Positions 1-64,000 of a DNA stretch of 64,000 bases are shown here, in pieces. The notes under the pieces were generated by a model. The model was not told where the DNA came from. It saw nothing but the letters and a program-made list of their open reading frames with translations, and did no database searches. Origin of the DNA: a phage; NCBI GenBank assembly GCA_020241865.1, contig GCA_020241865.1_4709.1. One strand, 5' to 3'. Positions within the stretch are counted from its first letter, which is position 1. Every line of letters starts with the position of its first letter. The translations under genes and the position numbers were made by a program.

Positions 1-6
1 AGTTCC

Positions 7-1323
7 TTAACCTTTGGTATAAGCTTTAACGAGAGTGTTGATAAATGAGGTCAATGCACGAAGATATTGGTAAGCGAATTGGTTTTCAATACGGTTCTCT
101 TTACCGCAAAGCAGAATCGCGCGCTTAACGAGCTTAGGATAGATCTCAACGTACGGTTGGTAGCTCGCATCAAAATTCTGCTCGTTGAAGCGTTTCATGG
201 TAACGTATTGGATGCGTTCCATGGTACGGATTTTATTACGAGAGAAGATCTCAGAGAAAGCACGCCCACGTTTTGTTACCATCAACAGATCTTTCGCGAA
301 CGTCAGTTGTCGAACGCTACGCAAATCGTCAGGTGTCGGTAGGACGTACGTTTCCGGGTCACTATCCCATTCAATATCTTCAACGACAATATCCAAGTCG
401 AGGTAACGTTTAACAGCATCGATGATATTGTCTTTTGACGCATCGAATTCTTTCAAGAAGACCGCACCGTTGACATAACGGATACGTTTTCCGGAAACCG
501 TTGGAGTGATAACGTCAGTACCTTCCACAGAACCGCGATTTTCCAGTGTCGATTTGACAGCGTTCAAGAAAGTCAGATAATCAACGGGAAGTTTTTCAAC
601 CTTATCTAAATGGAAGTCGATGATGTTTAACCCTAACCCATCAATAACTGAATAACCGTCCGATTTAAGGAACATCTGATTGAAGGTATCAATGTTGCTT
701 TTCAGCGCGTCTACACCACCAACGTTGTTACGGTTAGGGAAAAGTGTCCGCCACTCCGCTTTAAACGCAACTTCTTTATTTTCCTCGTATTTGCCTTTAG
801 GCATTTGTTCGAGGTCTGCAACGGCTTTCTGAAAATTGCGCGTCTCGTCGTAAACAAGACGGGTAAGCTTCTCGAAGGCTGCTGCCAGAGTCAGGGCAAT
901 ATCAACGATGATATCCCAGATCTTTTTCATGGCTTTTACAACGGTGTCCTTAAACCCTTCAACAACCAAAGCTTCTCCAACCTCAACACGATCGGTTGGG
1001 GTCAGCAATGCTTCGGAGGGTAGACCCAGAGCAATCGATGCGGATTCTTGAACGTTACGAACTAATGCAACGTCACTGTAGTTAGCCGATTCGATAGTCG
1101 GAGCAACATCAAAACTGATTTCCCGCAGTGCAGCAACAGCAGGGAAAGCACGATCAAGTGCATCTTCATGTTCGTCGATTGTCGCTAAACGTAATTCAAC
1201 ACCATCGGCGTCGATGACTTCAGTGGTAGGCTCCACGGCAAGCGCCTCAGCAACAATAGGATCTTTTTCAAACGCCTCAAGGCTGATATCGCCCTGGGTC
1301 GCAAATAGCGGTATGTGTACCAT
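7..1323 (-). CDS. hypothetical protein (~439 aa)
   Basis: ORF 7..1347; track start is TTG, internal ATG at 1323 is preceded by GGAGA RBS; no recognisable motif. Confidence 0.7.
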   Translation of the reverse strand: MVHIPLFATQGDISLEAFEKDPIVAEALAVEPTTEVIDADGVELRLATIDEHEDALDRAFPAVAALREISFDVAPTIESANYSDVALVRNVQESASIALGLPSEALLTPTDRVEVGEALVVEGFKDTVVKAMKKIWDIIVDIALTLAAAFEKLTRLVYDETRNFQKAVADLEQMPKGKYEENKEVAFKAEWRTLFPNRNNVGGVDALKSNIDTFNQMFLKSDGYSVIDGLGLNIIDFHLDKVEKLPVDYLTFLNAVKSTLENRGSVEGTDVITPTVSGKRIRYVNGAVFLKEFDASKDNIIDAVKRYLDLDIVVEDIEWDSDPETYVLPTPDDLRSVRQLTFAKDLLMVTKRGRAFSEIFSRNKIRTMERIQYVTMKRFNEQNFDASYQPYVEIYPKLVKRAILLCGKENRIENQFAYQYLRALTSFINTLVKAYTKG

Positions 1324-1364
1324 GTGTTGTCTCCAGTAATGATTCAAAAGATAAACCTGAGCGG

Positions 1365-1409
1365 CATAGAACCCTCTCCCAACCCGTAAGGGAAGGGAGA
1401 GGGGATATG
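1365..1409. terminator. GC-rich palindromic intergenic hairpin (family member, forward orientation, loop GTAA)
   Basis: CATAGAACCCTCTCCCAACCC-GTAA-GGGAAGGGAGAGGGGATATG between tandem minus genes. Confidence 0.55.
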
Positions 1410-1425
1410 TCAGTTTATTAACTGA

Positions 1426-2748
1426 TTACTGCTGTGCTGCGTCAGCCGGTTTCTCAGCCGCCTGGCCGCCGTACTCTTTCAGCATTTTAGCAACGCCATC
1501 CAGGACAGCGTTACCTGCCTGAACACCGTATTTCATCAGACCGGTCTGCGGGTTCACGTAGCAGGAACGTGCGTCTTTCAGTGCAGACAGTACAGCTTGA
1601 ACACGCTGTTTTTCCTGAGCGGAAACTTCGCCTTTCTTAGACAGATCGGCTTCCATATCGTCACCGAATTTAACAGCGTCTTTGAAGCCCTGGGATTTCT
1701 TACCGATGTTGCCTTTCAGCGCCAGCAGTTTGTCGGCCAGTGCTTCAACACCGCTAACCGCAGCAGCCAGCTGATTCAGGGACAGGACGGTAGCTTCAAC
1801 TTCTTTTGCTTCGCCAGAGCGTTCCCAGGTTACTTTACCATCATTGGCTTTGAAACCCCAACCTGCCGGGCCAGCAACGTCAGCAATCGCCGGAGCGTTC
1901 AGTTTATCAGCGTACTCGGTGTGAGATTTAGCAACAACGGTACCAACGAATTTATCAGCACGATCGTCAGCAGCCTTCATTGCTTTCTCGAAGGTGTCAG
2001 CGATTTTGGTCGCGCCGGTAACCAGATCATCACCACCGATGTAACCAGAAACGCCGCTACCCAGTTTAACTTTGGTATTTTTAGCAGCGCCTTTACGCTT
2101 GGCGATCATTTCTTTCAGTTTAGCAGCACGTGCTTTCAGTTTGGTCGCGCCGTCGAAGATGCGATCCATGAACTTCACGAAGGTTTCCCAGGAAGTCTTC
2201 AGGAAGTTCTTGATGGTTGCCCACAGTTTCTGCCACCATTTTTGTTCTTCCAGGAAGATCATGTTGGTTGCATCGTAGCGGGAAGCGGAACCACCGAAGC
2301 TTTCGAAGGAAGGCATGGTTTCCGGCAGTTTGAAACCGATAGTACCACACAGACGTTTCAGATTACGCATGTGTTCTTGCGCGGTCTGTGCAGACATACC
2401 ACCGTCTTTCAGGTAGCTTTCGGTTGCAACAACGGTTTCCGTCAGTTCATCCATGGCTTCGTCCATGGCTTCTGCGGTTTCGTCGTCTTTTGCAATTTCG
2501 ATAACAACAGCATCAACCTGCTCGATATCACCACGAACTTCGATAGCCAGTTCGGTTTCAGCTGCGGTATCTTCAGCGATTTCAGCACGTTCGGTCAGTT
2601 CAGCCACAACGGTTTCATCCGCTGGTGCAGCATCAGCTGCCGGTTCTGCTTCAACGGTTGCCGCTGCATCCGGGTCGATCTCAGCAGCCAGTTGAACCAG
2701 CTGTGCGTTAGATGGATTTGCGACAAGACGATCAAAAATAGAAGGCAT
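1426..2748 (-). CDS. hypothetical protein with strongly acidic Ala/Glu/Asp-rich N-terminal ~110 aa, basic C-terminal half (possible scaffold or internal virion protein)
   Basis: 440-aa ORF, ATG with AAGGA RBS; compositional bias only, no catalytic motif. Confidence 0.7.
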   Translation of the reverse strand: MPSIFDRLVANPSNAQLVQLAAEIDPDAAATVEAEPAADAAPADETVVAELTERAEIAEDTAAETELAIEVRGDIEQVDAVVIEIAKDDETAEAMDEAMDELTETVVATESYLKDGGMSAQTAQEHMRNLKRLCGTIGFKLPETMPSFESFGGSASRYDATNMIFLEEQKWWQKLWATIKNFLKTSWETFVKFMDRIFDGATKLKARAAKLKEMIAKRKGAAKNTKVKLGSGVSGYIGGDDLVTGATKIADTFEKAMKAADDRADKFVGTVVAKSHTEYADKLNAPAIADVAGPAGWGFKANDGKVTWERSGEAKEVEATVLSLNQLAAAVSGVEALADKLLALKGNIGKKSQGFKDAVKFGDDMEADLSKKGEVSAQEKQRVQAVLSALKDARSCYVNPQTGLMKYGVQAGNAVLDGVAKMLKEYGGQAAEKPADAAQQ

Positions 2749-2812
2749 AATTTGTTTCCTTTACAATAAATTGCACATTAGCTAATGCGGCTTAAGTGAA
2801 CCGTCAGCTCAC

Positions 2813-3343
2813 TTAAAAGCCCTTAAAACCCGGTGCCATAGGTTGCCCAAACACCGCATTCAAAGTACATATGATGTCCTGGATGCCATTGTCCCAATGG
2901 AGCCAAGTACGCACCATCTCTTCGTCTGACAACGTGATATAACTCATAAGTTTACCGCTGCTTTCCAGGCGTTGGTGTGAACTTAACGACTGACGATCTG
3001 ACCAGTTATCAATCAATTGACCAGCAATCTGAACGTTCGTGTCTCGTCTACCCGTGTGAATGAACCGTAGCGTATCACGGATAAACTCCAGACTGGTGAA
3101 GTTCAGATTTGGGTTATGGCTGTTCATTTCCACCCAATCGGTGATGGGGTACATCAAACGATAAAGGGTAGAAAGAACCTGGCGTTCATATTTCCAGTCA
3201 TCGAGAGGAGTACCGTCGACCAGACGCTGATACAAACTAACAACGTCACGATCGTAGTTCTCCTGGCGTTTTACACCGTTAACCGGAAATCCGAAGAACC
3301 CGGTACCGTATAACGTTAAAGGGACGTCACGAAGTGCATTCAT
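2813..3343 (-). CDS. hypothetical protein (176 aa)
   Basis: ORF in co-directional gene string; start overlaps stop of upstream gene. Confidence 0.65.
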   Translation of the reverse strand: MNALRDVPLTLYGTGFFGFPVNGVKRQENYDRDVVSLYQRLVDGTPLDDWKYERQVLSTLYRLMYPITDWVEMNSHNPNLNFTSLEFIRDTLRFIHTGRRDTNVQIAGQLIDNWSDRQSLSSHQRLESSGKLMSYITLSDEEMVRTWLHWDNGIQDIICTLNAVFGQPMAPGFKGF

Positions 3344-4242
3344 ACAGCCGCCTCTTCTTTTCGTTTAATATCATAACGAAGTTTCTTCAGTCGCTCTTCG
3401 TGATATTCGATCTGCTGCTGGATTTTTGGATCGTTGCCCGCATTCTGCTGTTTTTGCTTCAGTGACAAAATCCAATACTCCAACGCTTGGGCTTCTTCTT
3501 TGGCTGCTTGTAACGACGCTTCTTCACGTTCGCTGCGCCAGATGCGATAACGGTAAATAAGCGTGTTGGTCATTTGAGTGTCGGACCATGAGCCCATACG
3601 CATCGGGTCAGTATTACCCGCGTTGTACAATCCATTACCAACACCGTCTTCATCAGAAACCACAACATCCGGGATTTTATCCAACCCAGCAAGGATCTGT
3701 TGTTTCTGTCCACACAGCACCTCGGTGGCGATGGCGAAACCGTACATGTTGGCGGTCAGGTAAGCAATCTCGTTTTTGGTGAAGAACTCACCAAGTGCTT
3801 TATCACCACCTGGCATGCTTTCGCAGATGACCGTCGCACGAAGCAGCGTACGAGCGTAGCTAACGTAGAAGCCCAGGGACTCAACAAGACGTACCAGAGC
3901 GGCTTCTTTGAAACTCAGACCGTCAGCAGCAACATCGATTTCCAGGTTTTTGTTAACACGTTTAACAATTTCTGGAATCAGATCAACAGCATTACGTAGC
4001 GCTAAGTGAACGTTTTCTACCCAGCTTCCAGAGCGAACGCGGGTTAAACGCTGGTGCAGATCCTTATCAGCAAGTTTCCATAAGGCGCTTTCTCCCTTTT
4101 GGAGAAGCGAAGCGGATGTCTCGTAGTAAGGAATCGCGGTGTTGTTGATTTCGTCACGGATTGATTCAAGTGCGTCAGCAACACCGGTGCGTTTAAAAAG
4201 CGGCTTCAAACCGCGAATGAATTCTTTAAAATCGATTGCCAT
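3340..4242 (-). CDS. hypothetical protein (300 aa), C-terminal Lys/Glu-rich predicted coiled coil
   Basis: long ORF, 4-bp overlap with downstream gene. Confidence 0.7.
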   Translation of the reverse strand: MAIDFKEFIRGLKPLFKRTGVADALESIRDEINNTAIPYYETSASLLQKGESALWKLADKDLHQRLTRVRSGSWVENVHLALRNAVDLIPEIVKRVNKNLEIDVAADGLSFKEAALVRLVESLGFYVSYARTLLRATVICESMPGGDKALGEFFTKNEIAYLTANMYGFAIATEVLCGQKQQILAGLDKIPDVVVSDEDGVGNGLYNAGNTDPMRMGSWSDTQMTNTLIYRYRIWRSEREEASLQAAKEEAQALEYWILSLKQKQQNAGNDPKIQQQIEYHEERLKKLRYDIKRKEEAAV

Positions 4243-4281
4243 GAGTGAGCACCTATGCTATTTCGAAACAGGTTGCGTATA

Positions 4282-5388
4282 TTAACGAATCTGTGGGACG
4301 TTTCCGGTACGGAGCGCCTGGAGGATCGTCAGGAGATCGGAACCCGAGGTTGACGAACTGTTGGATTTTTCCAGCTGCTTGAAGCTTACGGTGGTCCCTT
4401 GATCCAAGCTGTGGAAATAGAAGGTCACCATCTCTTCAGCTTCGTCGATGATGATCAACTGCATTGCGAGGGCTTCAGCCATGACTTTCTGACGTGTGGT
4501 ATAATCAGATAAACGACGTCCGATCTTACGCTCGATGGCTTCCTGGTTAGCCTTAGAGATGATATAGGTGGAGGCGATGGCTCCAGAAGAAGGGATCTTT
4601 GTGCTCGCTGCAGCTTTTGCGGCATTGATGCGCGCAGCATTAACAGCCTTACGGATACCCTCTTTATCCATGCGTGAGATTCGTTTGTGTTCGCGAACCA
4701 GATCGCTAAGCAGGATCATATCGCTCCAGAAAGACAGCTCACCGGCCATCATGCGATGCCAACGTGCTCGCCAGGTGTTCTGTGGGCCGCCAATCGCTAA
4801 AATCGACGCAAGCACTTCCGCTGGAGAGCTTGCAATACGCATGCTGATGTTCAACGGCATTTTCATCGTTGCCTGACCATCGGTCAGCGTCACGGTTAAG
4901 AACTTGCCGGTGACCGCGTTTGCATCTTTGTTCAGCAATTCGATCGCCGCGTCGCTGGCTCCAACATCGAGGCTATTTTTTTGTTTCCCCTGTAGGTTGA
5001 ATCCTTTGTCATCAAGGAAAACAAGGCTTTTGCTATCCGCACTTTCCAGCGCTAATTTAACGGCCTTATCCATCAGGTTAGCGTTACGGTTTGGGTTCAC
5101 ACGACCCAGCGTTTTATCGACACTGATGTTACCCACCTGCATGATGGTATTCAACGCCAGTAAATAGAACCCGGTATACATGTTTTCAGCGGTGCGCATG
5201 CAGTTGCCTAACGCATTGCGTGCGTCGCTATAATACAACTCACGTTCAAAGATCAACGGCGCGATAACGCGTGAAGGTTGTGAGAGTTCAACCAGCGAAC
5301 CTGGCTGGATAAGTTTATTAACTTCGTAGACTTTAGCGATACCTGACGCAACAACATTAACAGCGTCGGCAATTTCTGATGCTACCAT
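4282..5388 (-). CDS. hypothetical protein (368 aa), possibly structural
   Basis: long ORF; ATG 5388 with AAGGA RBS; function not determinable from sequence. Confidence 0.7.
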   Translation of the reverse strand: MVASEIADAVNVVASGIAKVYEVNKLIQPGSLVELSQPSRVIAPLIFERELYYSDARNALGNCMRTAENMYTGFYLLALNTIMQVGNISVDKTLGRVNPNRNANLMDKAVKLALESADSKSLVFLDDKGFNLQGKQKNSLDVGASDAAIELLNKDANAVTGKFLTVTLTDGQATMKMPLNISMRIASSPAEVLASILAIGGPQNTWRARWHRMMAGELSFWSDMILLSDLVREHKRISRMDKEGIRKAVNAARINAAKAAASTKIPSSGAIASTYIISKANQEAIERKIGRRLSDYTTRQKVMAEALAMQLIIIDEAEEMVTFYFHSLDQGTTVSFKQLEKSNSSSTSGSDLLTILQALRTGNVPQIR

Positions 5389-5422
5389 ATTGAAATCCTT
5401 ATTTACAAATAAAGGAAAGAAA

Positions 5423-6628
5423 ATGTCTAATTACTACGACCAAGCTATTCAAACCATTCAGGAGAATAATGCGTCGTTAACACCCGAAGCTGTGGAGGCA
5501 GCGGGCAATGCGGTGTTATTCACTGATTCGGATTGGGCAATAGCGCGGAAGAATATTCGTACCAGTGTCGGTCAAGGGACATACGAGGACAGTATCGCCA
5601 GACGGTATCGGAATGTGTCGCCTATTCCTGGTAACAGCCCGATCCCGATTAACCGCGATCATGCCGGTATTACCTTCTTCACACGACCTAATTTACATCT
5701 TACCGACGCGAACTTAAAACGAGATCGACGTTTGTGGTCGTTACGTACGGATAACCCTAACAGTATTCAGGCTGTTGTCCGTGACTACTTGGACCCTGTG
5801 GGTGCCAGAAAGCGGAACCATCGAGGACGTGCCATCGTCGATGAGCGCAATCCATTCATAAGTATACTGACGGACAACCTGACGGATATCAGCGGTTTCA
5901 ATGACATGGAAATGCAGGTCTATCAGGGTAAACCGGGATTACGCCAAGAAACCGTTGTGATGGCTGACGGTTCAGTGGATATGTTCCAGCCTTATAACCT
6001 GAACGCGACGTTCAAGAACATCATGGGTAACCCCATCATGTTCCTTCATTATATTTGGTTGATTTACATCGCAGGCGTGCATAATGGTGAACTGACGCCA
6101 AGCCCTCAGGCCATCATCGACAATGAAATGGATTACTGGACAAGATGCTATCGTATCATCCTGGATCCGACTGGGATGTATGTTCGTTATATCTTCGCAC
6201 CGACCGCGATGTTTCCTGTCGGGTTACCGATTGGTAATATGGCTAACTACAGCATCGATAAACCCTTCACGCAAGATAACGAACGTATCACTATCCCATA
6301 CCAAGCGGTTGGTAACAACGCATTCGATGAAATTCTGAAGGATGAATTCAATCGCCTTGTCCTGATGTTCTATTACGGTGAGAACGATACCCGTACGTTC
6401 CTTGAAGATGAGGAGTTGGTACCTATCTCACCCTACGAGCGTCGAATCATGTCGTATCGTGTCGATATGTATCCATTTATTCATCCGTTGACCTCAGAGC
6501 TTCTTTGGTTCGTACCCGCTGATGATTACAACGAATTCTATCTGGATCTTGAGCCGTCGGCGTTACCACCGGATACGTTCAGTCGCGATCTTGTCCGTAC
6601 CACCATTCCGCAAAATTACGAGGGATAA
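5423..6628 (+). CDS. hypothetical protein (~401 aa)
   Basis: ORF 5390..6628; preferred start ATG 5423 (MSNYYDQ) with AAGGA RBS at 5412-5416. Confidence 0.7.
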   Translation: MSNYYDQAIQTIQENNASLTPEAVEAAGNAVLFTDSDWAIARKNIRTSVGQGTYEDSIARRYRNVSPIPGNSPIPINRDHAGITFFTRPNLHLTDANLKRDRRLWSLRTDNPNSIQAVVRDYLDPVGARKRNHRGRAIVDERNPFISILTDNLTDISGFNDMEMQVYQGKPGLRQETVVMADGSVDMFQPYNLNATFKNIMGNPIMFLHYIWLIYIAGVHNGELTPSPQAIIDNEMDYWTRCYRIILDPTGMYVRYIFAPTAMFPVGLPIGNMANYSIDKPFTQDNERITIPYQAVGNNAFDEILKDEFNRLVLMFYYGENDTRTFLEDEELVPISPYERRIMSYRVDMYPFIHPLTSELLWFVPADDYNEFYLDLEPSALPPDTFSRDLVRTTIPQNYEG

Positions 6629-6631
6629 TAA

Positions 6632-9625
6632 ATGAGCGTAACCAACAAAGATCTTGCTGAACAGCTCAATCGCTATATGCTTTCACCTATTGAAATGCAG
6701 GCTATTGCAAGCGATATGATCCGTTTGGCCTCTGATGGCGAGTTAACCCTGGTTGACCCCAGCTGTCCGTTTGTTTATCTGCTGGAGGTTGCAACGGCAA
6801 CGGCTGCGAACCAGAACGCGCGGGATGAGTCCCGTGTTCGCGAACTGTATCCGAAGCTTGCAACCAACTGGAGCCAGCTCTATCGTTGGATGTATGACGA
6901 GTCGTACGTCGGACGTTTCGCAATGCCGGGTAAAACGGAAATCATTTATTCGTTAGGGTATCAGGAAATCCTCGATCGCGCTGTAGAGATTCCCAACACC
7001 ATCGCCTCCGATGATTTAAGCCGTTCTTACAGCCGTAAGTTAGTGATACCACGTACGACAGCGTTTACGGTAGCCGGAATGGATTTCGGGTTACATTATC
7101 CCATCGAAATCCAAGTACAAGCGCACGACCAGATCCGCGTCGTTTATAACACCGATAACATCAGCCCATTGCAAACCTTGGAGAGTAACCAAGTTGAGTA
7201 CGGGGTTGTTCGTGTAAAAGCGGGTAAAGTGTTGGTGATGCGTATCCCGCTGTTCCAGTTTAAAACACTGGTAAAAGATGTGCCGTTTAACAGCGTTCAC
7301 GGGATGAACAGCAGTATTACCTTCGAAGATCAGTTTTACCATTGTCGTGCGTACATGTCGTCAGATAACGATACCTGGACGGAGATAGCGACAACGCACA
7401 GTCAACAGATCTACGATCCGTTAACACCAACCATCGCGTTACAAGTAGAAGGGAACAAACTTAACTGGCGTGTTCCTGAAATTTATTTGTCTCAAGGTAC
7501 GATGGATAAAAGCACCATTCGACTTGAGGTGTTGACGACGAAAGGGAAAATCAGCGTCGACCCGTCTGATTACGACGTGACCGATTGGAAAGATAACTAC
7601 ATCGATCTGTCGCCAAAAGCCGAACAGAAATACAGTGCGCCGCTAAGTGCATTCAACATTAAAGGGATTTATAGCGAAGGGGCGTTGTCGGGTGGGCGAT
7701 CCGCGTTAACGTTCGAGGAACAACGTGAACGCGTTATGGCTGGCGTGAACAAAACCAAGGTGCCGATCACGGGAACGCAGGTAGAGCTGGTGCTTCAAGA
7801 TGCGGGCTACGGGATGGTGACCACCATCGACAACGTAACCAATCGTTCGTTCCTGGCAACCCGAGATTTACCGCAATTGAGCGACAGCGTGCCGCAAGCC
7901 GGTTCGTTGATGGGGTCTTTCTATACGTCAGCTGCAGCATTGGTGAAAAGTAAGTTTGTCGCCGATAACGGCGATCGTATTACGATTAAACCTGACTGCC
8001 TGTATCGCGACAGTAACGGAAGTATCACGCTGTTGTCGGACGATGAAATTGACCGTATTAATGCGGGCAACTCCGATGCGAAGTTGAATGCGGTAAACAA
8101 CGCCATGTTGTTTTACAGTCCGTTTCATTACGTATTAGATGCGACAAGCGATTTCGACATCCACGCTTATTACCTGGATGCCCCTAAGATCGGCACGCAA
8201 GCATTCCTCGACGCGAACGAGACAATCCCGTTAACCGCTATGGTGACCGGATACCGTCTGGATCGTATCGCTGAAGGATATCGTCTAAGCCTCATTGTAG
8301 AAGGTAACGACGCATGGAAGGCGCTCGACGATAAAAACGTGCATGTGCAGCTAGGATTCAATCCGCGGGGTGAGGGCGATTATGCGACGATGTTGGCATC
8401 GCCTACAACCGATGAACAAGGTCGTCGTTTGTTCACCTTCGATATCACCACGAACTATGATTTTACACGAATCCTGGCTGATGATTCCACGGCGTATGAA
8501 CCGTATATCGCATTGACCTCTTTCTCGATGTATGAATCGACACCGCGGGCTTACTGGGCATCACTGCAGCAGTATTTGGAAATCTTCCATGTGGTGACGG
8601 ATTATGCGCCGGAAGATGTCGACGGTATTTTACACAGTGCTTCCGATAATTACCTGGTTAAGAAACTCACGCTTCAAAATGGGTATTGTTTCTACCGTGA
8701 ACGTCTCACCGCAACCTTTGGTTATGATCTGGATGGTCTTTGGATGCGTTCTCGTACGGTGGCCTCGGAGATCACGTATAAACGTTACACCGAGAACATT
8801 CCATGGGTGTATGATGAAGATATTCCAGCGACGGATGAGACCGGTTCTGTTATCATTGAGCAAGGCGATGATGGTACGTTGTCGGTTAAATATCTGCATC
8901 GTAAAGGAGATCCGAAATTAAACAGTGATGGGAGCCAAGCCTATCGTTACCTGAAAGGCGACATCATGAAAGATAATTACGGTAATCCGATCCCCGTCGA
9001 TGAACGTGAGGTTCTGCGTAACCTGGACATGTTCTTTATTGATGCATCGTATCTGTTAGCGAACGATACAGACGTGATTGAGTATCGTAATGCGATTCCT
9101 ACGCAGCTTATCGAATGGATCCAGAACGATATCGACACGTTCATGAATTTCTGTTATGAAGAAACAGAGATTTCACTGTATCCTAAACAATCGCTGGGGT
9201 ATGTGGATGTGATTGTGGAAAACGGATTGGAAACGACGCTTCCTGCTGCCCTATCGTTCAACGTAACACTGTACTTACCAGCTAAGCAATACGCTGACCT
9301 GGATTTACGTCAAGTCCTTCAAGCGATGGTGTCGAAAGTCATCAATGAATGCTTGACATCCCGTACAGTAGCTAAAGCAGAAATGATCGCGATGATTCGT
9401 GAGGAAGGAGGTGACGACATCCTGAACGTTGAAATCGATGATTTTGGACCAGGTAAGAACCTCAGTGTTTATACCGCGAAGAACGACGGTGTTCGTTGTG
9501 CGGTGAAGAAAGAGCTTTATGTGAAAGCGGATGGTATCTTGTCCGTACGTGAAGCGATCGATGTAAGTTTTGTGAAACATGCACAAAGCAACAGTTCAGC
9601 GCTAGCACAAGGCCTTCGTGTCTAA
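6632..9625 (+). CDS. large hypothetical protein (997 aa)
   Basis: long uninterrupted ORF immediately after 5423..6628; followed by convergent GC hairpin. Confidence 0.8.
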   Translation: MSVTNKDLAEQLNRYMLSPIEMQAIASDMIRLASDGELTLVDPSCPFVYLLEVATATAANQNARDESRVRELYPKLATNWSQLYRWMYDESYVGRFAMPGKTEIIYSLGYQEILDRAVEIPNTIASDDLSRSYSRKLVIPRTTAFTVAGMDFGLHYPIEIQVQAHDQIRVVYNTDNISPLQTLESNQVEYGVVRVKAGKVLVMRIPLFQFKTLVKDVPFNSVHGMNSSITFEDQFYHCRAYMSSDNDTWTEIATTHSQQIYDPLTPTIALQVEGNKLNWRVPEIYLSQGTMDKSTIRLEVLTTKGKISVDPSDYDVTDWKDNYIDLSPKAEQKYSAPLSAFNIKGIYSEGALSGGRSALTFEEQRERVMAGVNKTKVPITGTQVELVLQDAGYGMVTTIDNVTNRSFLATRDLPQLSDSVPQAGSLMGSFYTSAAALVKSKFVADNGDRITIKPDCLYRDSNGSITLLSDDEIDRINAGNSDAKLNAVNNAMLFYSPFHYVLDATSDFDIHAYYLDAPKIGTQAFLDANETIPLTAMVTGYRLDRIAEGYRLSLIVEGNDAWKALDDKNVHVQLGFNPRGEGDYATMLASPTTDEQGRRLFTFDITTNYDFTRILADDSTAYEPYIALTSFSMYESTPRAYWASLQQYLEIFHVVTDYAPEDVDGILHSASDNYLVKKLTLQNGYCFYRERLTATFGYDLDGLWMRSRTVASEITYKRYTENIPWVYDEDIPATDETGSVIIEQGDDGTLSVKYLHRKGDPKLNSDGSQAYRYLKGDIMKDNYGNPIPVDEREVLRNLDMFFIDASYLLANDTDVIEYRNAIPTQLIEWIQNDIDTFMNFCYEETEISLYPKQSLGYVDVIVENGLETTLPAALSFNVTLYLPAKQYADLDLRQVLQAMVSKVINECLTSRTVAKAEMIAMIREEGGDDILNVEIDDFGPGKNLSVYTAKNDGVRCAVKKELYVKADGILSVREAIDVSFVKHAQSNSSALAQGLRV

Positions 9626-9641
9626 AACAAAATAGCATGAG

Positions 9642-9684
9642 CATAACCCTCCTCCAACCCGTCAGGGAAGGAGGAGGGAATATG
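9642..9684. terminator. GC-rich palindromic intergenic hairpin (family member) between convergent genes
   Basis: CATAACCCTCCTCCAACCC-GTCA-GGGAAGGAGGAGGGAATATG; arms covary relative to copy at 1365. Confidence 0.6.
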
Positions 9685-9687
9685 CTG

Positions 9688-12600
9688 TTATCTTACGTTA
9701 TTGCTGTTCTGCTGTTCGCTGAACCAACCATACACCTTGAGATCGGTACCGTATTTCAACGCGATATACGCATTCAGCGCAGCACAGAACAAAGACGCGA
9801 ATGCCCATATCAGCGAAGGATCAACATCTTCCGTTACCATTGGGAGAGTATTATCCGGTTCCCATGATGGAGAACTGTCCATGAACGTTGCGTACCATCC
9901 CCGCCGTTGTTCTTCGGTGGTAAAGTCGCTATGGGGTTCCAATGCTTCTTTTGCCAGACGTCGATATTCGAACATATGCGTTGCTAAAGCCGATGAGTTA
10001 CCAGATTCGCCTTCATAGTTCGGATCCACCGCATAACAGAGTTCTGTGGAATCTAACAAAGCAACCGCCTGTGTGATGTTGTCGGCAGTGCCTGCACCAT
10101 AGAGCTCGATAGACCGCGAAAGCTTTTCACAGAACGCATTTAACGCGGAAGGATTGGACACCTGAAGGTCAAGGCCTAATGTCCACGGATAGTTACTGAA
10201 TACGCCCGTAAACCGCGGCATAACACCCAACAGATGTTGTCCGATTACAGCACGGTTATAAACAGCCCGGTTATAGACTTGAAACGCAGCCTCCAAAGCT
10301 TGGTTATAATGACGACGAAGTTCGTCACGCGAGTTGCGGAATCTGTTTGCCGCAAGACTTGTGGCTGCGACGCTACAAACATCGTAATTGGTGGACGAGA
10401 GCACAGTTTCGTTAAGATCGAACGATTCCTGTTTCAACGATCCGCTAACCGCTGCTGCTTCGCTGTTTGCTTTATCGACAACAGTACTCAAAGCGTTGAT
10501 GTAACGTTTAGCTCGGACTTCCAGCCATTGTGCGATACCGAGAATATCCACCGCGGCTTTAGCAAGATCGCGTGCATTCACGATTTCGTTCTTCAACGCC
10601 CCTAAACCTTTATTTTCAGGCGTTGAGGCTTGTTGACGAATCATACTGTTCAACATGGTAAGCAGATTATCCAACTCATGTCCGCTGACCTTGTTGCGCG
10701 CATCGGTAATCGGCCCTTGCAGGAATTTACGACAACCGTCATTATACCGAATCAGTTTATCCACGTCGATGGATTCGTTCGTGGTTTCCTTGAACTGATT
10801 CTTTAATTCTTCACGGTAGTCGTGTATCTCGCTTGTAAGATTATCAACGGTGATACCATTGTGACCAAGAAGAACTTTACTGAAGTTGCCCTTCTCGAAC
10901 GCCAGTGCGATGTCTTCACGAATCTTAGCCAGTTTATCCTGATCTAATTCACGACCGTTTGACAGTTCTTTCACTTCAGCACTGATTATTGCTGCAACCG
11001 TTCCAAGGTTATCGGTAACCCCTTTGAACGTGCTTGACCAAACACTTCCCGCTTCAGCGTATTTTGCGATGGTCTGGATACCGACGCTATGTAACGACGC
11101 TAAACGTTTCTTCGTACCTTCGGTAAGCAATGCATCTTTAGCTCGCGTAAGTTGACTGTTATTGGCTTCCGCTTGCTGGATGGCCGCTTTCGCATTCCCG
11201 TTACGCCAGCTCTTAACCAACCAATCGACCAAACGTTTCAGGATGTTGATGGTATATTCCATCGTACGTCGTAACGTTTCCCATGCGCTTTCAGCGGTAT
11301 AGATCCCACCAACAGTGTACCCTTCCATCTTCAGCGCTTTGGTATCGGTTTGACGTGCCAACCATTCTACCGTCGCAGAACAAACGTTTACGAACGCCTC
11401 CAGGTAGTTGTAATAGGCCTCTGTTGCGGAGGTTTCGTTGAGCTTCGAATGCAGATAAAACTGTTCGTATAGCTCGTCGTCATCACCGAAGGCGTCGTAG
11501 TTCCACAGTTCGGTATCGCAGCCGGTACCACAGAAGACATCCGCCGTTGTAAACTCCTTAAGTGCTTTCGTTGCGTCGTTGGTCAGGAATTTACCTGTCT
11601 CAAGTACGTCGTCAACATTAAGTCTCGGGAGTTCGTCAGTAATTGGGTTTTCCAGCATCAACGTATTGAAGAACACGCTGTACTTGTATCCAAGCCATTT
11701 TGGATAACTGTTTTCAGATATCGTAGACGCCGGTTTGATTTTCTTGGCTTCAGCCAACGTGTCTTCTGCAACCTGATATTGGTTTTCCCCAGCTTTGATA
11801 CGTCGTAATGCTTTTTCTTCCAACTGTTTGAGTTTGGTGTGCCGTGCTTGAGCTGGAGCCTCAACCAGTTTTTGTACCGACCGCATGGCGGAAATCGCTT
11901 CTTTCAATGTGGTGATCGGCATACGAACTTTACCGTCATCGAAACTCAGCGCGCGAGCAATACGTCGACTTACAACAGGTTCGGTATGGATGTTTCTTTC
12001 TACCCACGATTTGTTTGCGTAGGTTTGCGTGATTTGCTGCTGGATCTTTTCAAGATAGCCCCAGCTTTTGGATGCTTTGCCGTCCAAAAGCGGATTAGGT
12101 CCTTTCTTATCAAAAAGCTTTTTGATAGGATCAAAGAAACCTTCTTGCACGAGATCGATACGGGTGTAACCATCAGCTGCTTCGATTTCTTCTTGGGTTT
12201 TATCCCAGAAGTCGTCGCTCTTTGCAGCAACCGCTGTATCTTTAATGTCCAGGATGATCTGACCCACCGTTTGCGCAAACAGCAAGGCCGCACGTACCGA
12301 TTGTGCGAACATCCGCTGATATTTGATTCGAACGCATTGCATCTGGGTTAGCAGATTCAGTTGCGCGATCCCATCCAAGGTGCTATCTTGAGCAAGTCCT
12401 TCAGCCTTAGCGATAACCTGTTTTACACGTTCAGCGACATCAACGTATTGCTGGCATACATCCCGCAGAATACGTGCTGCGAAGACCCCGGTACCGATAT
12501 AGTTCAACAGGTCTTTTAATGACCATTCAGACGGACAATCGGCTGGTGCGGTAGGGAGTAAGCAACCATCACCGTCCATGAATCGCTCTAATGCACTAAT

Positions 12601-13281
12601 ATCCTGATTTTCTACTCTCATGGGGATATCAGCATCAGCGGCTTGCAGATCCAGCATCTGTTGTAGGATGTTGGTATCGGTTTGCACAAGCGTCGCAAGC
12701 GCTTGGCTGTGTGCGATTATTGGTAACGCTGGTGACCATACTGCAGCAAGCTTGTCGGCGTGACGTTGAATGGCATACCCCATATCCTCGATCACATCGG
12801 GATGCTCGATAACCCCCTGAAGCGTTTGATGTAGCTCACCGAGTTGCTGAGACAGATCGACCATCATGGTGTTGAAGGTTTCGCCATCCTCTTTGTGGTT
12901 GTCCAGACGCTCAAGTTCATGTTGAAGCAATGCGACGAGCTGTCCGTTGCCTTCTTGCTTCAGCTTGCTTTCCATTAACGTAACGGCTTTATCGACGATC
13001 TGGCACGCTTCACGAAAACCGGTTGTGGAAGGAAGCTCTGTCCATAACGCCAGCGGTTTACCGTCAAGGGCTTCCGGCATCGATAACGAAAGCATAGACA
13101 GTTGTTGACGTGATACTTGCTGTTCACGGTGTAATGTTTCTTTTAACGCCAAGAGATCGTCAAGAAACGCGCCGTTAAGGGTGGTCGTACGCGGTGTTGA
13201 ATTAATACCGTCAGTTAACGATTCAAGCACCAGGAGACCGTTATCAGCTGAAGAGAGTCCCGCGGCAAGATATTTGTTCAT
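9688..13281 (-). CDS. large hypothetical protein (1197 aa), possible virion or tail-length/ejection protein
   Basis: long ORF; ATG 13281 with GGAG RBS; no catalytic motif recognised. Confidence 0.8.
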   Translation of the reverse strand: MNKYLAAGLSSADNGLLVLESLTDGINSTPRTTTLNGAFLDDLLALKETLHREQQVSRQQLSMLSLSMPEALDGKPLALWTELPSTTGFREACQIVDKAVTLMESKLKQEGNGQLVALLQHELERLDNHKEDGETFNTMMVDLSQQLGELHQTLQGVIEHPDVIEDMGYAIQRHADKLAAVWSPALPIIAHSQALATLVQTDTNILQQMLDLQAADADIPMRVENQDISALERFMDGDGCLLPTAPADCPSEWSLKDLLNYIGTGVFAARILRDVCQQYVDVAERVKQVIAKAEGLAQDSTLDGIAQLNLLTQMQCVRIKYQRMFAQSVRAALLFAQTVGQIILDIKDTAVAAKSDDFWDKTQEEIEAADGYTRIDLVQEGFFDPIKKLFDKKGPNPLLDGKASKSWGYLEKIQQQITQTYANKSWVERNIHTEPVVSRRIARALSFDDGKVRMPITTLKEAISAMRSVQKLVEAPAQARHTKLKQLEEKALRRIKAGENQYQVAEDTLAEAKKIKPASTISENSYPKWLGYKYSVFFNTLMLENPITDELPRLNVDDVLETGKFLTNDATKALKEFTTADVFCGTGCDTELWNYDAFGDDDELYEQFYLHSKLNETSATEAYYNYLEAFVNVCSATVEWLARQTDTKALKMEGYTVGGIYTAESAWETLRRTMEYTINILKRLVDWLVKSWRNGNAKAAIQQAEANNSQLTRAKDALLTEGTKKRLASLHSVGIQTIAKYAEAGSVWSSTFKGVTDNLGTVAAIISAEVKELSNGRELDQDKLAKIREDIALAFEKGNFSKVLLGHNGITVDNLTSEIHDYREELKNQFKETTNESIDVDKLIRYNDGCRKFLQGPITDARNKVSGHELDNLLTMLNSMIRQQASTPENKGLGALKNEIVNARDLAKAAVDILGIAQWLEVRAKRYINALSTVVDKANSEAAAVSGSLKQESFDLNETVLSSTNYDVCSVAATSLAANRFRNSRDELRRHYNQALEAAFQVYNRAVYNRAVIGQHLLGVMPRFTGVFSNYPWTLGLDLQVSNPSALNAFCEKLSRSIELYGAGTADNITQAVALLDSTELCYAVDPNYEGESGNSSALATHMFEYRRLAKEALEPHSDFTTEEQRRGWYATFMDSSPSWEPDNTLPMVTEDVDPSLIWAFASLFCAALNAYIALKYGTDLKVYGWFSEQQNSNNVR

Positions 13282-13294
13282 AAAACACTCCGTT

Positions 13295-13328
13295 GGCCTA
13301 GGGGAAGGTTTTCAGCCTTCCCCTAGGG
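13295..13328 (-). terminator. 12-bp perfect-stem hairpin between 13341..16136 and 9688..13281
   Basis: CCTAGGGGAAGG-loop-CCTTCCCCTAGG followed on minus strand by RBS and ATG. Confidence 0.5.
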
Positions 13329-13340
13329 TTATAAACACAA

Positions 13341-16136
13341 TTAAGCTAATTTACCGAAACCGGCTTTTTGCAGTTTCTCGTTGATGATTTTCGCTTCAGC
13401 GAAGACGTAATCGCGGTAGGCGGTCACTAACGCATCCACACGTGAACGCAAGGCTTCTTCGAAGCTATACCACGCTGCGATTTCACGAATCTGTGCGTTG
13501 ATATAATCAACGGTTGAGCGAAGCTCGGTTGCGTTTTCTTGCGGAACGGCTTTCACCTGGCGAGCAACGTCATTTAAACGGCGGAACTGTGTTTCGATTT
13601 CTTTAAACTTACTGTCGGCAAGTTTGCTGAATTCGTCACCAGAACGGGTAAATAACAGATAGCTGTTGCCGTCAAGTGCGGTCGCTAACTGCTGAAGTAC
13701 GTTGGTGTCCGGATACACAGGAGTACCGCTTTGCAGTACTTTCTCACCGAATTCCGCGAAGTCCTTCGGTGGTAAGTGTGCAGACGTTGTCAATTCGTTG
13801 AAACGGAAAGTCAGCGAATTATCATACAGCATCCGGTACGCTTCCATACCCTGTTTCATGGTACCGGCCAGGTTAGCCAGACGCGGAGCAATCTCGCCTT
13901 CTTTAGCGCGTTTCTGGTCTTCTAACGCCCCTTCGAGTTCTTTACACTGGTCGTTCAGATACACGATACGATCAGGACGTAGACGACGCATCTCACGAAG
14001 AATAGTATCCAGCTTACCTTCCTGGAAATAACCCAACGTTAAAGACGTACACGCTTGCTGAAGACGATCGAACACCGGTAAGGTTACCATCTCCTTACGG
14101 ATACCATCAACAATCGCAGAAACAGCCGAAAGTTTCTGTTCTGTAGTCAATGGAACATCAGAGGCCGACTTGCTGGGTGCACCAACAACGTTACGCATTG
14201 CGTCGGTATCCTCGGTTTTATCAACCTCTTTACGAACATGCTCATCAGGAACATAAACGTTCGCGTTACGTTTCGCCTGCTTGATGGCGTCGTTGGCCGC
14301 TTTTTCGGTGGCCGCTACGCTATCGGCACGTTTCTTCAAGAGTTCAATAATCCAGAGCAACAGACGACGAATCGCAGTGTAGGCTGTCGTGATGATGACA
14401 CCGATAACAGCCATCTTCATGATACCGAACGATTCCATGGTCGGCTCTAACGCTTGGTCTGGCATATACCGTTCACGCAGCTCCAGATAGATCTGCTCAT
14501 CTGGTTTGCTGACCTCACCACGATGCGAAGTCCGATAAATGGCTTCGTCAATCTCAACAAGATCTTTGCGTGCCTGACGGTCAGATTCTGTTAGGTAAGC
14601 ACAACCGGATACGTCGTCTTCGAAGCTTAAGAATTTGAAAAAGTCACTGACGTCGATCTTGATCTTCTTCGCTTCATTATCGACATCGATAACATCTTTT
14701 TTCTGTGCCTGATATTCCGCTTTGATGTCGTTCACCGGCTTCAACGCACGTTCTTTTAATACCTGCACGATCTGTTTCCAGTCGGCGTCACGCTCAAGAA
14801 CAAGGAAGTAATTCTTGAGTTCAAAAGCACGGTAACGCGCAACGAGTTGTTCTACCTGAATATGAGCGAGTTGCACATCCATCAGCCAACGCGACATTGC
14901 TGAGATCAAACGGCTATAAGCAAGCAATGTCTGATATGTTAGCTTCATGTGCTTTTCGTACAGCTCAATATCGCCGTCTTGAATATCAGCCGTTGGGTTC
15001 ATTTCCTTCGTTGCTTTGAAGATCTGTTCGGCCTCATTTAACGTTTGTTCGAATTTGACTTCATTAAACGTGTCAAACGGTTCAGCCAACTCCATCATTC
15101 GATCGTGAAGCTCACGAACCCAGGCTTCCTTATTGTTGCGAATAGCTGCGTCATCGTGAAGTTCAGTTTGATGTTTCTGTACCCATTCTTCGACGATATC
15201 AGCGGCGGCAACAATTCCTGTACCATCGGAAACTAACGGAACAACTCCAGCAAGTACGCCTACACACGCCGGGGTTTTCCAATAATCGTTCAAAGCGTTT
15301 CTGAATTCAACGATGGATTGTACGTTTGGTACCGTATCCAAAAACGTACTGCCGTTACGGCTCATTGTCGTTACGATATCAGCGAATTCCTTCTGCTTAG
15401 CGGTAACAAAAGGAACCAGGACCATAAGCCATTCAGCAACCGACTTCGCTTTCTCTTTCAGATTTTTGTCAGCGATTTCCTTAAGGTTTATCGCACCACC
15501 GTAACCTGCAAGCTCTTTATATACGTCGCTAAGGGTCATCTGTTTATCCAACATTTCTTTGAAACGTGGGTAATCAGCACCTAACGCATCGACAATATCG
15601 TTGATTACGTCATCAGTTGTTGCGATAAACTTCTTCGTATCAACGTTTGAATATTTCCAGACGTATCGTACTGCTTTCTTGATTCCTGCAAAGATAAACG
15701 CCCAGATACGCTTGATGAGTTCCCAGACTTTCTTCGCGCCATCGACAAACAGTTTAGAGACCTTGGCAACGAATCCTTCCTGCACCAATTCAACGCCGTT
15801 ACGTGATGGGATTTCCGTGAAGAAAGCATCCGGCAGTTGTTTCGGGAATGCGTCACCAAGACGCATACGCAGTTCCGGTACATCAGCACGAGAAATACCG
15901 CGTGTTACTAATTGTTCGTGAAGACGAACGTTTTCTTCACCAGAGGTCACGAATTCGTCAACATCGAAGGAGACCATTGTTTCCTGATCTTCGGTGGTAA
16001 CGACGCTTGAACCATCACTGGTTTGGATGTCTTCGTCAGGGAATGCCATGAGCATACCGTGACGCATTTCAACCACCCCGTAATCGGTTGCTAAACCGAA
16101 TTCGTTGTGGTCTGGGGTAATAACTGGGATACTCAT
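13341..16136 (-). CDS. large hypothetical protein (931 aa) with internal hydrophobic (TM-like) segment and coiled-coil-like regions
   Basis: long ORF; hydrophobic stretch IMKMAVIGVIITTAYTAI; 4-bp overlap with upstream gene. Confidence 0.8.
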   Translation of the reverse strand: MSIPVITPDHNEFGLATDYGVVEMRHGMLMAFPDEDIQTSDGSSVVTTEDQETMVSFDVDEFVTSGEENVRLHEQLVTRGISRADVPELRMRLGDAFPKQLPDAFFTEIPSRNGVELVQEGFVAKVSKLFVDGAKKVWELIKRIWAFIFAGIKKAVRYVWKYSNVDTKKFIATTDDVINDIVDALGADYPRFKEMLDKQMTLSDVYKELAGYGGAINLKEIADKNLKEKAKSVAEWLMVLVPFVTAKQKEFADIVTTMSRNGSTFLDTVPNVQSIVEFRNALNDYWKTPACVGVLAGVVPLVSDGTGIVAAADIVEEWVQKHQTELHDDAAIRNNKEAWVRELHDRMMELAEPFDTFNEVKFEQTLNEAEQIFKATKEMNPTADIQDGDIELYEKHMKLTYQTLLAYSRLISAMSRWLMDVQLAHIQVEQLVARYRAFELKNYFLVLERDADWKQIVQVLKERALKPVNDIKAEYQAQKKDVIDVDNEAKKIKIDVSDFFKFLSFEDDVSGCAYLTESDRQARKDLVEIDEAIYRTSHRGEVSKPDEQIYLELRERYMPDQALEPTMESFGIMKMAVIGVIITTAYTAIRRLLLWIIELLKKRADSVAATEKAANDAIKQAKRNANVYVPDEHVRKEVDKTEDTDAMRNVVGAPSKSASDVPLTTEQKLSAVSAIVDGIRKEMVTLPVFDRLQQACTSLTLGYFQEGKLDTILREMRRLRPDRIVYLNDQCKELEGALEDQKRAKEGEIAPRLANLAGTMKQGMEAYRMLYDNSLTFRFNELTTSAHLPPKDFAEFGEKVLQSGTPVYPDTNVLQQLATALDGNSYLLFTRSGDEFSKLADSKFKEIETQFRRLNDVARQVKAVPQENATELRSTVDYINAQIREIAAWYSFEEALRSRVDALVTAYRDYVFAEAKIINEKLQKAGFGKLA

Positions 16137-16573
16137 GCATTCTCTCCTTGCAGTGCGTTAGCGAAAGCCGTTGCGAGTTGCGCAACCAGCTTAGGATCAA
16201 CACCTTCGATAACGTCGGGCAGCCCTGCGGTTTCTTGGTCACGAACGGCGGAGGCTAATAACAGCATGGTTTCAGGTGCGGTCGGCTCATGCACCATGCG
16301 GTAACGCAGGCACCAGAAGTAGCGGGCAACGTCTAACGCATCGGCCAGCCCAATAACCAGTACCTTGTTCAGCTTATCCAGCCCTTCACGGATTTTAGGG
16401 AGATGTTCGCGAACGAAAATGCTATCTGCGGTCAGATCTTCTTTTTCAGCGAATACGGGCATGCTGTAACCAGCGATATAACCTGCGGCAATACTTAGCG
16501 CACGGGTCTGTTGTTCGGCTGGGAAATCACGTACCAGGTCTTTCAGCTGAACGGCGAAATCAGAAATATTCAT
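16133..16573 (-). CDS. hypothetical protein (146 aa)
   Basis: ORF translationally coupled (ATGA) to downstream gene. Confidence 0.65.
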   Translation of the reverse strand: MNISDFAVQLKDLVRDFPAEQQTRALSIAAGYIAGYSMPVFAEKEDLTADSIFVREHLPKIREGLDKLNKVLVIGLADALDVARYFWCLRYRMVHEPTAPETMLLLASAVRDQETAGLPDVIEGVDPKLVAQLATAFANALQGENA

Positions 16574-16605
16574 GTTAAATTCCTTTATAGTAAAAATAGA
16601 AGAGA

Positions 16606-17916
16606 TTAGGCGATAATGGAGTCAAGAGTCGCTGCGGTTTTGAACAGATCGCTGTTCATTGTAGAAGAAAGGACTTGCTGAATTTCTTCCTGTTTAACCG
16701 CTTTACGAACCCCAGGACGAAGGATAAGCGTAACCATCTGTGAAAAGGTACGATTATTGTTCATCGCACTCAGCGTTTCATCGATTGTTTTGATGGCATC
16801 CAGCGTCATGGAACGAACATCGCTTGGGATATCACGATCTTTCAAGCGTATAATTAAATCTTGTTTGATTTTACGGAATCGTTCCATGTCGTTATCGTAA
16901 ATGCTGTATGTCGGATCTAACCAAACAGAAAGCGCGGTTACAGCGACAACAACCAACACGCCGATAGCACCAACAGAAGCTAAACCTATCGCCATCATAG
17001 AAGCTATAGTAGCATCCATGATGAAGGAGAGCCAGAACATCGTTTTGGACTTCACGGAGTCTTTGCTATAAAGCCGATACATTTTAGCAAGCCCGCTAAC
17101 GAGATACTCCCCACCGCCATGACGCGTAGCGAACTGATCAGCCATGAATTCGGAAGCAACGTCGGTATATCGTCCAGCGTTGTTTACGTTTCTTAACTGC
17201 ATCGCTCTGTTAGACACGTAAACCGTGTACCAGACACTACCGTCGTCTGAATCACTGATTTTGTCTACGTCGACGTTGGTATCCAACGTTTTGTTTAACG
17301 CTTTCGCCAGTTCGATACGTTTTACCTTATCGGTTGTCCCCAACAGTTCACGCTGTACGGTCATGATTGAGGCTTCGACACGAACCGTTTCCGACAATGT
17401 TTCAAGGAAGGTAAATGCGTGCCCGATTTCATGCAGCATTATGGCTGCTTTTTCTTCCGGAAGAAAGGGTTCTGTCGCCGTTAGCAGTTCATACGTGATG
17501 GCAGAACGAATCTTCAATTCTTCAAAAATACCGTAAACACGACCTTTTTCTAAATCGACGTAACCGACAGGTGTATCTTTAATCTTCTTAAGGAGCGTAA
17601 CACCATCAGCACCGCGCATCCATAACCGATGATAGTCTGCCAGGATTGTGTTGTTTGTCGAAATATCCGGCGGGTACACGTAGGCATTCATCCGGCCCAT
17701 TTTCACGTCGACCGAGAATTCGATGTTCAACCCCGTATAGCGTTTAACCATCTCGGTTAAACGACCGTCCTTGAAAACGTTTAAAACCTCTTTTTTATCC
17801 AGTCCCTGTTTGCTTCTGAAGAACTCGGTCATTTCCTTGAACAAGGAACCATCTTGAAACTTGATGGCCTCCATCGTTAATTCGTCATGACCATACACGC
17901 GTTGTAGTAATGACAT
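16606..17916 (-). CDS. M48-like zinc metallopeptidase with C-terminal transmembrane segment
   Basis: HExxH motif (MLHEIGHAF) followed by ExxADxF-like third-ligand motif (SEFMADQFATRHGGG); hydrophobic stretch MMAIGLASVGAIGVLVVVAVTALSVWL. Confidence 0.75.
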   Translation of the reverse strand: MSLLQRVYGHDELTMEAIKFQDGSLFKEMTEFFRSKQGLDKKEVLNVFKDGRLTEMVKRYTGLNIEFSVDVKMGRMNAYVYPPDISTNNTILADYHRLWMRGADGVTLLKKIKDTPVGYVDLEKGRVYGIFEELKIRSAITYELLTATEPFLPEEKAAIMLHEIGHAFTFLETLSETVRVEASIMTVQRELLGTTDKVKRIELAKALNKTLDTNVDVDKISDSDDGSVWYTVYVSNRAMQLRNVNNAGRYTDVASEFMADQFATRHGGGEYLVSGLAKMYRLYSKDSVKSKTMFWLSFIMDATIASMMAIGLASVGAIGVLVVVAVTALSVWLDPTYSIYDNDMERFRKIKQDLIIRLKDRDIPSDVRSMTLDAIKTIDETLSAMNNNRTFSQMVTLILRPGVRKAVKQEEIQQVLSSTMNSDLFKTAATLDSIIA

Positions 17917-17927
17917 TGTACACTCTC

Positions 17928-17945
17928 TAAATTTACGTAAATTTA
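17928..17945. promoter_or_regulatory. perfect 18-bp palindrome TAAATTTACGTAAATTTA in divergent intergenic region, 12 bp upstream of the metallopeptidase start codon
   Basis: perfect dyad symmetry; position typical of operator or translational-repressor site. Confidence 0.4.
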
Positions 17946-18137
17946 AGGGTTCATGGATCGGCTGGCCGCACCAATCACAATGTGTCCGCTGCTATGCAAC
18001 GGCATTCATAGAAATACCTTTTGACGGTAACATCACCGTTCATACCCCAAGCAATAAGAGTGGTCGGTTAAAAACAACAGAACGTGAGGATGATATAGAA
18101 AATCACCTTTTAACACTTATTACGAGTTTATCAAGCC

Positions 18138-19889
18138 ATGAGCGAACAAGAACGAAAACCTAAGAAGAAACTGCTCGGTATTCAATGTCGACACATCAGC
18201 TATAACGAAGCGAACGATGGCAGCAAGAACGACCTCATGATCGCAAAAGAGATCATGTTCTTCGATGATAATACGCAAGCGACGAACCTTCGCTTCTTCG
18301 AGAATTACAAACGTCCGTTTTGGGTGACGGTAGAGAGTAAACGTAAGAACAAATATAAAAAGGAAAGCGAGAAGCTCTCGCATGTGCGTCGCTACGATGT
18401 CCGCCAAAGCGAACTGGTTGAAAAGATCAGCTCGGTACTTTATAAAAGACGTGCTGACGATAACACCCGTTTACAGCAGCTTGCACGGAGTCCATACCTC
18501 TATGGAACGGACGTTAGCGCCAGCTGTTATTTAAAAACCCAGTACAACACAAAATGGCCGGAATACGTCGATAAATTACCCGCTTCCATTGCCTGTTTCG
18601 ATATCGAAACCGACGTTGTCCACGGACACGGTAAGATCGTTTGTATGTCTATTACAATGGGATACAATGCGATACTTTGCTATACCAAGGACTTCGTTGG
18701 TCATATTCCGAATGCCATTGAGAAAACCCATGAGAAGATTCGATATTACCTGGCCGAACGTCTGAATACCAAAGAAGATCCCCACGCATTCGAAAAATAT
18801 CAGTACGATGTTCGAATCGTAGAAAGCCCGGCACAAGCGGTCATCCAATGCATGCAGAAGGTTCACGAATGGCAGCCGGATTATCTCCTTGGCTGGAATA
18901 TCGCGTTCGATATTCCGCGCATGCTCCAGGCACTGAACGAGGAAGGGTATCGTCCCGAGGATGTTTTCTCCGATCCCCGTATACCACCTAAATATCGTAT
19001 TGCTCGCTGGGTACCACCGAAGACCGACAAGGTATCTGCTTCAGGTCGTAAAACCAACCTTACCCTTGAGCAAACCTGGCCGATGTTTTATACGATGGCT
19101 ACGTATCAGGTTATGGATGCGATGTGTGGCTATAAGTTCGTTCGTTTAGGAAGACCGGATGAAGGACGCTATTCACTCGATGCGGTGTTAGAGCGAAATA
19201 AATGCCATACGAAATTAAAAGCTATTCCTGGTACAGAGGGGTTCACGGAGCTTGCCTGGCACGAAGAGATGCAAACGAACCATCAAATCGACTACGGCGT
19301 ATATAACCTTTGGGATAACCAGGGTATTGAGGCGTTGGACCAGAAAACAAAAGACTATTCGATGACCATCCCTATCCGTTTAGCGGCGTCGGATTTGAAA
19401 GATTTCAGTTCTAACCCTAAACGTATCTGCGATAAACTTTTCTTCGTTTATCTTAACCGTGGGGAAGTCATGGGATGTACCGCTGACGACATGACCCAGG
19501 AAGAAGATAAGTGGGTTATCTCACGAGCTGGACATATCGTCACATTACCATGCGATCTCATGGCTGACAACGGCATTCATCTCTTCTGGGATATGCCGAA
19601 CCTGAGAAGTTATATCCGTCTATTCGTTGCAGACCTTGACATTAGCAGTTCATACCCGAATGGGCAGATCCTGTTGAATCTATCCAGAGCGTGTGTTTTT
19701 CGCGAGCTCTCACGCATTGAGGGCGTCTCTGACTATCAATTCAGGAAGTTAGGTATCAACTTTATTACCGGAGGTAAAACGAACGCTGTAGACTTCTGTA
19801 GAATCGTTTATAAAGCACCATCGATGTTTGAACTTTTAGAACATTTCGATGCAACGCGTCCAAAAGAGGAAGCGCGGACCATCGAATGA
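18138..19889 (+). CDS. DEDDy-type 3'-5' exonuclease domain protein, likely N-terminal part of a split family-B DNA polymerase
   Basis: Exo I (FDIETD), Exo II (GWNIAFD) and Exo III (YSLDAVLE) motifs in canonical order and spacing; motif-A-like DLDISSSYP near C-terminus; ORF ends before motifs B and C. Confidence 0.7.
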   Translation: MSEQERKPKKKLLGIQCRHISYNEANDGSKNDLMIAKEIMFFDDNTQATNLRFFENYKRPFWVTVESKRKNKYKKESEKLSHVRRYDVRQSELVEKISSVLYKRRADDNTRLQQLARSPYLYGTDVSASCYLKTQYNTKWPEYVDKLPASIACFDIETDVVHGHGKIVCMSITMGYNAILCYTKDFVGHIPNAIEKTHEKIRYYLAERLNTKEDPHAFEKYQYDVRIVESPAQAVIQCMQKVHEWQPDYLLGWNIAFDIPRMLQALNEEGYRPEDVFSDPRIPPKYRIARWVPPKTDKVSASGRKTNLTLEQTWPMFYTMATYQVMDAMCGYKFVRLGRPDEGRYSLDAVLERNKCHTKLKAIPGTEGFTELAWHEEMQTNHQIDYGVYNLWDNQGIEALDQKTKDYSMTIPIRLAASDLKDFSSNPKRICDKLFFVYLNRGEVMGCTADDMTQEEDKWVISRAGHIVTLPCDLMADNGIHLFWDMPNLRSYIRLFVADLDISSSYPNGQILLNLSRACVFRELSRIEGVSDYQFRKLGINFITGGKTNAVDFCRIVYKAPSMFELLEHFDATRPKEEARTIE

Positions 19890-19937
19890 TTCAAGTAGGT
19901 TGATCCTCGCTTAACAAAAAAGAAAACACATGCGAAG

Positions 19938-19969
19938 CCCCTCCCCCTGGCGGAAGCCGGAGGGAGGGG
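19938..19969. terminator. GC-rich hairpin between convergent genes (polymerase/exonuclease gene and small-gene array)
   Basis: CCCCTCCCCCTGGC-GGAA-GCCGGAGGGAGGGG, 14-bp stem with one mismatch. Confidence 0.6.
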
Positions 19970-19975
19970 TGAGGT

Positions 19976-20461
19976 TTATGCGCGTTCGTTACCAACCGTT
20001 ACTTTGTAGTCAGCGTCGGTTAAGAAAATAGACAGGAATCCATGTTCTTTGCAAATCTTACTAAGGATGTCAGCAATGATTTCGTTGATCATCGGCTTGT
20101 TTGCAAGGGCATAGATGTACCCGGGTGTAAAAGAAAGTGCGTGATTGATCATAGGCTCATGAGAAGCCAAGATAAGGATCACGTGATGCTTCCCATCGTC
20201 GGTAACGACCGCTTGCGTAGACACGAAGAAATCAGTGAAGCAGCAGCGATCACAGGCTTTAGGTATATACAAGTCACCCAGAGCTTCGTCACGTGCTTTT
20301 ACGTGTGTTTCAGGGGTGATGCTGCTAAGTTGATCTTCAGCGAGATCCAAGACATCCTCAATCGTTTTAAGAATAGCGTTGCGGAAATCCTCACGGTAGA
20401 ATGGGATGATATCACGATCGTTCATGTAATCGCCGGATTCGATAGTAAAGTTGATGTTCAT
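19976..20461 (-). CDS. small hypothetical protein (161 aa)
   Basis: ORF in small-gene array; good RBS. Confidence 0.65.
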   Translation of the reverse strand: MNINFTIESGDYMNDRDIIPFYREDFRNAILKTIEDVLDLAEDQLSSITPETHVKARDEALGDLYIPKACDRCCFTDFFVSTQAVVTDDGKHHVILILASHEPMINHALSFTPGYIYALANKPMINEIIADILSKICKEHGFLSIFLTDADYKVTVGNERA

Positions 20462-20531
20462 TGAATGCTCCTAGTGGTTATGTCGATTGATCGATGTATT
20501 GATTTATGTTTGAAGGTGTTGTTCACCTTCG

Positions 20532-20996
20532 TTAGATATCGTCATCCGTGGTGCCGTAGGACATATGCTGAATTAATTTTCTCGGCTCGATGAAAATACG
20601 ACATGTGATAAACACATCGGGATCGTATTGCTCCACGCAACGTCCGAAGGTTTGTTTTGCGGCTTGGCGCATCGATGTTATTTCCTGATCGTTCATCGCA
20701 TTATCGAATTCGATGTTGATCGCGATTTTATCGGGAAATAAATAGATAAAGTAATCGCCGCTGATACCACCATCATCAAAGTGACGTTCATTGTAGCACT
20801 GGACGAGCTTACCTTCACGTTCTTTCTGATACCACCCAAGGATACTATTAAGACCTCTGTCCACGCATTCGAATGCTTGAGTAATAACATCCTCAACGAC
20901 GGATGCAGGCGTGGGACCATTGAATAGACGATCTAAGCGCTTTTTCATCGATTTGGTTTTCTCGTTCATGATTTCTTTTCCTGTTATAATCGGCAT
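20532..20996 (-). CDS. small hypothetical protein (154 aa)
   Basis: ORF; ATG 20996; RBS lies inside upstream GC hairpin. Confidence 0.65.
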   Translation of the reverse strand: MPIITGKEIMNEKTKSMKKRLDRLFNGPTPASVVEDVITQAFECVDRGLNSILGWYQKEREGKLVQCYNERHFDDGGISGDYFIYLFPDKIAINIEFDNAMNDQEITSMRQAAKQTFGRCVEQYDPDVFITCRIFIEPRKLIQHMSYGTTDDDI

Positions 20997-21036
20997 ACAA
21001 CCCTTCCCCGGCCTGATGGCTAGGGAAGGGGCTATG
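20994..21036 (-). terminator. GC-rich palindromic hairpin (family member) whose arm contains the RBS of gene 20532..20996
   Basis: CATACAACCCTTCCCCGGCC-TGAT-GGCTAGGGAAGGGGCTATG. Confidence 0.5.
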
Positions 21037-21044
21037 CTACGTTG

Positions 21045-21443
21045 TTATGCTTCGCAATCAGCTGAAGGCGTCGCGCCTTTCTTACCAGCGATACGCCAAA
21101 TCCGACACGCTGGGTAATGGTTAACCTCTAGAGAGCAAGGAATGTTATATTTCTCTTCCAGCGCATAAAGACATTTCGTTAGCTGCTCCAGCGCGTTCTC
21201 GTCGTGTCGTAACGCGTGGTGGCCTAATCGATGTTGGTCGTTCTTTATATACGCCTCGAAGAGAACATGTTGGCGATGTACGCTGACGTTTACAGCCTCG
21301 AGTATAGCTTGGTCGAGCATACGACTAAAGCACATCAACGAGTCAGATACGTTTTCTCGCTTAACCAGATCGATCATGGCGGGAATATACGAATGGTCGA
21401 TGTTATCGATGACCGCTTTAGCGACGGAATCAGCAACGTTCAT
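21045..21443 (-). CDS. small hypothetical protein (132 aa), tandem paralog of 21481..21876
   Basis: shared blocks AKAVIDNIDH and EEKYNIPxSLEVN with neighbouring gene. Confidence 0.75.
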   Translation of the reverse strand: MNVADSVAKAVIDNIDHSYIPAMIDLVKRENVSDSLMCFSRMLDQAILEAVNVSVHRQHVLFEAYIKNDQHRLGHHALRHDENALEQLTKCLYALEEKYNIPCSLEVNHYPACRIWRIAGKKGATPSADCEA

Positions 21444-21480
21444 CTTTTTTAATCCCTAGTTTGTTATTGATCACGTATAT

Positions 21481-21876
21481 TTACTCTTTGACGTCAGTTG
21501 TCGTTTCGACATGCTTCTCACTACTGACGTACCAGAGCAGGTACGCTGGGAAAAGATTGACCTCTAAGCTAAATGGGATATTGTATTTCTCTTCCATTTT
21601 ACAGAGATGTTCTTTAAGTAAATTTCTCGCGTCTCTGTCACCACGAACAGAGTGCCAGTCTAGTTCTTTGTTCTCCTTTACCAGGACCTCTACGATGATA
21701 CGTTGCTCGTGAACCTCGGTTTTCACAGTGAAAAGTAAATCGCTGCTATCCAAACGGGTAAAACGAATGTATGAACCAGGTGTTTTTTCTTGTTTAATAA
21801 TATCGATCATGGTAGAAATGCGCGGATGATCGATGTTGTCGTTAACAGCTTTAACGATGGATTCTACAATGCTCAT
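21481..21876 (-). CDS. small hypothetical protein (131 aa), tandem paralog of 21045..21443
   Basis: shared blocks with neighbouring gene. Confidence 0.75.
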   Translation of the reverse strand: MSIVESIVKAVNDNIDHPRISTMIDIIKQEKTPGSYIRFTRLDSSDLLFTVKTEVHEQRIIVEVLVKENKELDWHSVRGDRDARNLLKEHLCKMEEKYNIPFSLEVNLFPAYLLWYVSSEKHVETTTDVKE

Positions 21877-21908
21877 TTTTTATCCTTAATGTTATCGATT
21901 TGGAAATA

Positions 21909-22676
21909 TTACTTATTTTTGCTTTCTTTATAGACAGTTGTTACCCACGATGGGAAAGCCGGATGGAAACAGAGCGTGAACGTAACTGTCGTATCGTATT
22001 TAAACGCACAGTTCACTAACCGGGTATCTAACGTTTTCCTTAATCCGTCATCATCGTTATCGATGATGGTCATATCTCTTAATATCCCAAGCACGTTAAC
22101 GCCATCGGGTGTCTGGGTTACGACAAGTCGTCGTAATGGCCCGCATGTATAGTCACGTACAAATCCTTTCTTCGGGTCCGATACCCTGTTTAACGCATCG
22201 TGATTTTTGATGAATTCATCGGCGATACAATAGGTTTGCTCCCTTGCTTTATCGGGATCGTATTCTGCTAATAGTTCCTTCGTGTCGAATGTTATCGCGT
22301 TATTAGCATTCGATTCAGAAGGGAAACATAAAACTAAACGAACAGGGTATTCATATTGATCTGTTCTCGTTTCGAAAGCATTAGCTAAACACGGCTTGTA
22401 TGCCTTTGCGTCGACATTGTCCAAACACGGATGCAATAATGCGTGAATAACGGCACCATCGTCAGTTAAACCGAATTCCAGAAATTGTGTTTCATCGACA
22501 TCCGTGACGGTTTTCTGAAGATACGCTTTACCGTTAACGATATCGGTATCCCACATATCGTCGTTTAACGATTCTTCAAACTTATCGAATATATGGTTTA
22601 CGAAATTGATGAGTTCATCAATACGACACTGTTGGTTGAATTCGATTAATCGTTGAACTTTATCTCTGATAGACAT
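21909..22676 (-). CDS. hypothetical protein (255 aa)
   Basis: ORF in small-gene array. Confidence 0.7.
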   Translation of the reverse strand: MSIRDKVQRLIEFNQQCRIDELINFVNHIFDKFEESLNDDMWDTDIVNGKAYLQKTVTDVDETQFLEFGLTDDGAVIHALLHPCLDNVDAKAYKPCLANAFETRTDQYEYPVRLVLCFPSESNANNAITFDTKELLAEYDPDKAREQTYCIADEFIKNHDALNRVSDPKKGFVRDYTCGPLRRLVVTQTPDGVNVLGILRDMTIIDNDDDGLRKTLDTRLVNCAFKYDTTVTFTLCFHPAFPSWVTTVYKESKNK

Positions 22677-22678
22677 GA

Positions 22679-23143
22679 TTACTCCTTAGTTCCTTCTTCG
22701 TTGGACGTATATTCCACATAGTGGAATTCACGGCCGTCGATAAACTTGAGTGCTACTGTAATAGGGAAATCACACGGCATAGCGGATTTCGTAAATGCGT
22801 TATCAGCAACATCAGATAACCGACGTATGGTATTCTCCCCTTTTGCTATGAATGGGAATTTAATGTTAATAAGGATACGGTGTTTGTAAATAGTAAAGAC
22901 GACAGTGCTGTCGAAATGTACCCCAGTTAAAGTCATTGTTGGGATACGTTTTACAACGGAGAAATGTGTCCCGTCAATATCGCTACTTCCCACTGACCAT
23001 TCATCGGAATTGCGTAGACTTTTCTTGAGGATATCAACGCTTTGCGTGACCACCTCAGCAACTTGTACGACGTACGTGTCTTTATGCATGTCGAAAAGTT
23101 CGTTGACGTTAGATTTGAATGAATAAACCGTTGCCATTATCAT
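22679..23143 (-). CDS. small hypothetical protein (154 aa)
   Basis: ORF; acidic C-terminus resembles neighbours. Confidence 0.65.
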   Translation of the reverse strand: MIMATVYSFKSNVNELFDMHKDTYVVQVAEVVTQSVDILKKSLRNSDEWSVGSSDIDGTHFSVVKRIPTMTLTGVHFDSTVVFTIYKHRILINIKFPFIAKGENTIRRLSDVADNAFTKSAMPCDFPITVALKFIDGREFHYVEYTSNEEGTKE

Positions 23144-23598
23144 ACCTCTTTTTTCATCTTCATCGGAACAGCGAGTGCTGCACTCGCTGTTCCATTATCC
23201 GGCTCATATTCCAATGTAACGAGATTGCAGCCGTCCGATAATTCATAATCGATCGCTAGGGGGAACGAGATACCGTGCGACTTTATGCATTTACCAAATG
23301 TCTCGTTGGCTGTATACATTAGAAGTTGCTTTGCGGCAAGCCCGTTTACGCTGAAAGGTAATTGTGCTGTCGCAGCGATACGATTATTGTAAACTCTGAT
23401 ATCGGTGATATCTACAATCGTAGCATTGCCGTGTTGTGTTGATGGAACGGATAGGTTGTAGAAGTAAGGTTCGGAGTCGGAATCGGGCTCGTTAAATAAT
23501 TCCCAGCACCCGTCCTCCTGCAATCTTACTTCGAGTATTTCAAAGCTTTTAATTATCGATTCTACCAGCTGCTCACCGTAAGAATCCCATGTCGTCAT
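23140..23598 (-). CDS. small hypothetical protein (152 aa)
   Basis: ORF; ATGA overlap with downstream gene. Confidence 0.65.
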   Translation of the reverse strand: MTTWDSYGEQLVESIIKSFEILEVRLQEDGCWELFNEPDSDSEPYFYNLSVPSTQHGNATIVDITDIRVYNNRIAATAQLPFSVNGLAAKQLLMYTANETFGKCIKSHGISFPLAIDYELSDGCNLVTLEYEPDNGTASAALAVPMKMKKEV

Positions 23599-23669
23599 TT
23601 TTTAACACCTTCGACACCTTTTAACCGATACGTGTCCCATCTAACAAGGGACACGATATCGTTGATTAA

Positions 23670-24164
23670 TTACTCTTCTGTGTTTTCATTGTCAGGATCG
23701 TAGTGGAATTCGAACAGCCCTGAACCGTCGTGTCCGTTGATTGTTAGTATAACGGGCATATCGAATCCTCGGACACGCGAATGAAAACATTGTGCTAATT
23801 TTAGTTTGGCGTATGCCGCTACTTCATTGACAGCAATACACGATTCACCTGTTATACTCAGTATAACGTCGATACTAACAATGTTGTCGTGCAACGCAAA
23901 ACGCCAGCGATCGATACGATTATTATCTTTATCGGTTGTCTCGTTTACGAGATAGACTTTATCGTCAACCGACAAAGCGGGACTCCAGCAACGATCGTTT
24001 ATTAAATTCGCCTGGAGTTTTAGTATCGTCTGATCGATAATATCCCAACACGTAACCAGCGTGGTGTCAGGCACTGAGTAGAGAAGGGCGTGCACTTTAT
24101 CCTTTATTTTAAGTGCTTCCGCAGGACGTCCGCAAATACCATGCATTTCGACTTTCTTATTCAT
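23670..24164 (-). CDS. small hypothetical protein (~164 aa)
   Basis: ORF 23670..24170 (GTG start in track); first ATG at 24164. Confidence 0.6.
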   Translation of the reverse strand: MNKKVEMHGICGRPAEALKIKDKVHALLYSVPDTTLVTCWDIIDQTILKLQANLINDRCWSPALSVDDKVYLVNETTDKDNNRIDRWRFALHDNIVSIDVILSITGESCIAVNEVAAYAKLKLAQCFHSRVRGFDMPVILTINGHDGSGLFEFHYDPDNENTEE

Positions 24165-24208
24165 ATTCACTTCTTTCTTAATCTAAATGTTAGTTGGGGG
24201 TGGGATGC

Positions 24209-24811
24209 TTACATGCTTTCTAGCATATTGACGATCATGGAACCCATACCGAAACTCGGTCTCTCACCGATATACTCAGCAAGCTGGCGATGGACGTCTT
24301 TTGGATTTCCTTCTTCACCGTCAGCATCGATGTAGACTGAAAAAGAAACCGAATCGGAATCCACGCTGATAACCAGACGACGTTCATTGCGTTCCTTGAG
24401 CGTGTCGACGATAGATGCTTTCAGTACCGGGATCGCATTCATCGCGTGCAAGATATCTCCATCGGGTTTCGGCAGATCGATCTTTTCTTTCAGGTCGATA
24501 TTGATGTTGGTTACAATTGGGTTGAGGTCGACCTTGACGTAATCGTTAGGGTACATGCGAATAATCGCACGATCGATATCTGAACCGTAAAAGTCAACAC
24601 GTGGCTTTAACACTTCTTTGTTTGGATCCATGTTTTCATCCATACCCGCCTGCAAGAAACGTTCTACGTTATCCAGTTCACGATAAACTAACGCTTCGAT
24701 TTCTTTCAGATAGTTGGCTGCGGTTTCATGTTCTTTACGCAGCTCGTCTTTAAGGAGCTGTACGGTGGTTTCACTGGAACGAATGCTGTTCGCGAATTGG
24801 GTAATTGACAT
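24209..24811 (-). CDS. hypothetical protein (~200 aa)
   Basis: ORF 24209..24841 (TTG in track); internal ATG 24811 with AAGGA RBS. Confidence 0.65.
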   Translation of the reverse strand: MSITQFANSIRSSETTVQLLKDELRKEHETAANYLKEIEALVYRELDNVERFLQAGMDENMDPNKEVLKPRVDFYGSDIDRAIIRMYPNDYVKVDLNPIVTNINIDLKEKIDLPKPDGDILHAMNAIPVLKASIVDTLKERNERRLVISVDSDSVSFSVYIDADGEEGNPKDVHRQLAEYIGERPSFGMGSMIVNMLESM

Positions 24812-24859
24812 ATCGAATTCCTTAAATTCTCTTGAGTTCAATTAATGATGAAAAGCTGT

Positions 24860-24887
24860 AAAAAAAAAAGGTGGGGCGAACCCCACC
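24860..24887 (-). terminator. rho-independent terminator (hairpin followed by U10 on minus strand)
   Basis: plus strand A10 then GGTGGGG-CGAA-CCCCACC; on minus strand stem-loop followed by T10. Confidence 0.65.
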
Positions 24888-24912
24888 AAAACGTCAGACA
24901 CACGCGGGAAAA

Positions 24913-25338
24913 TTAATTCAGTGATGCATATAAGGCATAACGACTGTAGATCTCAACCGCCGGTCCGTTATGCGTTAACAGACCGTCTCGGCTGTAATAC
25001 TGGAAAAATGAATAACGTTTGTCGAAGTGATAAACAAAAGCAATGTCTTTGCCGTCAAAACCTGTGATGCGTGGTCTGTTTTTATCTAGCAATGCTTTGA
25101 CTTTTAACAGTGTTGCCGCACGTGCTTTAACGTTAGGGATCAAGCCATCACAATCGATATAAACAGTGTAACCTGTTTCAGATGTTGCGACGGTCGTATT
25201 GCGATTGACGCGGAAGATTTTTGTTTCGTATGTACTATCTTCAAGAATTGGGTTTTGTTTTTCGTATTTTCGTTTACGCAGAAATTCTACAACGGTGATA
25301 TAGTTAGCGGTAATATGCCCGGTTATAGCTTGTAACAT
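24913..25338 (-). CDS. small hypothetical protein (141 aa) behind conserved promoter/leader cassette
   Basis: ORF flanked by conserved upstream cassette (25335-25444) and downstream hairpin plus T10 terminator. Confidence 0.7.
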   Translation of the reverse strand: MLQAITGHITANYITVVEFLRKRKYEKQNPILEDSTYETKIFRVNRNTTVATSETGYTVYIDCDGLIPNVKARAATLLKVKALLDKNRPRITGFDGKDIAFVYHFDKRYSFFQYYSRDGLLTHNGPAVEIYSRYALYASLN

Positions 25339-25444
25339 CTTGACATCCTTTTATATTGGATTGGTTGCAATTGTCTTAAATAGATGATAAGATATTTTGC
25401 TCTTATCACTAAGGTAATGTAGTCGCGAAATAAACTGCGTTAAC
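25335..25444 (-). promoter_or_regulatory. conserved promoter/leader/RBS cassette, copy A (upstream of 24913..25338)
   Basis: 29-nt identity (ACATCTTGACATCCTTTTATATTGGATTG) plus ~37-nt block at ~70% identity shared with 53506..53612; leader hairpin GATAAGA...TCTTATC between blocks. Confidence 0.55.
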
Positions 25445-25460
25445 ACGAAATAAAAAACAG

Positions 25461-25510
25461 CATAGAACCCTCCTCCCACATCCTTCAAGAGGACGGTGGG
25501 AAGAGGGAGA
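25461..25510 (-). terminator. GC-rich palindromic hairpin (family member)
   Basis: CATAGAACCCTCCTCCCAC...GTGGGAAGAGGGAGAG downstream of 25513..25914. Confidence 0.5.
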
Positions 25511-25512
25511 GA

Positions 25513-25914
25513 TTAAATGTCGTGGACGGCAATGCCGTTTAACCAGCAATACAGCTTAACGCGACAGGAATACCGCTTCGTTGCGGCAACCATTTCATCG
25601 CGTAAACGCTGGTATATTTCATCCTGGTGTTCACGATCAATGGGGTAATCAGCCCAACATTCGATCATGACGTCACCATTCGTCAGAATCGTCGTACGCA
25701 TCCTGTCCTGGATACGGCGGTCTTTCCCGGCATTAGGGAAATACATTCCTTCAGTACGAATAAGGTCGCCGCAAGGCATGACTAACCATTCGTTCGTTTT
25801 GCCGGTATTCTTATAATCCATTACAGCTTGCATTGCGGTGTCAACGCTAAAAGAAACATAATTCCAAACGGATGTCCAACGATAGATTGCGGGTTGTTCG
25901 AGTGTTTCGTTCAT
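25513..25914 (-). CDS. small hypothetical protein (133 aa)
   Basis: ORF with AGGA RBS; Trp-rich. Confidence 0.65.
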   Translation of the reverse strand: MNETLEQPAIYRWTSVWNYVSFSVDTAMQAVMDYKNTGKTNEWLVMPCGDLIRTEGMYFPNAGKDRRIQDRMRTTILTNGDVMIECWADYPIDREHQDEIYQRLRDEMVAATKRYSCRVKLYCWLNGIAVHDI

Positions 25915-25929
25915 GGAGTGCTTTTCCTA

Positions 25930-25958
25930 TTTTTATTTTCTGCACAGGATAAATTCAA
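25930..25958 (-). promoter_or_regulatory. candidate sigma70-like promoter for 25513..25914 (TTGAAT-17-TAAAAA)
   Basis: hexamers read on minus strand between hairpin 25962..26006 and the RBS; weak -10. Confidence 0.25.
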
Positions 25959-25961
25959 CGG

Positions 25962-26006
25962 CATAAAGCCCTTCCCTGCCCTTATATGGGGCGGGAAGAG
26001 TTTATG
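25962..26006 (-). terminator. GC-rich palindromic hairpin (family member), imperfect
   Basis: CATAAAGCCCTTCCCTGCCC-TTATAT-GGGGCGGGAAGAGTTTATG. Confidence 0.45.
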
Positions 26007-26128
26007 ACCGCAATGAGAATCTCTCACGACAAGCTCACGACGATTATCGCATCACCCCGCGAGTGAGGGAGATCAGGATCACCTCCTACGTCGTAACGAC
26101 AGTAATCCCGTTAACGTCGCCTTAGGCA

Positions 26129-26755
26129 TTATGCGAAGCGACGCATGTAACCTGCCAGATAGTTACGTGTATCGAAGTAAGCAATTTCAGGAATTGCGAT
26201 ATTAAGGTCGATAGCACGGATTTCAACCTGGCGACGGCTTTCATCATAGATCGCATCCATCAGACGCAGTACTGTCAGGAAAGCCATGCGGGTATGGTAG
26301 TCCAGCGGCATGTTATCGATGCCACGATACAGATAACGGTTTGCATTAAATGCTCCTTCGCTGTTATCTTTCCAGATCTTCAGAATATCAGCAAAGGCGG
26401 TGCGGAAAACCTCAGGATTATCCACATCCAGTAACGCACGGAAGGCAGACATTAAAGACCGCTGATGGCGGATCAACGACTGCGGTGTTTGCGGCATGGT
26501 CGGACCCATTTCTTCCGCATATTTCTGGAACGGGGCAACCAGGGTTGCGGCACGAGAAGCCACGATAGAAACAGCAGGCGATTCTTTCACCGCTGGTTTC
26601 GCAGGCTTTTCTTCAACAACGGTTTCCTTCTTCTCAACAGCGACCGTTTCCGGCTGTGCTACAACATCACCAACCGGAGCATCTGCAACGGTGGTTTCTA
26701 CCGCAGTAATCTCCTCGTCCATTTTTGCAGAACGTTGGTCTTTATTCTTGCTCAT
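26129..26755 (-). CDS. hypothetical protein (208 aa), acidic low-complexity N-terminus
   Basis: ORF; ATG with AAGGA RBS. Confidence 0.7.
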   Translation of the reverse strand: MSKNKDQRSAKMDEEITAVETTVADAPVGDVVAQPETVAVEKKETVVEEKPAKPAVKESPAVSIVASRAATLVAPFQKYAEEMGPTMPQTPQSLIRHQRSLMSAFRALLDVDNPEVFRTAFADILKIWKDNSEGAFNANRYLYRGIDNMPLDYHTRMAFLTVLRLMDAIYDESRRQVEIRAIDLNIAIPEIAYFDTRNYLAGYMRRFA

Positions 26756-26780
26756 GTTTATTTCCTTTCATTTAACAAGG

Positions 26781-28082
26781 TTAACTAATATAAAGTTCGG
26801 GATCGTAAGGCGCTAACGATACACTGGCGTTATGCATTGCTTTCATCATAGTGTTCATGAAAACGTTGTTTACACCGGTGATCTCTGCCCCGATCGCGTC
26901 TGGGGTTGGAGCCATCGCGTTACCGCAACAGGTAGCACAGTATTCCAGTGGGCCTGCTTTACAACGTTGAGGATCACGTAACTTGATGGTCTGTCCTTCC
27001 AAGGAAGCAAGTAATTCAGCATCAATAAGTTTAAGCGCTGCGCCGTCGATCATGTAACGGCCGACAAGCAGCTTATCTTTGATATGATCGCGGTTTACCG
27101 TGAACAGAATATGTTCGTGGGTACCACAGTCGTCCATCGTGATTTTAAGGTTCTGTGTCGCACGTTGTGATTCTTTCGCCGTCTGTCCCGCTAAAGCGGT
27201 CAGTGCGCCACGTGAGAACGAACCTGCACGTGCGCTGTTGTTGTACTCCGCCCAATGGTCGACACGCATCCCTTCAGCCAGGCTGTGTGTGATAACGTTA
27301 CGTTTACCAGGGTCAACGAAGTCGGCTTCAACCCCCATCATGATGTGCGTTTTCTTTCGAGTATTACCGAAACTCTTACCGGGGTTAATATAGAACCCTT
27401 CCGATTCATCACCCTTAAAGGATTCCTTATCCATTTTGGTCAGCGTGGCTTCGAGTTTGATCAGTTCTTCAGGCGTGAACTTACCTTCCTCTTGTAAGCG
27501 TGCTAACTCTTTATCGCGATAGGCAATAATATCATCATCGACCGTTAACGCTTTATCACTCATTGATGGAACAATTAAACGGTTGATAGCGGTTAACGCA
27601 CTAATATTGTTGGTGAATTTCTTCACTTCGCTTGCGTACAACGGACCAATTGGACGTTCGTTAGGATCGGGTATTCCCTCTTCAGGATCGTCAGCGACGC
27701 GTGGCGCAATCAGTGACTCCAGTGTACCGCTGGTCAACCGTCCTGCCTGGTATTCAATCTGAATACCGAAAGCATCATAAAGGACGTACATATTGAACAA
27801 CGCTTCACCGAAGGTTGTGGTGGTTGTATTCTTAACCGACGGTAGATCACCAGGTGCAAGCTCCAATGGCTCCCAGAAACTCAACAGGGGTTTTGTTGGC
27901 TCGGTTTCCCATTGGTGTTCTTCACCGTCGATGGTAACCGTAACGACGTTACCTTGACGACGTAATTTAGGCTGATACTTCTCAGCGCCGCCTTCCGTAA
28001 AAGCAAATGCGTCGTTAATCCATTCAAGATAACGGTAGTGCCCTTCACGCATCGCGTAAAGGAAATATTCACGAGGTGTCAT
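26781..28082 (-). CDS. hypothetical protein (433 aa), Cys cluster near C-terminus
   Basis: ORF; ATG with AAGGAG RBS; function not recognised. Confidence 0.75.
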   Translation of the reverse strand: MTPREYFLYAMREGHYRYLEWINDAFAFTEGGAEKYQPKLRRQGNVVTVTIDGEEHQWETEPTKPLLSFWEPLELAPGDLPSVKNTTTTTFGEALFNMYVLYDAFGIQIEYQAGRLTSGTLESLIAPRVADDPEEGIPDPNERPIGPLYASEVKKFTNNISALTAINRLIVPSMSDKALTVDDDIIAYRDKELARLQEEGKFTPEELIKLEATLTKMDKESFKGDESEGFYINPGKSFGNTRKKTHIMMGVEADFVDPGKRNVITHSLAEGMRVDHWAEYNNSARAGSFSRGALTALAGQTAKESQRATQNLKITMDDCGTHEHILFTVNRDHIKDKLLVGRYMIDGAALKLIDAELLASLEGQTIKLRDPQRCKAGPLEYCATCCGNAMAPTPDAIGAEITGVNNVFMNTMMKAMHNASVSLAPYDPELYIS

Positions 28083-28095
28083 GTAACAACTCCTT

Positions 28096-28968
28096 TTAAA
28101 CCCGGGTCAGGTCACCGTGACATGAAACGAACTCTGATAACGCTCGGGTTGCTTCTTTGGATTCTTCAGCCATCGGGAAGTTTGCGGTAATAAGTTCTCG
28201 TAAGACAGGGACGAGTTCATTATCTTCGAGATCGGAAGCTAAGGCGAATGCAATCAGTTCTTGGGTGTATGCATACGGTTGCTGACGTAATGCAGTAAGC
28301 TGATCCCGACACTGCGACATTAGCAGGTCCAGTGGAACCGCTATCGTACCCCCTTCATCAATATACTGGCTGAACACTGGTGGGAACGCATCGCTGATGA
28401 CACGAATACGTCGACGAATATGATCCGGAATCTGGACGTTTTCTTCATCGACGACGTTTTCGCTATCTTTCTCCAGCTTCTTGGTCAGTACCTCTTGAAT
28501 GCGTGGAAGTAAGCTTGAATGCACGAAACCGATTAATGGGGTTACGTTAACAGCATCGACACCGTAAATATAATGCGCGCATTCCGCTAGCGCTTCAGCT
28601 GCGGTGTAGTCTTCATCTTCAACGATAGCGAGTAGAAAAGCGGTATCGTCGTGTGTTTCCAGGTCTAATAACGTAGACGCTAGCGCATGAAGATATTTCA
28701 GGCTATCCAGAGTTAGCTGCCCTTCGTTAATTCGGATCCCGAAGGCAAGCAATTGTTGTTTATAAAGTTCGATACATCCGTTTGTTAAAATGATGTCTAA
28801 TTCGTTTAAATCGTATTGTTCCCCAGCACCTGACAACATCGTACTGCAGAACGTTTCCAGTTGTTCACATTTAAAATCTTGGTATAAACGATGTATGCAG
28901 TGCTGTAACAGCGTACGCCTTGTTTCAGGGATCTTACCTTCTAACAAAGCCAAGACGGAATCAATCAT
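28096..28968 (-). CDS. hypothetical protein (~290 aa)
   Basis: ORF 28096..28974 (GTG in track); ATG 28968 with GGAG RBS. Confidence 0.7.
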   Translation of the reverse strand: MIDSVLALLEGKIPETRRTLLQHCIHRLYQDFKCEQLETFCSTMLSGAGEQYDLNELDIILTNGCIELYKQQLLAFGIRINEGQLTLDSLKYLHALASTLLDLETHDDTAFLLAIVEDEDYTAAEALAECAHYIYGVDAVNVTPLIGFVHSSLLPRIQEVLTKKLEKDSENVVDEENVQIPDHIRRRIRVISDAFPPVFSQYIDEGGTIAVPLDLLMSQCRDQLTALRQQPYAYTQELIAFALASDLEDNELVPVLRELITANFPMAEESKEATRALSEFVSCHGDLTRV

Positions 28969-29064
28969 ATCCACTCCGATGCGGTAAATGTCTACTAGCT
29001 CTCATAATCTATTGAAGAAACTACCAGCTTACGCCAACTTAGATTAATCAGGAGTAACCATCCC

Positions 29065-29538
29065 ATGCCAGTTTCATCCAAACCAAGAAAAAAATCTGTA
29101 GGAAACCCTAAAGCTCAGGAAACAACAGCAATTCGTTGGGACGAGTTACGTGAACCTATCGAAAACTGCGAATTGTTATTAGGTACCCTGGGTGCAGCTA
29201 TTTACCAAGCGACGCAACCCTGTCGTTTACGATTAACCCAAAACAAACGTGATGAGTTCGTTGCGTTATCAACAAGCACGAATAAAGATCTGACCGAACT
29301 TCAAACCGAGTTGACGACGATCAAGAACTCCATCACGCCGATGTACGGTAAAGAAGTTGATGAACAAAGTATTCTGTTACAGTACAACTACGGGATGTCG
29401 TTAATGAACATCCTGGAACGCGCATCCGATATTCTGCGTCCTGACGTTGCACGCCTAAGCCAGCTGCGTGTCGAAGGGATGGAGAACCAGATCCGATTCG
29501 CTAACAGTGTTAAATCTCAAGGAGCCACCGAAGCATGA
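29065..29538 (+). CDS. hypothetical protein (157 aa)
   Basis: first gene of plus-strand unit diverging from 28975-29064; ATGA overlap with next gene. Confidence 0.7.
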   Translation: MPVSSKPRKKSVGNPKAQETTAIRWDELREPIENCELLLGTLGAAIYQATQPCRLRLTQNKRDEFVALSTSTNKDLTELQTELTTIKNSITPMYGKEVDEQSILLQYNYGMSLMNILERASDILRPDVARLSQLRVEGMENQIRFANSVKSQGATEA

Positions 29539-31199
29539 GCGAACAAGAAAAAGAAGTCGTGACGAATCAGGAAGCCGTTGAGCGTTCAGAGTCGTCCGTT
29601 GAAACAACGATTCCGGCAAGTTCCGAGCCTGTTGGTTCCACACAGCAGGAAAGTAAAGACGAAGTAGTGGCTCCAGAAGCAACCCGTGAAGAAGAACCAT
29701 CACATCCACCGCTGGTCGATTTCTCGAAGGCAACGATACGTTTCCAATGCGAAGACATTCGTCCTAAGAGTCCGAAGAAAACAAAACGTCAGCCGTTGGT
29801 GTTACCGCTGTATTCTCCACGTGTGCAGACAACGTATTACCGGGAATACATCAACGAAGCAATGGATACCGTGCAAGCCATTGTCGCTCAACGCGGTAAA
29901 CCGACAGACGAACAATTTGATAAATTCAGTAAAGCGGTGGTGCAATCGGTTGCTGATGGACAATATCATCCGCGTGGCCCAGCTCACGATCGCGCCTTGG
30001 AACGTAAGGGCAGTCAGTGGACTAACGTACCCGTAGACTCATCGGGTGTTGGTCGCGTTATTCCTGGCATTCCACAACCGAACCGTATCCCTGATGATGT
30101 CGAAGCGCCGCTGACAGGAACCGATGCGATCTATTTTGCCATCCGTAATACGAAATCAGGTGCGCCTGCGGTAATGCCGTTATGGCATAGCGGTATTAAG
30201 CTGCAGTTTAATCCGCCGTCAAATGAACGTGTTGCAATTATGCACGAACGTATTGCACGCGATAAAATCCTGGGTGGACGTGATAGTACCGGTTTCCTGT
30301 TTTCAGCAACCTCGATTATCACCATGAAGCACGCTATCGAATTAGCATTAGAATGCTGCTACATGGCCAACGTACCGAACCTGGATATCCAGCGTTTGAA
30401 AGACATTATTCCGGTTACCGATGTTCCAGCGTTATTGCTGAACGTGCTGGTAACCATGTACCCGTACGGATATCCTTACGTACAGACCTGCTATCAGAAT
30501 CCAGAAACCTGCGACTATCGTGTTGAAGATACCGTAAGCTTTGCGAAACTCTATCAAGTTGACAACAGCGCGATAACCAAACGTATGCGACAGATCATGA
30601 CCGAAGGTCCGGTCATGACGGATGAACTTTTGCGTGAGTATGCAAACGAACTGGGTGAAACAAACTCCCGTACGCTGGATCTGTCCGACAACGGTTCTGT
30701 TATCATTGAACTTGAAGTACCGAAGATTTCACGTCAGATCGCCATGGGCGAACGCTGGTTAAGCGATACCCTGGAAGATCTGCGTGATATTCTATCGCGT
30801 CCGTCAATGACCGAAGAAGAGCGTGATCGTGTTATTCGTGAACGTCAGTTCTATAGCTGGATGCGTCAGTATGATGCGTGGATCAAATCGATGCACGTGT
30901 CAGTAAACGGTACCATGCGTCGTGTAAGCGATGCAGATACGGCAACGGTATTAGCACAGCTGTCACGAGACAGCGACCTTCGTGAACGTTATATTGACGG
31001 GTTGATGCAATTCATCGGTGATTCGACGATTGCGCTCGCAGCGATGCCTGCCTGGAAATGTCCGAAATGTAATGCCGATATTGCTGACAATCTGCGTGAC
31101 CAGAAATACTACGATCTGATTGCTTTGGATGTACCCCAGCTTTTTTTTACCCTAAACTCCGTCCAATCTCTTCAGGAGGGGATGGACGCGGTATTCTAA
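29535..31199 (+). CDS. hypothetical protein (554 aa as annotated), probably continues by -1 shift at T8 run into 31262..31621 frame (predicted fusion ~695 aa)
   Basis: acidic N-terminus; zero frame stops 16 codons after T8 run at 31141-31148; -1 frame open from 31100 to 31621. Confidence 0.75.
   Translation: MSEQEKEVVTNQEAVERSESSVETTIPASSEPVGSTQQESKDEVVAPEATREEEPSHPPLVDFSKATIRFQCEDIRPKSPKKTKRQPLVLPLYSPRVQTTYYREYINEAMDTVQAIVAQRGKPTDEQFDKFSKAVVQSVADGQYHPRGPAHDRALERKGSQWTNVPVDSSGVGRVIPGIPQPNRIPDDVEAPLTGTDAIYFAIRNTKSGAPAVMPLWHSGIKLQFNPPSNERVAIMHERIARDKILGGRDSTGFLFSATSIITMKHAIELALECCYMANVPNLDIQRLKDIIPVTDVPALLLNVLVTMYPYGYPYVQTCYQNPETCDYRVEDTVSFAKLYQVDNSAITKRMRQIMTEGPVMTDELLREYANELGETNSRTLDLSDNGSVIIELEVPKISRQIAMGERWLSDTLEDLRDILSRPSMTEEERDRVIRERQFYSWMRQYDAWIKSMHVSVNGTMRRVSDADTATVLAQLSRDSDLRERYIDGLMQFIGDSTIALAAMPAWKCPKCNADIADNLRDQKYYDLIALDVPQLFFTLNSVQSLQEGMDAVF
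31141..31148 (+). other. T8 homopolymer: candidate -1 ribosomal frameshift or transcriptional slippage site (or homopolymer sequencing error)
   Basis: U UUU UUU heptamer in frame of 29535..31199; -1 frame continues to 31621. Confidence 0.45.
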
Positions 31200-31261
31200 T
31201 CGATCCGCGATACGGGTTACATGACGGACAACTTGTTCGTAATGATGAAAAAATCTGGGAA

Positions 31262-31621
31262 TTGCTGTTAGCGCGTAAAGGCGATGGTGGCATGAAGCTG
31301 AACATCGAAATGGGTATTGCGTACGATACCATGTTTGGCTTGTACGATCGTGTTAACGACTGGACGCCGTTGAAATGGGTGGCTCAGCACCCCGCTGAAG
31401 ATCCCTGGGACAGATTGGGGATTAAACCCTTAATCGAAGATTATGTCCGATTCGGTATTAAAGAGTTCATGACGTTGGATGCGTTTTTACAAGCACCGTA
31501 TCCTTACGCGCAAATGGTACTCAAAATCGCACAAGACGAACTGCGGAAACGTAGTGCGGTACTGGACGACGATGAGGACAAGTTACGACGAGAAGAAGAA
31601 CGTTTACGAAACGGAAAATAA
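31262..31621 (+). CDS. ORF probably expressed as C-terminal extension of 29535..31199 rather than independently
   Basis: track start is TTG with no RBS; first ATG (31292) has poor RBS; frame is open upstream through the T8 run. Confidence 0.45.
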   Translation: MLLARKGDGGMKLNIEMGIAYDTMFGLYDRVNDWTPLKWVAQHPAEDPWDRLGIKPLIEDYVRFGIKEFMTLDAFLQAPYPYAQMVLKIAQDELRKRSAVLDDDEDKLRREEERLRNGK

Positions 31622-31622
31622 A

Positions 31623-32132
31623 ATGGCGAGATTTACCAGTTTGATTGGGTTGGATATTTGGGAAACACCGGCTGACGTTCGGGTTATTCCTGTTAACACC
31701 GTCGGTGTGATGGGACGTGGTCTTGCCAAACAGGCAGCCGATCGTGTACCCGGTCTTCTTGAAGCGTACCGTAAGCAATGTCAAGATGGGTTTAAGGTGG
31801 GCGAAGTCGTGTCGTATCAACACGGTGATAACGATCAACTCACCTACGTGTTGTTTCCATCAAAATCGGATTGGCGTGAAAGAACACGACGCGAGTATAT
31901 CGTTAACGGTTTACTGGCGTTAAAAGCATGGTTACTGGAGCTTCAGTTCGAAAGAGACGGCTTCTCATATCGGCGTCCGGCTGAACCGCTGATCGTTGCA
32001 ATTCCTCCGGTTGGTTCTGGTTGCGGTAATATCGGTTACGGACAATCCGAAACAATCCAGCCTCAGTGGGTACGCGCACAAATCAAACAGTATCTTGCCA
32101 CCGTACCGAACGTTCATTTCTACTTGTTCTAA
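31623..32132 (+). CDS. macro-domain protein (ADP-ribose binding/hydrolase-like)
   Basis: N-terminal VIPVNTVGVMGRGLAKQAADRVPG and C-terminal IVAIPPVGSGCGNIGYG blocks resemble macro-domain signatures (cf. YmdB); ATG 31623 (MARFTSL). Confidence 0.65.
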   Translation: MARFTSLIGLDIWETPADVRVIPVNTVGVMGRGLAKQAADRVPGLLEAYRKQCQDGFKVGEVVSYQHGDNDQLTYVLFPSKSDWRERTRREYIVNGLLALKAWLLELQFERDGFSYRRPAEPLIVAIPPVGSGCGNIGYGQSETIQPQWVRAQIKQYLATVPNVHFYLF

Positions 32133-32143
32133 CGCAACGGTAA

Positions 32144-32186
32144 CATAACCCTCTCCCTTCCCTGCTGGGTTGGGAGAGGGCTTATG
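32144..32186. terminator. GC-rich palindromic hairpin (family member, reverse orientation) between convergent genes
   Basis: CATAACCCTCTCCCTTCCC-TGCT-GGGTTGGGAGAGGGCTTATG = reverse complement of the 1365 copy apart from loop. Confidence 0.6.
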
Positions 32187-32197
32187 CTGTTATGCTA

Positions 32198-32572
32198 TTA
32201 ATGTTCGTTCCAGATGGCATCTTCCGGTGGAACAATAGGATCTTTCTTCGGCATTGATGGCACTTCATGGCGATGTTTACGGAACTGCCTATCAATAACC
32301 TCACGAAGCCGGTACGCATCAACCCATGTTGATTTATTGAACAGCTCCAATGTCACAGTTAATCGTGTTCTTGACATTGAATAGCTTTTCTTTGCAATCA
32401 AATTGGGATAATTCAGTTGAGCGAACCACGCACGTATTTGTGCTTCGGTAAAAGCGATGCTGTAATAACTAAGTTTACCGTCATTAAAATCGTGCGCGTG
32501 GGTGTAACGTCCAGCGTAACGCCAGACAAGATGCACATTCAGATCGATCCATGGTGGGGTGGTATCAGCCAT
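32198..32572 (-). CDS. hypothetical protein (124 aa)
   Basis: ORF convergent with macro gene across GC hairpin. Confidence 0.6.
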   Translation of the reverse strand: MADTTPPWIDLNVHLVWRYAGRYTHAHDFNDGKLSYYSIAFTEAQIRAWFAQLNYPNLIAKKSYSMSRTRLTVTLELFNKSTWVDAYRLREVIDRQFRKHRHEVPSMPKKDPIVPPEDAIWNEH

Positions 32573-32581
32573 GTGTTACCC

Positions 32582-33151
32582 TCAACGATTCTTCATCACT
32601 TTACCCAGGCTTTCGATATTATCCCAAAAGCGATTTTTACTTGGCGCATCGCCGACGATAACCGACATCAAATCACGACGTTCGCGACTGATGATGCCTT
32701 GTGATTTCCAGATCACCATCGTCCAGCAAGCGGCCAGAACGAACAGATGGTTAATGCTCGGTTTGGTTTGCGCGATGAACGCAAGCCATGCCCAGATACC
32801 GGTGTATACTAGCGTCACTAAAAAGAGCGAGATTGTTGCAACGACAACAACGAAGTTTTGGACAGCGGGTTGATTAGCGTTATCATGAATAGCGGTAAGA
32901 TCAGGAAGATTACCTTCAACTGAACTCGTTTCATCGATTTCCAATTCTTCGATTTCTTTTCGTGTGTCAGGAGCTAATCCAGCATCATCGAGATGCTTTT
33001 TTAACCGCTGTATGCTTAATCGTTGACCGACAGGAATGTTGATGTTGTCGTAACTATTAAGCGCATCAACCAGGGAGCGTCCATCAACGAGAACCAAGCT
33101 CGCGGTACCCATCGTTTGCGGTTTTATTTTGTAAAGGTCTTTTACTTTCAT
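32582..33151 (-). CDS. membrane protein (189 aa, 2-3 predicted TM helices)
   Basis: hydrophobic segments VVVVATISLFLVTLVYTGIWAWLAFI and LFVLAACWTMVIW. Confidence 0.65.
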   Translation of the reverse strand: MKVKDLYKIKPQTMGTASLVLVDGRSLVDALNSYDNINIPVGQRLSIQRLKKHLDDAGLAPDTRKEIEELEIDETSSVEGNLPDLTAIHDNANQPAVQNFVVVVATISLFLVTLVYTGIWAWLAFIAQTKPSINHLFVLAACWTMVIWKSQGIISRERRDLMSVIVGDAPSKNRFWDNIESLGKVMKNR

Positions 33152-33172
33152 GTAGACACCACCTCCAACGTG

Positions 33173-35785
33173 TTAAGCGTCCGGCGTAAAATCAAAAGGA
33201 ATGTCCGTACGAATGATATCATAACGTTTTCCGAGGAAATAAAACTCTTCGGGAACCTGACCGGGAATAATGCTATCACCGATGAACTGCGGATACGCCC
33301 AGATGTACTGAGTGAGTCCTTCGAACATATCCAGGTTATTTGCGTGGTTACCCATGATACGTTTCCAGAGTTCGCGTTTATACGGCGTTTTAACATCGAA
33401 ACCATAAAGCGGTGCAAGATCTTCACCAGGAACAAATCCCAGGTAATAGTGAATCTGACTAACCGGGAAACCAAGCGTATCTCGCGGAATGGTGATCGCT
33501 TGCTCAGCTTTGGTGACATGCGTTTCAATAATCCAGTCGTAACACTCTGAATAGAACCGATCGAATTTCTCTGGATTATACCACGCTTTGGGAAGATTCA
33601 GTTTCTCCGTGAACGCATTCGACATGATCGTCGGTAAGAACGGAAGAACACCGGTTTTGATCTGCGTGTATTTCGATTTTACCCGGTTAGCCAAATTCCA
33701 GCAACTGTATCCTAACTGTTCGTTACAAAACTCAACGTAGAGATCGTAATCACCGCCGGATAATGGGTTGTTGATATCACCAATGTCTGCAGCGTATTTG
33801 TTGGGATATCGGTTATTGAAAGCCAGTTTGGTTTGGTAATCGTAGATACACGGTTTGTTGTTCGCTGTATTGATCCACCACCAGGGTTCACCCACCTGTA
33901 CACAAATGTCCTGGACATGAGGGTAAATAATATCGGCAAACGCGGTTAACACATCCCCTAACCACGCCATCGCCTGTTGGTTACATGGAGACAGCAACCA
34001 GGATGGTGGTGTATATCCGGTTGCTGCGATGTTTCCTTCCCAATCCTGCTGCGCCCACTCGAACGGGCATGCTGTACTCATCAATTCGTAACTTAAACTG
34101 ATGGTGACAGAGAAATGGTGTTTTGCAGCATATGCGGCGAAAGCTTCATGCCACGCGATACAGGGTGGATTTAATACATCCGTGGTGTTCACCAGTAACT
34201 TACCCGCACTTGGCGTCCAGACAGTATCGTAGAAATGCGACATTCCAACATAATGCACTAATTCATCTTGATACCCCGCATAAACCAGGTTCTCAAATAC
34301 GCGCTCCGGCGTGATGTTGTAATGGTCATCATAAGCGGTTATCGCACGAAGTTCGTGTGGTGTACAGTGGTGACGATTAACCGTCATTTCCTGATACACC
34401 CCATCGATAGGAAGAATCTCGAGGGTTAAACCGAGGTCGATTGGCGTTTCCAGATAGGTCGTTTCAGTCGCACCTTCCTTATAATGTCGAGAACTCATGC
34501 TGAACATCAACGATGCTACCGATTCGAGTTCGATAGGCTCGTCAGCATAGAACCCCGCCATTGCGTCATTGAAATCGATCGTTACGATTGCGCTTCTACC
34601 GTCTTCAGAGACATCGGTGGCGTATCGGGTTAATGAGATATACTGACGGCTATCGTCTTTGTGTACGACGGTTAAAACCGGCGGGTTTTCGGTATCTGCA
34701 AAGTTACGCTGATCGCCAGTAAACGTGATCTTCGCTTTAAAGATCAAACCGAATAACGACGTCATGGGATCATACGCAATACAACCGTGATCCAGCGTAT
34801 CCGTTGTCCGCCATTCTATCCCGACCAACCCGTTAGCGGTATGGCATCGCATATACGCATTAAGTACCATGTCTTCACTGACAACCGCGAAGTTCTCTGT
34901 TGACTGACCGTTGATAATCCAATACATCGGTTGCCAGAGGTTACGCGTACCTTTTGCGTAGCGGTAGGTTGGTGCGCCTTTGGGGTTGCCATTATTAAGA
35001 TGGAATACTGCAGTACCTTGATAATGGTCGTTCGTATTAATCGGAACACTGTAAGCGTCACCGAGGTCCGTACGTTCCACCTTCGTGACCGTTGCGTTTT
35101 CAAATAACCCACGCAGCGCGGGTAAACCGATATCTTCAGGCGCGTTTTCTCGACGAATCGCATCCGCGATGCGATGGGCTAAGGCGGGGTAAATAGCTTC
35201 ACCCTGTTGTAGGTTTGCAAGACCTACAAAGCGATCAGGGTCGATACCAGCAATCAATAACTCAACATCACCCTTCGTTCTATCGTCGTTAAGATATTTC
35301 AGTCCGGTAAGGTCAAGATGCTGAATAAGCGACAACAGGTTGTATTTACGGTTTTCAACAGTTAGTACAAGATCGCCTGCCCAAACCAAACTTCCCTCAT
35401 CCGCTGTTACTTTAACAGATTGTCGGCCTGTGGTAGACGTTGTTGTCGTTTTATTTAATTGTCCTTGTAGGAAGTCGGTTGCGAGGTCAAAGGCAATGCC
35501 GTAACGGTCAGCGACCGCTTGCATGATTTCACGTAACTGGGTATCTTCTTCAATGATAATCTTGACAGGTATTCCCAGGAACGCTTTAGCGAGGTCTCGT
35601 TTAACCAACGAGACGAATACGGATTTGTAGTATCGGCTTCCATCTTTCCCTTTAAAAAGAATGGAGGTTGTTTCGGGTGCCGATAGAACACGTGCAAATA
35701 CAACATCGTCGGAAGTAAGAGAAAGTCCGTTTTTCTCGTTGACCAATCCTAGTATTTCATTTTGCGCGGTTTCATGTAACTTCAT
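33173..35785 (-). CDS. tail fibre/tailspike-like protein (870 aa) with shared N-terminal anchor domain
   Basis: N-terminal ~130 aa (YxSVFVSLVKRDLAKAFLGIPVKI, RYGIAFDLATDFL) paralogous to N-termini of 41406..41933, 42090..43844, 47493..48323. Confidence 0.7.
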   Translation of the reverse strand: MKLHETAQNEILGLVNEKNGLSLTSDDVVFARVLSAPETTSILFKGKDGSRYYKSVFVSLVKRDLAKAFLGIPVKIIIEEDTQLREIMQAVADRYGIAFDLATDFLQGQLNKTTTTSTTGRQSVKVTADEGSLVWAGDLVLTVENRKYNLLSLIQHLDLTGLKYLNDDRTKGDVELLIAGIDPDRFVGLANLQQGEAIYPALAHRIADAIRRENAPEDIGLPALRGLFENATVTKVERTDLGDAYSVPINTNDHYQGTAVFHLNNGNPKGAPTYRYAKGTRNLWQPMYWIINGQSTENFAVVSEDMVLNAYMRCHTANGLVGIEWRTTDTLDHGCIAYDPMTSLFGLIFKAKITFTGDQRNFADTENPPVLTVVHKDDSRQYISLTRYATDVSEDGRSAIVTIDFNDAMAGFYADEPIELESVASLMFSMSSRHYKEGATETTYLETPIDLGLTLEILPIDGVYQEMTVNRHHCTPHELRAITAYDDHYNITPERVFENLVYAGYQDELVHYVGMSHFYDTVWTPSAGKLLVNTTDVLNPPCIAWHEAFAAYAAKHHFSVTISLSYELMSTACPFEWAQQDWEGNIAATGYTPPSWLLSPCNQQAMAWLGDVLTAFADIIYPHVQDICVQVGEPWWWINTANNKPCIYDYQTKLAFNNRYPNKYAADIGDINNPLSGGDYDLYVEFCNEQLGYSCWNLANRVKSKYTQIKTGVLPFLPTIMSNAFTEKLNLPKAWYNPEKFDRFYSECYDWIIETHVTKAEQAITIPRDTLGFPVSQIHYYLGFVPGEDLAPLYGFDVKTPYKRELWKRIMGNHANNLDMFEGLTQYIWAYPQFIGDSIIPGQVPEEFYFLGKRYDIIRTDIPFDFTPDA

Positions 35786-35807
35786 TAAAAACCTCAGCCC
35801 TTTAGAA

Positions 35808-36449
35808 TTAAATGTACTGCTTACCGCCCACGAAGGAAGTTAACCAGTTCCCGCTGACGAGTTGTGATACCCAGCCTGGAACGGCTCTACCATTCTGGCT
35901 CATGATGTTACCACACCAACCAGGGAATCCGGGACGGATGTAATAGAAAGTTAAATTGTAGAGATGGCAATTCCATACCGCAACGTTATGTTTACCAGAA
36001 ACCGCTTTAAAGACAAACGCGACAGGTAACGGAGACGATAACAATTCGGTCACAGGGACGGCTGACCAGTTCGCATTCGCGTTCCATGGTTGCCAGGTAT
36101 GGCTGCGCGAGTCGCAATATACGTTACCGTTGTTACCGCGCCCACCCGCATTCCACCACAGCGACGGACTCATGTTCTTAAGTGAGGTAAATTGCTGCGG
36201 TGGAATATTAGGAATAATAACAGGGTTGGTACCTTGCCCATGTTTCTTTTCTTTTGCGTTCACATACCCGCTTATCGATTCGAGGTATTTGACACCAGGA
36301 TAATTATTCTGGACTTGTGTCGCAATATCACGAACATCGAACGTCCAGCAGATCATGGTGTTGTAGTAAGCATCGGTGTTGTCGTACCATGCGTTACCAT
36401 CTTGTAAACGTGCGCCACTATTCGGTGTTTTATCTGTGTTTATAGCCAT
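35808..36449 (-). CDS. hypothetical protein (213 aa), paralog of 36561..37277 (conserved C-terminal 45 aa)
   Basis: C-terminus RPGFPGWCGNIMSQNGRAVPGWVSQLVSGNWLTSFVGGKQY nearly identical to neighbour. Confidence 0.75.
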   Translation of the reverse strand: MAINTDKTPNSGARLQDGNAWYDNTDAYYNTMICWTFDVRDIATQVQNNYPGVKYLESISGYVNAKEKKHGQGTNPVIIPNIPPQQFTSLKNMSPSLWWNAGGRGNNGNVYCDSRSHTWQPWNANANWSAVPVTELLSSPLPVAFVFKAVSGKHNVAVWNCHLYNLTFYYIRPGFPGWCGNIMSQNGRAVPGWVSQLVSGNWLTSFVGGKQYI

Positions 36450-36547
36450 AGTGTTGTCCTATACTGCGATGATTGAGATATCGGATGCCGGATGTGTGTT
36501 GCCATCAGGTGGTACGTACAGAAACACCCACAGATAAAACAGTAGCT

Positions 36548-36578
36548 TATCTAACTTCAATTAAATTGAAGTTAGATA
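36548..36578 (-). terminator. perfect 15-bp inverted repeat (1-nt spacer), AT-rich hairpin overlapping stop codon of 36561..37277
   Basis: TATCTAACTTCAATT-A-AATTGAAGTTAGATA; followed on minus strand by U-rich sequence. Confidence 0.45.
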
Positions 36579-37277
36579 TTGTTTACCTCCAACAAACGAC
36601 GTTAACCAATTACCTGAAACAAGTTGCGATGCCCAGCCAGGCACTGCCCTACCGTTCTGGCTCATCACGTTACCTGCCCATCCCGGAAAACCAGGTCGGA
36701 AAATATATACTTGAATATGTGTTAAAGCGTTATCATTACCACCGCCAACAGCAACGTTACGACTCCCAGATGACGGGAAATATTCTTTTAAGAACAGAGG
36801 ATCGGTTGCTAATAAAGATGCGGGCCAAGGGTTCGCAGATGCATCAACATCGAATTCGGTCCATCGCCATTTACGTCCCGTGTCGAACCATGTCGATGTA
36901 CCACCACCCCTCACGACAAGATTGCGCGCATCATGGACATTATAAATTGATTCGATGTTACGCCATCCACCTTTTGCAGCGTTTGCTGCATAGCAAACCG
37001 CATTACCACCATTCTTCTTCTCGTAAACGGTTCGTTTGATATGAACACGGTCGATGAACGCTTCACCGTATTTGTTGACGAGCGTTTGTGCGATATCACG
37101 AAGATCGTGCATGTGAAAAGCGATGTCTTCGTTATGGAACCATGTTGTCTGGTTCCAGACGGTACCGTTTGGTTCGGCACACATCGATCGGATATTGTTG
37201 CGTTGATTAATCGCGATAAAACCCATTGTATACCTCGTTCCTATTCTCAAAAAGGAAATTTCATACGATGACGCCAT
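36561..37277 (-). CDS. hypothetical protein (~238 aa), paralog of 35808..36449
   Basis: ORF 36561..37313; N-terminal 12 codons of track ORF translate the GC hairpin; ATG 37277 has AGGAGG RBS. Confidence 0.7.
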   Translation of the reverse strand: MASSYEISFLRIGTRYTMGFIAINQRNNIRSMCAEPNGTVWNQTTWFHNEDIAFHMHDLRDIAQTLVNKYGEAFIDRVHIKRTVYEKKNGGNAVCYAANAAKGGWRNIESIYNVHDARNLVVRGGGTSTWFDTGRKWRWTEFDVDASANPWPASLLATDPLFLKEYFPSSGSRNVAVGGGNDNALTHIQVYIFRPGFPGWAGNVMSQNGRAVPGWASQLVSGNWLTSFVGGKQYLTSI

Positions 37278-37314
37278 AGCAGCTCCTCCTTCCCTTACGG
37301 GTTGGAGGAGCATA
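37275..37314 (-). terminator. GC-rich palindromic hairpin (family member, reverse orientation) containing the AGGAGG RBS of 36561..37277
   Basis: CTCCTCCTTCCC-TTAC-GGGTTGGAGGAG. Confidence 0.55.
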
Positions 37315-37319
37315 CTTAA

Positions 37320-37826
37320 TTACTTACTGATAACCTCAACGGAGTTGGGATCAGCGATCAATGCACGATCGGTAGAACAGTTGAAGAAGACCATACCAAC
37401 ACCATCACCGTTCGAGTTCAGGGTTGAACTTACATAAGACAGGGTTGGTTTATTCATGCGGTAGAAGCGTTCGCTGGTAGTGGTATTGAACCCCAGATCA
37501 ACGTAGTCTTTCACCGTGGTGTACAACTGTGTGGACTCGAAAACGGTTACCGGAGAGTCAACGGTAAACTGACTGCCTTCATCCACAACCAGAACTTTAT
37601 CGTTCCAGATTTCAGTGGTTGAAAACTTCGGTTTCCAGTGTTCGAATTCCTGGGTTGCGCCCCAGCAAGAATAAACAGCGAGATTGCTGTTCTTCTCAAC
37701 AGGTTTCAACCCCACCAGTTGTGTCAGGTCTTTATCCAGGTTCGGTAAGCCTTCCAGCGTAGCGCACCCACCCAGAGAAAGTACCATCAACATACCAAGA
37801 ACGATCGCGCAGAGTTTTTTCATCAT
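37320..37826 (-). CDS. predicted lipoprotein (~168 aa)
   Basis: signal peptide MMKKLCAIVLGMLMVLSLGGC with lipobox-like LGGC; ATG 37826 with AGGAA RBS; immediately downstream of tail fibre gene. Confidence 0.7.
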   Translation of the reverse strand: MMKKLCAIVLGMLMVLSLGGCATLEGLPNLDKDLTQLVGLKPVEKNSNLAVYSCWGATQEFEHWKPKFSTTEIWNDKVLVVDEGSQFTVDSPVTVFESTQLYTTVKDYVDLGFNTTTSERFYRMNKPTLSYVSSTLNSNGDGVGMVFFNCSTDRALIADPNSVEVISK

Positions 37827-37874
37827 TAGATTTCCTTGTGTGTTAACGGAAGTGACTTCCATAAGGATTGATGA

Positions 37875-40800
37875 TTACTTTTTGAGCGCTTTAAGTTCTT
37901 CTTCCAACGCTTCCACTTTTGCCGTAAGCTTCTGTACTTGTTTGATTAATGGAACCACCAAACGTTCGTACATGACACCTTCAGCGACGAGTCCGTTAGA
38001 AGAAACGATAGCGGGGTCATCTTCTTCTGTTGCATCACGCCAGTGCACGTACTGCGGTGCGATCTCGCCAACCTCTTCAGCAATCAACCCATACCAACCC
38101 CAATCCTTGTTGTCTGCTTCACATGTAGAACGATACCACACAGGACGCATCTCCAATACTTTATCCGCTTGTTCATCCGTGATATTCTCGATATCTTTCT
38201 TATAGCGACGCGACGACGTTGAACGAAACACATTGTTGATCCCAGAAACAGGACTGATATACATGTTAGCCCCGCTGGTTGTAGTGCTAATGTCCCATAC
38301 CGCAAATCCGCCGTTACTCCCATTTTTTACGATCAATGTGTTGGCAATAATGTCCAGGTTATTGTCGTAACCGGTTAATTGTCTTTCCGTTACATAACTG
38401 GATAGATTGACCGAGTAGTTCTTACTGTTATAACAACGACGCCATCCTGGGCTGTTGGTACTGCCATTATAGTTGTCGTAGCTATAAATGAACTCGGAGT
38501 TGGTTTTCGCACCACTGACGGAAGACGTGGTTGCGGTCGTAACACGGATGGTATAGTTTGTCATCCCGAAGCTAACGACCTCGATAACAGCACCAGCCAG
38601 AGGGATAATACCGCACTTGGTTTCACTGTCTGGGATGTATGCGCTGTCGGCAGCTGCGAAGGAGCAACGTGCGACCCAGGCGCGGGTATTGAATGCACCT
38701 TGGTTTTGCAACAACGTGATAAACGATGAGGTCGTAATCGAGCTGTTATTATCACCGGTGATCAACCAGCCGGTCGGGCATGCGGTTGCGCCAACGTTTT
38801 TCGCTGTTAACGTGATGTTCTGCGATCCGTCGAAGGCTACGCCACTGATAGTACGCGCAGTCTGCAGTTTCGTCGCCGTTGCTGCGTTCCCTGATGTGTT
38901 CTGGTTCCCTGCGGCGTTAACACCCGGCAGATTGATATTCGCACTACCGTCGAAAGACACCCCACCAATGGTGCGGGCGGTTTTCAGTTTTGTCGCCGTG
39001 GCGGCATTACCGGTCGTGTCTTGGTTACCGGTGGTGTTTACCCCAGGTAGGTTGATATTGGCCGTTCCGTTAAATGAAACACCACCAATCGTCCGTGCCG
39101 TTTGCAACTTCGTTGCGGATGCCGCATTCCCCGTGGTGTTTTGGTTACCTGTTGTATTCACACCTGGGATACTATCCTTAGATGTGTAGATCTGTGCCCA
39201 TTCCGACCAGTTCGCATCTGATGCATCACGACGCGAACGTAGGTAAGCTGGAGCGTGTGCGCCTGAAGTACCTGACCATCCAATAAGGATCTCACCTTCA
39301 CCTACTGCGGTTGCTCCTTTAAGATGAACAACGTTACCGTAGGCTGTAGGGTATCCGTTATTGTACGCTTCATACATCTGGATACCCGTATTGCTGCCCT
39401 GGGTCGCATTAGCTAAAGCGGTGACCCGTCCCTTGGAAGCGAGCACGTTAATGCTAAAGCTAATATCGGTTGTACCGTCAAAGGCGACCCCATTAATCCT
39501 CCGCGCTGTTTGGAGTTTCGTGGCAGTAGCCGCATTACCAGAGGTACTCTGATTGCCTGCTTTGTTCACACCTGGTAAATCAATGTTGGCGGTTCCATCA
39601 AAGGACACGCCCCCTATGGTTCTCGCCGTCTGAAGTTTTGTTGCTGAACCAGCGTTTCCGGAAGTGCTTTGATTACCCGCCGCGTTGACACCTGGTAGGT
39701 TAATGCTAGCAGAACCATCAAAAGAAACTCCACCGATCGTAATAGCTGTTCGCAACTTCGTGGCTGTCGCAGCGTTACCCGTCGTATTCTGATTACCAGC
39801 TGCATTGACGCCAGGTAATGCGATATCAGCTGTGCCATCGAACGCGACACCTCCGATTTTACGGGCGGTTTGTAGCTTGGTTGCTGTAGCAGCATTACCG
39901 CTGGTATTTTGCGTACCGGCTTTATTTACACCAGGAAGATCGATGTTAGCAGAACCATCGAAGCTGACGCCACCTATCGTTCTTGCAGTAGCAAGTTTAG
40001 CGGCTGTAGCAGCGACGTTACCGACTTTTAACCATTCTCCCCATGGACCATCCACACCGTTCCATGATGCCGTTAAACTGCGCACGTATATGTTTCCTGT
40101 ACGTACTGTGTAACGTTGTGTTCCACCGAATTGACCGGCTGGGAGCACTTCGATGTAACCTACAGCATTTGCTTCAGGGAAATTGTGGGCAGCATCGGCA
40201 TTCGTTGATGTTTGTTTGGACCAAATACCCACAGACGCTTCAACCGGACCGTAGGTATTCAGGTTTGCATCGGTTGGGAGTTGTCCTCTGAAACGACGGA
40301 ACGACGAGGCGTTAATTCCCAATATCGTTTGCATCCCTTCAACACCGGACTGCTGTAAGAGAGCGCGTGCGGTAGAAGTGATCGTTGCAAGCGCTACTTT
40401 ATCAGCACCTGTGAAATACGGTAATTTATTCGCTGATGTTGTTAGTCCAGAAAGGGCTGTGAGCAAAGCGTTCAGCGGTTGTTTGCCAGCTAAAGCGTTT
40501 GTTACAGTTGTCGCGAAGTTAGGATCGTTACCTAACGCTTGCGCCAATTCATTGAGTGTGTCCAACGCTTCAGGAGACGATCCGACAAGCGCTGCGATAG
40601 CACGCATCACAAATTCGGTATTCGCAATCTGCTGACTTTTATCGCCTTCGGCTGCGGTTGGTGTTGTCGGCTTATCGGTAAATGCCGGGCTAGAAAGATC
40701 CGCTTTAGCGCTAATTTGTGTTGCTAGGACTTTCCCGGCTTTCGCGGATAGTGCGAGTACTTCACTATCACTGTTCGTCGCCGAGGTTAACTGAACTAAC

Positions 40801-41399
40801 CCTTTACGTGTGGTACTAGCGTCCACTGCTGTGTACTTTCCTTTCGCAACATCCATCACAGCTTTAACTGCTTTTGATGTTGCGGCTTTGGTTTCGTCGT
40901 CACTATTTGTTTCGCTGCTAAGGATCGTTAATCCCCGTTTCTCGGTGGTCGCATCTGGTAAGAATGCGTCACTAACAACCTTCAATTCGATCGCATCGGT
41001 ATTGCTTACGACAACAAATACCTGACAATTTAACACACGTCCTGCCCCTTCGGAAGGCAGTGGTTTGTACCCTTCTGGCGCATTGCCGACAACGACAAGT
41101 TCACCCTGATCGTCGTACAGACCGATCTCACGCACCCAGAACCCACCTTGACTGGCGGGAATAATGCCTTCAACAACAATCCGGGTTGTGTCGTCAACAT
41201 CAATGTGGATGTTAGAAACTTCCCCACGATAAACTTCGTGTACGAGCGCTGTTTGGCTAACATCGGGGGTTGGTGTAGAGCCGTTTCCGTCACCAACAGC
41301 AAAATGTGTGATTCTTAGTTTCTCACCGTCAGGAAGTAGCGCTGCGGCAATACGTTCAGCGCCTTTATCGGTAATGACCGTTTTATAAGTTGTACTCAT
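37875..41399 (-). CDS. long tail fibre (1174 aa) with tandem 38-aa repeats and C-terminal S74-type intramolecular chaperone domain
   Basis: TTRKGLVQLTSATNSDSE fibre motif (cf. lambda Stf); ~8 repeats of ATKLQTARTIGGVSFDGSANINLPGVN; C-terminal SSRRYKKDIENI...WGWYGLIAEEVGEIAP matches auto-cleaving chaperone signature. Confidence 0.85.
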   Translation of the reverse strand: MSTTYKTVITDKGAERIAAALLPDGEKLRITHFAVGDGNGSTPTPDVSQTALVHEVYRGEVSNIHIDVDDTTRIVVEGIIPASQGGFWVREIGLYDDQGELVVVGNAPEGYKPLPSEGAGRVLNCQVFVVVSNTDAIELKVVSDAFLPDATTEKRGLTILSSETNSDDETKAATSKAVKAVMDVAKGKYTAVDASTTRKGLVQLTSATNSDSEVLALSAKAGKVLATQISAKADLSSPAFTDKPTTPTAAEGDKSQQIANTEFVMRAIAALVGSSPEALDTLNELAQALGNDPNFATTVTNALAGKQPLNALLTALSGLTTSANKLPYFTGADKVALATITSTARALLQQSGVEGMQTILGINASSFRRFRGQLPTDANLNTYGPVEASVGIWSKQTSTNADAAHNFPEANAVGYIEVLPAGQFGGTQRYTVRTGNIYVRSLTASWNGVDGPWGEWLKVGNVAATAAKLATARTIGGVSFDGSANIDLPGVNKAGTQNTSGNAATATKLQTARKIGGVAFDGTADIALPGVNAAGNQNTTGNAATATKLRTAITIGGVSFDGSASINLPGVNAAGNQSTSGNAGSATKLQTARTIGGVSFDGTANIDLPGVNKAGNQSTSGNAATATKLQTARRINGVAFDGTTDISFSINVLASKGRVTALANATQGSNTGIQMYEAYNNGYPTAYGNVVHLKGATAVGEGEILIGWSGTSGAHAPAYLRSRRDASDANWSEWAQIYTSKDSIPGVNTTGNQNTTGNAASATKLQTARTIGGVSFNGTANINLPGVNTTGNQDTTGNAATATKLKTARTIGGVSFDGSANINLPGVNAAGNQNTSGNAATATKLQTARTISGVAFDGSQNITLTAKNVGATACPTGWLITGDNNSSITTSSFITLLQNQGAFNTRAWVARCSFAAADSAYIPDSETKCGIIPLAGAVIEVVSFGMTNYTIRVTTATTSSVSGAKTNSEFIYSYDNYNGSTNSPGWRRCYNSKNYSVNLSSYVTERQLTGYDNNLDIIANTLIVKNGSNGGFAVWDISTTTSGANMYISPVSGINNVFRSTSSRRYKKDIENITDEQADKVLEMRPVWYRSTCEADNKDWGWYGLIAEEVGEIAPQYVHWRDATEEDDPAIVSSNGLVAEGVMYERLVVPLIKQVQKLTAKVEALEEELKALKK
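38790..40025 (-). repeat. in-frame tandem ~114-bp (38-aa) repeats inside tail fibre gene, two blocks (approx 38790-39180 and 39450-40025)
   Basis: periodic DNA/protein repeats; antisense ORFs here are repeat artefacts. Confidence 0.8.
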
Positions 41400-41405
41400 G
41401 GCGTT

Positions 41406-41933
41406 TTATCCCGGGTAAATAGTGATGACATCACCGATGACAGTTGCCGCACCGGCGCAAAGATACGCTGGTGATGTATCACGCTGGTTTGTCACGATAA
41501 GATCCAATTGCCCACGCCAAACCATGGAGGTATTCGCGATGGGAATCGAGATCTTCTTGGATGTGTCGTCACGAAAATCAATGACAGTAGCAAGGATAGC
41601 TGAATCAAAATCAGCATCGGTTTCAAAGATGAATCCGTACTGATCTGAAATAGCTTGAATAACCGCTCTTATAGTTGTTGTTTCAACCGACTCCAAAACG
41701 ATTTTCATCGGTATCCCTAGAAACGCTTTCGCGATATCACGTCGTGTGTAAGTGATAAAACTTTCACCACACCACCTTGTTCCTTCATTTGCTGTGACGA
41801 TCACTTTTGCCCTGTTAGCACCAGAACTCCTATCCAGGGTTAAAGTGAGATCGGAGTTGCTGAACACGCTACCGTTACGTTGGTTTATCAACGTAATCAG
41901 TTCGTCTTTCCACGGCAGGTAAAGTGAACGCAT
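41406..41933 (-). CDS. short protein (~175 aa) consisting mainly of the shared tail-fibre N-terminal anchor domain
   Basis: ORF 41406..41954; ATG 41933 (MRSLYLPWKDELI) with GGAGG RBS; YTRRDIAKAFLGIPMKI, DQYGFIFETDADF blocks. Confidence 0.65.
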   Translation of the reverse strand: MRSLYLPWKDELITLINQRNGSVFSNSDLTLTLDRSSGANRAKVIVTANEGTRWCGESFITYTRRDIAKAFLGIPMKIVLESVETTTIRAVIQAISDQYGFIFETDADFDSAILATVIDFRDDTSKKISIPIANTSMVWRGQLDLIVTNQRDTSPAYLCAGAATVIGDVITIYPG

Positions 41934-41950
41934 AAGCGCACCCTCCTCCA

Positions 41951-42001
41951 ACAATCAAATTAAGATGCAAAACGCCTCGAAACCGGAGTGCGATTCGAGG
42001 C
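41951..42001 (-). terminator. putative intrinsic terminator downstream of 42090..43844
   Basis: GCCTCGAA-loop-TTCGAGGC followed on minus strand by GUUUUGCAUCUUAAUUU. Confidence 0.45.
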
Positions 42002-42039
42002 AAACGTAAACAGTCTTAACGACCGCATAAAATTCCGCG

Positions 42040-42093
42040 CATATTACCCCCCCCCCCCTCGCTTCGTCGAGGTAGGGGAGGATAACACTTTAT
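42040..42093 (-). terminator. degenerate family-like hairpin containing a C12 homopolymer
   Basis: CATATTA-C12-TCG-CTTCGT-CGAGGTAGGGGAGG...TTTATG downstream of 42090..43844 stop. Confidence 0.35.
42047..42058. repeat. C12 homopolymer tract (intergenic)
   Basis: 12 consecutive C between 41933 start and 42090 stop. Confidence 0.7.
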
Positions 42094-43844
42094 GCCGCTA
42101 CATACCCAGGCCAACGTTCTCTTGGCCAGTTTGTTGCGCCCTGTCCAACGTTGTCCTTACCAGAAGTTACATTACTTACGTCCCAACCACTAAGATCCTG
42201 GTTAAATGCGGTGTTGTTGCGCATCATGAGGTCGATCCTACGTAACGATTGGGTATTCCAGCCGGAAATGTCTTGGTTGAATGCCGCGTTGTAAGCAAAC
42301 ATGTTAACAACGTCTTGTAATTTTGAAGTGTTCCAGCCGCTTATATCGCTATTGAACCGCATGTTCGAGAACATACTGCTAGCGTTGACAAGACTACCTG
42401 TTTTCCAGTTAACCAGCTTGTCCCCATCAAGTGCATAGCAGCTACTGAACATGTAACTCATGTCGTTAACTTTGGATACATCCCATTTATCTAACCCGTT
42501 ACCAACGAACTTGCGACAATCTTGGAACATCGAGCTCATATCGGTAACCTGGCTCACATTCCATTTGCTAAAGTCGAGGTTGAGGTTTGTGCATCCGGAG
42601 AAGGTTTGATACATACTGGTGATACGACTAACATCCCATTCTTGAATGTTAGGATCATTAAGTATAGATAAGAATTTGAACAATTCGTCTAACGACGTCC
42701 ATTTCTCTGGGATACGGTTTGGTACGGTACGGAGTGATAAAAGGTAACTGGTTGACGGAGAGCGGAACATACCGTTATCCCAATTTACGATTTCTGTAAT
42801 GTTGGACCCACGGATCGTTTGGCGTCCGTTACCATTATACACAGACCCTGTTGCAGTTATTGTATATTCGTTTGTATCAGCATACGTATATTCAGCCTGT
42901 GTAGGCCACTCACCTATTACATCCCTATTCCCATCGCCCCAATCAATGGAAATATCTATCCAACCATCAAGATCTAGGGTAACGGTCCCGCCATTGGTCT
43001 TCAGGACGTATTTACCTGCATTGTCGGTATAATAACAAACAATCATCGCACCGTACAGGTTACCAATTTGCCAATCATCCTTTTGAGTTACCGCGATATG
43101 TGCTGTGCCACGTTGTAGGAAAAGAACCGTACGGTTCTCGTCAGTCTGTAATGTGGTTAATGCTTGAGCCTTATCATCGTCGGTAATTTCACCAGCTTCC
43201 ACTAAAGCACTTAACATTCTTTCGAAGTATTCGATGGGTAATTGGCGTCCTACAGACATATCAACTGATGGAACAGCGAGATCATCCAATGCGGCGGCAG
43301 TTGCAAGCACTAATGATCCATTGGTGGTGTCTGTTTCTTGGAGGTAATGCAGTCCCGTAATCTGGTACGCTTGAATGATTGTAATCAGATCCAGCGTATC
43401 GTTAATGACCTGTACTTGTAAATGTCCAGACCAAACATAGCTGCTTTCAGCAATCGGTAATTCGACCGACTGAATACCCGATGTTTCAAAACTGATCTTC
43501 TTATTAAGATCGGCTTCCAGGAAATCAACCGCGAGGTCGAAATTTATACCGTACTTTTCAGCGATGGAATCTATGATGTTCCTGAAAGCAACATCGGTAC
43601 TTACGATGAATCGTAAAGGGATTCCTGTGAACGCATTAGCAATATCTCGACGAACATACGTAAGTGATTGTTCGAAGAAATAGGGACTGTTATCTCCAGG
43701 TTTGATGGTTACCTGACACATTTCAGGATGTTCAGCTGGGATGAACGATTCAAATTTAACATCGGATTCCTTCAACGAAAGCATGTTCTTCCGGTTTACC
43801 AGCGCCAGAAGATCGGCTTTCCATCCAGGATAAACAGTAGACAT
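42090..43844 (-). CDS. tail fibre/receptor-binding protein (~584 aa): shared N-terminal anchor domain plus C-terminal DUF285-like repeats
   Basis: N-terminus paralogous to 33173..35785; C-terminal repeats FxxCxxF...WDVSKV/ISGWNTS/LSGWDVSNVT; ATG 43844 with GGAG RBS. Confidence 0.75.
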   Translation of the reverse strand: MSTVYPGWKADLLALVNRKNMLSLKESDVKFESFIPAEHPEMCQVTIKPGDNSPYFFEQSLTYVRRDIANAFTGIPLRFIVSTDVAFRNIIDSIAEKYGINFDLAVDFLEADLNKKISFETSGIQSVELPIAESSYVWSGHLQVQVINDTLDLITIIQAYQITGLHYLQETDTTNGSLVLATAAALDDLAVPSVDMSVGRQLPIEYFERMLSALVEAGEITDDDKAQALTTLQTDENRTVLFLQRGTAHIAVTQKDDWQIGNLYGAMIVCYYTDNAGKYVLKTNGGTVTLDLDGWIDISIDWGDGNRDVIGEWPTQAEYTYADTNEYTITATGSVYNGNGRQTIRGSNITEIVNWDNGMFRSPSTSYLLSLRTVPNRIPEKWTSLDELFKFLSILNDPNIQEWDVSRITSMYQTFSGCTNLNLDFSKWNVSQVTDMSSMFQDCRKFVGNGLDKWDVSKVNDMSYMFSSCYALDGDKLVNWKTGSLVNASSMFSNMRFNSDISGWNTSKLQDVVNMFAYNAAFNQDISGWNTQSLRRIDLMMRNNTAFNQDLSGWDVSNVTSGKDNVGQGATNWPRERWPGYVAA

Positions 43845-43859
43845 AAGCACTCCAATCAT

Positions 43860-43876
43860 GGGGCGGTAACCGCCCC
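43860..43876 (-). terminator. short perfect GC hairpin between 43883..47479 and 42090..43844
   Basis: GGGGCGG-TAA-CCGCCCC; no U-run, may be RNA structural element rather than terminator. Confidence 0.4.
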
Positions 43877-43882
43877 CATCAG

Positions 43883-46800
43883 TTAAATTGTCGGTTTCAC
43901 GTCGCGTAATAGGGCAATATAATAGCCTAATCCTCGGAGGATCTCCCCACTCCAGAAACCAAAATACATTCCGTCTCTGCCGAGATTAGCACTATCTGGT
44001 GCAGGACTCCACCCACCATTCATTGCGTCATCAACGGTGTAGCGGTTGATGTAGTTTTCAACGATTTCATTATAAACGTTAACGGCAACAGGATAGCCTT
44101 TATCGTTGGGATGCCCATACAACATCGCTAACGACGCACCCGCTAACCATAATCCTGCCATATGACCAGTAAAGTCATTAGGGATAAAAGCAGGGGGTTT
44201 ATCCATCGGAAAATCCGTAGGAGATTGATAAGCGTTTTCCTGTTGATACGTAAACAAGAAATCGATCCAATGGCTGATGTAAGTGGTTAACTTCTCAGGG
44301 ACAGCCAAACCACGATCAAGCAGTCCGGCATAAAGCCTCACCACTGAAAAGAAAGCCCTCGGCTGATAACCAGGCCATGCTGTCTGATCGCCGAAGTGGT
44401 ACATCGTAAAATCATTAACTTTCGATCCGCTTGGCGCATCCCAACGATCCCACACGTACGCACTTGCTCCTGGCCCTAAAACCCCGAATTTCTGATAATA
44501 CCACTGCTGCGAGTCATACCAGAAATTCACAACATTCTGAATCATGAGGTCACGTCGTTCAGCCGATACGTCCATATCCAGGAAGACCCATGGATGTTGG
44601 TAGCCGGGATAAGGCTGACCACGCCAGCTGTCGAACGTCGGTGCGTTAGGGATATAGTTGTTCGAGAACGGAATAATACCCGGAGTATAAGGCAATGGAT
44701 CCAGACGTTGGTTGACAATCGTACAATCGCCAACACGCAATGTGCCCTCTGCCTCAAAGATTGCTTTTAACGTAAACAGCATGGTATATCCGTCATCCGT
44801 GGTGTAAGTTGACGGTGGATTGTTGATGGCGTAAAGCTTAAATACCCCTTCAGCGATATCGCTGTCATCAGGCAAGAACAGAATTTCAGTTGAACCGTCG
44901 CCCCACACAGGTGCGGAAGGTTTAGGGTCAGTATCAGCATGGCCAGGTTGATACCCTGAGAGCCTCCATCCGTTCGCCGAAAGCGTCAATGTATTTCTTG
45001 CTGTGGTGGCCGGTAGCATATACCACCATCGCCAACCATTTGCATCTTCTACACGAACGTTGTAGTCAATCGACGCGAAATAACTGACCTGCCTTACGAT
45101 CTGTTTTGCGGTTGGATTGAATTCAAATTGTCCGCCTGCCGCAGTAAGCTGCGCTTTTAGGAACAACCCATCCCAGGAATCTTCCACTGCTTCGCTGAAT
45201 TCTGTTGTGATTGCGATATCGTCTTTCCAGCCGACTTTATCAGCCGACATCAACACCGAACCTGTAACAGCATCACCGGTTGGTATTGAAGCTTCATCAA
45301 CCGCATCAGCGGGAATCAACGAGCCTATTTTGAAATCCCATCCTTTCGGTTCAACGCTGGAAGGTAATACCAGCTTGTACGTTTTGGCTTTCGCTTCGGT
45401 TTTGTCCAAAGAAAGCGATAATGAGATCTCAACCGGAATTGCAACGCCTGTCGTATCTTTACCGCCGCAGGTTACCCGAAGAATTGAATCACGATTGACG
45501 CGGAACGGAATGGCCTGCTGTTCAAGGTAAATTTGTGCTGAAGATGCTTGAATCACGATCCAACCATCGGTATCACGCGTGATTGTGAACGGCGCTTTCG
45601 ACGGGTATGTATACGTGTAAGCGATACCGTCGGTGTCGTAACGATCGGTTCCTTTTACTTGACGGAAGAACTTATCGTTAGCGTCAATACGGGTATATTC
45701 TTCAATCGTAAACAAAGACGCCTTGTACGCTTTCTGATAACGCTCCTGCTGCGTTAAACGGTATAAGGTGTAGGCTGCTTCACAAAACCACTGTTCAGCG
45801 TCTGACGCGTTTCCCATGTAGTCTCTGGTGACCGGCACCTGGATCGGTCGGTTATGCTGACACTCGTTCGTTTTGATAAGGTATCCGCCATATTCAACAG
45901 GAACACGCGGTGCCCATGCAACCAAGTAAGAACCGCTGACGGATTTATTTTTGAGTACGATAGTACCTACTTCATCGTCAGTACACGCTTCAAGATCGTC
46001 CCCGTCAGCACTTACGTAACGTTTTGTGCGTAACGCAACTTTCTCGATAGGGAACACCGTACCCTTTGTATCCCAGTCAATCGTCCCATCATCATTGGTT
46101 TTGAACACATCCGCGTTCAAATTCTGCCAGCCGAGTTTACCTTCATAGACCTGAACAACAAGATCCATGTATTCCCCGAACGTTGGTGCCCCATGTGTTA
46201 TTTTCCCGATACCGTTGGTGAATGTAACCGCTGTGTCATGGAAACCGCCATGTGTTGGGTAATCGTCTTTTGCAAGAGGATAATGGGCCAACACAGGTTG
46301 TTTACCATTAACAATCCAGTTAGCGATCCAGCGTGCCGGTGTATCCGGTGGTTCAAGGCCTGCATAGAACGCTTTTATATACGCATCGAACGATGCCTCT
46401 GCTAATGTGAGATAGTGCGCTTTAAGCTTGGTATCATCCGTTGTATGACTGAATATACCCGCACCCAGAATTAACAACGACTGTCCTTCTGTTGTTGCGT
46501 CACCATCCGGTTGTGCTTCTTGTCGTGTTGCTGCAATGAAATGACGGTTGTTTACCATGACCCCGCTTTCATTTAACACGTAATGATCGGTTTCTGGGTC
46601 GGTAAACGTTCCTGTGTTTCGGGTTAAGAATCTTGCATGGCCATAACCAACGAAATTAACCGGCGACGCTGTAATCATCCATTTACCGATAAGTTGAGCA
46701 ACATCATTATAACGCTCGGATGCGGTGATTTGTTTCACGTACCAGTCTTTATGGTTAAATGTCCAAAGCAGGAAGTAATAAGTTGTATCGATTTCCATCA

Positions 46801-47479
46801 CTGGGAACGTCGGCGTTAACGGCTCCAGCGTTAAGTAGTTGCTCCAGTCAATCTGTCCGCCAACCACCGATGGGGTAATCTCTAATAACTGACACCATTC
46901 ATAACGGTCCGGTACACTACTGGACGTTGTTGGTAAAGGTAACTTGTATACGCCAGTACGATTCAGATCGAACGCTTTTCTAGCCGATCCTAAATCAACA
47001 TAAATACTCGATGATGCGCTTGCACTATATGCCCCCAAAGCACCTAGCGTTGACCGATACATTGAGATGAACAACGTATCTTTCCAGTAAGGGTTATCCT
47101 TGGTTGGTTCTAAAGCGATTTGTGCGGAGATGCTGTTCCATGTCCCTAACTGGTATGTCGCATTTAAAGATTCTTCTGTGAAATAACTTTCTGCAATCGT
47201 CAGATGGAACTGCTCGTTCAATAACGCGAGTGCGGCGCGGCCAGTAACATCCTCGTTACCGGTTTCTTTTTTCACGATCGCGCCGAACGGAAACAGTGTC
47301 GCGAATGACCGTTTTGGTTTATTAACCGTAACCGTCCCTGTGTAATTTCCAACACCGTCGAGTTTTTGACTATCGCCAACAGCAGTGACTGCGATACCAT
47401 CAACCGGGATATCTGTTTTATTTAGTATATTGAGTTGGTCAACCAGATCCTGCTTATCGTCAGGTAAGAATGTCGCCAT
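43883..47479 (-). CDS. large hypothetical protein (1198 aa), likely tail fibre/tailspike or other virion protein
   Basis: long ORF within fibre cluster; ATG with AAGGTGGAG RBS; no shared N-domain, no catalytic motif recognised. Confidence 0.75.
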   Translation of the reverse strand: MATFLPDDKQDLVDQLNILNKTDIPVDGIAVTAVGDSQKLDGVGNYTGTVTVNKPKRSFATLFPFGAIVKKETGNEDVTGRAALALLNEQFHLTIAESYFTEESLNATYQLGTWNSISAQIALEPTKDNPYWKDTLFISMYRSTLGALGAYSASASSSIYVDLGSARKAFDLNRTGVYKLPLPTTSSSVPDRYEWCQLLEITPSVVGGQIDWSNYLTLEPLTPTFPVMEIDTTYYFLLWTFNHKDWYVKQITASERYNDVAQLIGKWMITASPVNFVGYGHARFLTRNTGTFTDPETDHYVLNESGVMVNNRHFIAATRQEAQPDGDATTEGQSLLILGAGIFSHTTDDTKLKAHYLTLAEASFDAYIKAFYAGLEPPDTPARWIANWIVNGKQPVLAHYPLAKDDYPTHGGFHDTAVTFTNGIGKITHGAPTFGEYMDLVVQVYEGKLGWQNLNADVFKTNDDGTIDWDTKGTVFPIEKVALRTKRYVSADGDDLEACTDDEVGTIVLKNKSVSGSYLVAWAPRVPVEYGGYLIKTNECQHNRPIQVPVTRDYMGNASDAEQWFCEAAYTLYRLTQQERYQKAYKASLFTIEEYTRIDANDKFFRQVKGTDRYDTDGIAYTYTYPSKAPFTITRDTDGWIVIQASSAQIYLEQQAIPFRVNRDSILRVTCGGKDTTGVAIPVEISLSLSLDKTEAKAKTYKLVLPSSVEPKGWDFKIGSLIPADAVDEASIPTGDAVTGSVLMSADKVGWKDDIAITTEFSEAVEDSWDGLFLKAQLTAAGGQFEFNPTAKQIVRQVSYFASIDYNVRVEDANGWRWWYMLPATTARNTLTLSANGWRLSGYQPGHADTDPKPSAPVWGDGSTEILFLPDDSDIAEGVFKLYAINNPPSTYTTDDGYTMLFTLKAIFEAEGTLRVGDCTIVNQRLDPLPYTPGIIPFSNNYIPNAPTFDSWRGQPYPGYQHPWVFLDMDVSAERRDLMIQNVVNFWYDSQQWYYQKFGVLGPGASAYVWDRWDAPSGSKVNDFTMYHFGDQTAWPGYQPRAFFSVVRLYAGLLDRGLAVPEKLTTYISHWIDFLFTYQQENAYQSPTDFPMDKPPAFIPNDFTGHMAGLWLAGASLAMLYGHPNDKGYPVAVNVYNEIVENYINRYTVDDAMNGGWSPAPDSANLGRDGMYFGFWSGEILRGLGYYIALLRDVKPTI

Positions 47480-47492
47480 TATTTACTCCACC

Positions 47493-48323
47493 TTAATCGT
47501 AACTAAAATAAAGTTTGCTGCTGACGCCGCTATCGGAATGAGGTTTTAATACCAGAACAGAGCTTCCGAACGACGGAAGTATTGGAACATCTAAATCGTT
47601 CGCATCGGCAACTTTTCCATTATAAACGACATTGGCTGTTGTGATGAGTTCCCAGGCTAAGGTATAACTCATTGAAATCAGCGACGAGGCTAAACGGAAC
47701 GCATTGTATCCTTCTGGAGTATCTCCAACCGACATCGAACGTATCGCATCTTGCGGCGGTAAATTTAGCTTGATGCCGTATGTACTGAATGTGTGGAAAT
47801 CCCCTTGTTTACTATCTTCTGGATAATACGAGGTTAGCGGTTCTCGTACCGTAAACAGTTCGCTAATATCGGTACTTACCGCTTTTCGTGCGAGGAATTG
47901 AAACGTACCGTACCACGATGCCGATGCATCAGAATGAACGGGAACAGATATGGTTTTCTCGCCGCTTTCGAATTTAACCTGTGACGCTAACGCTGAAGAA
48001 TCAAAGATCGTTAAATCGATCTTCAACCCATACTTCTTAAACAGCTGCGTTAAGCAGTCTGCTATCGTCGTCATATCAGCAACGACAATAAAAGGTTGGT
48101 GTTTGATAAAGAGCTTATTAATGTCTCGACGTTGAAGATAAACCTGTACGGAGTCTTCGATATAGTAAGTCGATTGTGGTGTGGGGACTATAGAAAGGCG
48201 TAACCGACCCGATGCACCATACCAGGCTGGCGTTAACATAATGTCTGACAGGGATAATGGATGCTGGAGATAGGTGTTTATTTTAGATAACACTTCCTCC
48301 TGCCATGATGCTTCAGGATACAT
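47493..48323 (-). CDS. protein (276 aa) carrying the shared tail-fibre N-terminal anchor domain
   Basis: YLQRRDINKLFIKHQPF and KKYGLKIDLTIFDS blocks align with the anchor domain of 33173..35785 and 42090..43844. Confidence 0.7.
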   Translation of the reverse strand: MYPEASWQEEVLSKINTYLQHPLSLSDIMLTPAWYGASGRLRLSIVPTPQSTYYIEDSVQVYLQRRDINKLFIKHQPFIVVADMTTIADCLTQLFKKYGLKIDLTIFDSSALASQVKFESGEKTISVPVHSDASASWYGTFQFLARKAVSTDISELFTVREPLTSYYPEDSKQGDFHTFSTYGIKLNLPPQDAIRSMSVGDTPEGYNAFRLASSLISMSYTLAWELITTANVVYNGKVADANDLDVPILPSFGSSVLVLKPHSDSGVSSKLYFSYD

Positions 48324-48382
48324 GCTGACCTCATAGATGATCGTTGATAGGAAAGAAACCTAATTCATACCATGGGAACCTC

Positions 48383-48439
48383 AAAAAAAAAACGAAAAAA
48401 TAGGAAAACGGTGTTCATCCTTTTTAGGGATGAACACCG
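48383..48439 (-). terminator. rho-independent terminator (12-bp stem followed by U-rich tract on minus strand)
   Basis: CGGTGTTCATCC-loop-GGATGAACACCG; plus strand preceded by A10 and A6 runs. Confidence 0.65.
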
Positions 48440-48459
48440 CGTACCGTTATATCGAACGA

Positions 48460-49035
48460 TTAGTAAGGAATCAGATCATTAAGCTTTTCTTCTTCAATGA
48501 CAAAGAAGTTGTTCTGGTCGTCTAAATCTGTTAACAGGACTTGTCCGACAGTAAAGCACGTACCGCCCTTCTTAGGCACCCATACCGGCTCATTCGTTAC
48601 CTTATCGGGATACCATTTGAAACGATTGGTATCCAAGAAGAACGCTGCTTTGTTTGCTTTATCGGTTGAACGATAGCTAACCAATGCAGGCCACTCAATC
48701 CAGGTGTTTGTGCATGGTACATGTAAAGGATACCATGCGCGCCAGCGTTTGCCCGGACTGTTAGGATCAACCCAATACTCGGCAGTCAATACAGCATCTT
48801 TATAATGTTTCTGCATTAACATTTCGAGCACAAGCTCATTGCCTTTTGATGCGTCTAAAGTCACTTCCGTCATATAAAGAGATTTAGGTAATTCAGACTG
48901 TTTTGCGGGTGTTACAACACCGGTAACCAACGGTCTGCTCGGTTTACGTTTCTGTTCTTTCCGACGTGTGTAAAAGAATAGTCCGATAGATACAGCAACA
49001 AGTATAATAAACAACACTACCTTAATCCAATTCAT
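48460..49035 (-). CDS. membrane-anchored protein (191 aa, N-terminal signal-anchor)
   Basis: N-terminal MNWIKVVLFIILVAVSIGLFFYTRRK; followed downstream by hairpin plus T-run terminator. Confidence 0.7.
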   Translation of the reverse strand: MNWIKVVLFIILVAVSIGLFFYTRRKEQKRKPSRPLVTGVVTPAKQSELPKSLYMTEVTLDASKGNELVLEMLMQKHYKDAVLTAEYWVDPNSPGKRWRAWYPLHVPCTNTWIEWPALVSYRSTDKANKAAFFLDTNRFKWYPDKVTNEPVWVPKKGGTCFTVGQVLLTDLDDQNNFFVIEEEKLNDLIPY

Positions 49036-49781
49036 TCGTCAATATCTCCTTCCACAAACAGAGTCAATTTGATTTCAGGATCATAGAACATGGTAATCAC
49101 ATCATCTTGCTCTACTGAACGCTGTGCTGTCCATATTAACTGTTCATCCCGAATATCAAATTTATGTCGTTCGTCACTCACCACAGCTTCCGCATCAACG
49201 TAATGGTAAACATCACCGAGAGGATTCTCAATCCAGCCGCGTACCATCAAACGTTCTTTTTGTTTACGTGTAAAGAAGCGATAGGGATCTTCGCACGTGC
49301 GCCATACGTCCCCCTTCTCGCTAACCAGTTCATCATAAACTTTAGAGAGTTCGTCAGGCACCGGAATCAAAATGTTATCTTGATAGTTCGACCAGAAACG
49401 ACGTACGTCTTGGATCAACTCATCGTCTGGGAGTTTAGTCGCTATGTTACTATAATCGATTTCAACAGTATCGATATCAAGACGGGTAAACGGAAGAGCG
49501 TCTAGGTTTCCCACCATGACCTCGATCTGATCATGATGGACACGAATCCATCCATCGAACCATCTGTACCCATCAGCTTGATATAACGTTGTGTGATAAG
49601 TGACGACGTTAATATCCTCGAACGATTCTAATAAGGCTTTAGCGGCTAAAAGCGGTGAAAAGTTCTTCGATTGTCCTGGTTTACGTATTTCTTCTTTGAT
49701 AAACAATTTACCGAGCAGTGGGTGTTCGATAACAAAACCACAGGAAAGCATGATGCTTCCTTGATAACGTGCTTCTTGCAT
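49032..49781 (-). CDS. hypothetical protein (249 aa)
   Basis: ORF with ATGA overlap to downstream gene. Confidence 0.7.
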   Translation of the reverse strand: MQEARYQGSIMLSCGFVIEHPLLGKLFIKEEIRKPGQSKNFSPLLAAKALLESFEDINVVTYHTTLYQADGYRWFDGWIRVHHDQIEVMVGNLDALPFTRLDIDTVEIDYSNIATKLPDDELIQDVRRFWSNYQDNILIPVPDELSKVYDELVSEKGDVWRTCEDPYRFFTRKQKERLMVRGWIENPLGDVYHYVDAEAVVSDERHKFDIRDEQLIWTAQRSVEQDDVITMFYDPEIKLTLFVEGDIDE

Positions 49782-49899
49782 TTTTTATTCCTTAAACAAA
49801 AGATTGTCTTTTACGCGACATGATTACAAGTACACAGGTTACTGAATTTCTGTAAAAGTTAATTTTCGTAAACTAAAAGAAAATGTATCCGTGTTTCCT

Positions 49900-49936
49900 G
49901 GTTCTTCCCCTCCACAGCCTCAGGAAGAGAAGAACC
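49900..49936 (-). terminator. hairpin downstream of 49957..50205
   Basis: GGTTCTTC...CCCCTCC...GAAGAACC stem 8 bp with long loop. Confidence 0.35.
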
Positions 49937-49956
49937 GTTTGCTAAGTTGTTATGTA

Positions 49957-50205
49957 TTAAAATGCATTGATTGGACTGTTCAACGCTTTATCACGGATTT
50001 GAATCGCCGCCAGCATTGCTTTCTGGTACGAATCGTAGGCATCGACAGAAACAGTCGTATCAACCAATTCCTTTAATGCGGATTCAGCCGCTTTTACACG
50101 GACGCGGAACTTGGTGATTGCGTTATCTTTGTTACGATAAACCGTGATATGGTGCAGCGGTTGAACTTTGGTTTTAACAGATTTAGTTGCTTTGATCGTT
50201 TTCAT
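49957..50205 (-). CDS. small basic hypothetical protein (82 aa)
   Basis: ATG with AAGGAAA RBS. Confidence 0.6.
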   Translation of the reverse strand: MKTIKATKSVKTKVQPLHHITVYRNKDNAITKFRVRVKAAESALKELVDTTVSVDAYDSYQKAMLAAIQIRDKALNSPINAF

Positions 50206-50253
50206 GATGATTTCCTTCTTTATTAGGATGATTACGTTTAGTCAGTTTAACAG

Positions 50254-50288
50254 CATAAACCCTTCCCGCCTTACGCAGGAAGGGCATA
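50254..50288 (-). terminator. GC-rich palindromic hairpin (family member, reverse orientation, loop TTAC)
   Basis: CATAAACCCTTCCCGCC-TTAC-GCAGGAAGGGCATA. Confidence 0.5.
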
Positions 50289-50298
50289 CGGATTTGTT

Positions 50299-50796
50299 TT
50301 ACGTGTGTCGTCGTTTACCAAAGAAAATGTGGCTATCTACCACGGTGATATTGGTAGCATGTTTTCTGAAATGTTTAGGGCGAAGATGTTTCGCGTTAAA
50401 GAATACGGCTCCTCGTGTTGGGTCGGCTTTATGGTAAGCCGCAATGTCAGTATAACGTAATGTTGCGACCTCTCGTGCTATTGCTCTTGCTCGCTCAAAA
50501 GCAGCATGATCGCGTATGACAATACGCCTTTGTTTTGTCCAGGGGAATTGACCTCTTTGCAGTACGACGTCTCTGACGTTCGTAGGGAATCGGTAGTCCA
50601 TAGATCGATTATGTATTAAAAACGCCACGGAGTATTGCCCTTTTACAGATTCGCCTCTGGCTTCCATATACACCGCACATGCGACGATCTCTTTCCGGCA
50701 ATCGATTCTAGGTCCTGCGTTCACCGATGCTTGACTGAACGGTGTAATAAGCAACATAACAAGCCCTAAAATCAACGTGTGTAAAATACCTTGCAT
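50299..50796 (-). CDS. SleB-like cell-wall hydrolase (Hydrolase_2 family) with N-terminal signal peptide; endolysin candidate
   Basis: signal peptide MQGILHTLILGLVMLLITPFSQA; catalytic-domain blocks YMEARGE, VAFLIHNR, FPTNVRDVVLQRGQF, GAVFF, VVDSHIFFG. Confidence 0.75.
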   Translation of the reverse strand: MQGILHTLILGLVMLLITPFSQASVNAGPRIDCRKEIVACAVYMEARGESVKGQYSVAFLIHNRSMDYRFPTNVRDVVLQRGQFPWTKQRRIVIRDHAAFERARAIAREVATLRYTDIAAYHKADPTRGAVFFNAKHLRPKHFRKHATNITVVDSHIFFGKRRHT

Positions 50797-51048
50797 CTTA
50801 ATAACCTCACGATAAGGTGCTGTCCACTGGCGTCTTGATAACGCATCCCGTCATCGGGTTGTTCTATTCAGCGGGCAGCAGGTTAGCGTCAGATGTTTGC
50901 CCGACATCCACGACAGAAATAAACGGTACTGAAATTACGGTCTCCTCTGGTTTGGCAATAAACATAACGTTGGATAACAGAACCCATTTCCCGCATCCAA
51001 CGCGGTAAAGGTGTACATCGTTTGAATTCATATAGTTTCTCAAAGATG

Positions 51049-51360
51049 TTAACCTCTACCGTCAAGCCATAGGTTGTATTTATCCCGAACATACGGATCG
51101 CGATAAATACGTCGATAGACTTGATGTGGTATAAACTCGCAATGTACGAGTTCGTCGCTTAATTTATGCCGTCGCTCCATACCGTTGTGAATACGACGTA
51201 TCTCCCGGATATTAAAGGTTGTTTTATTCAAGAGAATAGACATAATGGCAGATCGATGATCCAGATTAAAGATCGCCATCACGCTTCGTATCTCGCGTAA
51301 AACAACTTCTCTATCGACAAGGATGCGATTAGTTAACTTAAGATTCTCCGTGATACCCAT
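51049..51360 (-). CDS. hypothetical protein (~104 aa)
   Basis: ORF 51049..51453 overlaps upstream gene; internal ATG 51360 with GAGGA RBS. Confidence 0.5.
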   Translation of the reverse strand: MGITENLKLTNRILVDREVVLREIRSVMAIFNLDHRSAIMSILLNKTTFNIREIRRIHNGMERRHKLSDELVHCEFIPHQVYRRIYRDPYVRDKYNLWLDGRG

Positions 51361-51709
51361 AACCTTCATCCTCGACACGTCGACACATCGGTAAAAATAA
51401 ACACCAGCTTGTTGCACTGAGGATCGCCGTTGCGATGATATTTGCGATATCACTCAATCGAGCATCGGCTTGCCACATAACAAGCATGAAAAGAACGTAC
51501 GCGAACCCATACACGACAAACCGTCTGATGTTACGCGTCGACCACGTACAAATATACAAAAGGGGAAGCTGCCCTATAACACAAACGATGGTTCGGATAA
51601 CGTAATAAACGCGTTCCGTCGTTGTTTCAAAATCGATATTCGTTGCAGAAATCCCAATCATTATAAAAGTGAAAATGAAATAGATTTTTGCGTATGCTTT
51701 TAAACTCAT
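51338..51709 (-). CDS. membrane protein (123 aa, 3-4 TM helices); holin/antiholin-like candidate
   Basis: multiple hydrophobic helices; located between small 2-TM gene and hydrolase gene. Confidence 0.6.
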   Translation of the reverse strand: MSLKAYAKIYFIFTFIMIGISATNIDFETTTERVYYVIRTIVCVIGQLPLLYICTWSTRNIRRFVVYGFAYVLFMLVMWQADARLSDIANIIATAILSATSWCLFLPMCRRVEDEGYGYHGES

Positions 51710-51725
51710 GGCTTTTCCCGATCGT

Positions 51726-51920
51726 TTATTTGTGTTTTCCTACATTCCTCAACAAGGTAACGATAACGAATACCGCTATCATCAAGAAGACGAACCATAA
51801 CCCTACGTTAATTCGGGCAGCAGGTTCATCGACCATGAAGAACATCATCCCACAAAACCCAATGACCATCCATGCTAGAACCATCCCCGTTAATCCCCGT
51901 AGTAGCATATGTCCCATCAT
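51726..51920 (-). CDS. small 2-TM membrane protein (~64 aa); holin-like candidate
   Basis: ORF 51726..51959; ATG 51920 with AAGGAG RBS; two hydrophobic helices and charged C-terminus. Confidence 0.55.
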   Translation of the reverse strand: MMGHMLLRGLTGMVLAWMVIGFCGMMFFMVDEPAARINVGLWFVFLMIAVFVIVTLLRNVGKHK

Positions 51921-52052
51921 GAACTCCTTCTTACTTTTTCTGATAAAGCGATGATTCAAATTTTAGAAACATCACTAACGCGAATGCGAGTAATAACGCA
52001 CGTACCCACATACCTCCTTGACAACTGTTGTACAACATAAAGACCAGAGCGA

Positions 52053-52072
52053 TGCCGCCCATATGCAGGCGG
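52053..52072 (-). terminator. small GC hairpin downstream of 52094..52303
   Basis: GCCGCC-CATATGCA-GGCGGC. Confidence 0.3.
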
Positions 52073-52093
52073 CACTTATCGAACAGTGTTGGT

Positions 52094-52303
52094 TTATACA
52101 TAAGAGATCAATCGTTGAATGATTTTTACTTTGCCTTTGCCTGGACCTTTCTTGCGGCGATTCAACAGACGGATACTGTTTCCAGTTACGGTGTCGCCAT
52201 CATAATCAGCCCGGAACTGTGATAAAAAAGCAGGTTGTATCTGATCGACACCAGGATTGCTGTGGAAAGGATTGAGACTTAAAAGAGGGTTAGCTGGAAT
52301 CAT
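52094..52303 (-). CDS. small hypothetical protein (~69 aa) with basic C-terminus
   Basis: ORF 52094..52321 (TTG); ATG 52303 with AAGGA RBS; short, low support. Confidence 0.35.
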   Translation of the reverse strand: MIPANPLLSLNPFHSNPGVDQIQPAFLSQFRADYDGDTVTGNSIRLLNRRKKGPGKGKVKIIQRLISYV

Positions 52304-52321
52304 CGTATTGTCCTTACTCAA

Positions 52322-52672
52322 TTATTTACCCAGATAGAGATATTCACCGCCCTGAACAACACCGGTTGCTGGATCAACAAGTATACGAACCCTCGCGTAG
52401 GTCTTGAAAGAGGGGTTGAAAACTTCGAAGTCTGCCACTTTCAATTTCACGCTGGGGTTGGTAGGGTTCTTAACTCCGGGAAGTTCTTTCGGGGTACCGA
52501 AATCAACACCGCATTCTTCAAGGTCTGCTGGCGTCATGCTCTCCATGGCCATGTAGATTGCTTTTGCTTTATCGTAAACTTCTGGGCTATCCAGCAATCC
52601 AGCCTGCGCCGAACCGACAACACTACCGAACAGAATAGCAACAGCAACAAACAATTTAGTTAACGTTTTCAT
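52322..52672 (-). CDS. secreted (periplasmic) small protein (116 aa precursor)
   Basis: cleavable signal peptide MKTLTKLFVAVAILFGSVVGSAQA. Confidence 0.65.
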   Translation of the reverse strand: MKTLTKLFVAVAILFGSVVGSAQAGLLDSPEVYDKAKAIYMAMESMTPADLEECGVDFGTPKELPGVKNPTNPSVKLKVADFEVFNPSFKTYARVRILVDPATGVVQGGEYLYLGK

Positions 52673-52708
52673 GATATTTTCCTCGAAAGTAAAATGTTAC
52701 AATACCTA

Positions 52709-53131
52709 TTAACGTACGGCCGCTACGCTGTTAGCGCATGCCTGAATATCATCGGTATTTACGATGATGGTTTCGTTAAACGCACGAATACGTGCACGAC
52801 GTGCTTCTTTAAGGCTGGCGATTGCGCTAGCAGCTTGATCTGTATTCGCGAGGCTAATAACCGGGATCAAACGCATGTCAGGACTGCAGATATTCAATGC
52901 TTGGTATACACGTCCATTGATTCCTACGGTATCAGACATCGGATAGTGCGCACGGCATTGAAATTGACCCATGACAACAAGCGAACGATCTGAGATACCA
53001 ATCTGATAACGACCATCTTCACTGTAGGCGTAGCAGTTATTCCCACGAGCCATCCAGTTAGCCTGTGCTTGCGTGCTAACAAAAGCCAGGGTGGTGACGA
53101 TAGCGAATACGATATTTTTGAACAGTTTCAT
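52709..53131 (-). CDS. secreted Cys-containing small protein (140 aa precursor)
   Basis: signal peptide MKLFKNIVFAIVTTLAFVSTQAQA; 4 Cys in mature part. Confidence 0.65.
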   Translation of the reverse strand: MKLFKNIVFAIVTTLAFVSTQAQANWMARGNNCYAYSEDGRYQIGISDRSLVVMGQFQCRAHYPMSDTVGINGRVYQALNICSPDMRLIPVISLANTDQAASAIASLKEARRARIRAFNETIIVNTDDIQACANSVAAVR

Positions 53132-53139
53132 GATAAAGA

Positions 53140-53188
53140 TCCTTATTGAAATAAAATCGGTATAAAGGCCCCCCCATTTAGGGGGACC
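53140..53188 (-). terminator. putative intrinsic terminator downstream of 53192..53509
   Basis: C7...G5 hairpin followed on minus strand by U-rich tract. Confidence 0.4.
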
Positions 53189-53191
53189 TGA

Positions 53192-53509
53192 TTAGTTTGC
53201 ACGTAAGAAATGACCTAGAACCGTTACAATTGGAAACAGTCCTGTAACCGTATTATCACCCGAAAACATCATCTTTGAGTCGTTAACGGTGATGAAACGG
53301 ATGTCGGTTGCGGATCCGTCGATAGCGACAAAACGCATTGAGTTCGGTGGAAGATCCTCAACAACTTCCACGAGGTGTTCACGATTTTCAAAGGCTTCTT
53401 TAACACGACGCATGAAACGAATCAATGTTCCTTCAGCGTCGGCTTCCAAATGACCTAAGATATCGCGATTATTGCGAATAGCGAATACAGACATTTTAAA
53501 CATACACAT
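53192..53509 (-). CDS. small hypothetical protein (105 aa) behind second copy of conserved promoter/leader cassette
   Basis: ATG context identical over 29 nt to that of 24913..25338. Confidence 0.65.
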   Translation of the reverse strand: MCMFKMSVFAIRNNRDILGHLEADAEGTLIRFMRRVKEAFENREHLVEVVEDLPPNSMRFVAIDGSATDIRFITVNDSKMMFSGDNTVTGLFPIVTVLGHFLRAN

Positions 53510-53612
53510 CTTGACATCCTTTTATATTGGATTGATTGCTAATAGTTCAAGGTGAAGCTGATTACTGCATTGCTTCACCTAGGTAATATAGCCGTGAAAA
53601 TTAATGCATTAA
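53506..53612 (-). promoter_or_regulatory. conserved promoter/leader/RBS cassette, copy B (upstream of 53192..53509)
   Basis: same blocks as copy A; contains 12-bp palindrome TTAATGCATTAA, TATATT -10-like hexamer, leader hairpin AGGTGAAG...CTTCACCT. Confidence 0.55.
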
Positions 53613-53617
53613 TTTAT

Positions 53618-54571
53618 TCACGACTTCGCCATGTAGGGTTGAATCGCATGGAAGCGTTTAACCACAACTTCAGGAAAAAGTTTGATGATTTCATCAGGCG
53701 GTGCTGCACCTTCTGTCCAACGATAGCGTTCAACCTTCTCGATGCGTGGACTCCCTCCGACGTCAGCGATACGAAAGATACAGGCGATGCCTAAATCAAA
53801 ACACACGCTGTAAATATCTTCCGTGCCTCCTTTATCAGCAAGTATTTTCGCAAAATGCTCGTTATCAGGAAGAATGGCTAAATTACGTATACGCCAAACA
53901 TTATTACCCATTTCTTCAAGGATTGGGTATGTTAAAGTGTGTCCGTGTCGTGTTAACCATCGATGATTTTCGAGGTAGAAGTCCTTATCCCCTGGCCGGT
54001 AACCCATAATCACTCCCGTGTAGAAGAGATTGGGCATATCGAGCAGTTCTTGAATCGTTGGGCCGGTATACTCCCAGAGACAGATTTGTTTGCGGTCTAT
54101 ATCGTAATCTGTGACGTTACTCACCTCCCAACTTATCGTAAGTTCGTCGATAACATGCCAACCTAAAGTGTGTTCGCAACAAAATAGATTAACAATGGCT
54201 GATATCTCATACTTGTCAAATACCCCCAAATTACACGGTGGTTGCATCGTACGTAACGGCTCCCATAACGCACTGTAATCATAGAGCAAGTGCCGACACA
54301 AACTTTTTGTTAGTGGTGTCTGTTCAGTAAACAGTGGAAGAATCACCTTATCCAATAACAGACGTAACGGATGGTCGTCTGGTGGTAGAGGAGCAACTAG
54401 ACGACCTCCTTCTTTAGGGTAATCAAGGCCAAACCCGTAACGCTCCGAAATGAGTGCAATCAACACTTTTGCTACGCGATTACGTAGCATGCGATGGATA
54501 TCATCACTGTAACTGAATTTCGGTTTATTTCCGCAAACGAAGGTGAAGTATCTAGGTGATAGCTTAACCAT
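53618..54571 (-). CDS. hypothetical protein (~318 aa)
   Basis: ORF 53618..54643; internal ATG 54571 with AAGGA RBS removes overlap with upstream gene. Confidence 0.65.
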   Translation of the reverse strand: MVKLSPRYFTFVCGNKPKFSYSDDIHRMLRNRVAKVLIALISERYGFGLDYPKEGGRLVAPLPPDDHPLRLLLDKVILPLFTEQTPLTKSLCRHLLYDYSALWEPLRTMQPPCNLGVFDKYEISAIVNLFCCEHTLGWHVIDELTISWEVSNVTDYDIDRKQICLWEYTGPTIQELLDMPNLFYTGVIMGYRPGDKDFYLENHRWLTRHGHTLTYPILEEMGNNVWRIRNLAILPDNEHFAKILADKGGTEDIYSVCFDLGIACIFRIADVGGSPRIEKVERYRWTEGAAPPDEIIKLFPEVVVKRFHAIQPYMAKS

Positions 54572-54581
54572 AATCTTTTCC

Positions 54582-55028
54582 TTAATCCAAATAGTACGTG
54601 ATGGATAGGTCTTTTCCATCGAATACAATATCCGTGCAGTCATGGATGGTCGGTAATACCATTTTTGCTGCTATTGGGACGTATGCCTGCAGTTCCATGA
54701 AGTTGTTCATACGGAACGCACGACGTACCATCAACGGCGTTAAAGTAAACGTTACGCTAACGTTACCGCTTGGGAGCAGGTGCATTATCGCATGTCCGTG
54801 ATCGCACCAGCAATGGTTTTCGATCCATCCGGTGTAAATCAGAATGTCTTTATCTTCGTCGTAATAAGCAATGCCAGTCTGCTTTAAACGGCTGGTAAAT
54901 CGAGAGGCCTGCTCATAGCCCGCACGCAACATTCGAGCAACCAGGCGAGTGTTGTTAGCGATTCGATTCTGTTCGTTGGTTTTTGTGGTTTTGAAAAGTT
55001 CGATACGTTCTGCTTTTGTAATTTGCAT
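54582..55028 (-). CDS. hypothetical protein (148 aa), His/Cys cluster HCWCDHGH
   Basis: ORF; possible metal-binding cluster. Confidence 0.6.
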   Translation of the reverse strand: MQITKAERIELFKTTKTNEQNRIANNTRLVARMLRAGYEQASRFTSRLKQTGIAYYDEDKDILIYTGWIENHCWCDHGHAIMHLLPSGNVSVTFTLTPLMVRRAFRMNNFMELQAYVPIAAKMVLPTIHDCTDIVFDGKDLSITYYLD

Positions 55029-55033
55029 GATTA

Positions 55034-55399
55034 CTAACCTAATGAATTGCGTTTAAATAATTGGATGTATGGGGTACCAAATAAAGGACTGTATGAATGT
55101 ATTCGGTTCTCCTCTGATTCGTAATACTCGATAGGCCACGATATTGGTTTAGGTAAACGATCTAACGCTTGCAACACGGCGAGTTTAACGCTATTACTTT
55201 CGATCGGATACGGAAGTACCGTTGACGAACAGAACACACGTGTTCGATGTAAATAAATGAGATGCTGCTGTAGCTTAGACAAACGCCTACGCTTGATTAA
55301 GAAACCAGTTACGCGGCAATCGGAGTGATCGTAGTGATAACGTGCGCTATCGAAATAAACCTGTTCTCCTCTAACAATGAGATACTTTATCGCTTGCAT
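55034..55399 (-). CDS. hypothetical protein (121 aa)
   Basis: ORF. Confidence 0.55.
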   Translation of the reverse strand: MQAIKYLIVRGEQVYFDSARYHYDHSDCRVTGFLIKRRRLSKLQQHLIYLHRTRVFCSSTVLPYPIESNSVKLAVLQALDRLPKPISWPIEYYESEENRIHSYSPLFGTPYIQLFKRNSLG

Positions 55400-55446
55400 G
55401 AAAGAGTAACGGCGTAATTATCCATTAGCCAACATGACACGAATCA

Positions 55447-56046
55447 TTACTTATGTTCCAGTGTTGGTCCAAACAACCAGAATGTCAGGCGCTGATAGAC
55501 CTGTTCGCTGACCGCGGCTTCTGTTTGCTCTTCTAGTGATTTCCCTTTTTTATGCTGTATTTCTGGCGGGATGTCGCCCGTGTAAACATACCCTGTTGAG
55601 AAGTCCCACGCCAGCCGTTTACCGAATGTGGGTAAGAACACCTCTTCGAATCGGAACGCTTTCGAATTCCAATGAAGCAGCTGATCGGATTCAACACGTA
55701 ATGCTTTATTACGTTTGCTTGGCATGTTTCCGAAGTACTGAACGATGGCTGACTTCATAACCCGATCAGCGAAGTCTTTGGCTTCGGTCTCATCGAGGGG
55801 AGGCAGGCGATGCGATAGATTCAGCTTGCGTTGTTCAACATCAATCTTACGCATCGCTTTAATCAAATCACTAGGGACGATTTTACCCTTATGTCCTTCC
55901 TGTCGGTGTATGAAACACCCCTGGAATAACACGCAAAGTTCTTGAGGTGCGGTACTTTCCATTCGTCCGTAAGCAACGATCACCGAACGGCGACGGTCGA
56001 TAACTTCGCGGATAAACCGCGGCTCAGTAATACTCACCACTGTCAT
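55447..56046 (-). CDS. hypothetical protein (199 aa)
   Basis: ATG with GAGGG RBS. Confidence 0.65.
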   Translation of the reverse strand: MTVVSITEPRFIREVIDRRRSVIVAYGRMESTAPQELCVLFQGCFIHRQEGHKGKIVPSDLIKAMRKIDVEQRKLNLSHRLPPLDETEAKDFADRVMKSAIVQYFGNMPSKRNKALRVESDQLLHWNSKAFRFEEVFLPTFGKRLAWDFSTGYVYTGDIPPEIQHKKGKSLEEQTEAAVSEQVYQRLTFWLFGPTLEHK

Positions 56047-56090
56047 TTAAAGCCCTCTTTATCTTTTTCCATTTCTCTTTACATAACCAC

Positions 56091-56777
56091 TTAAGACGTT
56101 GCCATCTTATCTTCCAGAGACTTCTTCGGTAAACCATGGATAACTCCTTCCGGGGTTAAGAACACACAGTCTGGATTCTGCGTTCGCGAACGGTCGTCTG
56201 GAGTGTTCAACGAGAACAACAACGCAGAAATACCTTTCGTCCGGTTTAACGTCGCTACGATCACGTCAAGCTGCCGTAGTGCATCCGATACCGTTCGATG
56301 AGGAACGATACGTGACTGTTTGAAGCTGGCTAACCGCCAAGTCTCGAACAAACAACGCAGTTTAAACACGTCAGACGGAACAGCAGTAGATCCCTGTTCG
56401 ATAACCTCAACCCGATCAGCTTCAGGATAACCTACGGCAACCGCACTAAAGTGTCTTACCCCATTATGAAAATCATCGATAGATGCTTCAGCGTATTTAC
56501 ATACCGTGCCAGAAACGACCATCACTTTTGCTAAACCGCGATAATTGATCGTCAACGGAATACGAAATACACGTAAAGCATGTTCCGGATTTAATGAGAC
56601 GTCGTTAACCTTCGTTGCGGTCAGCTTACCACGCTCGTAACGTGCGGTGAACGGCAGCCCGTCATAAACGGGATTGATTACAACGCCCCCTGGGGAGGCG
56701 TTAGCGTTAAGATGGACATTAAGCCAATCGGATACTTCCTGTCTACTAGTTACGATTAACATAAAACGGTCCTCCAT
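56091..56777 (-). CDS. hypothetical protein (~228 aa)
   Basis: ORF 56091..56816; internal ATG 56777 with AAGGA RBS just downstream of upstream stop. Confidence 0.6.
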   Translation of the reverse strand: MEDRFMLIVTSRQEVSDWLNVHLNANASPGGVVINPVYDGLPFTARYERGKLTATKVNDVSLNPEHALRVFRIPLTINYRGLAKVMVVSGTVCKYAEASIDDFHNGVRHFSAVAVGYPEADRVEVIEQGSTAVPSDVFKLRCLFETWRLASFKQSRIVPHRTVSDALRQLDVIVATLNRTKGISALLFSLNTPDDRSRTQNPDCVFLTPEGVIHGLPKKSLEDKMATS

Positions 56778-56787
56778 TTCTTTTCCT

Positions 56788-57438
56788 TTATTCATGACGA
56801 GTATCTTCCAAATCATCCCTTTGTTTTGTAAATTCTGATTGCTTGCGATAAACCGTCCACGAATCGTATATGCCGTGAAAGTTCAAATGACGTGCATTTA
56901 AGTTAACGGTGAATTCTTCCACAGAGGAGAAATCCGAACGAAGCATCGAATGGAAGGCGTCATCTCCGGTGCAGCCCCCGTATCCCTCACCCTGATAGAT
57001 CAAAAGCTGATGTGGTTGAATACGCGCGGCAACCAGCGCAGCTTGTGGTTCGCAGTAAGGCGGCCACGACAGTAAAATAACATCGTACTGTGAAAGATCG
57101 ATGTTCGTGTAGTCGACCTGCTGAATGTCCTCGATAAACGGGTGGGGATGTAATTCCGTATCGTAGGCGGTAACGTCCTCAACACCAAGTTTACGTAGTA
57201 CATAAGTCAGGTAACCTGTCCCACAACCCAAATCAGCGACACGTCGCCCGTAACAGATATTCGCTAACTGGAGCGCGGTATCCATGGTTAACAACGACCA
57301 TCCAATGTGCTGGGTACATTCTTCACGCACACTCCATTGTTGATGGTACGTCATGGGTTCTATGATACTAGCAAGCTGCTGGTACGGCAATGGCATTCTG
57401 GTTTCGCCTTGCGTGAGTAATGCAATAACGTTGTTCAT
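56788..57438 (-). CDS. SAM-dependent methyltransferase (class I Rossmann fold)
   Basis: motif I VADLGCGTGYLT and PPY-like motif LLSWPPY; substrate (DNA, RNA or protein) cannot be decided. Confidence 0.6.
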   Translation of the reverse strand: MNNVIALLTQGETRMPLPYQQLASIIEPMTYHQQWSVREECTQHIGWSLLTMDTALQLANICYGRRVADLGCGTGYLTYVLRKLGVEDVTAYDTELHPHPFIEDIQQVDYTNIDLSQYDVILLSWPPYCEPQAALVAARIQPHQLLIYQGEGYGGCTGDDAFHSMLRSDFSSVEEFTVNLNARHLNFHGIYDSWTVYRKQSEFTKQRDDLEDTRHE

Positions 57439-57458
57439 TTTGTTTCCTTTTTTATCAG

Positions 57459-57486
57459 CATAAACCCTCCCGTGCCGGGAGGGTAC
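57459..57486 (-). terminator. GC-rich palindromic hairpin (family member)
   Basis: CATAAACCCTCCCG-TGC-CGGGAGGG, 8-bp stem. Confidence 0.5.
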
Positions 57487-57488
57487 GA

Positions 57489-57917
57489 TTATTCATTTTC
57501 AATAACTTTAAGATTCGGCGTACCGAGTGTTTTCTTGACCAACGCCTCAGCAACGCGTTTCTCGATGAAATCGGTCGCATTGCTTCCGTCTATCGTGCGC
57601 ATGTCACCACGGAAGTTATTGAAGACCATAAACAAGTCGCAACCGTCGATAGGTATCGCAAGATCATAACTGACTTGTGATGCCGTGAAATGGACACCGA
57701 CGACAACGGCGGGAACGAATTTAACCGCTGTGTTATCTCCTTCTTCTCCGGTTCCGAACGGAAGCTCAACCCGATCACCGATAGAAAATTGCGCAACATC
57801 ACCAATGATGCGAGTTAATGCTGCTCGTTGCATGTCGGCGATATTTTCCTTATTCGCGTCGCAAGGTAGGTCTAAGACTTCTTCCAACGTGAAGAATTTA
57901 CGATCGAACCAGCTCAT
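57489..57917 (-). CDS. hypothetical protein (142 aa)
   Basis: ATG with AAAGGAG RBS. Confidence 0.65.
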   Translation of the reverse strand: MSWFDRKFFTLEEVLDLPCDANKENIADMQRAALTRIIGDVAQFSIGDRVELPFGTGEEGDNTAVKFVPAVVVGVHFTASQVSYDLAIPIDGCDLFMVFNNFRGDMRTIDGSNATDFIEKRVAEALVKKTLGTPNLKVIENE

Positions 57918-57918
57918 G

Positions 57919-58452
57919 TTAAGCTCCTTTCTGTTTGATTGATGATGTTAACCACGATGATCTTACCGTGAAACCCTCGGACTCGTAGAACGCCTGGGCT
58001 TCGTCGTTATCAGCACGAACATCCAGGCCGATAGAATGCCCGCCGCATCGGTAAGCGATGTTACGTGCTTCGTTCATCAAGGCGTGGCCGATCCCGCGTC
58101 CACGGTATTTCGGTTTTACAACAATCGATGTAACATCATGAATGCCCATATGGCTCTCTGTATTCACTTCCAAGAGGCCTACCGGTATCGAAGCGATGGT
58201 GTCGATCATAACGACCAACTTTGCGGTGTCCGGTAAACGCTTCTCTAATTCTAAGGCATCGTACTCGCGTTTTAAATCGGGGATATTCTCAAACATAAAC
58301 GTGGTTGCCCATGCCTCTGATTCTACATCATCGAGAATACGGTACAGCTCACGAATCTGTCGTTTATGTGGGTAAAGGTGTGGATCGGCAGCCGTTGAGG
58401 CGATAACGCAATAGAACGGCCGTTCATTAATAACTACTGTTTTGATGCTCAT
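57919..58452 (-). CDS. GNAT-family N-acetyltransferase
   Basis: acetyl-CoA binding motif VKPKYRGRGIGHALMNEA and C-terminal AFYESEGF. Confidence 0.7.
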   Translation of the reverse strand: MSIKTVVINERPFYCVIASTAADPHLYPHKRQIRELYRILDDVESEAWATTFMFENIPDLKREYDALELEKRLPDTAKLVVMIDTIASIPVGLLEVNTESHMGIHDVTSIVVKPKYRGRGIGHALMNEARNIAYRCGGHSIGLDVRADNDEAQAFYESEGFTVRSSWLTSSIKQKGA

Positions 58453-58955
58453 GCTAAAATTCCCTCATTACCTAACAGTCGATTACGGTGACGTCGGTAC
58501 ATTTGACAAAGTGTTGTGATTTGATAAAGTTTGTTATAACGTAATTCGATACGTTTTTGCACCTCTTTCCATGAAAGTTTATCATATTGCCGATAACGAT
58601 GGATTTCATTCAACATCCGAAGACGCGTAGGATCGGTATTCTTTATTGTTACGAGCTTCACGCGTTGGTATCCGCGCTGCAACCCCGATTCAGAATACGT
58701 AATGCCGAACTCATCCTGAATGATAGTAATGATCTCCCGCCATCGGCGCTTCTCGCCGTCACGTAAATGGACAACCCGCGATAAGATATCGTTCCGATTA
58801 CGATGACTCAGTTTAATGTTAAGCATTGAAGCAATCGCGCTAATTGCTCTCTGACTCCGCCCTAACGCCTCACCGATCTCTTTCGATGTCATGACGCCAG
58901 CGTTTCGACGTATGAATGCGATTTCGGTTGTTGTGTATTCTTTACCTGCCGCCAT
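58449..58955 (-). CDS. HTH DNA-binding protein, member 1 of six-gene paralog array
   Basis: YTTTEIAFIRRNAGVMTSKEIGEALGRSQRAI HTH repeat plus two WxEIxxxIxxEF...Y...LxQxY repeats; overlaps upstream paralog. Confidence 0.65.
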   Translation of the reverse strand: MAAGKEYTTTEIAFIRRNAGVMTSKEIGEALGRSQRAISAIASMLNIKLSHRNRNDILSRVVHLRDGEKRRWREIITIIQDEFGITYSESGLQRGYQRVKLVTIKNTDPTRLRMLNEIHRYRQYDKLSWKEVQKRIELRYNKLYQITTLCQMYRRHRNRLLGNEGILA

Positions 58956-59503
58956 TTCTTACCACGCGTGTTATAATAGTAACGTTGACAAAGATGTGTG
59001 TGATGGTACTCCCGTTTGAACTCGACATTGATAATGCGAGCAACTTCTCTCCAGCTAACCCCTTCATGTCGAAGTGTCGTGATACGGTCTGAAATTTTGC
59101 ACCATTCACCAGGATCGTATCGTCGCAGTTTATGACGTCGTATTACGGAGGCGACGCTCGCTTTCGAGCGACCAAGATGATTCGACATTCGTTTAATCGA
59201 GTATCTATGGATATTATCGCGAATATAGGAAAGCTCGTTGTCTGTATACGTCGCGTTGGTTCTCGGCGAAGGGAACAATACGTATAACTTATTCTTAATC
59301 GCGCTTTCTGTGCGTTGAAACACGGTAACCAGTTCACTAATCGATGGTCTAGGTATTTGATACGCGTAATTCTCGAGGCGTGAGAGTTCCTCATCTGTCC
59401 AGCGGCGGTATTTGCGCATGGGCAACTCCTTTGTTTTTCGTGTAATAACACCAACGTTGATACAACGCATGTTTATTCGTTGTAATCCCAAATTTAACAA
59501 CAA
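58889..59503 (-). CDS. Myb/SANT-like HTH protein, paralog 2 (true start probably near 59422)
   Basis: RWTDEELSRLENY (Myb-like), YTDNELSYIRDN...LGRSKASV, WREVARIINVEF...LCQRYYY. Confidence 0.65.
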   Translation of the reverse strand: MLLNLGLQRINMRCINVGVITRKTKELPMRKYRRWTDEELSRLENYAYQIPRPSISELVTVFQRTESAIKNKLYVLFPSPRTNATYTDNELSYIRDNIHRYSIKRMSNHLGRSKASVASVIRRHKLRRYDPGEWCKISDRITTLRHEGVSWREVARIINVEFKREYHHTHLCQRYYYNTRGKKWRQVKNTQQPKSHSYVETLAS

Positions 59504-59894
59504 CGTCGTATGTGATAATATTCCAATTTTGGGTGACGTTAAGTCGTTCCGCGATAAACGCGATAATCGCTTCCCGTTCTTGCTTGGTTAACGCACGACG
59601 AATTCCATTAAGCCGTATAAACTGACGAACCGAGTCATACGAACGGTTTAAATCATACGCAATCTCCCTCAGCGATTTTTGTTTGATTACGGACTTGATG
59701 TACGCACGTTCTTCTTCCGTATACGGTCGATGCTTCTGGCGTTGACGTATTCCCAAACGCCCCAGACACGCGTCGATGCTGGCGTATGTTCGTCCTGTCC
59801 GTTGTGCGATTTCATCAATCGTCAGCGGCGTGTTCAAGTACATGTGTGTAACATCTTTTAACTCATCGTTACGCCACGGCCGAGGTCGTCGCAT
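59391..59894 (-). CDS. Myb/SANT-like HTH protein, paralog 3
   Basis: three-repeat architecture shared with neighbours. Confidence 0.7.
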   Translation of the reverse strand: MRRPRPWRNDELKDVTHMYLNTPLTIDEIAQRTGRTYASIDACLGRLGIRQRQKHRPYTEEERAYIKSVIKQKSLREIAYDLNRSYDSVRQFIRLNGIRRALTKQEREAIIAFIAERLNVTQNWNIITYDVVVKFGITTNKHALYQRWCYYTKNKGVAHAQIPPLDR

Positions 59895-60372
59895 CTTGTA
59901 TCCCTCTTTTCTTTCTATGATGCCACCAACGCTGATAAACAGCTTGCTTCGTCCGTGTTATGCCAAAATGCGCATTAACCCGTTCAGCAATGTGGTACCA
60001 ATCCTGCGTTTCTTCTAACAATGCATCAACGAAGGCTATGAAGATCTTAGTATCATCCTCGCTTAACCGCTTGAAGCCATGGCGGTGTGCTATTGTTCGA
60101 ATACTGTTTGGATCTCTGTTTAAATCGCGTGCGAGCTGTTTGTAACTTTTGTGCTTACAGTGTAGTCTGATATGTTCTAATTCATCGACGCTGAAACGTT
60201 TATGCGGTTTACGGCGTTCGACGTTTAAGTACCTCAACCTTGATTCGATTGCACCGTACGTCGTTTCCATGATTTCCGCGATTTCACGGATTTTTAATTT
60301 CGGGCGACGATCGTATAGTTTCAGCAACTGCTCATCGTACTTACGATTCCATCGTCGTACTGGGGGTTTCAC
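59869..60372 (-). CDS. Myb/SANT-like HTH protein, paralog 4
   Basis: three-repeat architecture shared with neighbours. Confidence 0.7.
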   Translation of the reverse strand: MKPPVRRWNRKYDEQLLKLYDRRPKLKIREIAEIMETTYGAIESRLRYLNVERRKPHKRFSVDELEHIRLHCKHKSYKQLARDLNRDPNSIRTIAHRHGFKRLSEDDTKIFIAFVDALLEETQDWYHIAERVNAHFGITRTKQAVYQRWWHHRKKRGIQDATTSAVA

Positions 60373-60374
60373 AA

Positions 60375-60854
60375 CTAGATTTCTCCTGTTCTACGCGTTT
60401 TTAATGCTTGAGTGTAGTAAAGGGTATGAACACCGCTTAACGTGTAATGGGTGTTAAATTCGTTATTGATGATATTCTGTATTCTCTCCCAGGTTTTCTT
60501 CTCTTTTCTAAGAGTATGTATTCGGTGATAGATCATCTCTCGACGTTGCGCTTTGCACGCGATAATACCGTAGCGGTAGCAGAGTTTAGCGATCGCATCC
60601 ACGCTACGATTGAACATTACCGCGGCTTCTTTCACGCTGTGCGTCTTGAGATAATCGGCTAACATCACGCGTTCTTCGAAACAACAATAGCGGTGACGCG
60701 ACGTGAGTTTCCAGCGCTTGCGATTACGGTTAATTCGACCTTGAACCGAACCTTCCGTTCGGCCAAGTCGTACCGCAATCTCTTGCATCGGTATACCGTT
60801 TCGGTACAGGGTAATCAACATCGCATCTTCTTCGGGTGTCCAGTCCTTGACCAT
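60375..60854 (-). CDS. Myb/SANT-like HTH protein, paralog 5
   Basis: WTPEEDAMLITLYRNGIPMQEIAVRLGRTEGSVQGR is a close match to a Myb repeat. Confidence 0.7.
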   Translation of the reverse strand: MVKDWTPEEDAMLITLYRNGIPMQEIAVRLGRTEGSVQGRINRNRKRWKLTSRHRYCCFEERVMLADYLKTHSVKEAAVMFNRSVDAIAKLCYRYGIIACKAQRREMIYHRIHTLRKEKKTWERIQNIINNEFNTHYTLSGVHTLYYTQALKTRRTGEI

Positions 60855-60866
60855 AATGCCACCCCA

Positions 60867-63557
<2,691 letters not shown>

Positions 63558-63579
63558 AAAATTGTCAAAATGTACATCG

Positions 63580-63612
63580 GCATAACGCCCGTGCCCGCCC
63601 GTGATGGGAGGG
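63580..63612 (-). terminator. possible weak family member hairpin
   Basis: CATAACGCCCGTGCCCGCCC-GTGAT-GGGAGGG; imperfect. Confidence 0.3.
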
Positions 63613-63637
63613 ACACAGGCAATACGCTTTTATTTCA

Positions 63638-63991
63638 TCAAGACTTCACAACGCATTCGACTTCGTCGTTCATATAGGCTTCGTATAAAGACAGTACTTC
63701 CTTCATTTTAATTTCAGGTAACGCAACAGAACGAATCGCTTTCAGGATATTCCGTGTCTGATGATGTTTAACCTTCGCTTCACGTAGTTTACAGAATTGA
63801 CGGATGCAGGTATTAACTTTACCACCTTCCGCACGTTCGAGGGCGACGTGCAGTTTCAGATCCAGTAATACTTCCGTGAGTTCCTGGGTGGCAGGATCGT
63901 TACGAATAAGTCGCACCGTCCGTTCATCCGGATTCAACATCGTGAGGAACTGAAGCTTGATCTGTTCAGGTACGGGTTTCGTGTTCATCAT
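63638..63991 (-). CDS. hypothetical protein (117 aa)
   Basis: ORF near window edge. Confidence 0.55.
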   Translation of the reverse strand: MMNTKPVPEQIKLQFLTMLNPDERTVRLIRNDPATQELTEVLLDLKLHVALERAEGGKVNTCIRQFCKLREAKVKHHQTRNILKAIRSVALPEIKMKEVLSLYEAYMNDEVECVVKS

Positions 63992-64000
63992 GATGGCGTC

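Follow-up and report, generated by a model that had tools for sequence, protein, structure and literature searches.

A conserved T-run probably joins two open reading frames of a phiKZ-like phage core gene by −1 frameshifting

Results

Organization of the locus

The DNA analyzed here (the window, a single stretch of 64,000 nucleotides) is 96.8% identical to Escherichia phage Goslar and belongs to a giant phage of E. coli similar to it. One of its ORFs encodes 554 aa and is a homologue of phiKZ gp77, which belongs to the Chimalliviridae core gene named cg18 (Prichard et al. 2023). The −1 frame is open across a run of eight T residues near the 3′ end of this ORF, and includes the sequence annotated as gp082 in Goslar and as gp76.4 in phiKZ. 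The features of the locus are as follows:

29535..31199, + strand: zero-frame ORF, giving the short isoform of 554 aa and 62.6 kDa; equivalent to Goslar gp081
31100..31199, + strand: overlap of 100 nt in which the zero and −1 frames are both open
31141..31148, + strand: T8 run, with the slippery heptamer T TTT TTT at 31142-31148
31143-31145 and 31146-31148, + strand: P-site and A-site codons of the putative slip, within the T8 run
31148..31621, + strand: −1 frame extension of 157 codons plus TAA; with residues 1-538 it would give a long isoform of 695 aa and 79.1 kDa
31156..31192, + strand: predicted RNA hairpin, a candidate frameshift stimulator, 7 nt after the heptamer (−16.7 kcal/mol)
31203..31261, + strand: stretch annotated as intergenic that is coding in the −1 frame; no in-frame ATG, GTG, or TTG, and stops in the other two frames

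The positions of the T8 run, the heptamer, and the 554-aa ORF had been proposed in a sequence-only reading of this DNA; they were re-derived here, and all of them hold. That reading was also right about the −1 frame, which is closed upstream by a TGA at 31097-31099 and has no further stop from 31100 until the TAA at 31619-31621, and the fusion product that it placed at about 695 aa is exactly 695 aa. The zero frame crosses the T8 run as CAG CTT TTT TTT ACC, with the heptamer in X XXY YYZ phase and 16 sense codons between it and the TAA at 31197-31199. Reading of the DNA in two frames would extend from 31148 to 31199. In the predicted fusion product the residues QLFF are followed at the junction by YPKLRPISSGG; the predicted tryptic peptide across the junction of the long form is YYDLIALDVPQLFFYPK, and the predicted C-terminal peptide of the short form is YYDLIALDVPQLFFTLNSVQSLQEGMDAVF. 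The predicted long-form peptides LRPISSGGDGR, GILIDPR, and YGLHDGQLVR are likewise encoded before the first start codon of the −1 frame. The only homopolymers longer than T8 in the window (A10, C12, and A10) are all intergenic.

Conservation of the two-frame layout

The comparison covered 42 distinct homologous loci from Pseudomonas, Erwinia-like, Ralstonia, Xanthomonas, Vibrio, Klebsiella, Serratia, Salmonella, and Bacillus phages and from metagenomes. Heptamer and codon statistics were compiled for 36 loci, and 6 additional phages were scored for layout and T-run. The comparison of orthologous loci that had been recommended in the sequence-only reading found the two-frame organization conserved in all 42 loci, down to approximately 20% protein identity, and the two ORFs were always in a −1 relation. 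The −1 extension was 123–179 codons long; the +1 frame had no comparable extension, usually being shut within a few dozen codons (maximum 86). Every locus contained a single T5–T8 run at the homologous position, phased TTT TTN and lying inside an overlap of 46–361 nt. The run was T8 in 16 loci, T7 in 14, and T5 or T6 in 12; those of the six additional phages were T6–T8 and in phase.

The heptamers of the 36 loci were of five kinds: T TTT TTT (20 loci), T TTT TTC (7), G TTT TTT (5), G TTT TTC (3), and T TTT TTA (1). The T TTT TTN form was therefore present in 28, and the other 8 had G TTT TTY, which retains the U_UU.Y tetramer but is non-canonical because the P-site tRNA would be unable to re-pair fully. 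The G TTT TTC variant was found in Noxifer-like members. Apart from the slip-site run, the ORFs contained no run of six or more T residues, and a second in-frame TTT-TTY codon pair was absent from all 36 ORFs tested. Outside the site 36% of the Phe codons were TTT, whereas the P-site codon was TTT in 36 of 36 loci. The T-run is under selection at the nucleotide level, and as judged from these sequences the arrangement is far beyond chance. The putative slip site is ancestral to the phiKZ gp77/Goslar gp081 (cg18) family.

The run encodes Phe-Phe, and conservation of these residues might explain part of the conserved phase of the run, a point against the frameshift reading.

Decoding at the T-run

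The 554-aa ORF and the ORF that follows it are probably a single gene decoded in two ways by −1 ribosomal frameshifting. The majority of ribosomes would translate 29535-31199 to give the 62.6-kDa protein with a short conserved terminal helix. A fraction, with tRNA-Phe in both the P site and the A site at U UUU UUU (31142-31148), would slip back one base and read the −1 frame to 31621, producing a 79.1-kDa protein in which a flexible linker and a helical domain of approximately 130 aa take the place of the terminal helix. In E. coli, heptamers of the form H_HH.U_UU.Y are among the most efficient −1 sites, and in the ranking of tetramers U_UU.C was second and U_UU.U third best (PMC4066793).

The hairpin at 31156-31192 may boost the efficiency of slipping in this phage. 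Its z-score was −2.1 relative to shuffled sequences, and it was in the first percentile of same-size windows in the gene. Comparable hairpins were present in only about 25% of the family loci, so that it is not a conserved feature. Neither minimum free energy z-scores nor within-gene percentiles (median 0.37, KS p = 0.11) gave a significant downstream stimulatory structure across the family, and inspection of the 12 nt 5′ of each site revealed no consistent Shine-Dalgarno-like motif. A search of Rfam gave no match at the site, and no terminator-like or promoter-like site was found between the two ORFs.

The same protein outcome would result from programmed transcriptional slippage. A polymerase, most likely the phage non-virion enzyme, would add an extra U on the A8 template, and those mRNAs that carry U9 would yield the 695-aa protein without any unusual step in translation. 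The T8 and T7 runs of the window and 30 of the loci are of lengths at which bacterial and phage polymerases slip (PMC5009743), UUUUUUU is avoided in all three frames of E. coli genes, possibly on account of slippage (PMC4066793), and a conserved downstream RNA structure is lacking. We nevertheless consider slippage, the main rival reading, unlikely. The 12 loci with only T5 or T6 have the same layout, although known polymerases do not slip efficiently on such short runs, and the run is invariably in the phase that a ribosomal heptamer requires. Slippage sites are usually A/T homopolymers of at least 8–9 residues, conserved in length and in any phase; the runs found here differ in length and keep one phase, and the T8 of the window is marginal. 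The site is also kept across Bacillus and Pseudomonas phages, whose hosts have the ribosome and tRNA-Phe in common. Phages of these diverse hosts nonetheless share related polymerases. On these comparisons ribosomal frameshifting is favored over transcriptional slippage.

In nucleus-forming jumbo phages transcription takes place within a protein-bounded nucleus by unusual polymerases, and translation takes place outside it. Because the two processes are separated in this way, the site is a simple natural reporter for transcriptional versus translational recoding.

Coding properties of the two products

Homology of the N-terminal part ended at residue 538 in tblastn comparisons with most phage records and in PHROG profiles; within the 554-aa ORF the phrog_4585 match stopped at residue 538, which is the slip site. 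The zero-frame tail after the site encodes a conserved C-terminal helix (TLNSVQSLQEGMDAVF), with Leu at +2 in 36 of 36 loci and Arg or Lys at +6 in 29 of 36. The extension consists of a linker of about 28 aa, modelled with low confidence, followed by a helical domain of roughly 130 aa (phrog_12109). The −1 reading of the overlap corresponds to the linker and is poorly conserved. The extension can be aligned across the family, and all seven fusion proteins examined matched phrog_12109. Both the tail read in the zero frame and the extension read in the −1 frame are under purifying selection. Because the zero-frame tail is conserved as well, both products appear to be needed, and the core gene probably makes a short 62.6-kDa and a long 79.1-kDa protein.

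It is very unlikely that the two ORFs are separate genes, with the downstream ORF translated from ATG 31292, from TTG 31262, or by re-initiation after 31199, and with the T-run incidental. All of the database records examined annotate two ORFs. The sequence-only reading allowed the downstream ORF only a TTG start; TTG 31262 is indeed the first start codon in the −1 frame, but the reading overlooked the ATG at 31292, from which gp082 starts in the Goslar record. A weak purine-rich stretch precedes this ATG, which may allow a free 109-aa fragment to be made in Goslar-like phages, and in 201phi2-1 a TTG overlaps the upstream stop. However, the first possible start of the extension is not conserved, its position ranging from +24 to +303 nt past the slip site, and its use in phiKZ, AgentSmith, and loci L039–L041 would remove more than half of the conserved domain. 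In the window, residues under purifying selection are encoded 5′ of any start. The family-conserved motif P-x-[FY]-G-[LY], PRYGL in the window, lies within 31203..31261; ATG 31292 cannot explain such residues, because they are encoded upstream of it. Comparison of 31203..31261 with Goslar showed two differences, both synonymous third positions in the −1 frame, and comparison with locus L007 showed 12, distributed 4/0/8 by −1-frame codon position. The invariable −1 relation and the placement of a TTT-rich run, against local codon usage, exactly where the −1 frame opens also argue against two genes and for a frameshift.

Homopolymers are the commonest place for indel errors and mutations, but a miscall of the T-run (a true T9 and one uninterrupted ORF of 695 aa) or an inactivating frameshift mutation of recent origin is hardly credible: T8 is identical in the independently sequenced Goslar genome and is present in one Salmonella-assembly contig and three metagenome contigs (52–87% protein identity), the same −1 shift would be needed in all 42 loci, the zero-frame tail is conserved, and a phmmer search with the extension against 1.84 billion representative proteins found no in-frame fusion. 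Sequencing error and a pseudogene are ruled out by Goslar and the 41 other loci. The miscall is thus eliminated from the three options of the sequence-only reading; genuine recoding at T8 is strongly supported by the comparison of loci, with the ribosome favored over the polymerase.

The phmmer search found 20 homologues of the extension, all of 92–158 aa. Matches of 686–687 aa to the first ORF do exist in BFVD; their length is probably due to an N-terminal extension rather than to fusion, given a phrog_8054 match at profile positions 147–672 of 693.

Predicted fold and possible function

The zero-frame part and the extension were modelled separately, and the 554-aa query model had a pTM of 0.66. 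In a Foldseek search of BFVD, the predicted fold of the 554-aa protein matched at least eight models that carry the annotation of a T4-like hub assembly protein or hub subunit (E 9e-5 to 4e-2, probability 0.97–1.0, TM-score by target 0.45–0.66), both sides of the comparison being predictions. Models annotated as tail assembly chaperones gave weak matches (E 0.5–2.4). The T4 gp26/gp51 family (PF12322) and the present family each have two Cys pairs, those of the latter being C319, C326, C509, and C512, invariant in an alignment of seven fusion proteins. The strand-plus-CPxC motif of the two families aligns, and hhalign against the gp26/gp51 family gave a probability of 20–30%, confined to the strand and CxxC. 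Seven family members had no match to Pfam T4_baseplate (PF12322) at E ≤ 1; T4 gp26 and gp51 themselves scored 215 and 177 bits against it. Pfam, NCBIfam, PHROG functions, and PDB sequences contained no informative match to function, and there was no significant sequence or solved-structure match to a G/GT-type chaperone. As the best functional lead, the predicted fold weakly suggests a chaperone of baseplate-hub or tail assembly like T4 gp26/gp51.

A separate idea, that the extension completes a second T4_baseplate-like domain by providing its missing half, was dropped after hhalign of the extension against the gp26 and gp51 alignments gave a probability of less than 1%.

The neighboring genes encode a virion RNA polymerase subunit, hypothetical proteins, a macro-domain protein, and a helicase. 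In the 201phi2-1 record the neighbor gp138 is flagged from virion mass spectrometry and gp135 and gp136 are unflagged; the Goslar virion paper, in which 28 proteins were modelled, does not name gp81 in its main text. T4 gp51 is required for assembly and is absent from the particle (PMC3004832).

Discussion

The putative slip of two tRNAs of the same kind on U UUU UUY resembles the in-phase A AAA AAG sites of dnaX (tau/gamma) and IS3/IS911 (OrfAB), at which paired same-kind tRNAs slip and one gene gives two products in a fixed ratio. Those systems have a hairpin downstream, as is predicted in the window, but their stimulators (an upstream Shine-Dalgarno-like sequence and a downstream stem-loop or pseudoknot) are conserved, whereas no conserved stimulator was found here. 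The shifted product of dnaX is the shorter one; here it would be the longer.

Another parallel is T7 gene 10A/10B, where tRNA-Phe reads a U-rich site close to the 3′ end of the ORF and a −1 shift there, with no strong known stimulator, gives a minor longer form. The T7 slip site, G GUU UUC, resembles the G TTT TTC variant of the Noxifer-like members. It differs in that the product is a capsid protein with a short extension, the longer form is dispensable, and the range of phages is narrower than here.

The G/GT-type pairs of long-tailed double-stranded DNA phages, such as lambda G/GT and P2 E/E+E′, also shift to the −1 frame a few codons before the upstream stop. Their minor product shares the N-terminal part and adds about 150 aa as a C-terminal domain (the extension here is 157 aa), and their frameshift, like the present one, is kept in very divergent phages whose sequences have drifted apart. 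The P2 heptamer is likewise T-rich, T TTT TTG. In contrast, the upstream ORF of a G/GT-type pair is about 100–150 aa rather than 554 aa, and the pair lies between the tail tube and tape measure genes, which is not the case here. An argument from size against a classical G/GT pair, made in the sequence-only reading, is reasonable with respect to both size and gene neighborhood, but the neighborhood is a weak test because gene order is scattered in these jumbo phages. The argument may also miss the point: given how similar the fold predicted for the 554-aa part is to T4 gp26/gp51, a chaperone-type role is still conceivable.

The likeness to T4 has its own differences. T4 gene 26 does give two products, gp26 and gp26′, but they are made by internal initiation and not by frameshifting; T4 has two paralogous genes where there would be one recoded gene here, and the present protein is more than twice as long. 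It is a tentative and rather doubtful proposal that the tail-assembly-chaperone frameshift missing so far from phiKZ-like jumbo myoviruses is the one in gp081–gp082. On this proposal gp26/gp51 would have a giant relative of 554/695 aa, whose two isoforms take the parts of G and GT when the hub, tape measure, and tube are built, and whose U UUU UUY site predates the split between the Bacillus-phage and Pseudomonas-phage lineages. If the gp26/gp51 link were true, the conserved rule of a tail-assembly frameshift would extend to phiKZ-like phages, a role would be suggested for the enigmatic T4 hub 'catalysts' gp26 and gp51, and a core gene of nucleus-forming phages would have its first function.

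A single recoded gene would require a correction of the annotation in at least 158 phage genomes. It would define a 79-kDa protein that none of the protein collections searched contains as one sequence, and would add a deeply conserved case of non-canonical size to −1 recoding on U-runs. The five natural heptamer variants form a comparative series for tRNA-Phe slippage with and without stimulators. The searchable literature contained no report of the site under phiKZ gp77, gp76.4, or PHIKZ077, or under frameshifting in jumbo phages or Chimalliviridae. The 13 database records inspected, from 12 different phages, all annotate two unrelated hypothetical ORFs, with arbitrary starts for the second. 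In the AgentSmith and MJ359 records the first ORF is named as a baseplate hub (assembly) protein and is left unjoined to the second.

Gene identity and anatomy of the slip site

Positions 29000–32200 of the window match Escherichia phage vB_EcoM_Goslar, a nucleus-forming jumbo phage of 237 kb, end to end at 96.8% identity. The 554-aa ORF corresponds to Goslar gp081 and the downstream ORF to gp082, both recorded as "hypothetical protein"; the counterparts are gp77 and, downstream of it, gp76.4 in phiKZ, and the pair gp136/gp135 in 201phi2-1. Goslar gp081, PhiKZ gp077, and RAY gp267 are the same core gene of nucleus-forming phages, cg18, which is labelled "hypothetical protein" and carries no mark as unique to chimallin-encoding phages (PMC10299810, Table S3). 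Each of the 13 database records inspected, from 12 different phages, annotates two ORFs.

Features of the slip site
31141–31148, +: T-run of eight bases, within CAG CTT TTT TTT ACC (31137–31151)
31142–31148, +: heptamer T TTT TTT, in X XXY YYZ phase
31197–31199, +: zero-frame TAA, after the 16 sense codons that follow the heptamer
31097–31099, +: TGA closing the −1 frame, which is thereafter open up to TAA 31619–31621
31262 and 31292, +: first −1-frame start (TTG) and an ATG (start in the Goslar record)
31156–31192, +: predicted RNA hairpin, −16.7 kcal/mol (z = −2.1 relative to shuffles; first percentile of equal-size windows of the same gene)

A −1 shift on the heptamer would give a protein of 695 aa and 79.1 kDa with the junction ...QLFF/YPKLRPISSGG..., and the short product is 62.6 kDa. 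When the sequence was re-read, the sequence-only reading held for the in-phase heptamer shortly before the stop of the 29535–31199 ORF, for the −1 frame shut until 31097–31099 and open through the T-run to 31621, and for a fusion product of about 695 aa. Its statement that the downstream ORF has only a TTG start was right for the first start; an ATG is also present, at 31292.

The two-frame layout is conserved

A tblastn search with the fusion protein matched 158 phage records (Pseudomonas 69, Erwinia 25, Serratia 17, Ralstonia 13, Klebsiella 9, Vibrio 9, and others), and in most of them the N-terminal match stopped at residue 538, the slip site. The organization was compared at 42 distinct loci: the window and its relatives, phiKZ, 201phi2-1, PhiPA3-size and other IMG/VR contigs, Noxifer, Eowyn, Bacillus phage AgentSmith, LucasX, RP12, 2050HW, SPLA10, BONAISHI, and MJ359. 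The frame running on past the stop was −1 in all 42, by 123–179 codons. No comparable +1-frame extension was found at any of them; the +1 frame was usually shut after a few dozen codons and never ran beyond 86. Each locus had a zero/−1 overlap of 46–361 nt with a single T-run of 5–8 bases at the homologous position, always phased as TTT TTN in the zero frame. The heptamers of 36 loci were T TTT TTT (20), T TTT TTC (7), G TTT TTT (5), G TTT TTC (3), and T TTT TTA (1). Thus the comparison of orthologous loci that had been proposed as a check showed the two-frame organization in every case, and conserved programmed recoding at the slip site is very probable.

The miscall option, a T9 read as T8, is contradicted by the relatives. 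Goslar, which was independently sequenced, has the identical T8, and within the presumed intergenic gap it differs from the window at two bases, 31222 and 31228, each a third codon position of the −1 frame where the change is silent. Four more relatives (a contig in a Salmonella assembly and metagenome runs; 52–87% protein identity) share the −1 layout, and in each of them T8 runs into the invariant block ACCCTAAACTCC. In the 90 nt past the zero-frame stop, the Salmonella-contig relative differs from the window at 12 positions, distributed 4/0/8 by −1-frame codon position; these cause three conservative amino-acid changes in the −1 frame, and the other two frames hold stops. By these sequence comparisons a sequencing artefact is excluded.

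The Salmonella contig (GCA_007261085.1, AAHLWB010000010.1) is a 180-kb Goslar-like jumbo-phage contig inside an assembly of Salmonella enterica serovar Panama, with 87% protein identity in the slip-site gene and with gene order and T8 site shared with the window. This suggests that the isolate carried, or was contaminated by, a jumbo phage. In the clade of Serratia 2050HW, Salmonella SPLA10, and Klebsiella MJ359, the zero-frame tail past the slip site is 37–44 codons, compared with 8–16 elsewhere, which gives the short isoform an extended C-terminus of its own; within the overlap, SPLA10 further contains a G6 run.

Both products appear to be under selection

Family members could be aligned along the entire −1 extension, which carries motifs such as P-x-[FY]-G-[LY], AYD..[FY]G, and HP.E, and phrog_12109 matched all seven fusion proteins tested. 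The distance from the slip site to the first possible −1-frame start ranges from 24 to 303 nt; a product initiated there would lack more than half of the domain in phiKZ, AgentSmith, and three metagenome loci, and the conserved PRYGL motif (31203–31230 in the window) is upstream of every ATG, GTG, or TTG in the −1 frame. Among 1.84 billion representative proteins, phmmer with the extension found 20 homologues, all of 92–158 aa, and no in-frame fusion of both parts. In PHROGs the two parts are separate families of unknown function, and the N-terminal family stops at residue 538. Together these results point to a genuine protein domain in the extension, one that could not be produced on its own.

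In 36 ORFs, Phe codons outside the slip site were TTC 392 times and TTT 222 times, and the first codon of the slip site was TTT in every ORF. None contained a second in-frame TTT-TTY pair, and the T-run was the sole run of six or more T's in each. Selection thus appears to act on the slip-site nucleotides, beyond Phe-Phe. The zero-frame tail is predicted as a helix in the AlphaFold2 model of the 554-aa part; its conserved positions are +2 (Leu, 36/36), +6 (Arg/Lys, 29/36), and +7 (a hydrophobic I/L/V, 27/36). Mean pairwise identity over the shared nucleotides was 0.22 for the −1 reading and 0.32 for the zero frame. In the structural model the −1 reading forms a linker of about 28 low-confidence residues, and a helical domain comes after it. 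One frame is usually less conserved than the other where two frames share DNA. The conserved tail together with the less conserved linker argues for two isoforms in a fixed ratio, and both products look functional.

Probable mechanism of recoding

Recoding at this site is probably ribosomal −1 frameshifting, for three reasons. First, the site variants obey the rules established by experiment for E. coli, where H_HH.U_UU.Y heptamers are among the most efficient −1 sites and the tetramers rank A_AA.G, U_UU.C, U_UU.U (PMC4066793); the G TTT TTY variants still hold a U_UU.Y tetramer. Second, the T-run is just five or six bases at 12 of the 42 loci, short for polymerase slippage. Third, a hairpin is predicted 7 nt 3′ of the heptamer in the window. 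The main rival, transcriptional slippage alone or added to frameshifting, is unlikely, although T7–T8 runs are prone to it and stimulators are not general: strong downstream hairpins occurred at only about one-quarter of loci, with a family-wide distribution not significantly different from background, no consistent Shine-Dalgarno-like element was seen by eye over the 12 nt 5′ of each site, and Rfam gave no match. No terminator-like or promoter-like site was found between the two ORFs. Of the sequence-only reading's three options, the two forms of recoding were thus strongly supported against the miscall, with frameshifting favored over slippage.

Two related metagenome loci (IMG/VR contigs L032 and L036) have perfect 8- and 10-bp stems, ACTCAGCG/CGCTGAGT and CACTCAGCGA/TCGCTGAGTG, about 9 nt after T TTT TTC, with different loop sequences. 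Within the family, these stems stand out most clearly as candidate stimulators.

Relation to known systems

The logic of the site is that of a classical programmed −1 recoding signal. Its closest resemblance is to the conserved tail assembly chaperone frameshifts of lambda G/GT and P2 E/E+E′, which likewise occur near the stop, add a domain of about 150 aa, and persist despite sequence divergence. Those pairs, however, are small and lie between tube and tape-measure genes, whereas the cg18 gene does not lie there and its 554-aa ORF is not small, as the earlier size argument against a G/GT pair had held. The cg18 protein also does not score in Pfam as a member of the T4 gp26/gp51 family (PF12322). 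On size, position, and Pfam, it is therefore not to be filed in either family. No mention of recoding in the phiKZ gp77/Goslar gp081 gene was found in the searchable literature, which would make this a new, deeply conserved case within a jumbo-phage core gene.

Structural models

Pfam, NCBIfam, PHROG annotations, and PDB sequences gave nothing on the function of the 554-aa part. Its AlphaFold2 model (pTM 0.66; core pLDDT 85–93; first ~100 residues disordered) had no meaningful match among solved structures. Among predicted viral structures, family members ranked first, followed by no fewer than eight models whose annotation is T4-like baseplate hub assembly protein or hub subunit (E 9e-5 to 4e-2; TM by target 0.45–0.66); annotated tail assembly chaperones matched far more weakly. 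For T4 gp26 and gp51 (Pfam PF12322) a role as hub assembly chaperones is described, and the finished particle lacks gp51 (PMC3004832). C319, C326, C509, and C512 were invariant in a seven-member fusion-protein alignment; gp26/gp51 likewise have two Cys pairs, and a strand-plus-CPxC motif aligns, but with a profile-profile probability of only 20–30%. Homologues are named "baseplate hub" or "baseplate hub assembly protein" in two database records, and the main text of the Goslar virion paper (composite cryo-EM model, 28 different proteins) makes no mention of gp81. A chaperone role, suggested by these models, is a tentative lead, not a finding.

T4 gene 26 (NC_000866, 7803–8429, minus strand) carries the annotation of a further, internal product, gp26′, made up of the last 95 aa; therefore this hub assembly chaperone gene too gives two isoforms, but by internal initiation, not frameshifting.

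Neighboring sequences

The upstream gene (29065–29538; Goslar gp080/phiKZ gp78) shares ATGA (29535–29538) with the start of the 554-aa ORF, and a macro-domain gene (Goslar gp083) begins about 50 nt ahead of the extension stop (31572–31621); gp080–gp083 look like one tightly coupled operon. Metagenome protein cluster P0001 (561 aa, 355 member sequences) begins seven codons (29514–29534) 5′ of the Goslar-record ATG, and the gene may therefore start upstream of that ATG. Homopolymers longer than T8 in the 64-kb window are A10 at 24860–24869, C12 at 42047–42058, and A10 at 48383–48392, all intergenic. The A10 at 24860 adjoins a GC-rich hairpin, ggtggggcgaaccccacc, and together they resemble an intrinsic minus-strand terminator.

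Follow-up and report, generated by a model that had tools for sequence, protein, structure and literature searches.

An AdfM-type, DarG2-like macrodomain protein predicted in a Goslar-like Escherichia phage

An open reading frame for 169 amino acids plus a stop codon occupies positions 31623-32132 on the plus strand of a phage contig (GCA_020241865.1_4709.1), of which a stretch of 64,000 nucleotides, here called the window, was analysed. To which family does its product belong, and on what does it act? In a sequence-only reading the product was described as a macrodomain protein on account of two sequence blocks, and both were found in the translation (VIPVNTVGVMGRGLAKQAADRVPG, residues 21-44, and IVAIPPVGSGCGNIGYG, residues 124-140). 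As judged from its homologs, the gene very probably encodes an AdfM-type anti-defence enzyme, with predicted hydrolysis of ADP-ribosylated single-stranded DNA (ADPr-ssDNA), protection against DarTG2 and action in the phage nucleus. The earlier interpretation is correct, but already known: the chimallivirus family AdfM (anti-DarT factor macro) was named by Morgan et al. (Cell Rep 2026, PMC13309987), and the near-identical protein of phage Goslar is among the members listed there. Residual interest lies in two lineage-specific insertions and in a RefSeq start that is probably over-extended. A summary of the features is shown in Table 1.

Within the phage collection the window matches only Goslar (Goslarvirus), with 96.9% identity over 1.6 kb; in a comparison of a 24-kb stretch, 73% aligns at 93.3% identity. 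The protein is 97% identical in amino acid sequence to Goslar gp83 (YP_009820768.1). By these identities the window is closely related to Escherichia phage Goslar, an established chimallivirus, i.e., a nucleus-forming jumbo phage (PMC11087766), and the protein is accordingly chimallivirus-encoded, as are the members of AdfM. Neither the nucleus-forming nature of the phage nor the activity of the characterised homologs inside the phage nucleus was within the scope of the sequence-only reading.

Table 1. Features at and around the adfM-type gene (positions in the window)
Feature	Position	Strand	Basis
Three co-directional genes of unknown function 5' of adfM, orthologs of Goslar gp080-gp082	29065..31621	+	
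Stop/start junction TAAAATG	31619..31625	+	upstream stop 1 nt from the adfM ATG
adfM-type gene, predicted stand-alone DarG2-like macrodomain, 169 aa, Goslar gp83 ortholog	31623..32132	+	ORF, Goslar match, family and fold searches
Predicted ADP-ribose-binding loop 1, residues V24-G33 (VNTVGVMGRG)	31692..31721	+	HMMER alignment to 5m31
Predicted catalytic strand S80-K81-S82-D83-W84	31860..31874	+	alignment to DarG/TARG1
Insertion 1, residues ~108-122, QFERDGFSYRRPAEP	31944..31988	+	alignments; absent from bacterial DarG
Predicted Gly-rich diphosphate-binding loop 2, G131-S-G-C-G135	32013..32027	+	alignment to T. aquaticus DarG G117-A-G-N-G121
Insertion 2, residues ~136-147, NIGYGQSETIQP	32028..32063	+	directly after the catalytic Gly loop
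Strong hairpin between convergent adfM and minus-strand gene 32198-32572	32134..32195	.	folding

Three start codons compete for the frame. The ATG at 31623, giving 169 residues, appears better supported than the RefSeq start (186 residues) or the start of the longest open reading frame (217 residues), because in a homolog of 47% identity (L002) an in-frame stop precedes the ATG by 9 nt and because the N-terminus MAEF of PhiKZ gp104 aligns with MARF of the window protein. Compared with Goslar, the open reading frame differs at 25 nucleotides, 19 of which fall in synonymous codons and 6 in five amino-acid-changing codons, a pattern that indicates purifying selection on the frame. A rival reading is that the gene no longer has a function in this phage and is the remnant of a macrodomain, inactive or in decay. 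Such decay would be compatible with the occurrence of an AdfM gene in only about half of the chimalliviruses, which makes it dispensable in general (PMC13309987), and with the viability of PhiKZ deletions on hosts that lack DarTG2. It is nevertheless extremely unlikely, as the frame is intact with all key residues kept, synonymous-codon differences predominate, and the gene is retained, in the same order, in the divergent relative L002.

The generic macrodomain profile recognises the protein only just above its threshold (Pfam Macro PF01661, E=1e-5, 25.9 bits versus a gathering score of 22, profile positions 3-113 of 118). DarG profiles match far better: antitoxin_DarG is by far the top match in NCBIfam (E=8.6e-23, positions 7-146 of 338), with a score of 81 bits that lies far under the equivalog cut-off of 250, and the PADLOC DarG profile gives E=4e-22 (positions 8-143 of 329). 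A weak Pfam match to DUF7242 (E=0.002, 17.9 bits versus a cut-off of 27) is below threshold and was discarded. In a single-sequence search of the PDB the only significant matches are DarG macrodomains (5m31, from T. aquaticus, 5e-15; 5m3i, 4e-11; 7omu, 1e-4), and TARG1 was not found; in the profile search DarG reaches 7e-42, TARG1 5e-14 and Poa1p 7e-5. The AlphaFold2 model (mean pLDDT 86.7, pTM 0.85) has the three-layer alpha/beta/alpha architecture of the macro fold, and DarG macrodomains take the first four ranks when it is compared with the PDB by Foldseek (E about 1e-13, TM-score 0.86-0.87, normalised to the target). There are 167 PDB matches at E<=1e-3, and the 50 listed are macrodomains or designed serine hydrolases with a macro-like scaffold. 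Profile and structure comparison, which the sequence-only reading had named as a check on its macrodomain claim, place the protein inside the macro fold; by sequence and model the assignment is confirmed well beyond chance. Within the fold both lines of comparison point to the DarG2 antitoxin branch, with human TARG1 next and the other macro families far behind.

Among the families far behind is Poa1p, on which rests the reading of the protein as an ADP-ribose-1''-phosphate phosphatase (Appr-1-p processing), engaged in RNA repair or in the metabolism of tRNA-splicing by-products. Older annotations point that way: the Goslar record carries the CDD note Macro_Poa1p_like, PHROG 335 (E=1e-18) is labelled 'phosphatase', and among the phage homologs several bear the name Appr-1-p processing. 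This reading is highly improbable, since the phosphatase labels are inherited annotation, the DarG catalytic set is kept, and Poa1p is not the closest relative by either comparison; its structures (6lfq-6lfu) match at 7e-5 to 1.7e-4 by profile and stand at rank 23 or lower in Foldseek with an rmsd of about 5 A.

The residues expected at the active site of a DarG2-type enzyme are present on alignment, which was the second check named in the sequence-only reading: N25, K81, W84 and the glycines G131, G133 and G135. N25 (codon 31695-31697) aligns with N22 of T. aquaticus DarG and N23 of PhiKZ AdfM, and with G28, M30, G31 and G33 it is invariant in a 14-sequence alignment. Equally invariant are K81 (31863-31865), corresponding to the catalytic K80 of T. 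aquaticus DarG and to K84 of TARG1, and W84 (31872-31874), corresponding to DarG W83. The three glycines correspond to G117, G119 and G121 of T. aquaticus DarG, and Q37 likewise matches a member of the DarG set for ADP-ribose binding or catalysis. For the matching DarG residues these roles are known from mutagenesis or crystal structure; replacement of N22 by alanine lowers activity, and for W83 stacking on the modified thymine has been proposed (PMC5179494). PhiKZ gp104 likewise loses activity when the conserved asparagine of its catalytic site is mutated (N23A), though not necessarily all of it (PMC13309987). The one exception in the set is C134, which takes the place of N120, an ADP-ribose contact in T. 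aquaticus DarG; among the aligned phage homologs the residue here varies and is a histidine in PhiPA3 gp108, the loss of which sensitises PhiPA3 to DarTG2 (PMC13309987).

TARG1, the second-closest solved family, suggests a different substrate: the protein could be a TARG1-like de-ADP-ribosylase acting mainly on protein or RNA, for example by reversing marks set on proteins by host or phage ADP-ribosyltransferases or by freeing cytoplasmic mRNA of ADP-ribose. The catalytic lysine is common to both, and phages that form a nucleus leave their mRNAs open to the cytoplasm. Because TARG1-like enzymes can act on protein and nucleic-acid substrates too, homology does not prove a specificity for DNA. 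Still, this is an improbable reading. TARG1 trails DarG widely in the profile search and is absent from the single-sequence matches; its second catalytic residue, D125, is replaced here by a glycine (G135), the DarG-like state; the DarG-specific tryptophan (W83) is present where TARG1 has alanine; and the tested homologs are nuclear and act on DNA (PMC13309987).

The sequence-only reading had also proposed the degradation of NAD-derived signalling or defence products, for which no support was found here. A protein that binds or degrades an NAD-derived immune signal, be it Thoeris gcADPR or O-acetyl-ADP-ribose, would fit the general ability of macrodomains to bind ADP-ribose derivatives and the automatic naming of some metagenomic homologs as 'O-acetyl-ADP-ribose deacetylase'. 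It is very unlikely in this case: no search gave similarity to known sponges or degraders of Thoeris signals, the retained nucleophilic lysine and base-stacking tryptophan argue for a glycosidic-bond hydrolase on a nucleobase-linked substrate, and homologs have a demonstrated DarT2-specific phenotype (PMC13309987). The NAD-dependent ligase that had been cited in the same context is indeed encoded in the window (61180-63249, minus strand); its supposed relevance to the mechanism did not hold.

The proposed reversal of DarT modification fared better, as DarG2 is nearest by every measure, the homologs of PhiKZ and PhiPA3 have been shown by experiment to bring it about, and Goslar gp83 is listed as a member of the family (PMC13309987). 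Of the DarG profiles, only the macro half finds a match in the window protein, which has no counterpart of the C-terminal DarT-binding domain; PADLOC detected no adjacent darT and no defence system among the six flanking open reading frames. With the macro half only and no toxin gene nearby, it is therefore regarded as an orphan antitoxin mimic, and its macrodomain probably derives from, or shares ancestry with, that of the bacterial DarG2 antitoxin. By sequence comparison and modelling, the fold, the closest family, the conservation of the active site, the orphan status and the orthology to Goslar gp83 are considered established here.

PhiKZ gp104 strips DarT2-derived ADP-ribose from ssDNA in vitro and rescues DarT2 toxicity; in infection PhiKZ AdfM is nuclear and is needed on DarTG2-positive hosts (PMC13309987). 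Protection from DarTG2 was shown with mutants of PhiKZ and PhiPA3, and PicA-dependent nuclear import for the proteins of PhiKZ, PhiPA3 and Asesino, whereas Goslar gp83 is listed in Figure 1A/B of the same paper in an alignment only (PMC13309987). Hydrolysis of ADP-ribose from thymidine in ssDNA is known for DarG of T. aquaticus and M. tuberculosis (PMC5179494), and a DarTG2 system restricts coliphages, T5 among them, when E. coli is made to express it (PMC11825919; preprint 10.1101/2025.11.20.689424). In the literature no experiment on Goslar gp83 and no paper testing Goslar against DarTG were found; gp83 goes unmentioned in the Goslar virion-structure preprint, as do macrodomains in a review of nucleus-forming phages. 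From homologs of about 32% identity we infer that the window protein would act as an ADPr-ssDNA glycohydrolase, protect against DarTG2 and be imported into the phage nucleus.

In the proposed mechanism, DarT2 of a DarTG2-carrying E. coli would attach ADP-ribose to thymidines at TNTC-type motifs in phage ssDNA. The window protein, by analogy with its homologs in PhiKZ, PhiPA3 and Asesino, would be imported into the phage nucleus and act inside it, complementing the nuclear shell. The ADP-ribose moiety would be bound via loop 1 (N25) and the Gly-rich loop 2, W84 would place the modified base, and K81 would serve in cleavage of the ribose-thymine bond. Unmodified DNA would thus be restored, allowing replication and, above all, genome packaging to proceed. 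TNTC itself shows no deficit in the window (2350 occurrences versus 2240 +/- 43 expected under a first-order Markov model), and these counts give no sign of motif avoidance.

Two insertions distinguish the protein from bacterial DarG. The first, at a site where the PhiKZ and PhiPA3 proteins have an insertion too, is modelled with lower confidence (pLDDT 64 for the block 111-120) and lies within the segment aligned to the region of PhiKZ gp104 recognised for nuclear import (aa 66-115; PMC11087766); a role in import may be suggested from this position, as an inference only. The second is restricted to the Goslar-like lineage (window, Goslar and L002) and missing from PhiKZ, PhiPA3 and Asesino; pLDDT falls below 50 at residues 135-141. 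Even PhiKZ and PhiPA3 differ in import, which is highly species-specific and relies on signals that are surface features (PMC11087766), for which reason the localisation of the window protein cannot be read from its sequence. That the two insertions form a species-specific import surface or alter the substrate reach, making the protein a functionally distinct AdfM subtype, is unlikely. An altered reach might mean, for example, DarT2 sites in another sequence context or a substrate other than DNA.

The adfM-type gene and the three genes upstream of it form a four-gene block that is conserved in the Goslar-like lineage only. The single nucleotide between the upstream stop and the adfM ATG suggests translational coupling of the two genes; in L002 the spacing is comparably tight (2 nt). 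The frameshift link to the upstream gene assumed in the sequence-only reading was rejected: the stretch over which the macro frame stays open upstream (to 31473) is not conserved, as the frame in L002 is closed 9 nt before its start, and the gp081- and gp082-type genes are separate and full-length in L002 and in the PHROG families. PhiKZ gp100, gp101 and gp103 have no similarity to the three upstream open reading frames and the block is not syntenic with PhiKZ gp100-103, so that beyond the Goslar lineage gene context offers no hint of function. Pfam, run on five of the six flanking open reading frames, gave no match. The hairpin downstream of adfM (free energy -35.3 kcal/mol, z = -5.6 versus shuffles) has no trailing T-run; the Goslar record gives it as a putative terminator, and it is probably a transcription terminator. 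A consensus scan of 28800-32700 returned zero intrinsic terminators; it depends on a T-run and missed this hairpin. Sigma-70-like sites in the same region are fewer than in shuffled sequences, a scan that is uninformative for a phage with its own RNA polymerases.

AdfM shows the phage nucleus to be an incomplete barrier: an imported enzyme is still needed by nucleus-forming jumbo phages to erase the ADP-ribosylation of DNA by DarT2. In practical terms, the gene can be annotated as an AdfM-type anti-DarTG2 factor instead of 'phosphatase', 'Appr-1-p processing' or hypothetical protein, with the start corrected to 169 residues. It is predicted that Goslar-like E. coli phages resist DarTG2 and lose this resistance upon knock-down of the adfM-type gene. 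Goslar, which is tractable by dCas13d knock-down, and E. coli with a DarTG2 system, for which a cloned plasmid already exists, would be an easy pair for extending the published Pseudomonas results.

Among known systems, the AdfM family (PhiKZ gp104, PhiPA3 gp108, Asesino gp217 and Goslar gp83) provides the same stand-alone macrodomain of about 160-170 residues in nucleus-forming jumbo phages, of the same DarG2-like type and with the catalytic asparagine and lysine that the window protein keeps as N25 and K81. PhiKZ gp104 is 32% identical to it over nearly the full length (E=1e-24) and Asesino gp217 matches with E=3e-18; the PhiKZ, PhiPA3 and Asesino proteins differ in lacking the insertion after the Gly loop, and PhiKZ in its non-syntenic flanking genes. 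The DarG2 macrodomains of T. aquaticus (5m31/5m3e), M. tuberculosis (5m3i) and Thermosipho (7omu) are the best match in sequence, profile and fold, and that of T. aquaticus suffices alone as an antitoxin (PMC5179494). The window protein differs from DarG2 in being phage-encoded, in its length (169 residues versus profiles of about 330-340 positions, the C-terminal DarT-binding domain being absent), in having no adjacent darT, in the two insertions and in C134 for N120. Human TARG1 (OARD1, C6orf130; 4j5s) is of the same macro subclass, with an equivalent catalytic lysine, and is the second-best structural match; it is only about 17-21% identical and departs at the D125 and tryptophan positions. 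T4 Tk.4, independently named AdfM, is an orphan phage macrodomain needed for resistance to DarTG2 expressed in E. coli (HIDEN-SEQ preprint, 10.1101/2025.11.20.689424) and has the concept and the host species in common with the window phage. It shares 25% identity over 114 aa (E=3e-5 pairwise) and has a tyrosine in the DarG-K80 column in BLAST and MAFFT alignments; on account of this low identity and the tyrosine, it is by sequence not an ortholog, and its chemistry may be different. AdfN, the NADAR orphan antitoxins of T-even phages, follow the same strategy of erasing DarT marks by an orphan antitoxin enzymatic domain, but with an unrelated NADAR fold that is specific for the guanosine modification of DarT1 and was shown not to counter DarTG2 (PMC11825919).

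The closest family of the protein encoded by the adfM-type ORF, which is intact with 169 codons and a stop, is the DarG2 antitoxin macrodomain. Very probably the protein acts as an orphan DarG2-like ADP-ribosyl-DNA glycohydrolase against DarT2: it would strip the ADP-ribose installed by this toxin from phage single-stranded DNA, most likely in the phage nucleus. The present analysis establishes its fold, family, active-site residues, orphan status and orthology; its activity, protective effect and localisation are carried over by analogy from homologs.

The macro fold proposed in the sequence-only reading was borne out by Pfam Macro (25.9 bits against a gathering score of 22), PHROG 335 (E=1e-18), an AlphaFold2 model from a 14-sequence alignment (mean pLDDT 86.7, pTM 0.85) and Foldseek comparison of this model with the PDB (167 matches at E<=1e-3). 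Both peptide blocks quoted in that reading are present, at residues 21-44 and 124-140; comparison places the protein inside the macro fold, and the catalytic residues are present on alignment. Searched as a single sequence against all PDB chains, the protein matched DarG of T. aquaticus (5m31, E=5e-15) and M. tuberculosis (5m3i, 4e-11), Thermosipho DarTG (7omu, 1e-4) and one further entry with E>1. The homolog-profile search of the PDB ranked DarG (7e-42) ahead of human TARG1 (5e-14) and yeast Poa1p (7e-5). The same DarG entries also fill the first four Foldseek ranks (target-normalised TM-scores of 0.86-0.87 for free-standing DarG macrodomains), ahead of TARG1. The PADLOC DarG model (E=4e-22, positions 8-143 of 329) and the NCBIfam equivalog antitoxin_DarG (8.6e-23, positions 7-146 of 338) align in their N-terminal macro half only, the latter at 81 bits, far under its full-length cut-off of 250. 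The C-terminal domain with which DarG binds DarT is missing. Defence-system models gave no hit in the six flanking ORFs, nor did Pfam in the five of these scanned against it.

Active-site residues were mapped by HMMER alignment to 5m31, with script-verified positions. In T. aquaticus DarG, K80A is inactive and N22A, K29E and G119E strongly reduce activity (Jankevicius et al. 2016, PMC5179494). N25, K81, W84, G131, G133 and G135 are invariant in all 14 aligned homologs. G135 occupies the column of the second catalytic residue of TARG1, D125, glycine being the DarG state. The one departure from DarG in the active site is C134, in a column that varies among the aligned phage homologs (N in PhiKZ gp104, H in PhiPA3 gp108, L in a metagenomic relative, L002).

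Active-site residues of T. aquaticus DarG (roles from PMC5179494) and their counterparts in the phage protein
DarG residue	Role in DarG	Phage residue
N22	positions ADPr-thymidine	N25
K29	K29E inhibitory	R32
Q34	ADP-ribose contact	Q37
T79	ADP-ribose contact	S80
K80	catalytic lysine (TARG1 K84)	K81
W83	proposed thymine stacking; Ala in TARG1	W84
G117/G119/G121	loop closing on ADP-ribose	G131/G133/G135
N120	ADP-ribose contact	C134

The ORF corresponds to gp083 of Escherichia phage vB_EcoM_Goslar (YP_009820768.1, annotated 'macro domain-containing protein'), the sole match of positions 31000-32600 in a megablast search of the phage collection (96.9% identity). The 24 kb around the gene (20000-44000) align to Goslar over 73% of their length in 10 pieces at 93.3% identity, so the source is a relative of Goslar and not Goslar itself: a distinct Goslar-like phage, mosaic in comparison with Goslar. 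Five substitutions separate the two 169-aa proteins (D40E, Q54R, K58T, D69E and R117H), all outside the active site. Nineteen nucleotide differences fall in synonymous codons and six in the five amino-acid-changing codons, which indicates purifying selection. Many public read sets contain proteins with 98-99% identity, one cluster numbering 232 sequences, and so does a contig of a Salmonella assembly.

A TARG1-like enzyme removing ADP-ribose from protein or RNA, an Appr-1''-p phosphatase resembling Poa1p, which the legacy annotation (PHROG 335 and the Goslar record) implies, binding or degradation of NAD-derived signals, which the sequence-only reading had offered as its second option, and a decaying gene are all weaker explanations. 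Against these four jointly stand the ranking of DarG over TARG1 over Poa1p, the DarG-type glycine at the TARG1 D125 position, the conserved tryptophan and the selection pattern. Reversal of DarT-type DNA ADP-ribosylation, the first option, is favoured by the DarG2 family placement, the aligned active site and, by analogy, the tested homologs. Counted on both strands of the whole window, the DarT2 target motif TNTC is not depleted (2350 observed, 2240 +/- 43 expected under a first-order Markov model); the lack of any sign of avoidance fits a phage that relies on an enzyme to erase the mark. The NAD-dependent ligase likewise remarked on is a full-length LigA-type enzyme with adenylation, OB, zinc-finger, HhH and BRCT domains.

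Positions of the features discussed
Feature	Sequence	Position	Strand	Remark
gp082 ortholog	window	31262-31621	+	probable start TTG 31262 (119 aa); RefSeq-equivalent ATG 31292 (109 aa)
apparent over-extension of longer starts	window	31479-31622
adfM-type ORF	window	31623-32132	+	169 aa
hairpin	window	32134-32195		-35.3 kcal/mol
870-aa ORF	window	33173-35785	-	ortholog of Goslar gp86
NAD-dependent ligase	window	61180-63249	-	LigA-type
RefSeq extension of gp083	Goslar locus L001	8573-8623		51 nt
gp37	phiEco32 locus L007	359-799
Tk.4	T4 locus L008	5923-6390

Four co-directional genes are orthologous to Goslar gp080-gp083; adfM closes the series, with one base between the upstream stop and its ATG (TAAAATG). 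RefSeq places the start of Goslar gp083 further upstream (186 aa), and the longest ORF of a 99%-identical NCBI protein from a Salmonella enterica Muenchen contig (P0001) has 217 aa; both starts seem to reach too far into the upstream gene. In the L002 homolog an in-frame stop lies 9 nt ahead of the ATG, and MARF here aligns with MA(N/E)F, the N-terminus of the 47%-identical homologs and of PhiKZ gp104; the 169-aa reading is therefore best, and any conserved fusion to the upstream gene by frameshifting is disfavoured. No evidence supports the frameshift link assumed earlier. The upstream gene itself probably starts at TTG, as the alignment with the gp082-type protein of L002 (41% identical) begins at residue 2 and puts Thr opposite the RefSeq-start Met. 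The four-gene order recurs in L002, whose macro protein is just 47% identical, and the upstream genes show no similarity to PhiKZ gp100, gp101 and gp103, which makes the neighbourhood a feature of the lineage and not a functional module. The hairpin 3' of adfM, between convergent genes, is very stable (z = -5.6 against shuffles) and has no T-run; the Goslar record marks its counterpart as a putative terminator. The hairpin may end transcription by the phage RNA polymerase independently of any factor, or act in both directions.

Two insertions distinguish the protein from bacterial DarG. Residues ~108-122, partly common to PhiKZ and PhiPA3, lie in the stretch that corresponds by homology to the region of the PhiKZ protein recognised for import; residues ~136-147, immediately after the catalytic Gly loop, are confined to the Goslar-like lineage and poorly modelled (pLDDT <50 at 135-141). 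Speculatively, they may form an import-licensing surface or a substrate-access lid. Even PhiKZ and PhiPA3 differ in import, which is species-specific and relies on a folded surface including gp104 residues 66-115 (PMC11087766), so import cannot be inferred from sequence.

The family is already known: it was published in 2026, as AdfM, by Morgan et al. (PMC13309987), who name the near-identical Goslar gp83 by accession in the Figure 1A/B alignment; experiments on gp83 were found neither there nor elsewhere in the literature. PhiKZ gp104 (32% identical to the protein described here, E=1e-24) takes DarT2-installed ADP-ribose off a TNTC oligonucleotide, less so when a conserved catalytic-site asparagine is mutated (N23A), and rescues DarT2 toxicity in E. 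coli. On hosts with cloned DarTG2, deletion of PhiKZ AdfM lowers titres by three to six logs, and a PhiPA3 mutant also loses titre; when AdfM is missing, phage DNA acquires ADP-ribose and the packaging of genomes fails. The proteins of PhiKZ, PhiPA3 and Asesino are located in the phage nucleus; the more nuclear AdfM there is relative to DarT2, the stronger the protection (experiments of PMC13309987). The remaining value lies in correcting the annotation and in an easy E. coli-Goslar extension of the published work.

Asesino gp217 matches at E=3e-18, and tblastn found homologs in 175 phage records, among them PhiKZ-like phages, PhiPA3, 201phi2-1, SPN3US and Erwinia jumbo phages as well as non-nucleus phiEco32-like podophages. 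PhiEco32 gp37 and related Kuravirus records are DarG-like stand-alone macrodomains with the FPTKKHWR catalytic motif kept. Their presence in small non-nucleus E. coli podophages indicates that the orphan-DarG strategy is not confined to chimalliviruses; no discussion of them as Adf factors was found in the literature consulted. Coliphages such as T5 are restricted when E. coli expresses a DarTG2 system (PMC11825919), and T4 requires its own macrodomain Tk.4 against it, independently named AdfM (preprint 10.1101/2025.11.20.689424). Tk.4 is a distant relative of the present protein (25% identity over 114 aa), with Tyr in the K80 column of DarG; the two are not orthologous and their mechanisms may differ, so that one name now denotes two different phage macrodomains.

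Follow-up and report, generated by a model that had tools for sequence, protein, structure and literature searches.

Background

Why would a phage carry, around a single tail-fibre gene, several proteins that begin alike and end differently, and what would such a set do on the virion? The question was raised by a window of 64,000 nucleotides of phage DNA, in which an initial annotation had singled out four proteins with a common N-terminal anchor domain. The phage is a Goslar-like, nucleus-forming jumbo phage (Chimalliviridae), and the window represents a close relative of the E. coli jumbo phage Goslar, to which the flanks are ~96% identical in nucleotide sequence.

The corresponding family of Goslar, DUF7941, was described in April 2026 as virion-associated proteins with host-recognition domains, probably located on the outer baseplate and possibly forming head-to-tail filaments (bioRxiv 10.64898/2026.04.21.720040). 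Its Chimalliviridae members include Goslar gp22, gp23, gp31, gp33, gp34, gp86, gp91, gp92, gp93 and gp161, and phiKZ gp126, gp127 and gp143 (bioRxiv 10.64898/2026.04.21.720040). The shared-anchor arrangement analysed here is a confirmation of that preprint, to which we add a few details: a fifth, divergent member of 1198 aa, a variable extent of DUF7941 retained between members, an ancestral leucine-rich-repeat gene of 584 aa lost in Goslar with a deletion scar, the maintenance of short members by purifying selection, and the tandem fusion of two or three anchor domains in some relatives.

Results and discussion

Five genes around the tail fibre share a DUF7941 domain

Pairwise BLASTP and the Pfam family PF25613 (DUF7941) agreed in assigning a common N-terminal domain to four minus-strand open reading frames, at 33173..35785 (870 aa), 41406..41933 (175 aa), 42090..43844 (584 aa) and 47493..48323 (276 aa). 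The 870- and 584-aa proteins matched at E 1e-34 (38-42% identity over 168-204 aa), 175 aa matched 584 aa at 1e-23 and 870 aa at 1e-22, and the 276-aa protein matched 175 aa at 4e-9, 584 aa at 1e-7 and 870 aa at only 0.004. Profile scores were 152.5 (870 aa), 76.9 (584 aa), 61.2 (175 aa) and 40.2 bits (276 aa), all above the Pfam gathering score of 27 bits. Judged by sequence comparison, the DUF7941 likeness of the four proteins far exceeds chance.

The set is in fact one of five, since the 1198-aa protein (43883..47479, minus strand), overlooked as a member by the initial annotation, starts with a divergent copy of the domain: an HMM built from 122 DUF7941 sequences recognised it at E 1.1e-8 (next open reading frame in the window, 0.33), and hhalign gave 96.4% (E 1.2e-9). 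The domain is also longer than the ~130 aa first proposed, at ~145-160 aa, and the complete divergence claimed beyond it holds for the 175-aa protein only. The 870- and 276-aa proteins have in common the whole ~276-aa DUF7941, consisting of N-domain, linker and C-domain, and the 584-aa protein shares ~230 of the 282 profile positions.

The five genes are placed round the tail-fibre gene. The four originally noted correspond to orthologues of Goslar gp86, gp91 and gp93 plus the 584-aa gene, without a Goslar counterpart at this position; protein identity to gp86, gp91, gp92 and gp93 ranges from 86 to 99%. The lengths of the five proteins (276, 1198, 584, 175 and 870 aa) recur in public gene calls for related contigs, and the starts at 41933 and 43844 are backed by ribosome-binding sites. 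A strong terminator-like hairpin on the minus strand (48408..48440; 13-bp stem followed by a T-run, from a consensus scan) lies just upstream of the 276-aa gene, the first past it, and probably marks the start of a transcription unit that comprises the fibre gene along with all five DUF7941 genes. An endolysin gene (Hydrolase_2) is found a few kb off in the same orientation.

Gene order round the fibre and domain architectures are those of Goslar, with orthologues for four genes. This phage differs from Goslar in an extra member, located between the positions of gp91 and gp92 and deleted in Goslar, and in the distal end of the fibre and the accessory genes; gp22 and gp23, the filament subunits of high copy number, fall outside the window. 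Comparison with relatives indicated that the locus differs among related phages.

The 1174-aa tail fibre itself (37875..41399, minus strand; Goslar gp90 position) is not a DUF7941 protein. It combines a collar-type N-terminus, ~40-aa repeats and a C-terminal self-cleaving chaperone (Pfam Phage_tail_fib, Phage_fiber_2 and Peptidase_S74). Its distal part is exchanged relative to Goslar, to which it aligns only partially and which has instead a 1324-aa fibre and a separate assembly protein; stretches of this distal part share 55-68% identity with fibres of P1-like phages and siphophages.

Long members carry host-surface-like modules

The 870-aa protein (gp86 orthologue; 98.7% identity, dN/dS 0.04) contains a complete DUF7941 (aa 2-277; 34955..35782), followed by an N4 sheath-type N-domain (aa 285-450, 34436..34933; NCTSP_N, 41.2 bits) and a TIM barrel (aa 476-837, 33275..34360; TIM-barrel_NCTSP, 286.4 bits). 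It matches the solved Gp64 of phage N4 (9lc0_M) at E 2.4e-30 and sheath protein gp65 (9lc0_I) at E 5e-7, and rV5-like and phi92-like phages have proteins, annotated as 'lateral tail fiber' or 'non-contractile tail sheath', with which its residues 279-870 share 36-41% identity over 95%. In N4, the non-contractile tail sheath is a gp64-gp65 heterodimer (PDB 9lc0, 9yf4; PMC13434306) and is itself the receptor-binding protein (PMC13434306). The same unit of N-domain and TIM barrel is thus present here, but, unlike in N4, it is attached to DUF7941, in a jumbo phage with a contractile tail, and forms no sheath; only ~60 residues of gp65 (1382 aa) align, and Goslar on K-12 does not need NfrA/NGR.

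In the 584-aa protein, a DUF7941 N-domain (aa 1-161; 43362..43844) and a partial linker and C-domain extending to ~aa 229 precede BspA-type leucine-rich (DUF285/PARCEL) repeats at aa ~383-570 (42135..42698; DUF285 158.6 bits in Pfam, PARCEL repeat 75.8 bits in NCBIfam). These match surface-protein repeats of bacteria and large phages; bacterial BspA-type proteins are cell-surface adhesins or lipoproteins, whereas here the repeat is fused to a putative phage assembly domain. The closest known relative is a paralogue, Goslar gp161 (44% identity over 91%). The gene is ancestral and was deleted in Goslar: the exact protein occurs on at least nine public contigs, the more diverged relatives L010 and L011 have a DUF7941 + DUF285 gene of 584 aa at the same position, and Goslar, from which the cassette 42103..43847 is absent, retains a scar in which the ribosome-binding site of the gene is joined to its last 11 nt.

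The 1198-aa protein (gp92 orthologue) consists of the divergent N-domain (aa 1-142; 47054..47479), a low-confidence region (aa 143-280) and a widely shared 'tail protein' module (aa ~280-1190, 43910..46645; phrog_2871, E 2.5e-295). In an AlphaFold2 model from a 79-sequence alignment (pLDDT 83.8, pTM 0.74), the module is predicted to fold into β-sandwich carbohydrate-binding-like domains and an (α/α)6 glycoside-hydrolase-like barrel. The N-domain, modelled at moderate confidence (pLDDT about 55-90), was matched by Foldseek to phiKZ gp127 (9xqd_0, a target of 150 residues) with probability 1.00 over 148 columns and TM 0.39; further matches of the model were small proteins from the virions of other jumbo phages. 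A diverged linker and C-domain may be present in residues 143-280; if true, this would alter the 'cap' role proposed below. The barrel gave no significant sequence match to solved enzymes and belongs to no Pfam family; compared with the (α/α)6-barrel glycoside hydrolases GH8, GH105/YteR, GH48, GH76 and GH88, this putative glycosidase differs in being broken by β-sandwich insertions. The module, of some 900 aa, is found after a G-type N-domain, after a canonical DUF7941 N-domain or after neither, as in podophage and prophage tail proteins; in the relatives P0195 and P0196 a Pfam-recognised DUF7941 domain is joined to it directly.

Short members are under purifying selection

The 276-aa protein (gp93 orthologue) is DUF7941 only, with an N-domain at aa 1-159 (47847..48323) followed by linker and C-domain; the Pfam match spans profile positions 54-274 of 276, and the full-length HMM covers positions 2-277 of 282. 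The 175-aa protein (gp91 orthologue) has the N-domain only (aa 4-149, 41487..41924; Pfam profile 3-153 of 276), a search for the C-domain having given no signal, and the stop codon of its gene lies 7 nt ahead of the tail-fibre start.

These members had been suggested to be possible remnants, that is, decaying, functionless leftovers of longer receptor-binding genes. Both lack an effector module, and Goslar gp91 is present in only about one copy per virion, as leftovers might be. Nevertheless, dN/dS is 0.19 for the 175-aa gene (against Goslar) and 0.10-0.29 for the 276-aa gene, which is the most variable member among relatives (65-97% identity); the range over the four members with sequence-divergent orthologues is 0.04-0.29, the retrieved 584-aa orthologues being all identical. 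The length of the 175-aa protein is constant at 175-176 aa in ~35 sequence clusters of 58-99% identity, its architecture being that of phiKZ gp126; the 276-aa protein comprises DUF7941 in full and is built like phiKZ gp127; and about half of the family representatives are short. The short members are under purifying selection and are therefore not remnants; decay of longer genes appears highly improbable.

A baseplate-anchored chain as the preferred arrangement

Searched exhaustively, 1.84 billion representative proteins yielded 292 hits to the family, with lengths from ~130 to ~1500 aa. DUF285/BspA repeats were the commonest partner module (12 of 67 long members), and six relatives carry two or three N-domains in tandem within a single polypeptide, which fits N-domains being neighbours within an assembly. 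phiKZ gp127 and gp126 also belong to PF25613 (97.5 and 36.6 bits), gp127 matching the family profile with 99.4% probability.

The proteins are structural, as judged from their orthologues: Goslar gp86, gp91, gp92 and gp93 were found in purified virions (bioRxiv 10.64898/2026.04.21.720040, Table S4), at ~4.5, ~1.2, ~4.9 and ~4.8 copies per virion by mass spectrometry (bioRxiv 10.64898/2026.04.21.720040). Nuclear shell, PhuZ and other assemblies foreign to the virion were present in the preparations too, so that low-copy detection is weak evidence. The phiKZ model (PDB 9xqd) places gp127 in the outer, peripheral part of the baseplate, its N-domain against the outermost dimer of the baseplate protein gp139, and gp126 was fitted on the gp127 linker and C-domain rather than on the baseplate; no DUF7941 density was seen in the map of the Goslar peripheral baseplate (bioRxiv 10.64898/2026.04.21.720040). 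Head-to-tail binding rests on contacts predicted by AlphaFold 3 and on the filaments formed in negative stain by purified gp22, a paralogue outside the locus (bioRxiv 10.64898/2026.04.21.720040).

On balance, we consider it probable that the five proteins use DUF7941 as an assembly domain in a baseplate-anchored head-to-tail chain, with their variable C-termini as working ends. In our proposal, the shared N-domain (~150 aa) serves assembly or attachment rather than receptor binding: it would sit on the outer (peripheral) baseplate, like its phiKZ homologue gp127, and a second DUF7941 protein would dock on it by linker and C-domain, extending the chain outward. The unequal retention of DUF7941 points to a possible division into chain donors and acceptor-only caps. 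The 276- and 870-aa proteins and probably the 584-aa one, which have linker and C-domain, could be held and hold the next unit; the 175-aa protein and, as far as can be detected, the 1198-aa protein have the N-domain only and could be held but not hold, ending the chain. Our own comparisons establish domain sharing, family membership, architectures, folds, purifying selection and variation of the locus; virion association, the gp22 filaments and the phiKZ baseplate position come from the preprint, and we infer chain order, donor and cap roles and any adsorption role.

The idea of separate fibres or spikes plugging into the same type of baseplate socket without chaining draws on well-known branched systems. 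The tailspikes of CBA120 (TSP1-4), G7C (gp63.1/gp66), phi92 and Klebsiella phage ΦK64-1 likewise join conserved N-terminal attachment to exchangeable C-terminal receptor-binding or depolymerase modules, giving several specificities per virion; they are trimeric β-helix spikes with T4 gp10-like or T7 gp17-like anchors and fixed branch points. We know of no sequence or fold relationship between them and the DUF7941 set. The direct modelling of the gp127 N-domain on the gp139 dimer, the copy numbers of gp86, gp92 and gp93, near one per six-fold baseplate position, and the extreme N-terminal placement of the domain, seen in 139 of the 148 best-scoring relatives in which it was detected, would all suit such sockets. 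Against them, the high-copy members of the family reach ~577 and ~2144 copies per virion (bioRxiv 10.64898/2026.04.21.720040), which cannot all occupy six sockets, and gp22 forms filaments; phiKZ gp126, N-domain-only like the 175-aa protein, was placed on gp127, and tandem N-domain fusions occur. Nor do the proteins look trimeric, as fibres or spikes would: we found no gp10-like or other known anchor domain and no trimeric β-helix, and the modelled or matched folds (TIM barrel, leucine-rich repeat, (α/α)6 barrel) are of usually monomeric kinds, proposed here to polymerise through linker-to-N-domain contact. Separate fibres on a shared socket are accordingly unlikely, and less likely than the chain favoured by the family's experiments and modelling.

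The notion of a modular, multi-receptor apparatus survives in part, in that the modules are host-surface-like and the locus is variable. The working ends of the chain would be an N4 gp64/gp65-type TIM barrel (870 aa), a BspA-type leucine-rich-repeat adhesin (584 aa) and carbohydrate-binding-like sandwiches with an (α/α)6 glycosidase-like barrel (1198 aa); together with the classical tail fibre, they may provide several independent contacts with, or trimming of, surface glycans before irreversible binding. A genome-wide Goslar screen in E. coli K-12 returned LPS-core genes only, and no nfrA, nfrB or wecB, despite the N4-like module; laboratory growth may thus not require the proteins, or their targets may be redundant. 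That screen also suits a scenario in which the proteins ride on the virion without any adsorption role, the shared domain being an incorporation tag and the enzymes acting at another stage, for instance in lysis, in the destruction of receptors on lysed cells or in the removal of capsule or biofilm round released particles. The nearby endolysin gene is compatible with it, and a glycosidase-like fold does not indicate timing. We regard this scenario as improbable, because the genes flank the tail-fibre gene, the phiKZ homologue is located in the baseplate, trimming by virion-borne depolymerases normally belongs to adsorption, and the C-terminal modules have homologues in many other phages, either among annotated tail proteins and tail fibres or in the receptor-binding sheath of N4.

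Coding content of the locus

The locus is that of a jumbo phage of the nucleus-forming family Chimalliviridae, and the region shares 93% identity overall, with ~96% in the conserved flanks, with Escherichia phage vB_EcoM_Goslar (Goslarvirus goslar, Chimalliviridae). Every gene of the region is on the (-) strand. The proteins of interest, designated by their length, are those of 870 aa (33173..35785), 175 aa (41406..41933), 584 aa (42090..43844), 1198 aa (43883..47479) and 276 aa (47493..48323), together with a tail fibre of 1174 aa (37875..41399). Four of these reading frames (870, 175, 584 and 276 aa) had been grouped in the initial annotation and are real, as indicated by the ribosome-binding sites of the starts at 43844 (584 aa) and 41933 (175 aa), and by independent gene calls on public contigs, which returned the same lengths (276, 1198, 584, 175, 1174 and 870 aa). 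Orthologues in Goslar are gp86 for the 870-aa protein (98.7% identity), gp91 for the 175-aa protein (85.7%), gp92 for the 1198-aa protein (97.7%) and gp93 for the 276-aa protein (95.3%). A scan for sigma-70 promoters found 14 sites, fewer than the 31 in shuffled sequence; a phage that brings its own RNA polymerases would not be expected to use this consensus.

A common N-terminal domain in five proteins

In pairwise BLASTP comparisons, the 870-aa protein matched the 584-aa (E 1e-34) and 175-aa proteins (E 1e-22), these two matched each other (E 1e-23), and the 276-aa protein matched the 175-aa (E 4e-9), 584-aa (E 1e-7) and 870-aa proteins (E 0.004). All four exceeded the gathering score (27 bits) of Pfam PF25613 (DUF7941), with 152.5 (870 aa), 76.9 (584 aa), 61.2 (175 aa) and 40.2 bits (276 aa). 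The resemblance of the four N-termini, originally noticed as a common anchor of ~130 aa, is therefore real and not due to chance. The claim of a set of four stands as regards the shared domain but not as regards membership, which comes to five with the 1198-aa protein.

The N-domain of the latter was detected neither by Pfam (27-bit cut-off) nor by an HMM of the four sequences. When a profile of 122 N-domain sequences, built from the matches of an exhaustive search, was compared with all 228 ORFs of the window, exactly five proteins were matched, the fifth match being residues 1-140 of the 1198-aa protein (E 1.1e-8; next ORF, 0.33), and hhalign gave a 96.4% probability for this N-domain against the family. 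In two representative relatives, P0195 and P0196, a Pfam-recognised DUF7941 N-domain is fused directly to the downstream module of the 1198-aa protein, the junction falling at about residue 283 of the latter. An AlphaFold2 model obtained with a 79-sequence alignment (pLDDT 83.8, pTM 0.74; pLDDT 30 from the single sequence) matched the N-domain of phiKZ gp127 (9xqd_0) with probability 1.00 and TM 0.39 over 148 aligned columns of a 150-residue target, as well as virion proteins of 145-173 aa from other jumbo phages. The 1198-aa protein joins the DUF7941 family by the larger HMM, hhalign and fold only, its N-domain remaining below the Pfam threshold.

PF25613 also recognised phiKZ gp127 (97.5 bits) and gp126 (36.6 bits). 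The top PDB match of a profile built from the four window N-domains was again 9xqd_0, at an E-value of only 0.058, while hhalign with phiKZ gp127 gave 88% against the window-only profile and 98-99% against family profiles. The window set is homologous to phiKZ gp127, the N-domain of which has a solved structure within the outer peripheral baseplate (PDB 9xqd).

The exhaustive profile search, conducted over 1.84 billion representative proteins, returned 292 matches at E <= 0.001. It was needed to reveal the breadth of the family because a word-indexed search for homologues of the N-domain profile yielded close, Goslar-like relatives of the two short proteins and nothing else. Among the 148 best matches in which the domain was detected, it lies at the very N-terminus in 139; about half of the family consists of short proteins, and the commonest partner module is DUF285. 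Candidates P0080 (cadherin/RTX), P0095 (spiralin), P0114 and P0129, repetitive and without Pfam DUF7941, were rejected as members; the partner domains Cadherin, RTX, Big_9 and Spiralin were dropped from the tally as false positives, and a single GP38-adhesin partner was set aside. Since DUF7941 has been reported in Spaid-like proteins in a Spiroplasma genome paper (PMC13375240), the claim in a recent preprint on the Goslar virion (bioRxiv 10.64898/2026.04.21.720040) that the family is confined to chimalliviruses does not hold strictly.

Divergent C-terminal modules

The folds of the modules in the set comprise a TIM barrel, an LRR, a β-sandwich and an (α/α)6 barrel. The 870-aa protein matched NCTSP_N (41.2 bits) and TIM-barrel_NCTSP (286.4 bits; Pfam cut-offs 27) and N4 Gp64 (9lc0_M; E 2.4e-30), and its residues 279-870 share 36-41% identity, over 95% of their length, with proteins of rV5-like and phi92-like phages annotated as ‘lateral tail fiber’ or ‘non-contractile tail sheath’. 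The non-contractile sheath of N4 is built from the heterodimer of gp64 and gp65, the latter being the receptor-binding protein (PMC13434306). We rejected a role of the 870-aa protein as an N4-type sheath, given that N4 gp65 aligned to it over residues 379-441 only, of 1382 aa, and that its carrier is a contractile-tailed jumbo phage; only the module is shared. The sheath module is present, whereas the full multi-domain architecture of gp65 is absent.

The 584-aa protein, with DUF285 at 158.6 bits (Pfam cut-off 25) and the PARCEL repeat TIGR02167 at 75.8 bits (cut-off 30), carries BspA-type LRR/DUF285/PARCEL repeats. As for the 1198-aa protein, the structural model points to an (α/α)6-barrel glycoside hydrolase fold for its module. 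No glycoside hydrolase family was assigned at the sequence level by Pfam or PDB sequence searches, and the latter, run with the protein alone and with the 79-sequence profile, gave nothing significant. Near-invariant acidic residues in the family alignment of the 1198-aa protein include D327, E331, D560, E562, D617 and E1179.

None of the five proteins matched anchor domains of the CBA120/G7C/phi92 type or trimeric β-helix spikes in Pfam, PHROG or NCBIfam, a result that weighs against the earlier reading of the set as fibres or spikes.

Purifying selection on the short members

Short anchor-only versions had been regarded as possible remnants, an interpretation at odds with their substitution patterns. 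Against Goslar and other relatives, dN/dS was 0.19 for the 175-aa gene and 0.10-0.29 for the 276-aa gene, values indicative of purifying selection; those of the 870-aa and 1198-aa genes were 0.04-0.08 and 0.08-0.12, respectively. Moreover, across ~35 clusters at 58-99% identity, the length of the 175-aa protein varies only between 175 and 176 aa. Both short members are working components of the set and not remnants.

Domain retention and a proposed chain model for the assembly

The Pfam model of DUF7941 comprises 276 positions and includes an N-domain, a linker and a C-domain, which are retained to different extents in the set. The whole model is represented in the 870-aa protein (2-275 of 276) and in the 276-aa protein (54-274 with Pfam, 2-277 of 282 with our own HMM), and ~230 of the 282 profile positions in the 584-aa protein. 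The 175-aa protein has the N-domain only (3-153), and in the 1198-aa protein a detectable N-domain is followed by a low-confidence stretch (143-280). Both basic forms occur in phiKZ as in the window set, gp127 being complete and gp126 N-domain only.

The core of the initial finding is already published, in Pfam and in the April 2026 Goslar preprint, which names ten Goslar DUF7941 proteins including gp86, gp91, gp92 and gp93, reports filaments of purified gp22 in negative stain and head-to-tail dimers predicted by AlphaFold 3, places a dimer of phiKZ gp126 and gp127 in density of the phiKZ outer peripheral baseplate that had been unexplained, and proposes a ‘fibre cloud’ for host recognition (10.64898/2026.04.21.720040). 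To this the window adds the recognition of a fifth member (1198 aa), an extra LRR member (584 aa) with evidence of its loss in Goslar, the distinction between donors and caps, selection data on the short members, tandem fusions and, from modelling, independent fold evidence for a glycosidase-like module.

Two to three DUF7941 N-domains in tandem per chain were found in six relatives (P0076, P0086, P0104, P0144, P0163 and P0173). Such fusions fit the assembly, as fusions of N-domain genes are expected if N-domains adjoin in it. Taken together, the tandem N-domains, the gp22 filaments and the AlphaFold 3 dimers indirectly favour a head-to-tail assembly. According to the contact proposed in the preprint, the linker and C-domain of one protomer would grip the N-domain of the next, so that complete members would extend a chain and N-domain-only members would only end it; the resulting split into donors and caps is our own reading and hangs on that contact. 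It seems to us rather unlikely, albeit worth stating, that the five genes would form an ordered ‘beads-on-a-string’ adsorption organ in which the 276-aa, 870-aa and perhaps 584-aa proteins extend and the 175-aa and 1198-aa proteins terminate. If true, the enzyme or adhesin at the end of each baseplate-anchored filament would be determined by which genes are present and how strongly each is expressed relative to the others, natural gene losses (584 aa in Goslar, 1198 aa in the related contig L011) would re-programme host range with the baseplate untouched, and adsorption would rely on an architecture of chained, apparently monomeric subunits, not trimeric fibres.

Of the multi-receptor apparatus suggested initially, what persists is a set of exchangeable modules for host recognition, probably with multiple specificities, mounted on a common assembly domain; in the best current model, a baseplate-anchored chain of apparently monomeric subunits replaces several fibres docked on a single socket. 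Host finding by nucleus-forming jumbo phages is poorly understood and their outer baseplate largely unmodelled, and here, beside a classical tail fibre, one and the same assembly domain carries no fewer than three distinct modules directed at glycans.

Virion copy number and host recognition

By mass spectrometry, Goslar virions contain ~4.5 copies of gp86, ~1.2 of gp91, ~4.9 of gp92 and ~4.8 of gp93, along with ~43 of the fibre gp90, ~577 of gp22 and ~2144 of gp23 (10.64898/2026.04.21.720040, Table S4). Nuclear-shell and PhuZ material was also present in the virion preparations, and the map of the Goslar peripheral baseplate showed no assignable DUF7941 density (10.64898/2026.04.21.720040).

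An RB-TnSeq screen of Goslar on K-12 recovered LPS-core genes only (galU, hldE, waaF, waaC, rfaY, rfaI, rfaP, rfaG, rfaQ and rfaH), and the LPS outer core was assigned as the receptor (10.64898/2026.04.02.716166). Given this LPS-core-only result, the DUF7941 proteins may act in reversible first contact; alternatively, they may be important only on natural hosts with a capsule or O-antigen, or be redundant.

The module of the 870-aa protein (33173..34951, (-) strand) is common to N4-like, rV5-like and phi92-like coliphages, precisely the groups reported to depend on the NGR pathway (wecB, nfrB), and the use of the NfrA/NGR pathway by such phages has been documented (PMC8669472). Targeting of NfrA/NGR by this N4-like module was considered, but the K-12 screen of Goslar lends it no support (10.64898/2026.04.02.716166); the module may bind something else here or act redundantly.

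Gain and loss of single members among relatives

Single members have been cleanly gained or lost between close relatives, which thus constitute ready-made natural variants for testing the role of DUF7941 and a handle for host-range engineering. Goslar lacks the 584-aa gene, its alignment breaking at window positions 42102 and 43848, which are adjacent bases in Goslar; the sequence at the break, TTGGAGTG joined to TAGTAGCATAA, corresponds to the ribosome-binding site of the 584-aa gene plus its final 11 nt, stop codon included. The exact 584-aa protein was found on at least nine contigs, and L010 and L011, the 175-aa protein of which is only 60% identical, have a 584-aa DUF7941 + DUF285 gene at the same position. 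Its closest known relative is Goslar gp161 (44% identity). A recent insertion of the gene was rejected on account of this deletion scar and of its presence in more diverged relatives, and loss in Goslar is the simpler explanation.

In L011, a 255-aa gene only is found where the 1198-aa gene belongs; L012 lacks the fibre and has its 584-aa gene split, and the fibre of L006 is truncated (270 + 151 aa). These three cases may include assembly artefacts. The distal part of the fibre has been exchanged relative to Goslar, with a Peptidase_S74 chaperone here and, in Goslar, a longer fibre accompanied by a separate assembly protein. The fibre (37875..41399, (-) strand) is a mosaic with a collar-type N-terminus, ~40-aa repeats and the chaperone at its end, and its distal part shares 55-68% identity with P1-like fibres and siphophage proteins.

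Contig L003 (SRR16035824) encodes locus proteins identical to those of the window and differs by one base in a poly-G tract. This run, of 12 G at 42047..42058 between the 584-aa and 175-aa genes, lies at the 3' arm of a G/C-rich hairpin that follows the 584-aa gene and has a length of 11, 12 or 13 (13 in L003) in otherwise near-identical contigs; the 6-nt loop of the hairpin occurs among contigs in either orientation, ACGAAG or CTTCGT. Slippage together with loop inversion could account for these differences, as could homopolymer sequencing error. Elsewhere, Goslar gp96, a 501-bp gene of unknown function, has no counterpart at 49864..49895, the genomes being collinear on either side.

Neighbouring genes

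The gene following the tail fibre (37320..37862, (-) strand), at the position of Goslar gp88, encodes 168 aa if the start is MMKKLC, as called on public contigs. Its product carries a signal peptide that terminates in a lipobox-like LSLGG|C, and its sole match is phrog_9559 (unknown function). With ~737 copies per virion, the Goslar orthologue ranks with the most abundant of the virion-associated proteins that lack an explanation. The protein could be a lipoprotein of the phage encoded beside the receptor-binding genes, as is llp of T5, or a vesicle contaminant of virion preparations.

Two paralogous genes (35808..36449 and 36561..37313, (-) strand; 37% identity, E 1e-30), neither of which matched Pfam, PHROGs or NCBIfam, end in the conserved RPGFPGWxGNxMSQNGRAVPGWxSQLVSGNWLTSFVGGKQY. 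The second is present in the window, L003, L004 and partly L006, and absent from Goslar, L002, L005 and L007. Peptides of Goslar gp87 have been seen in virions.
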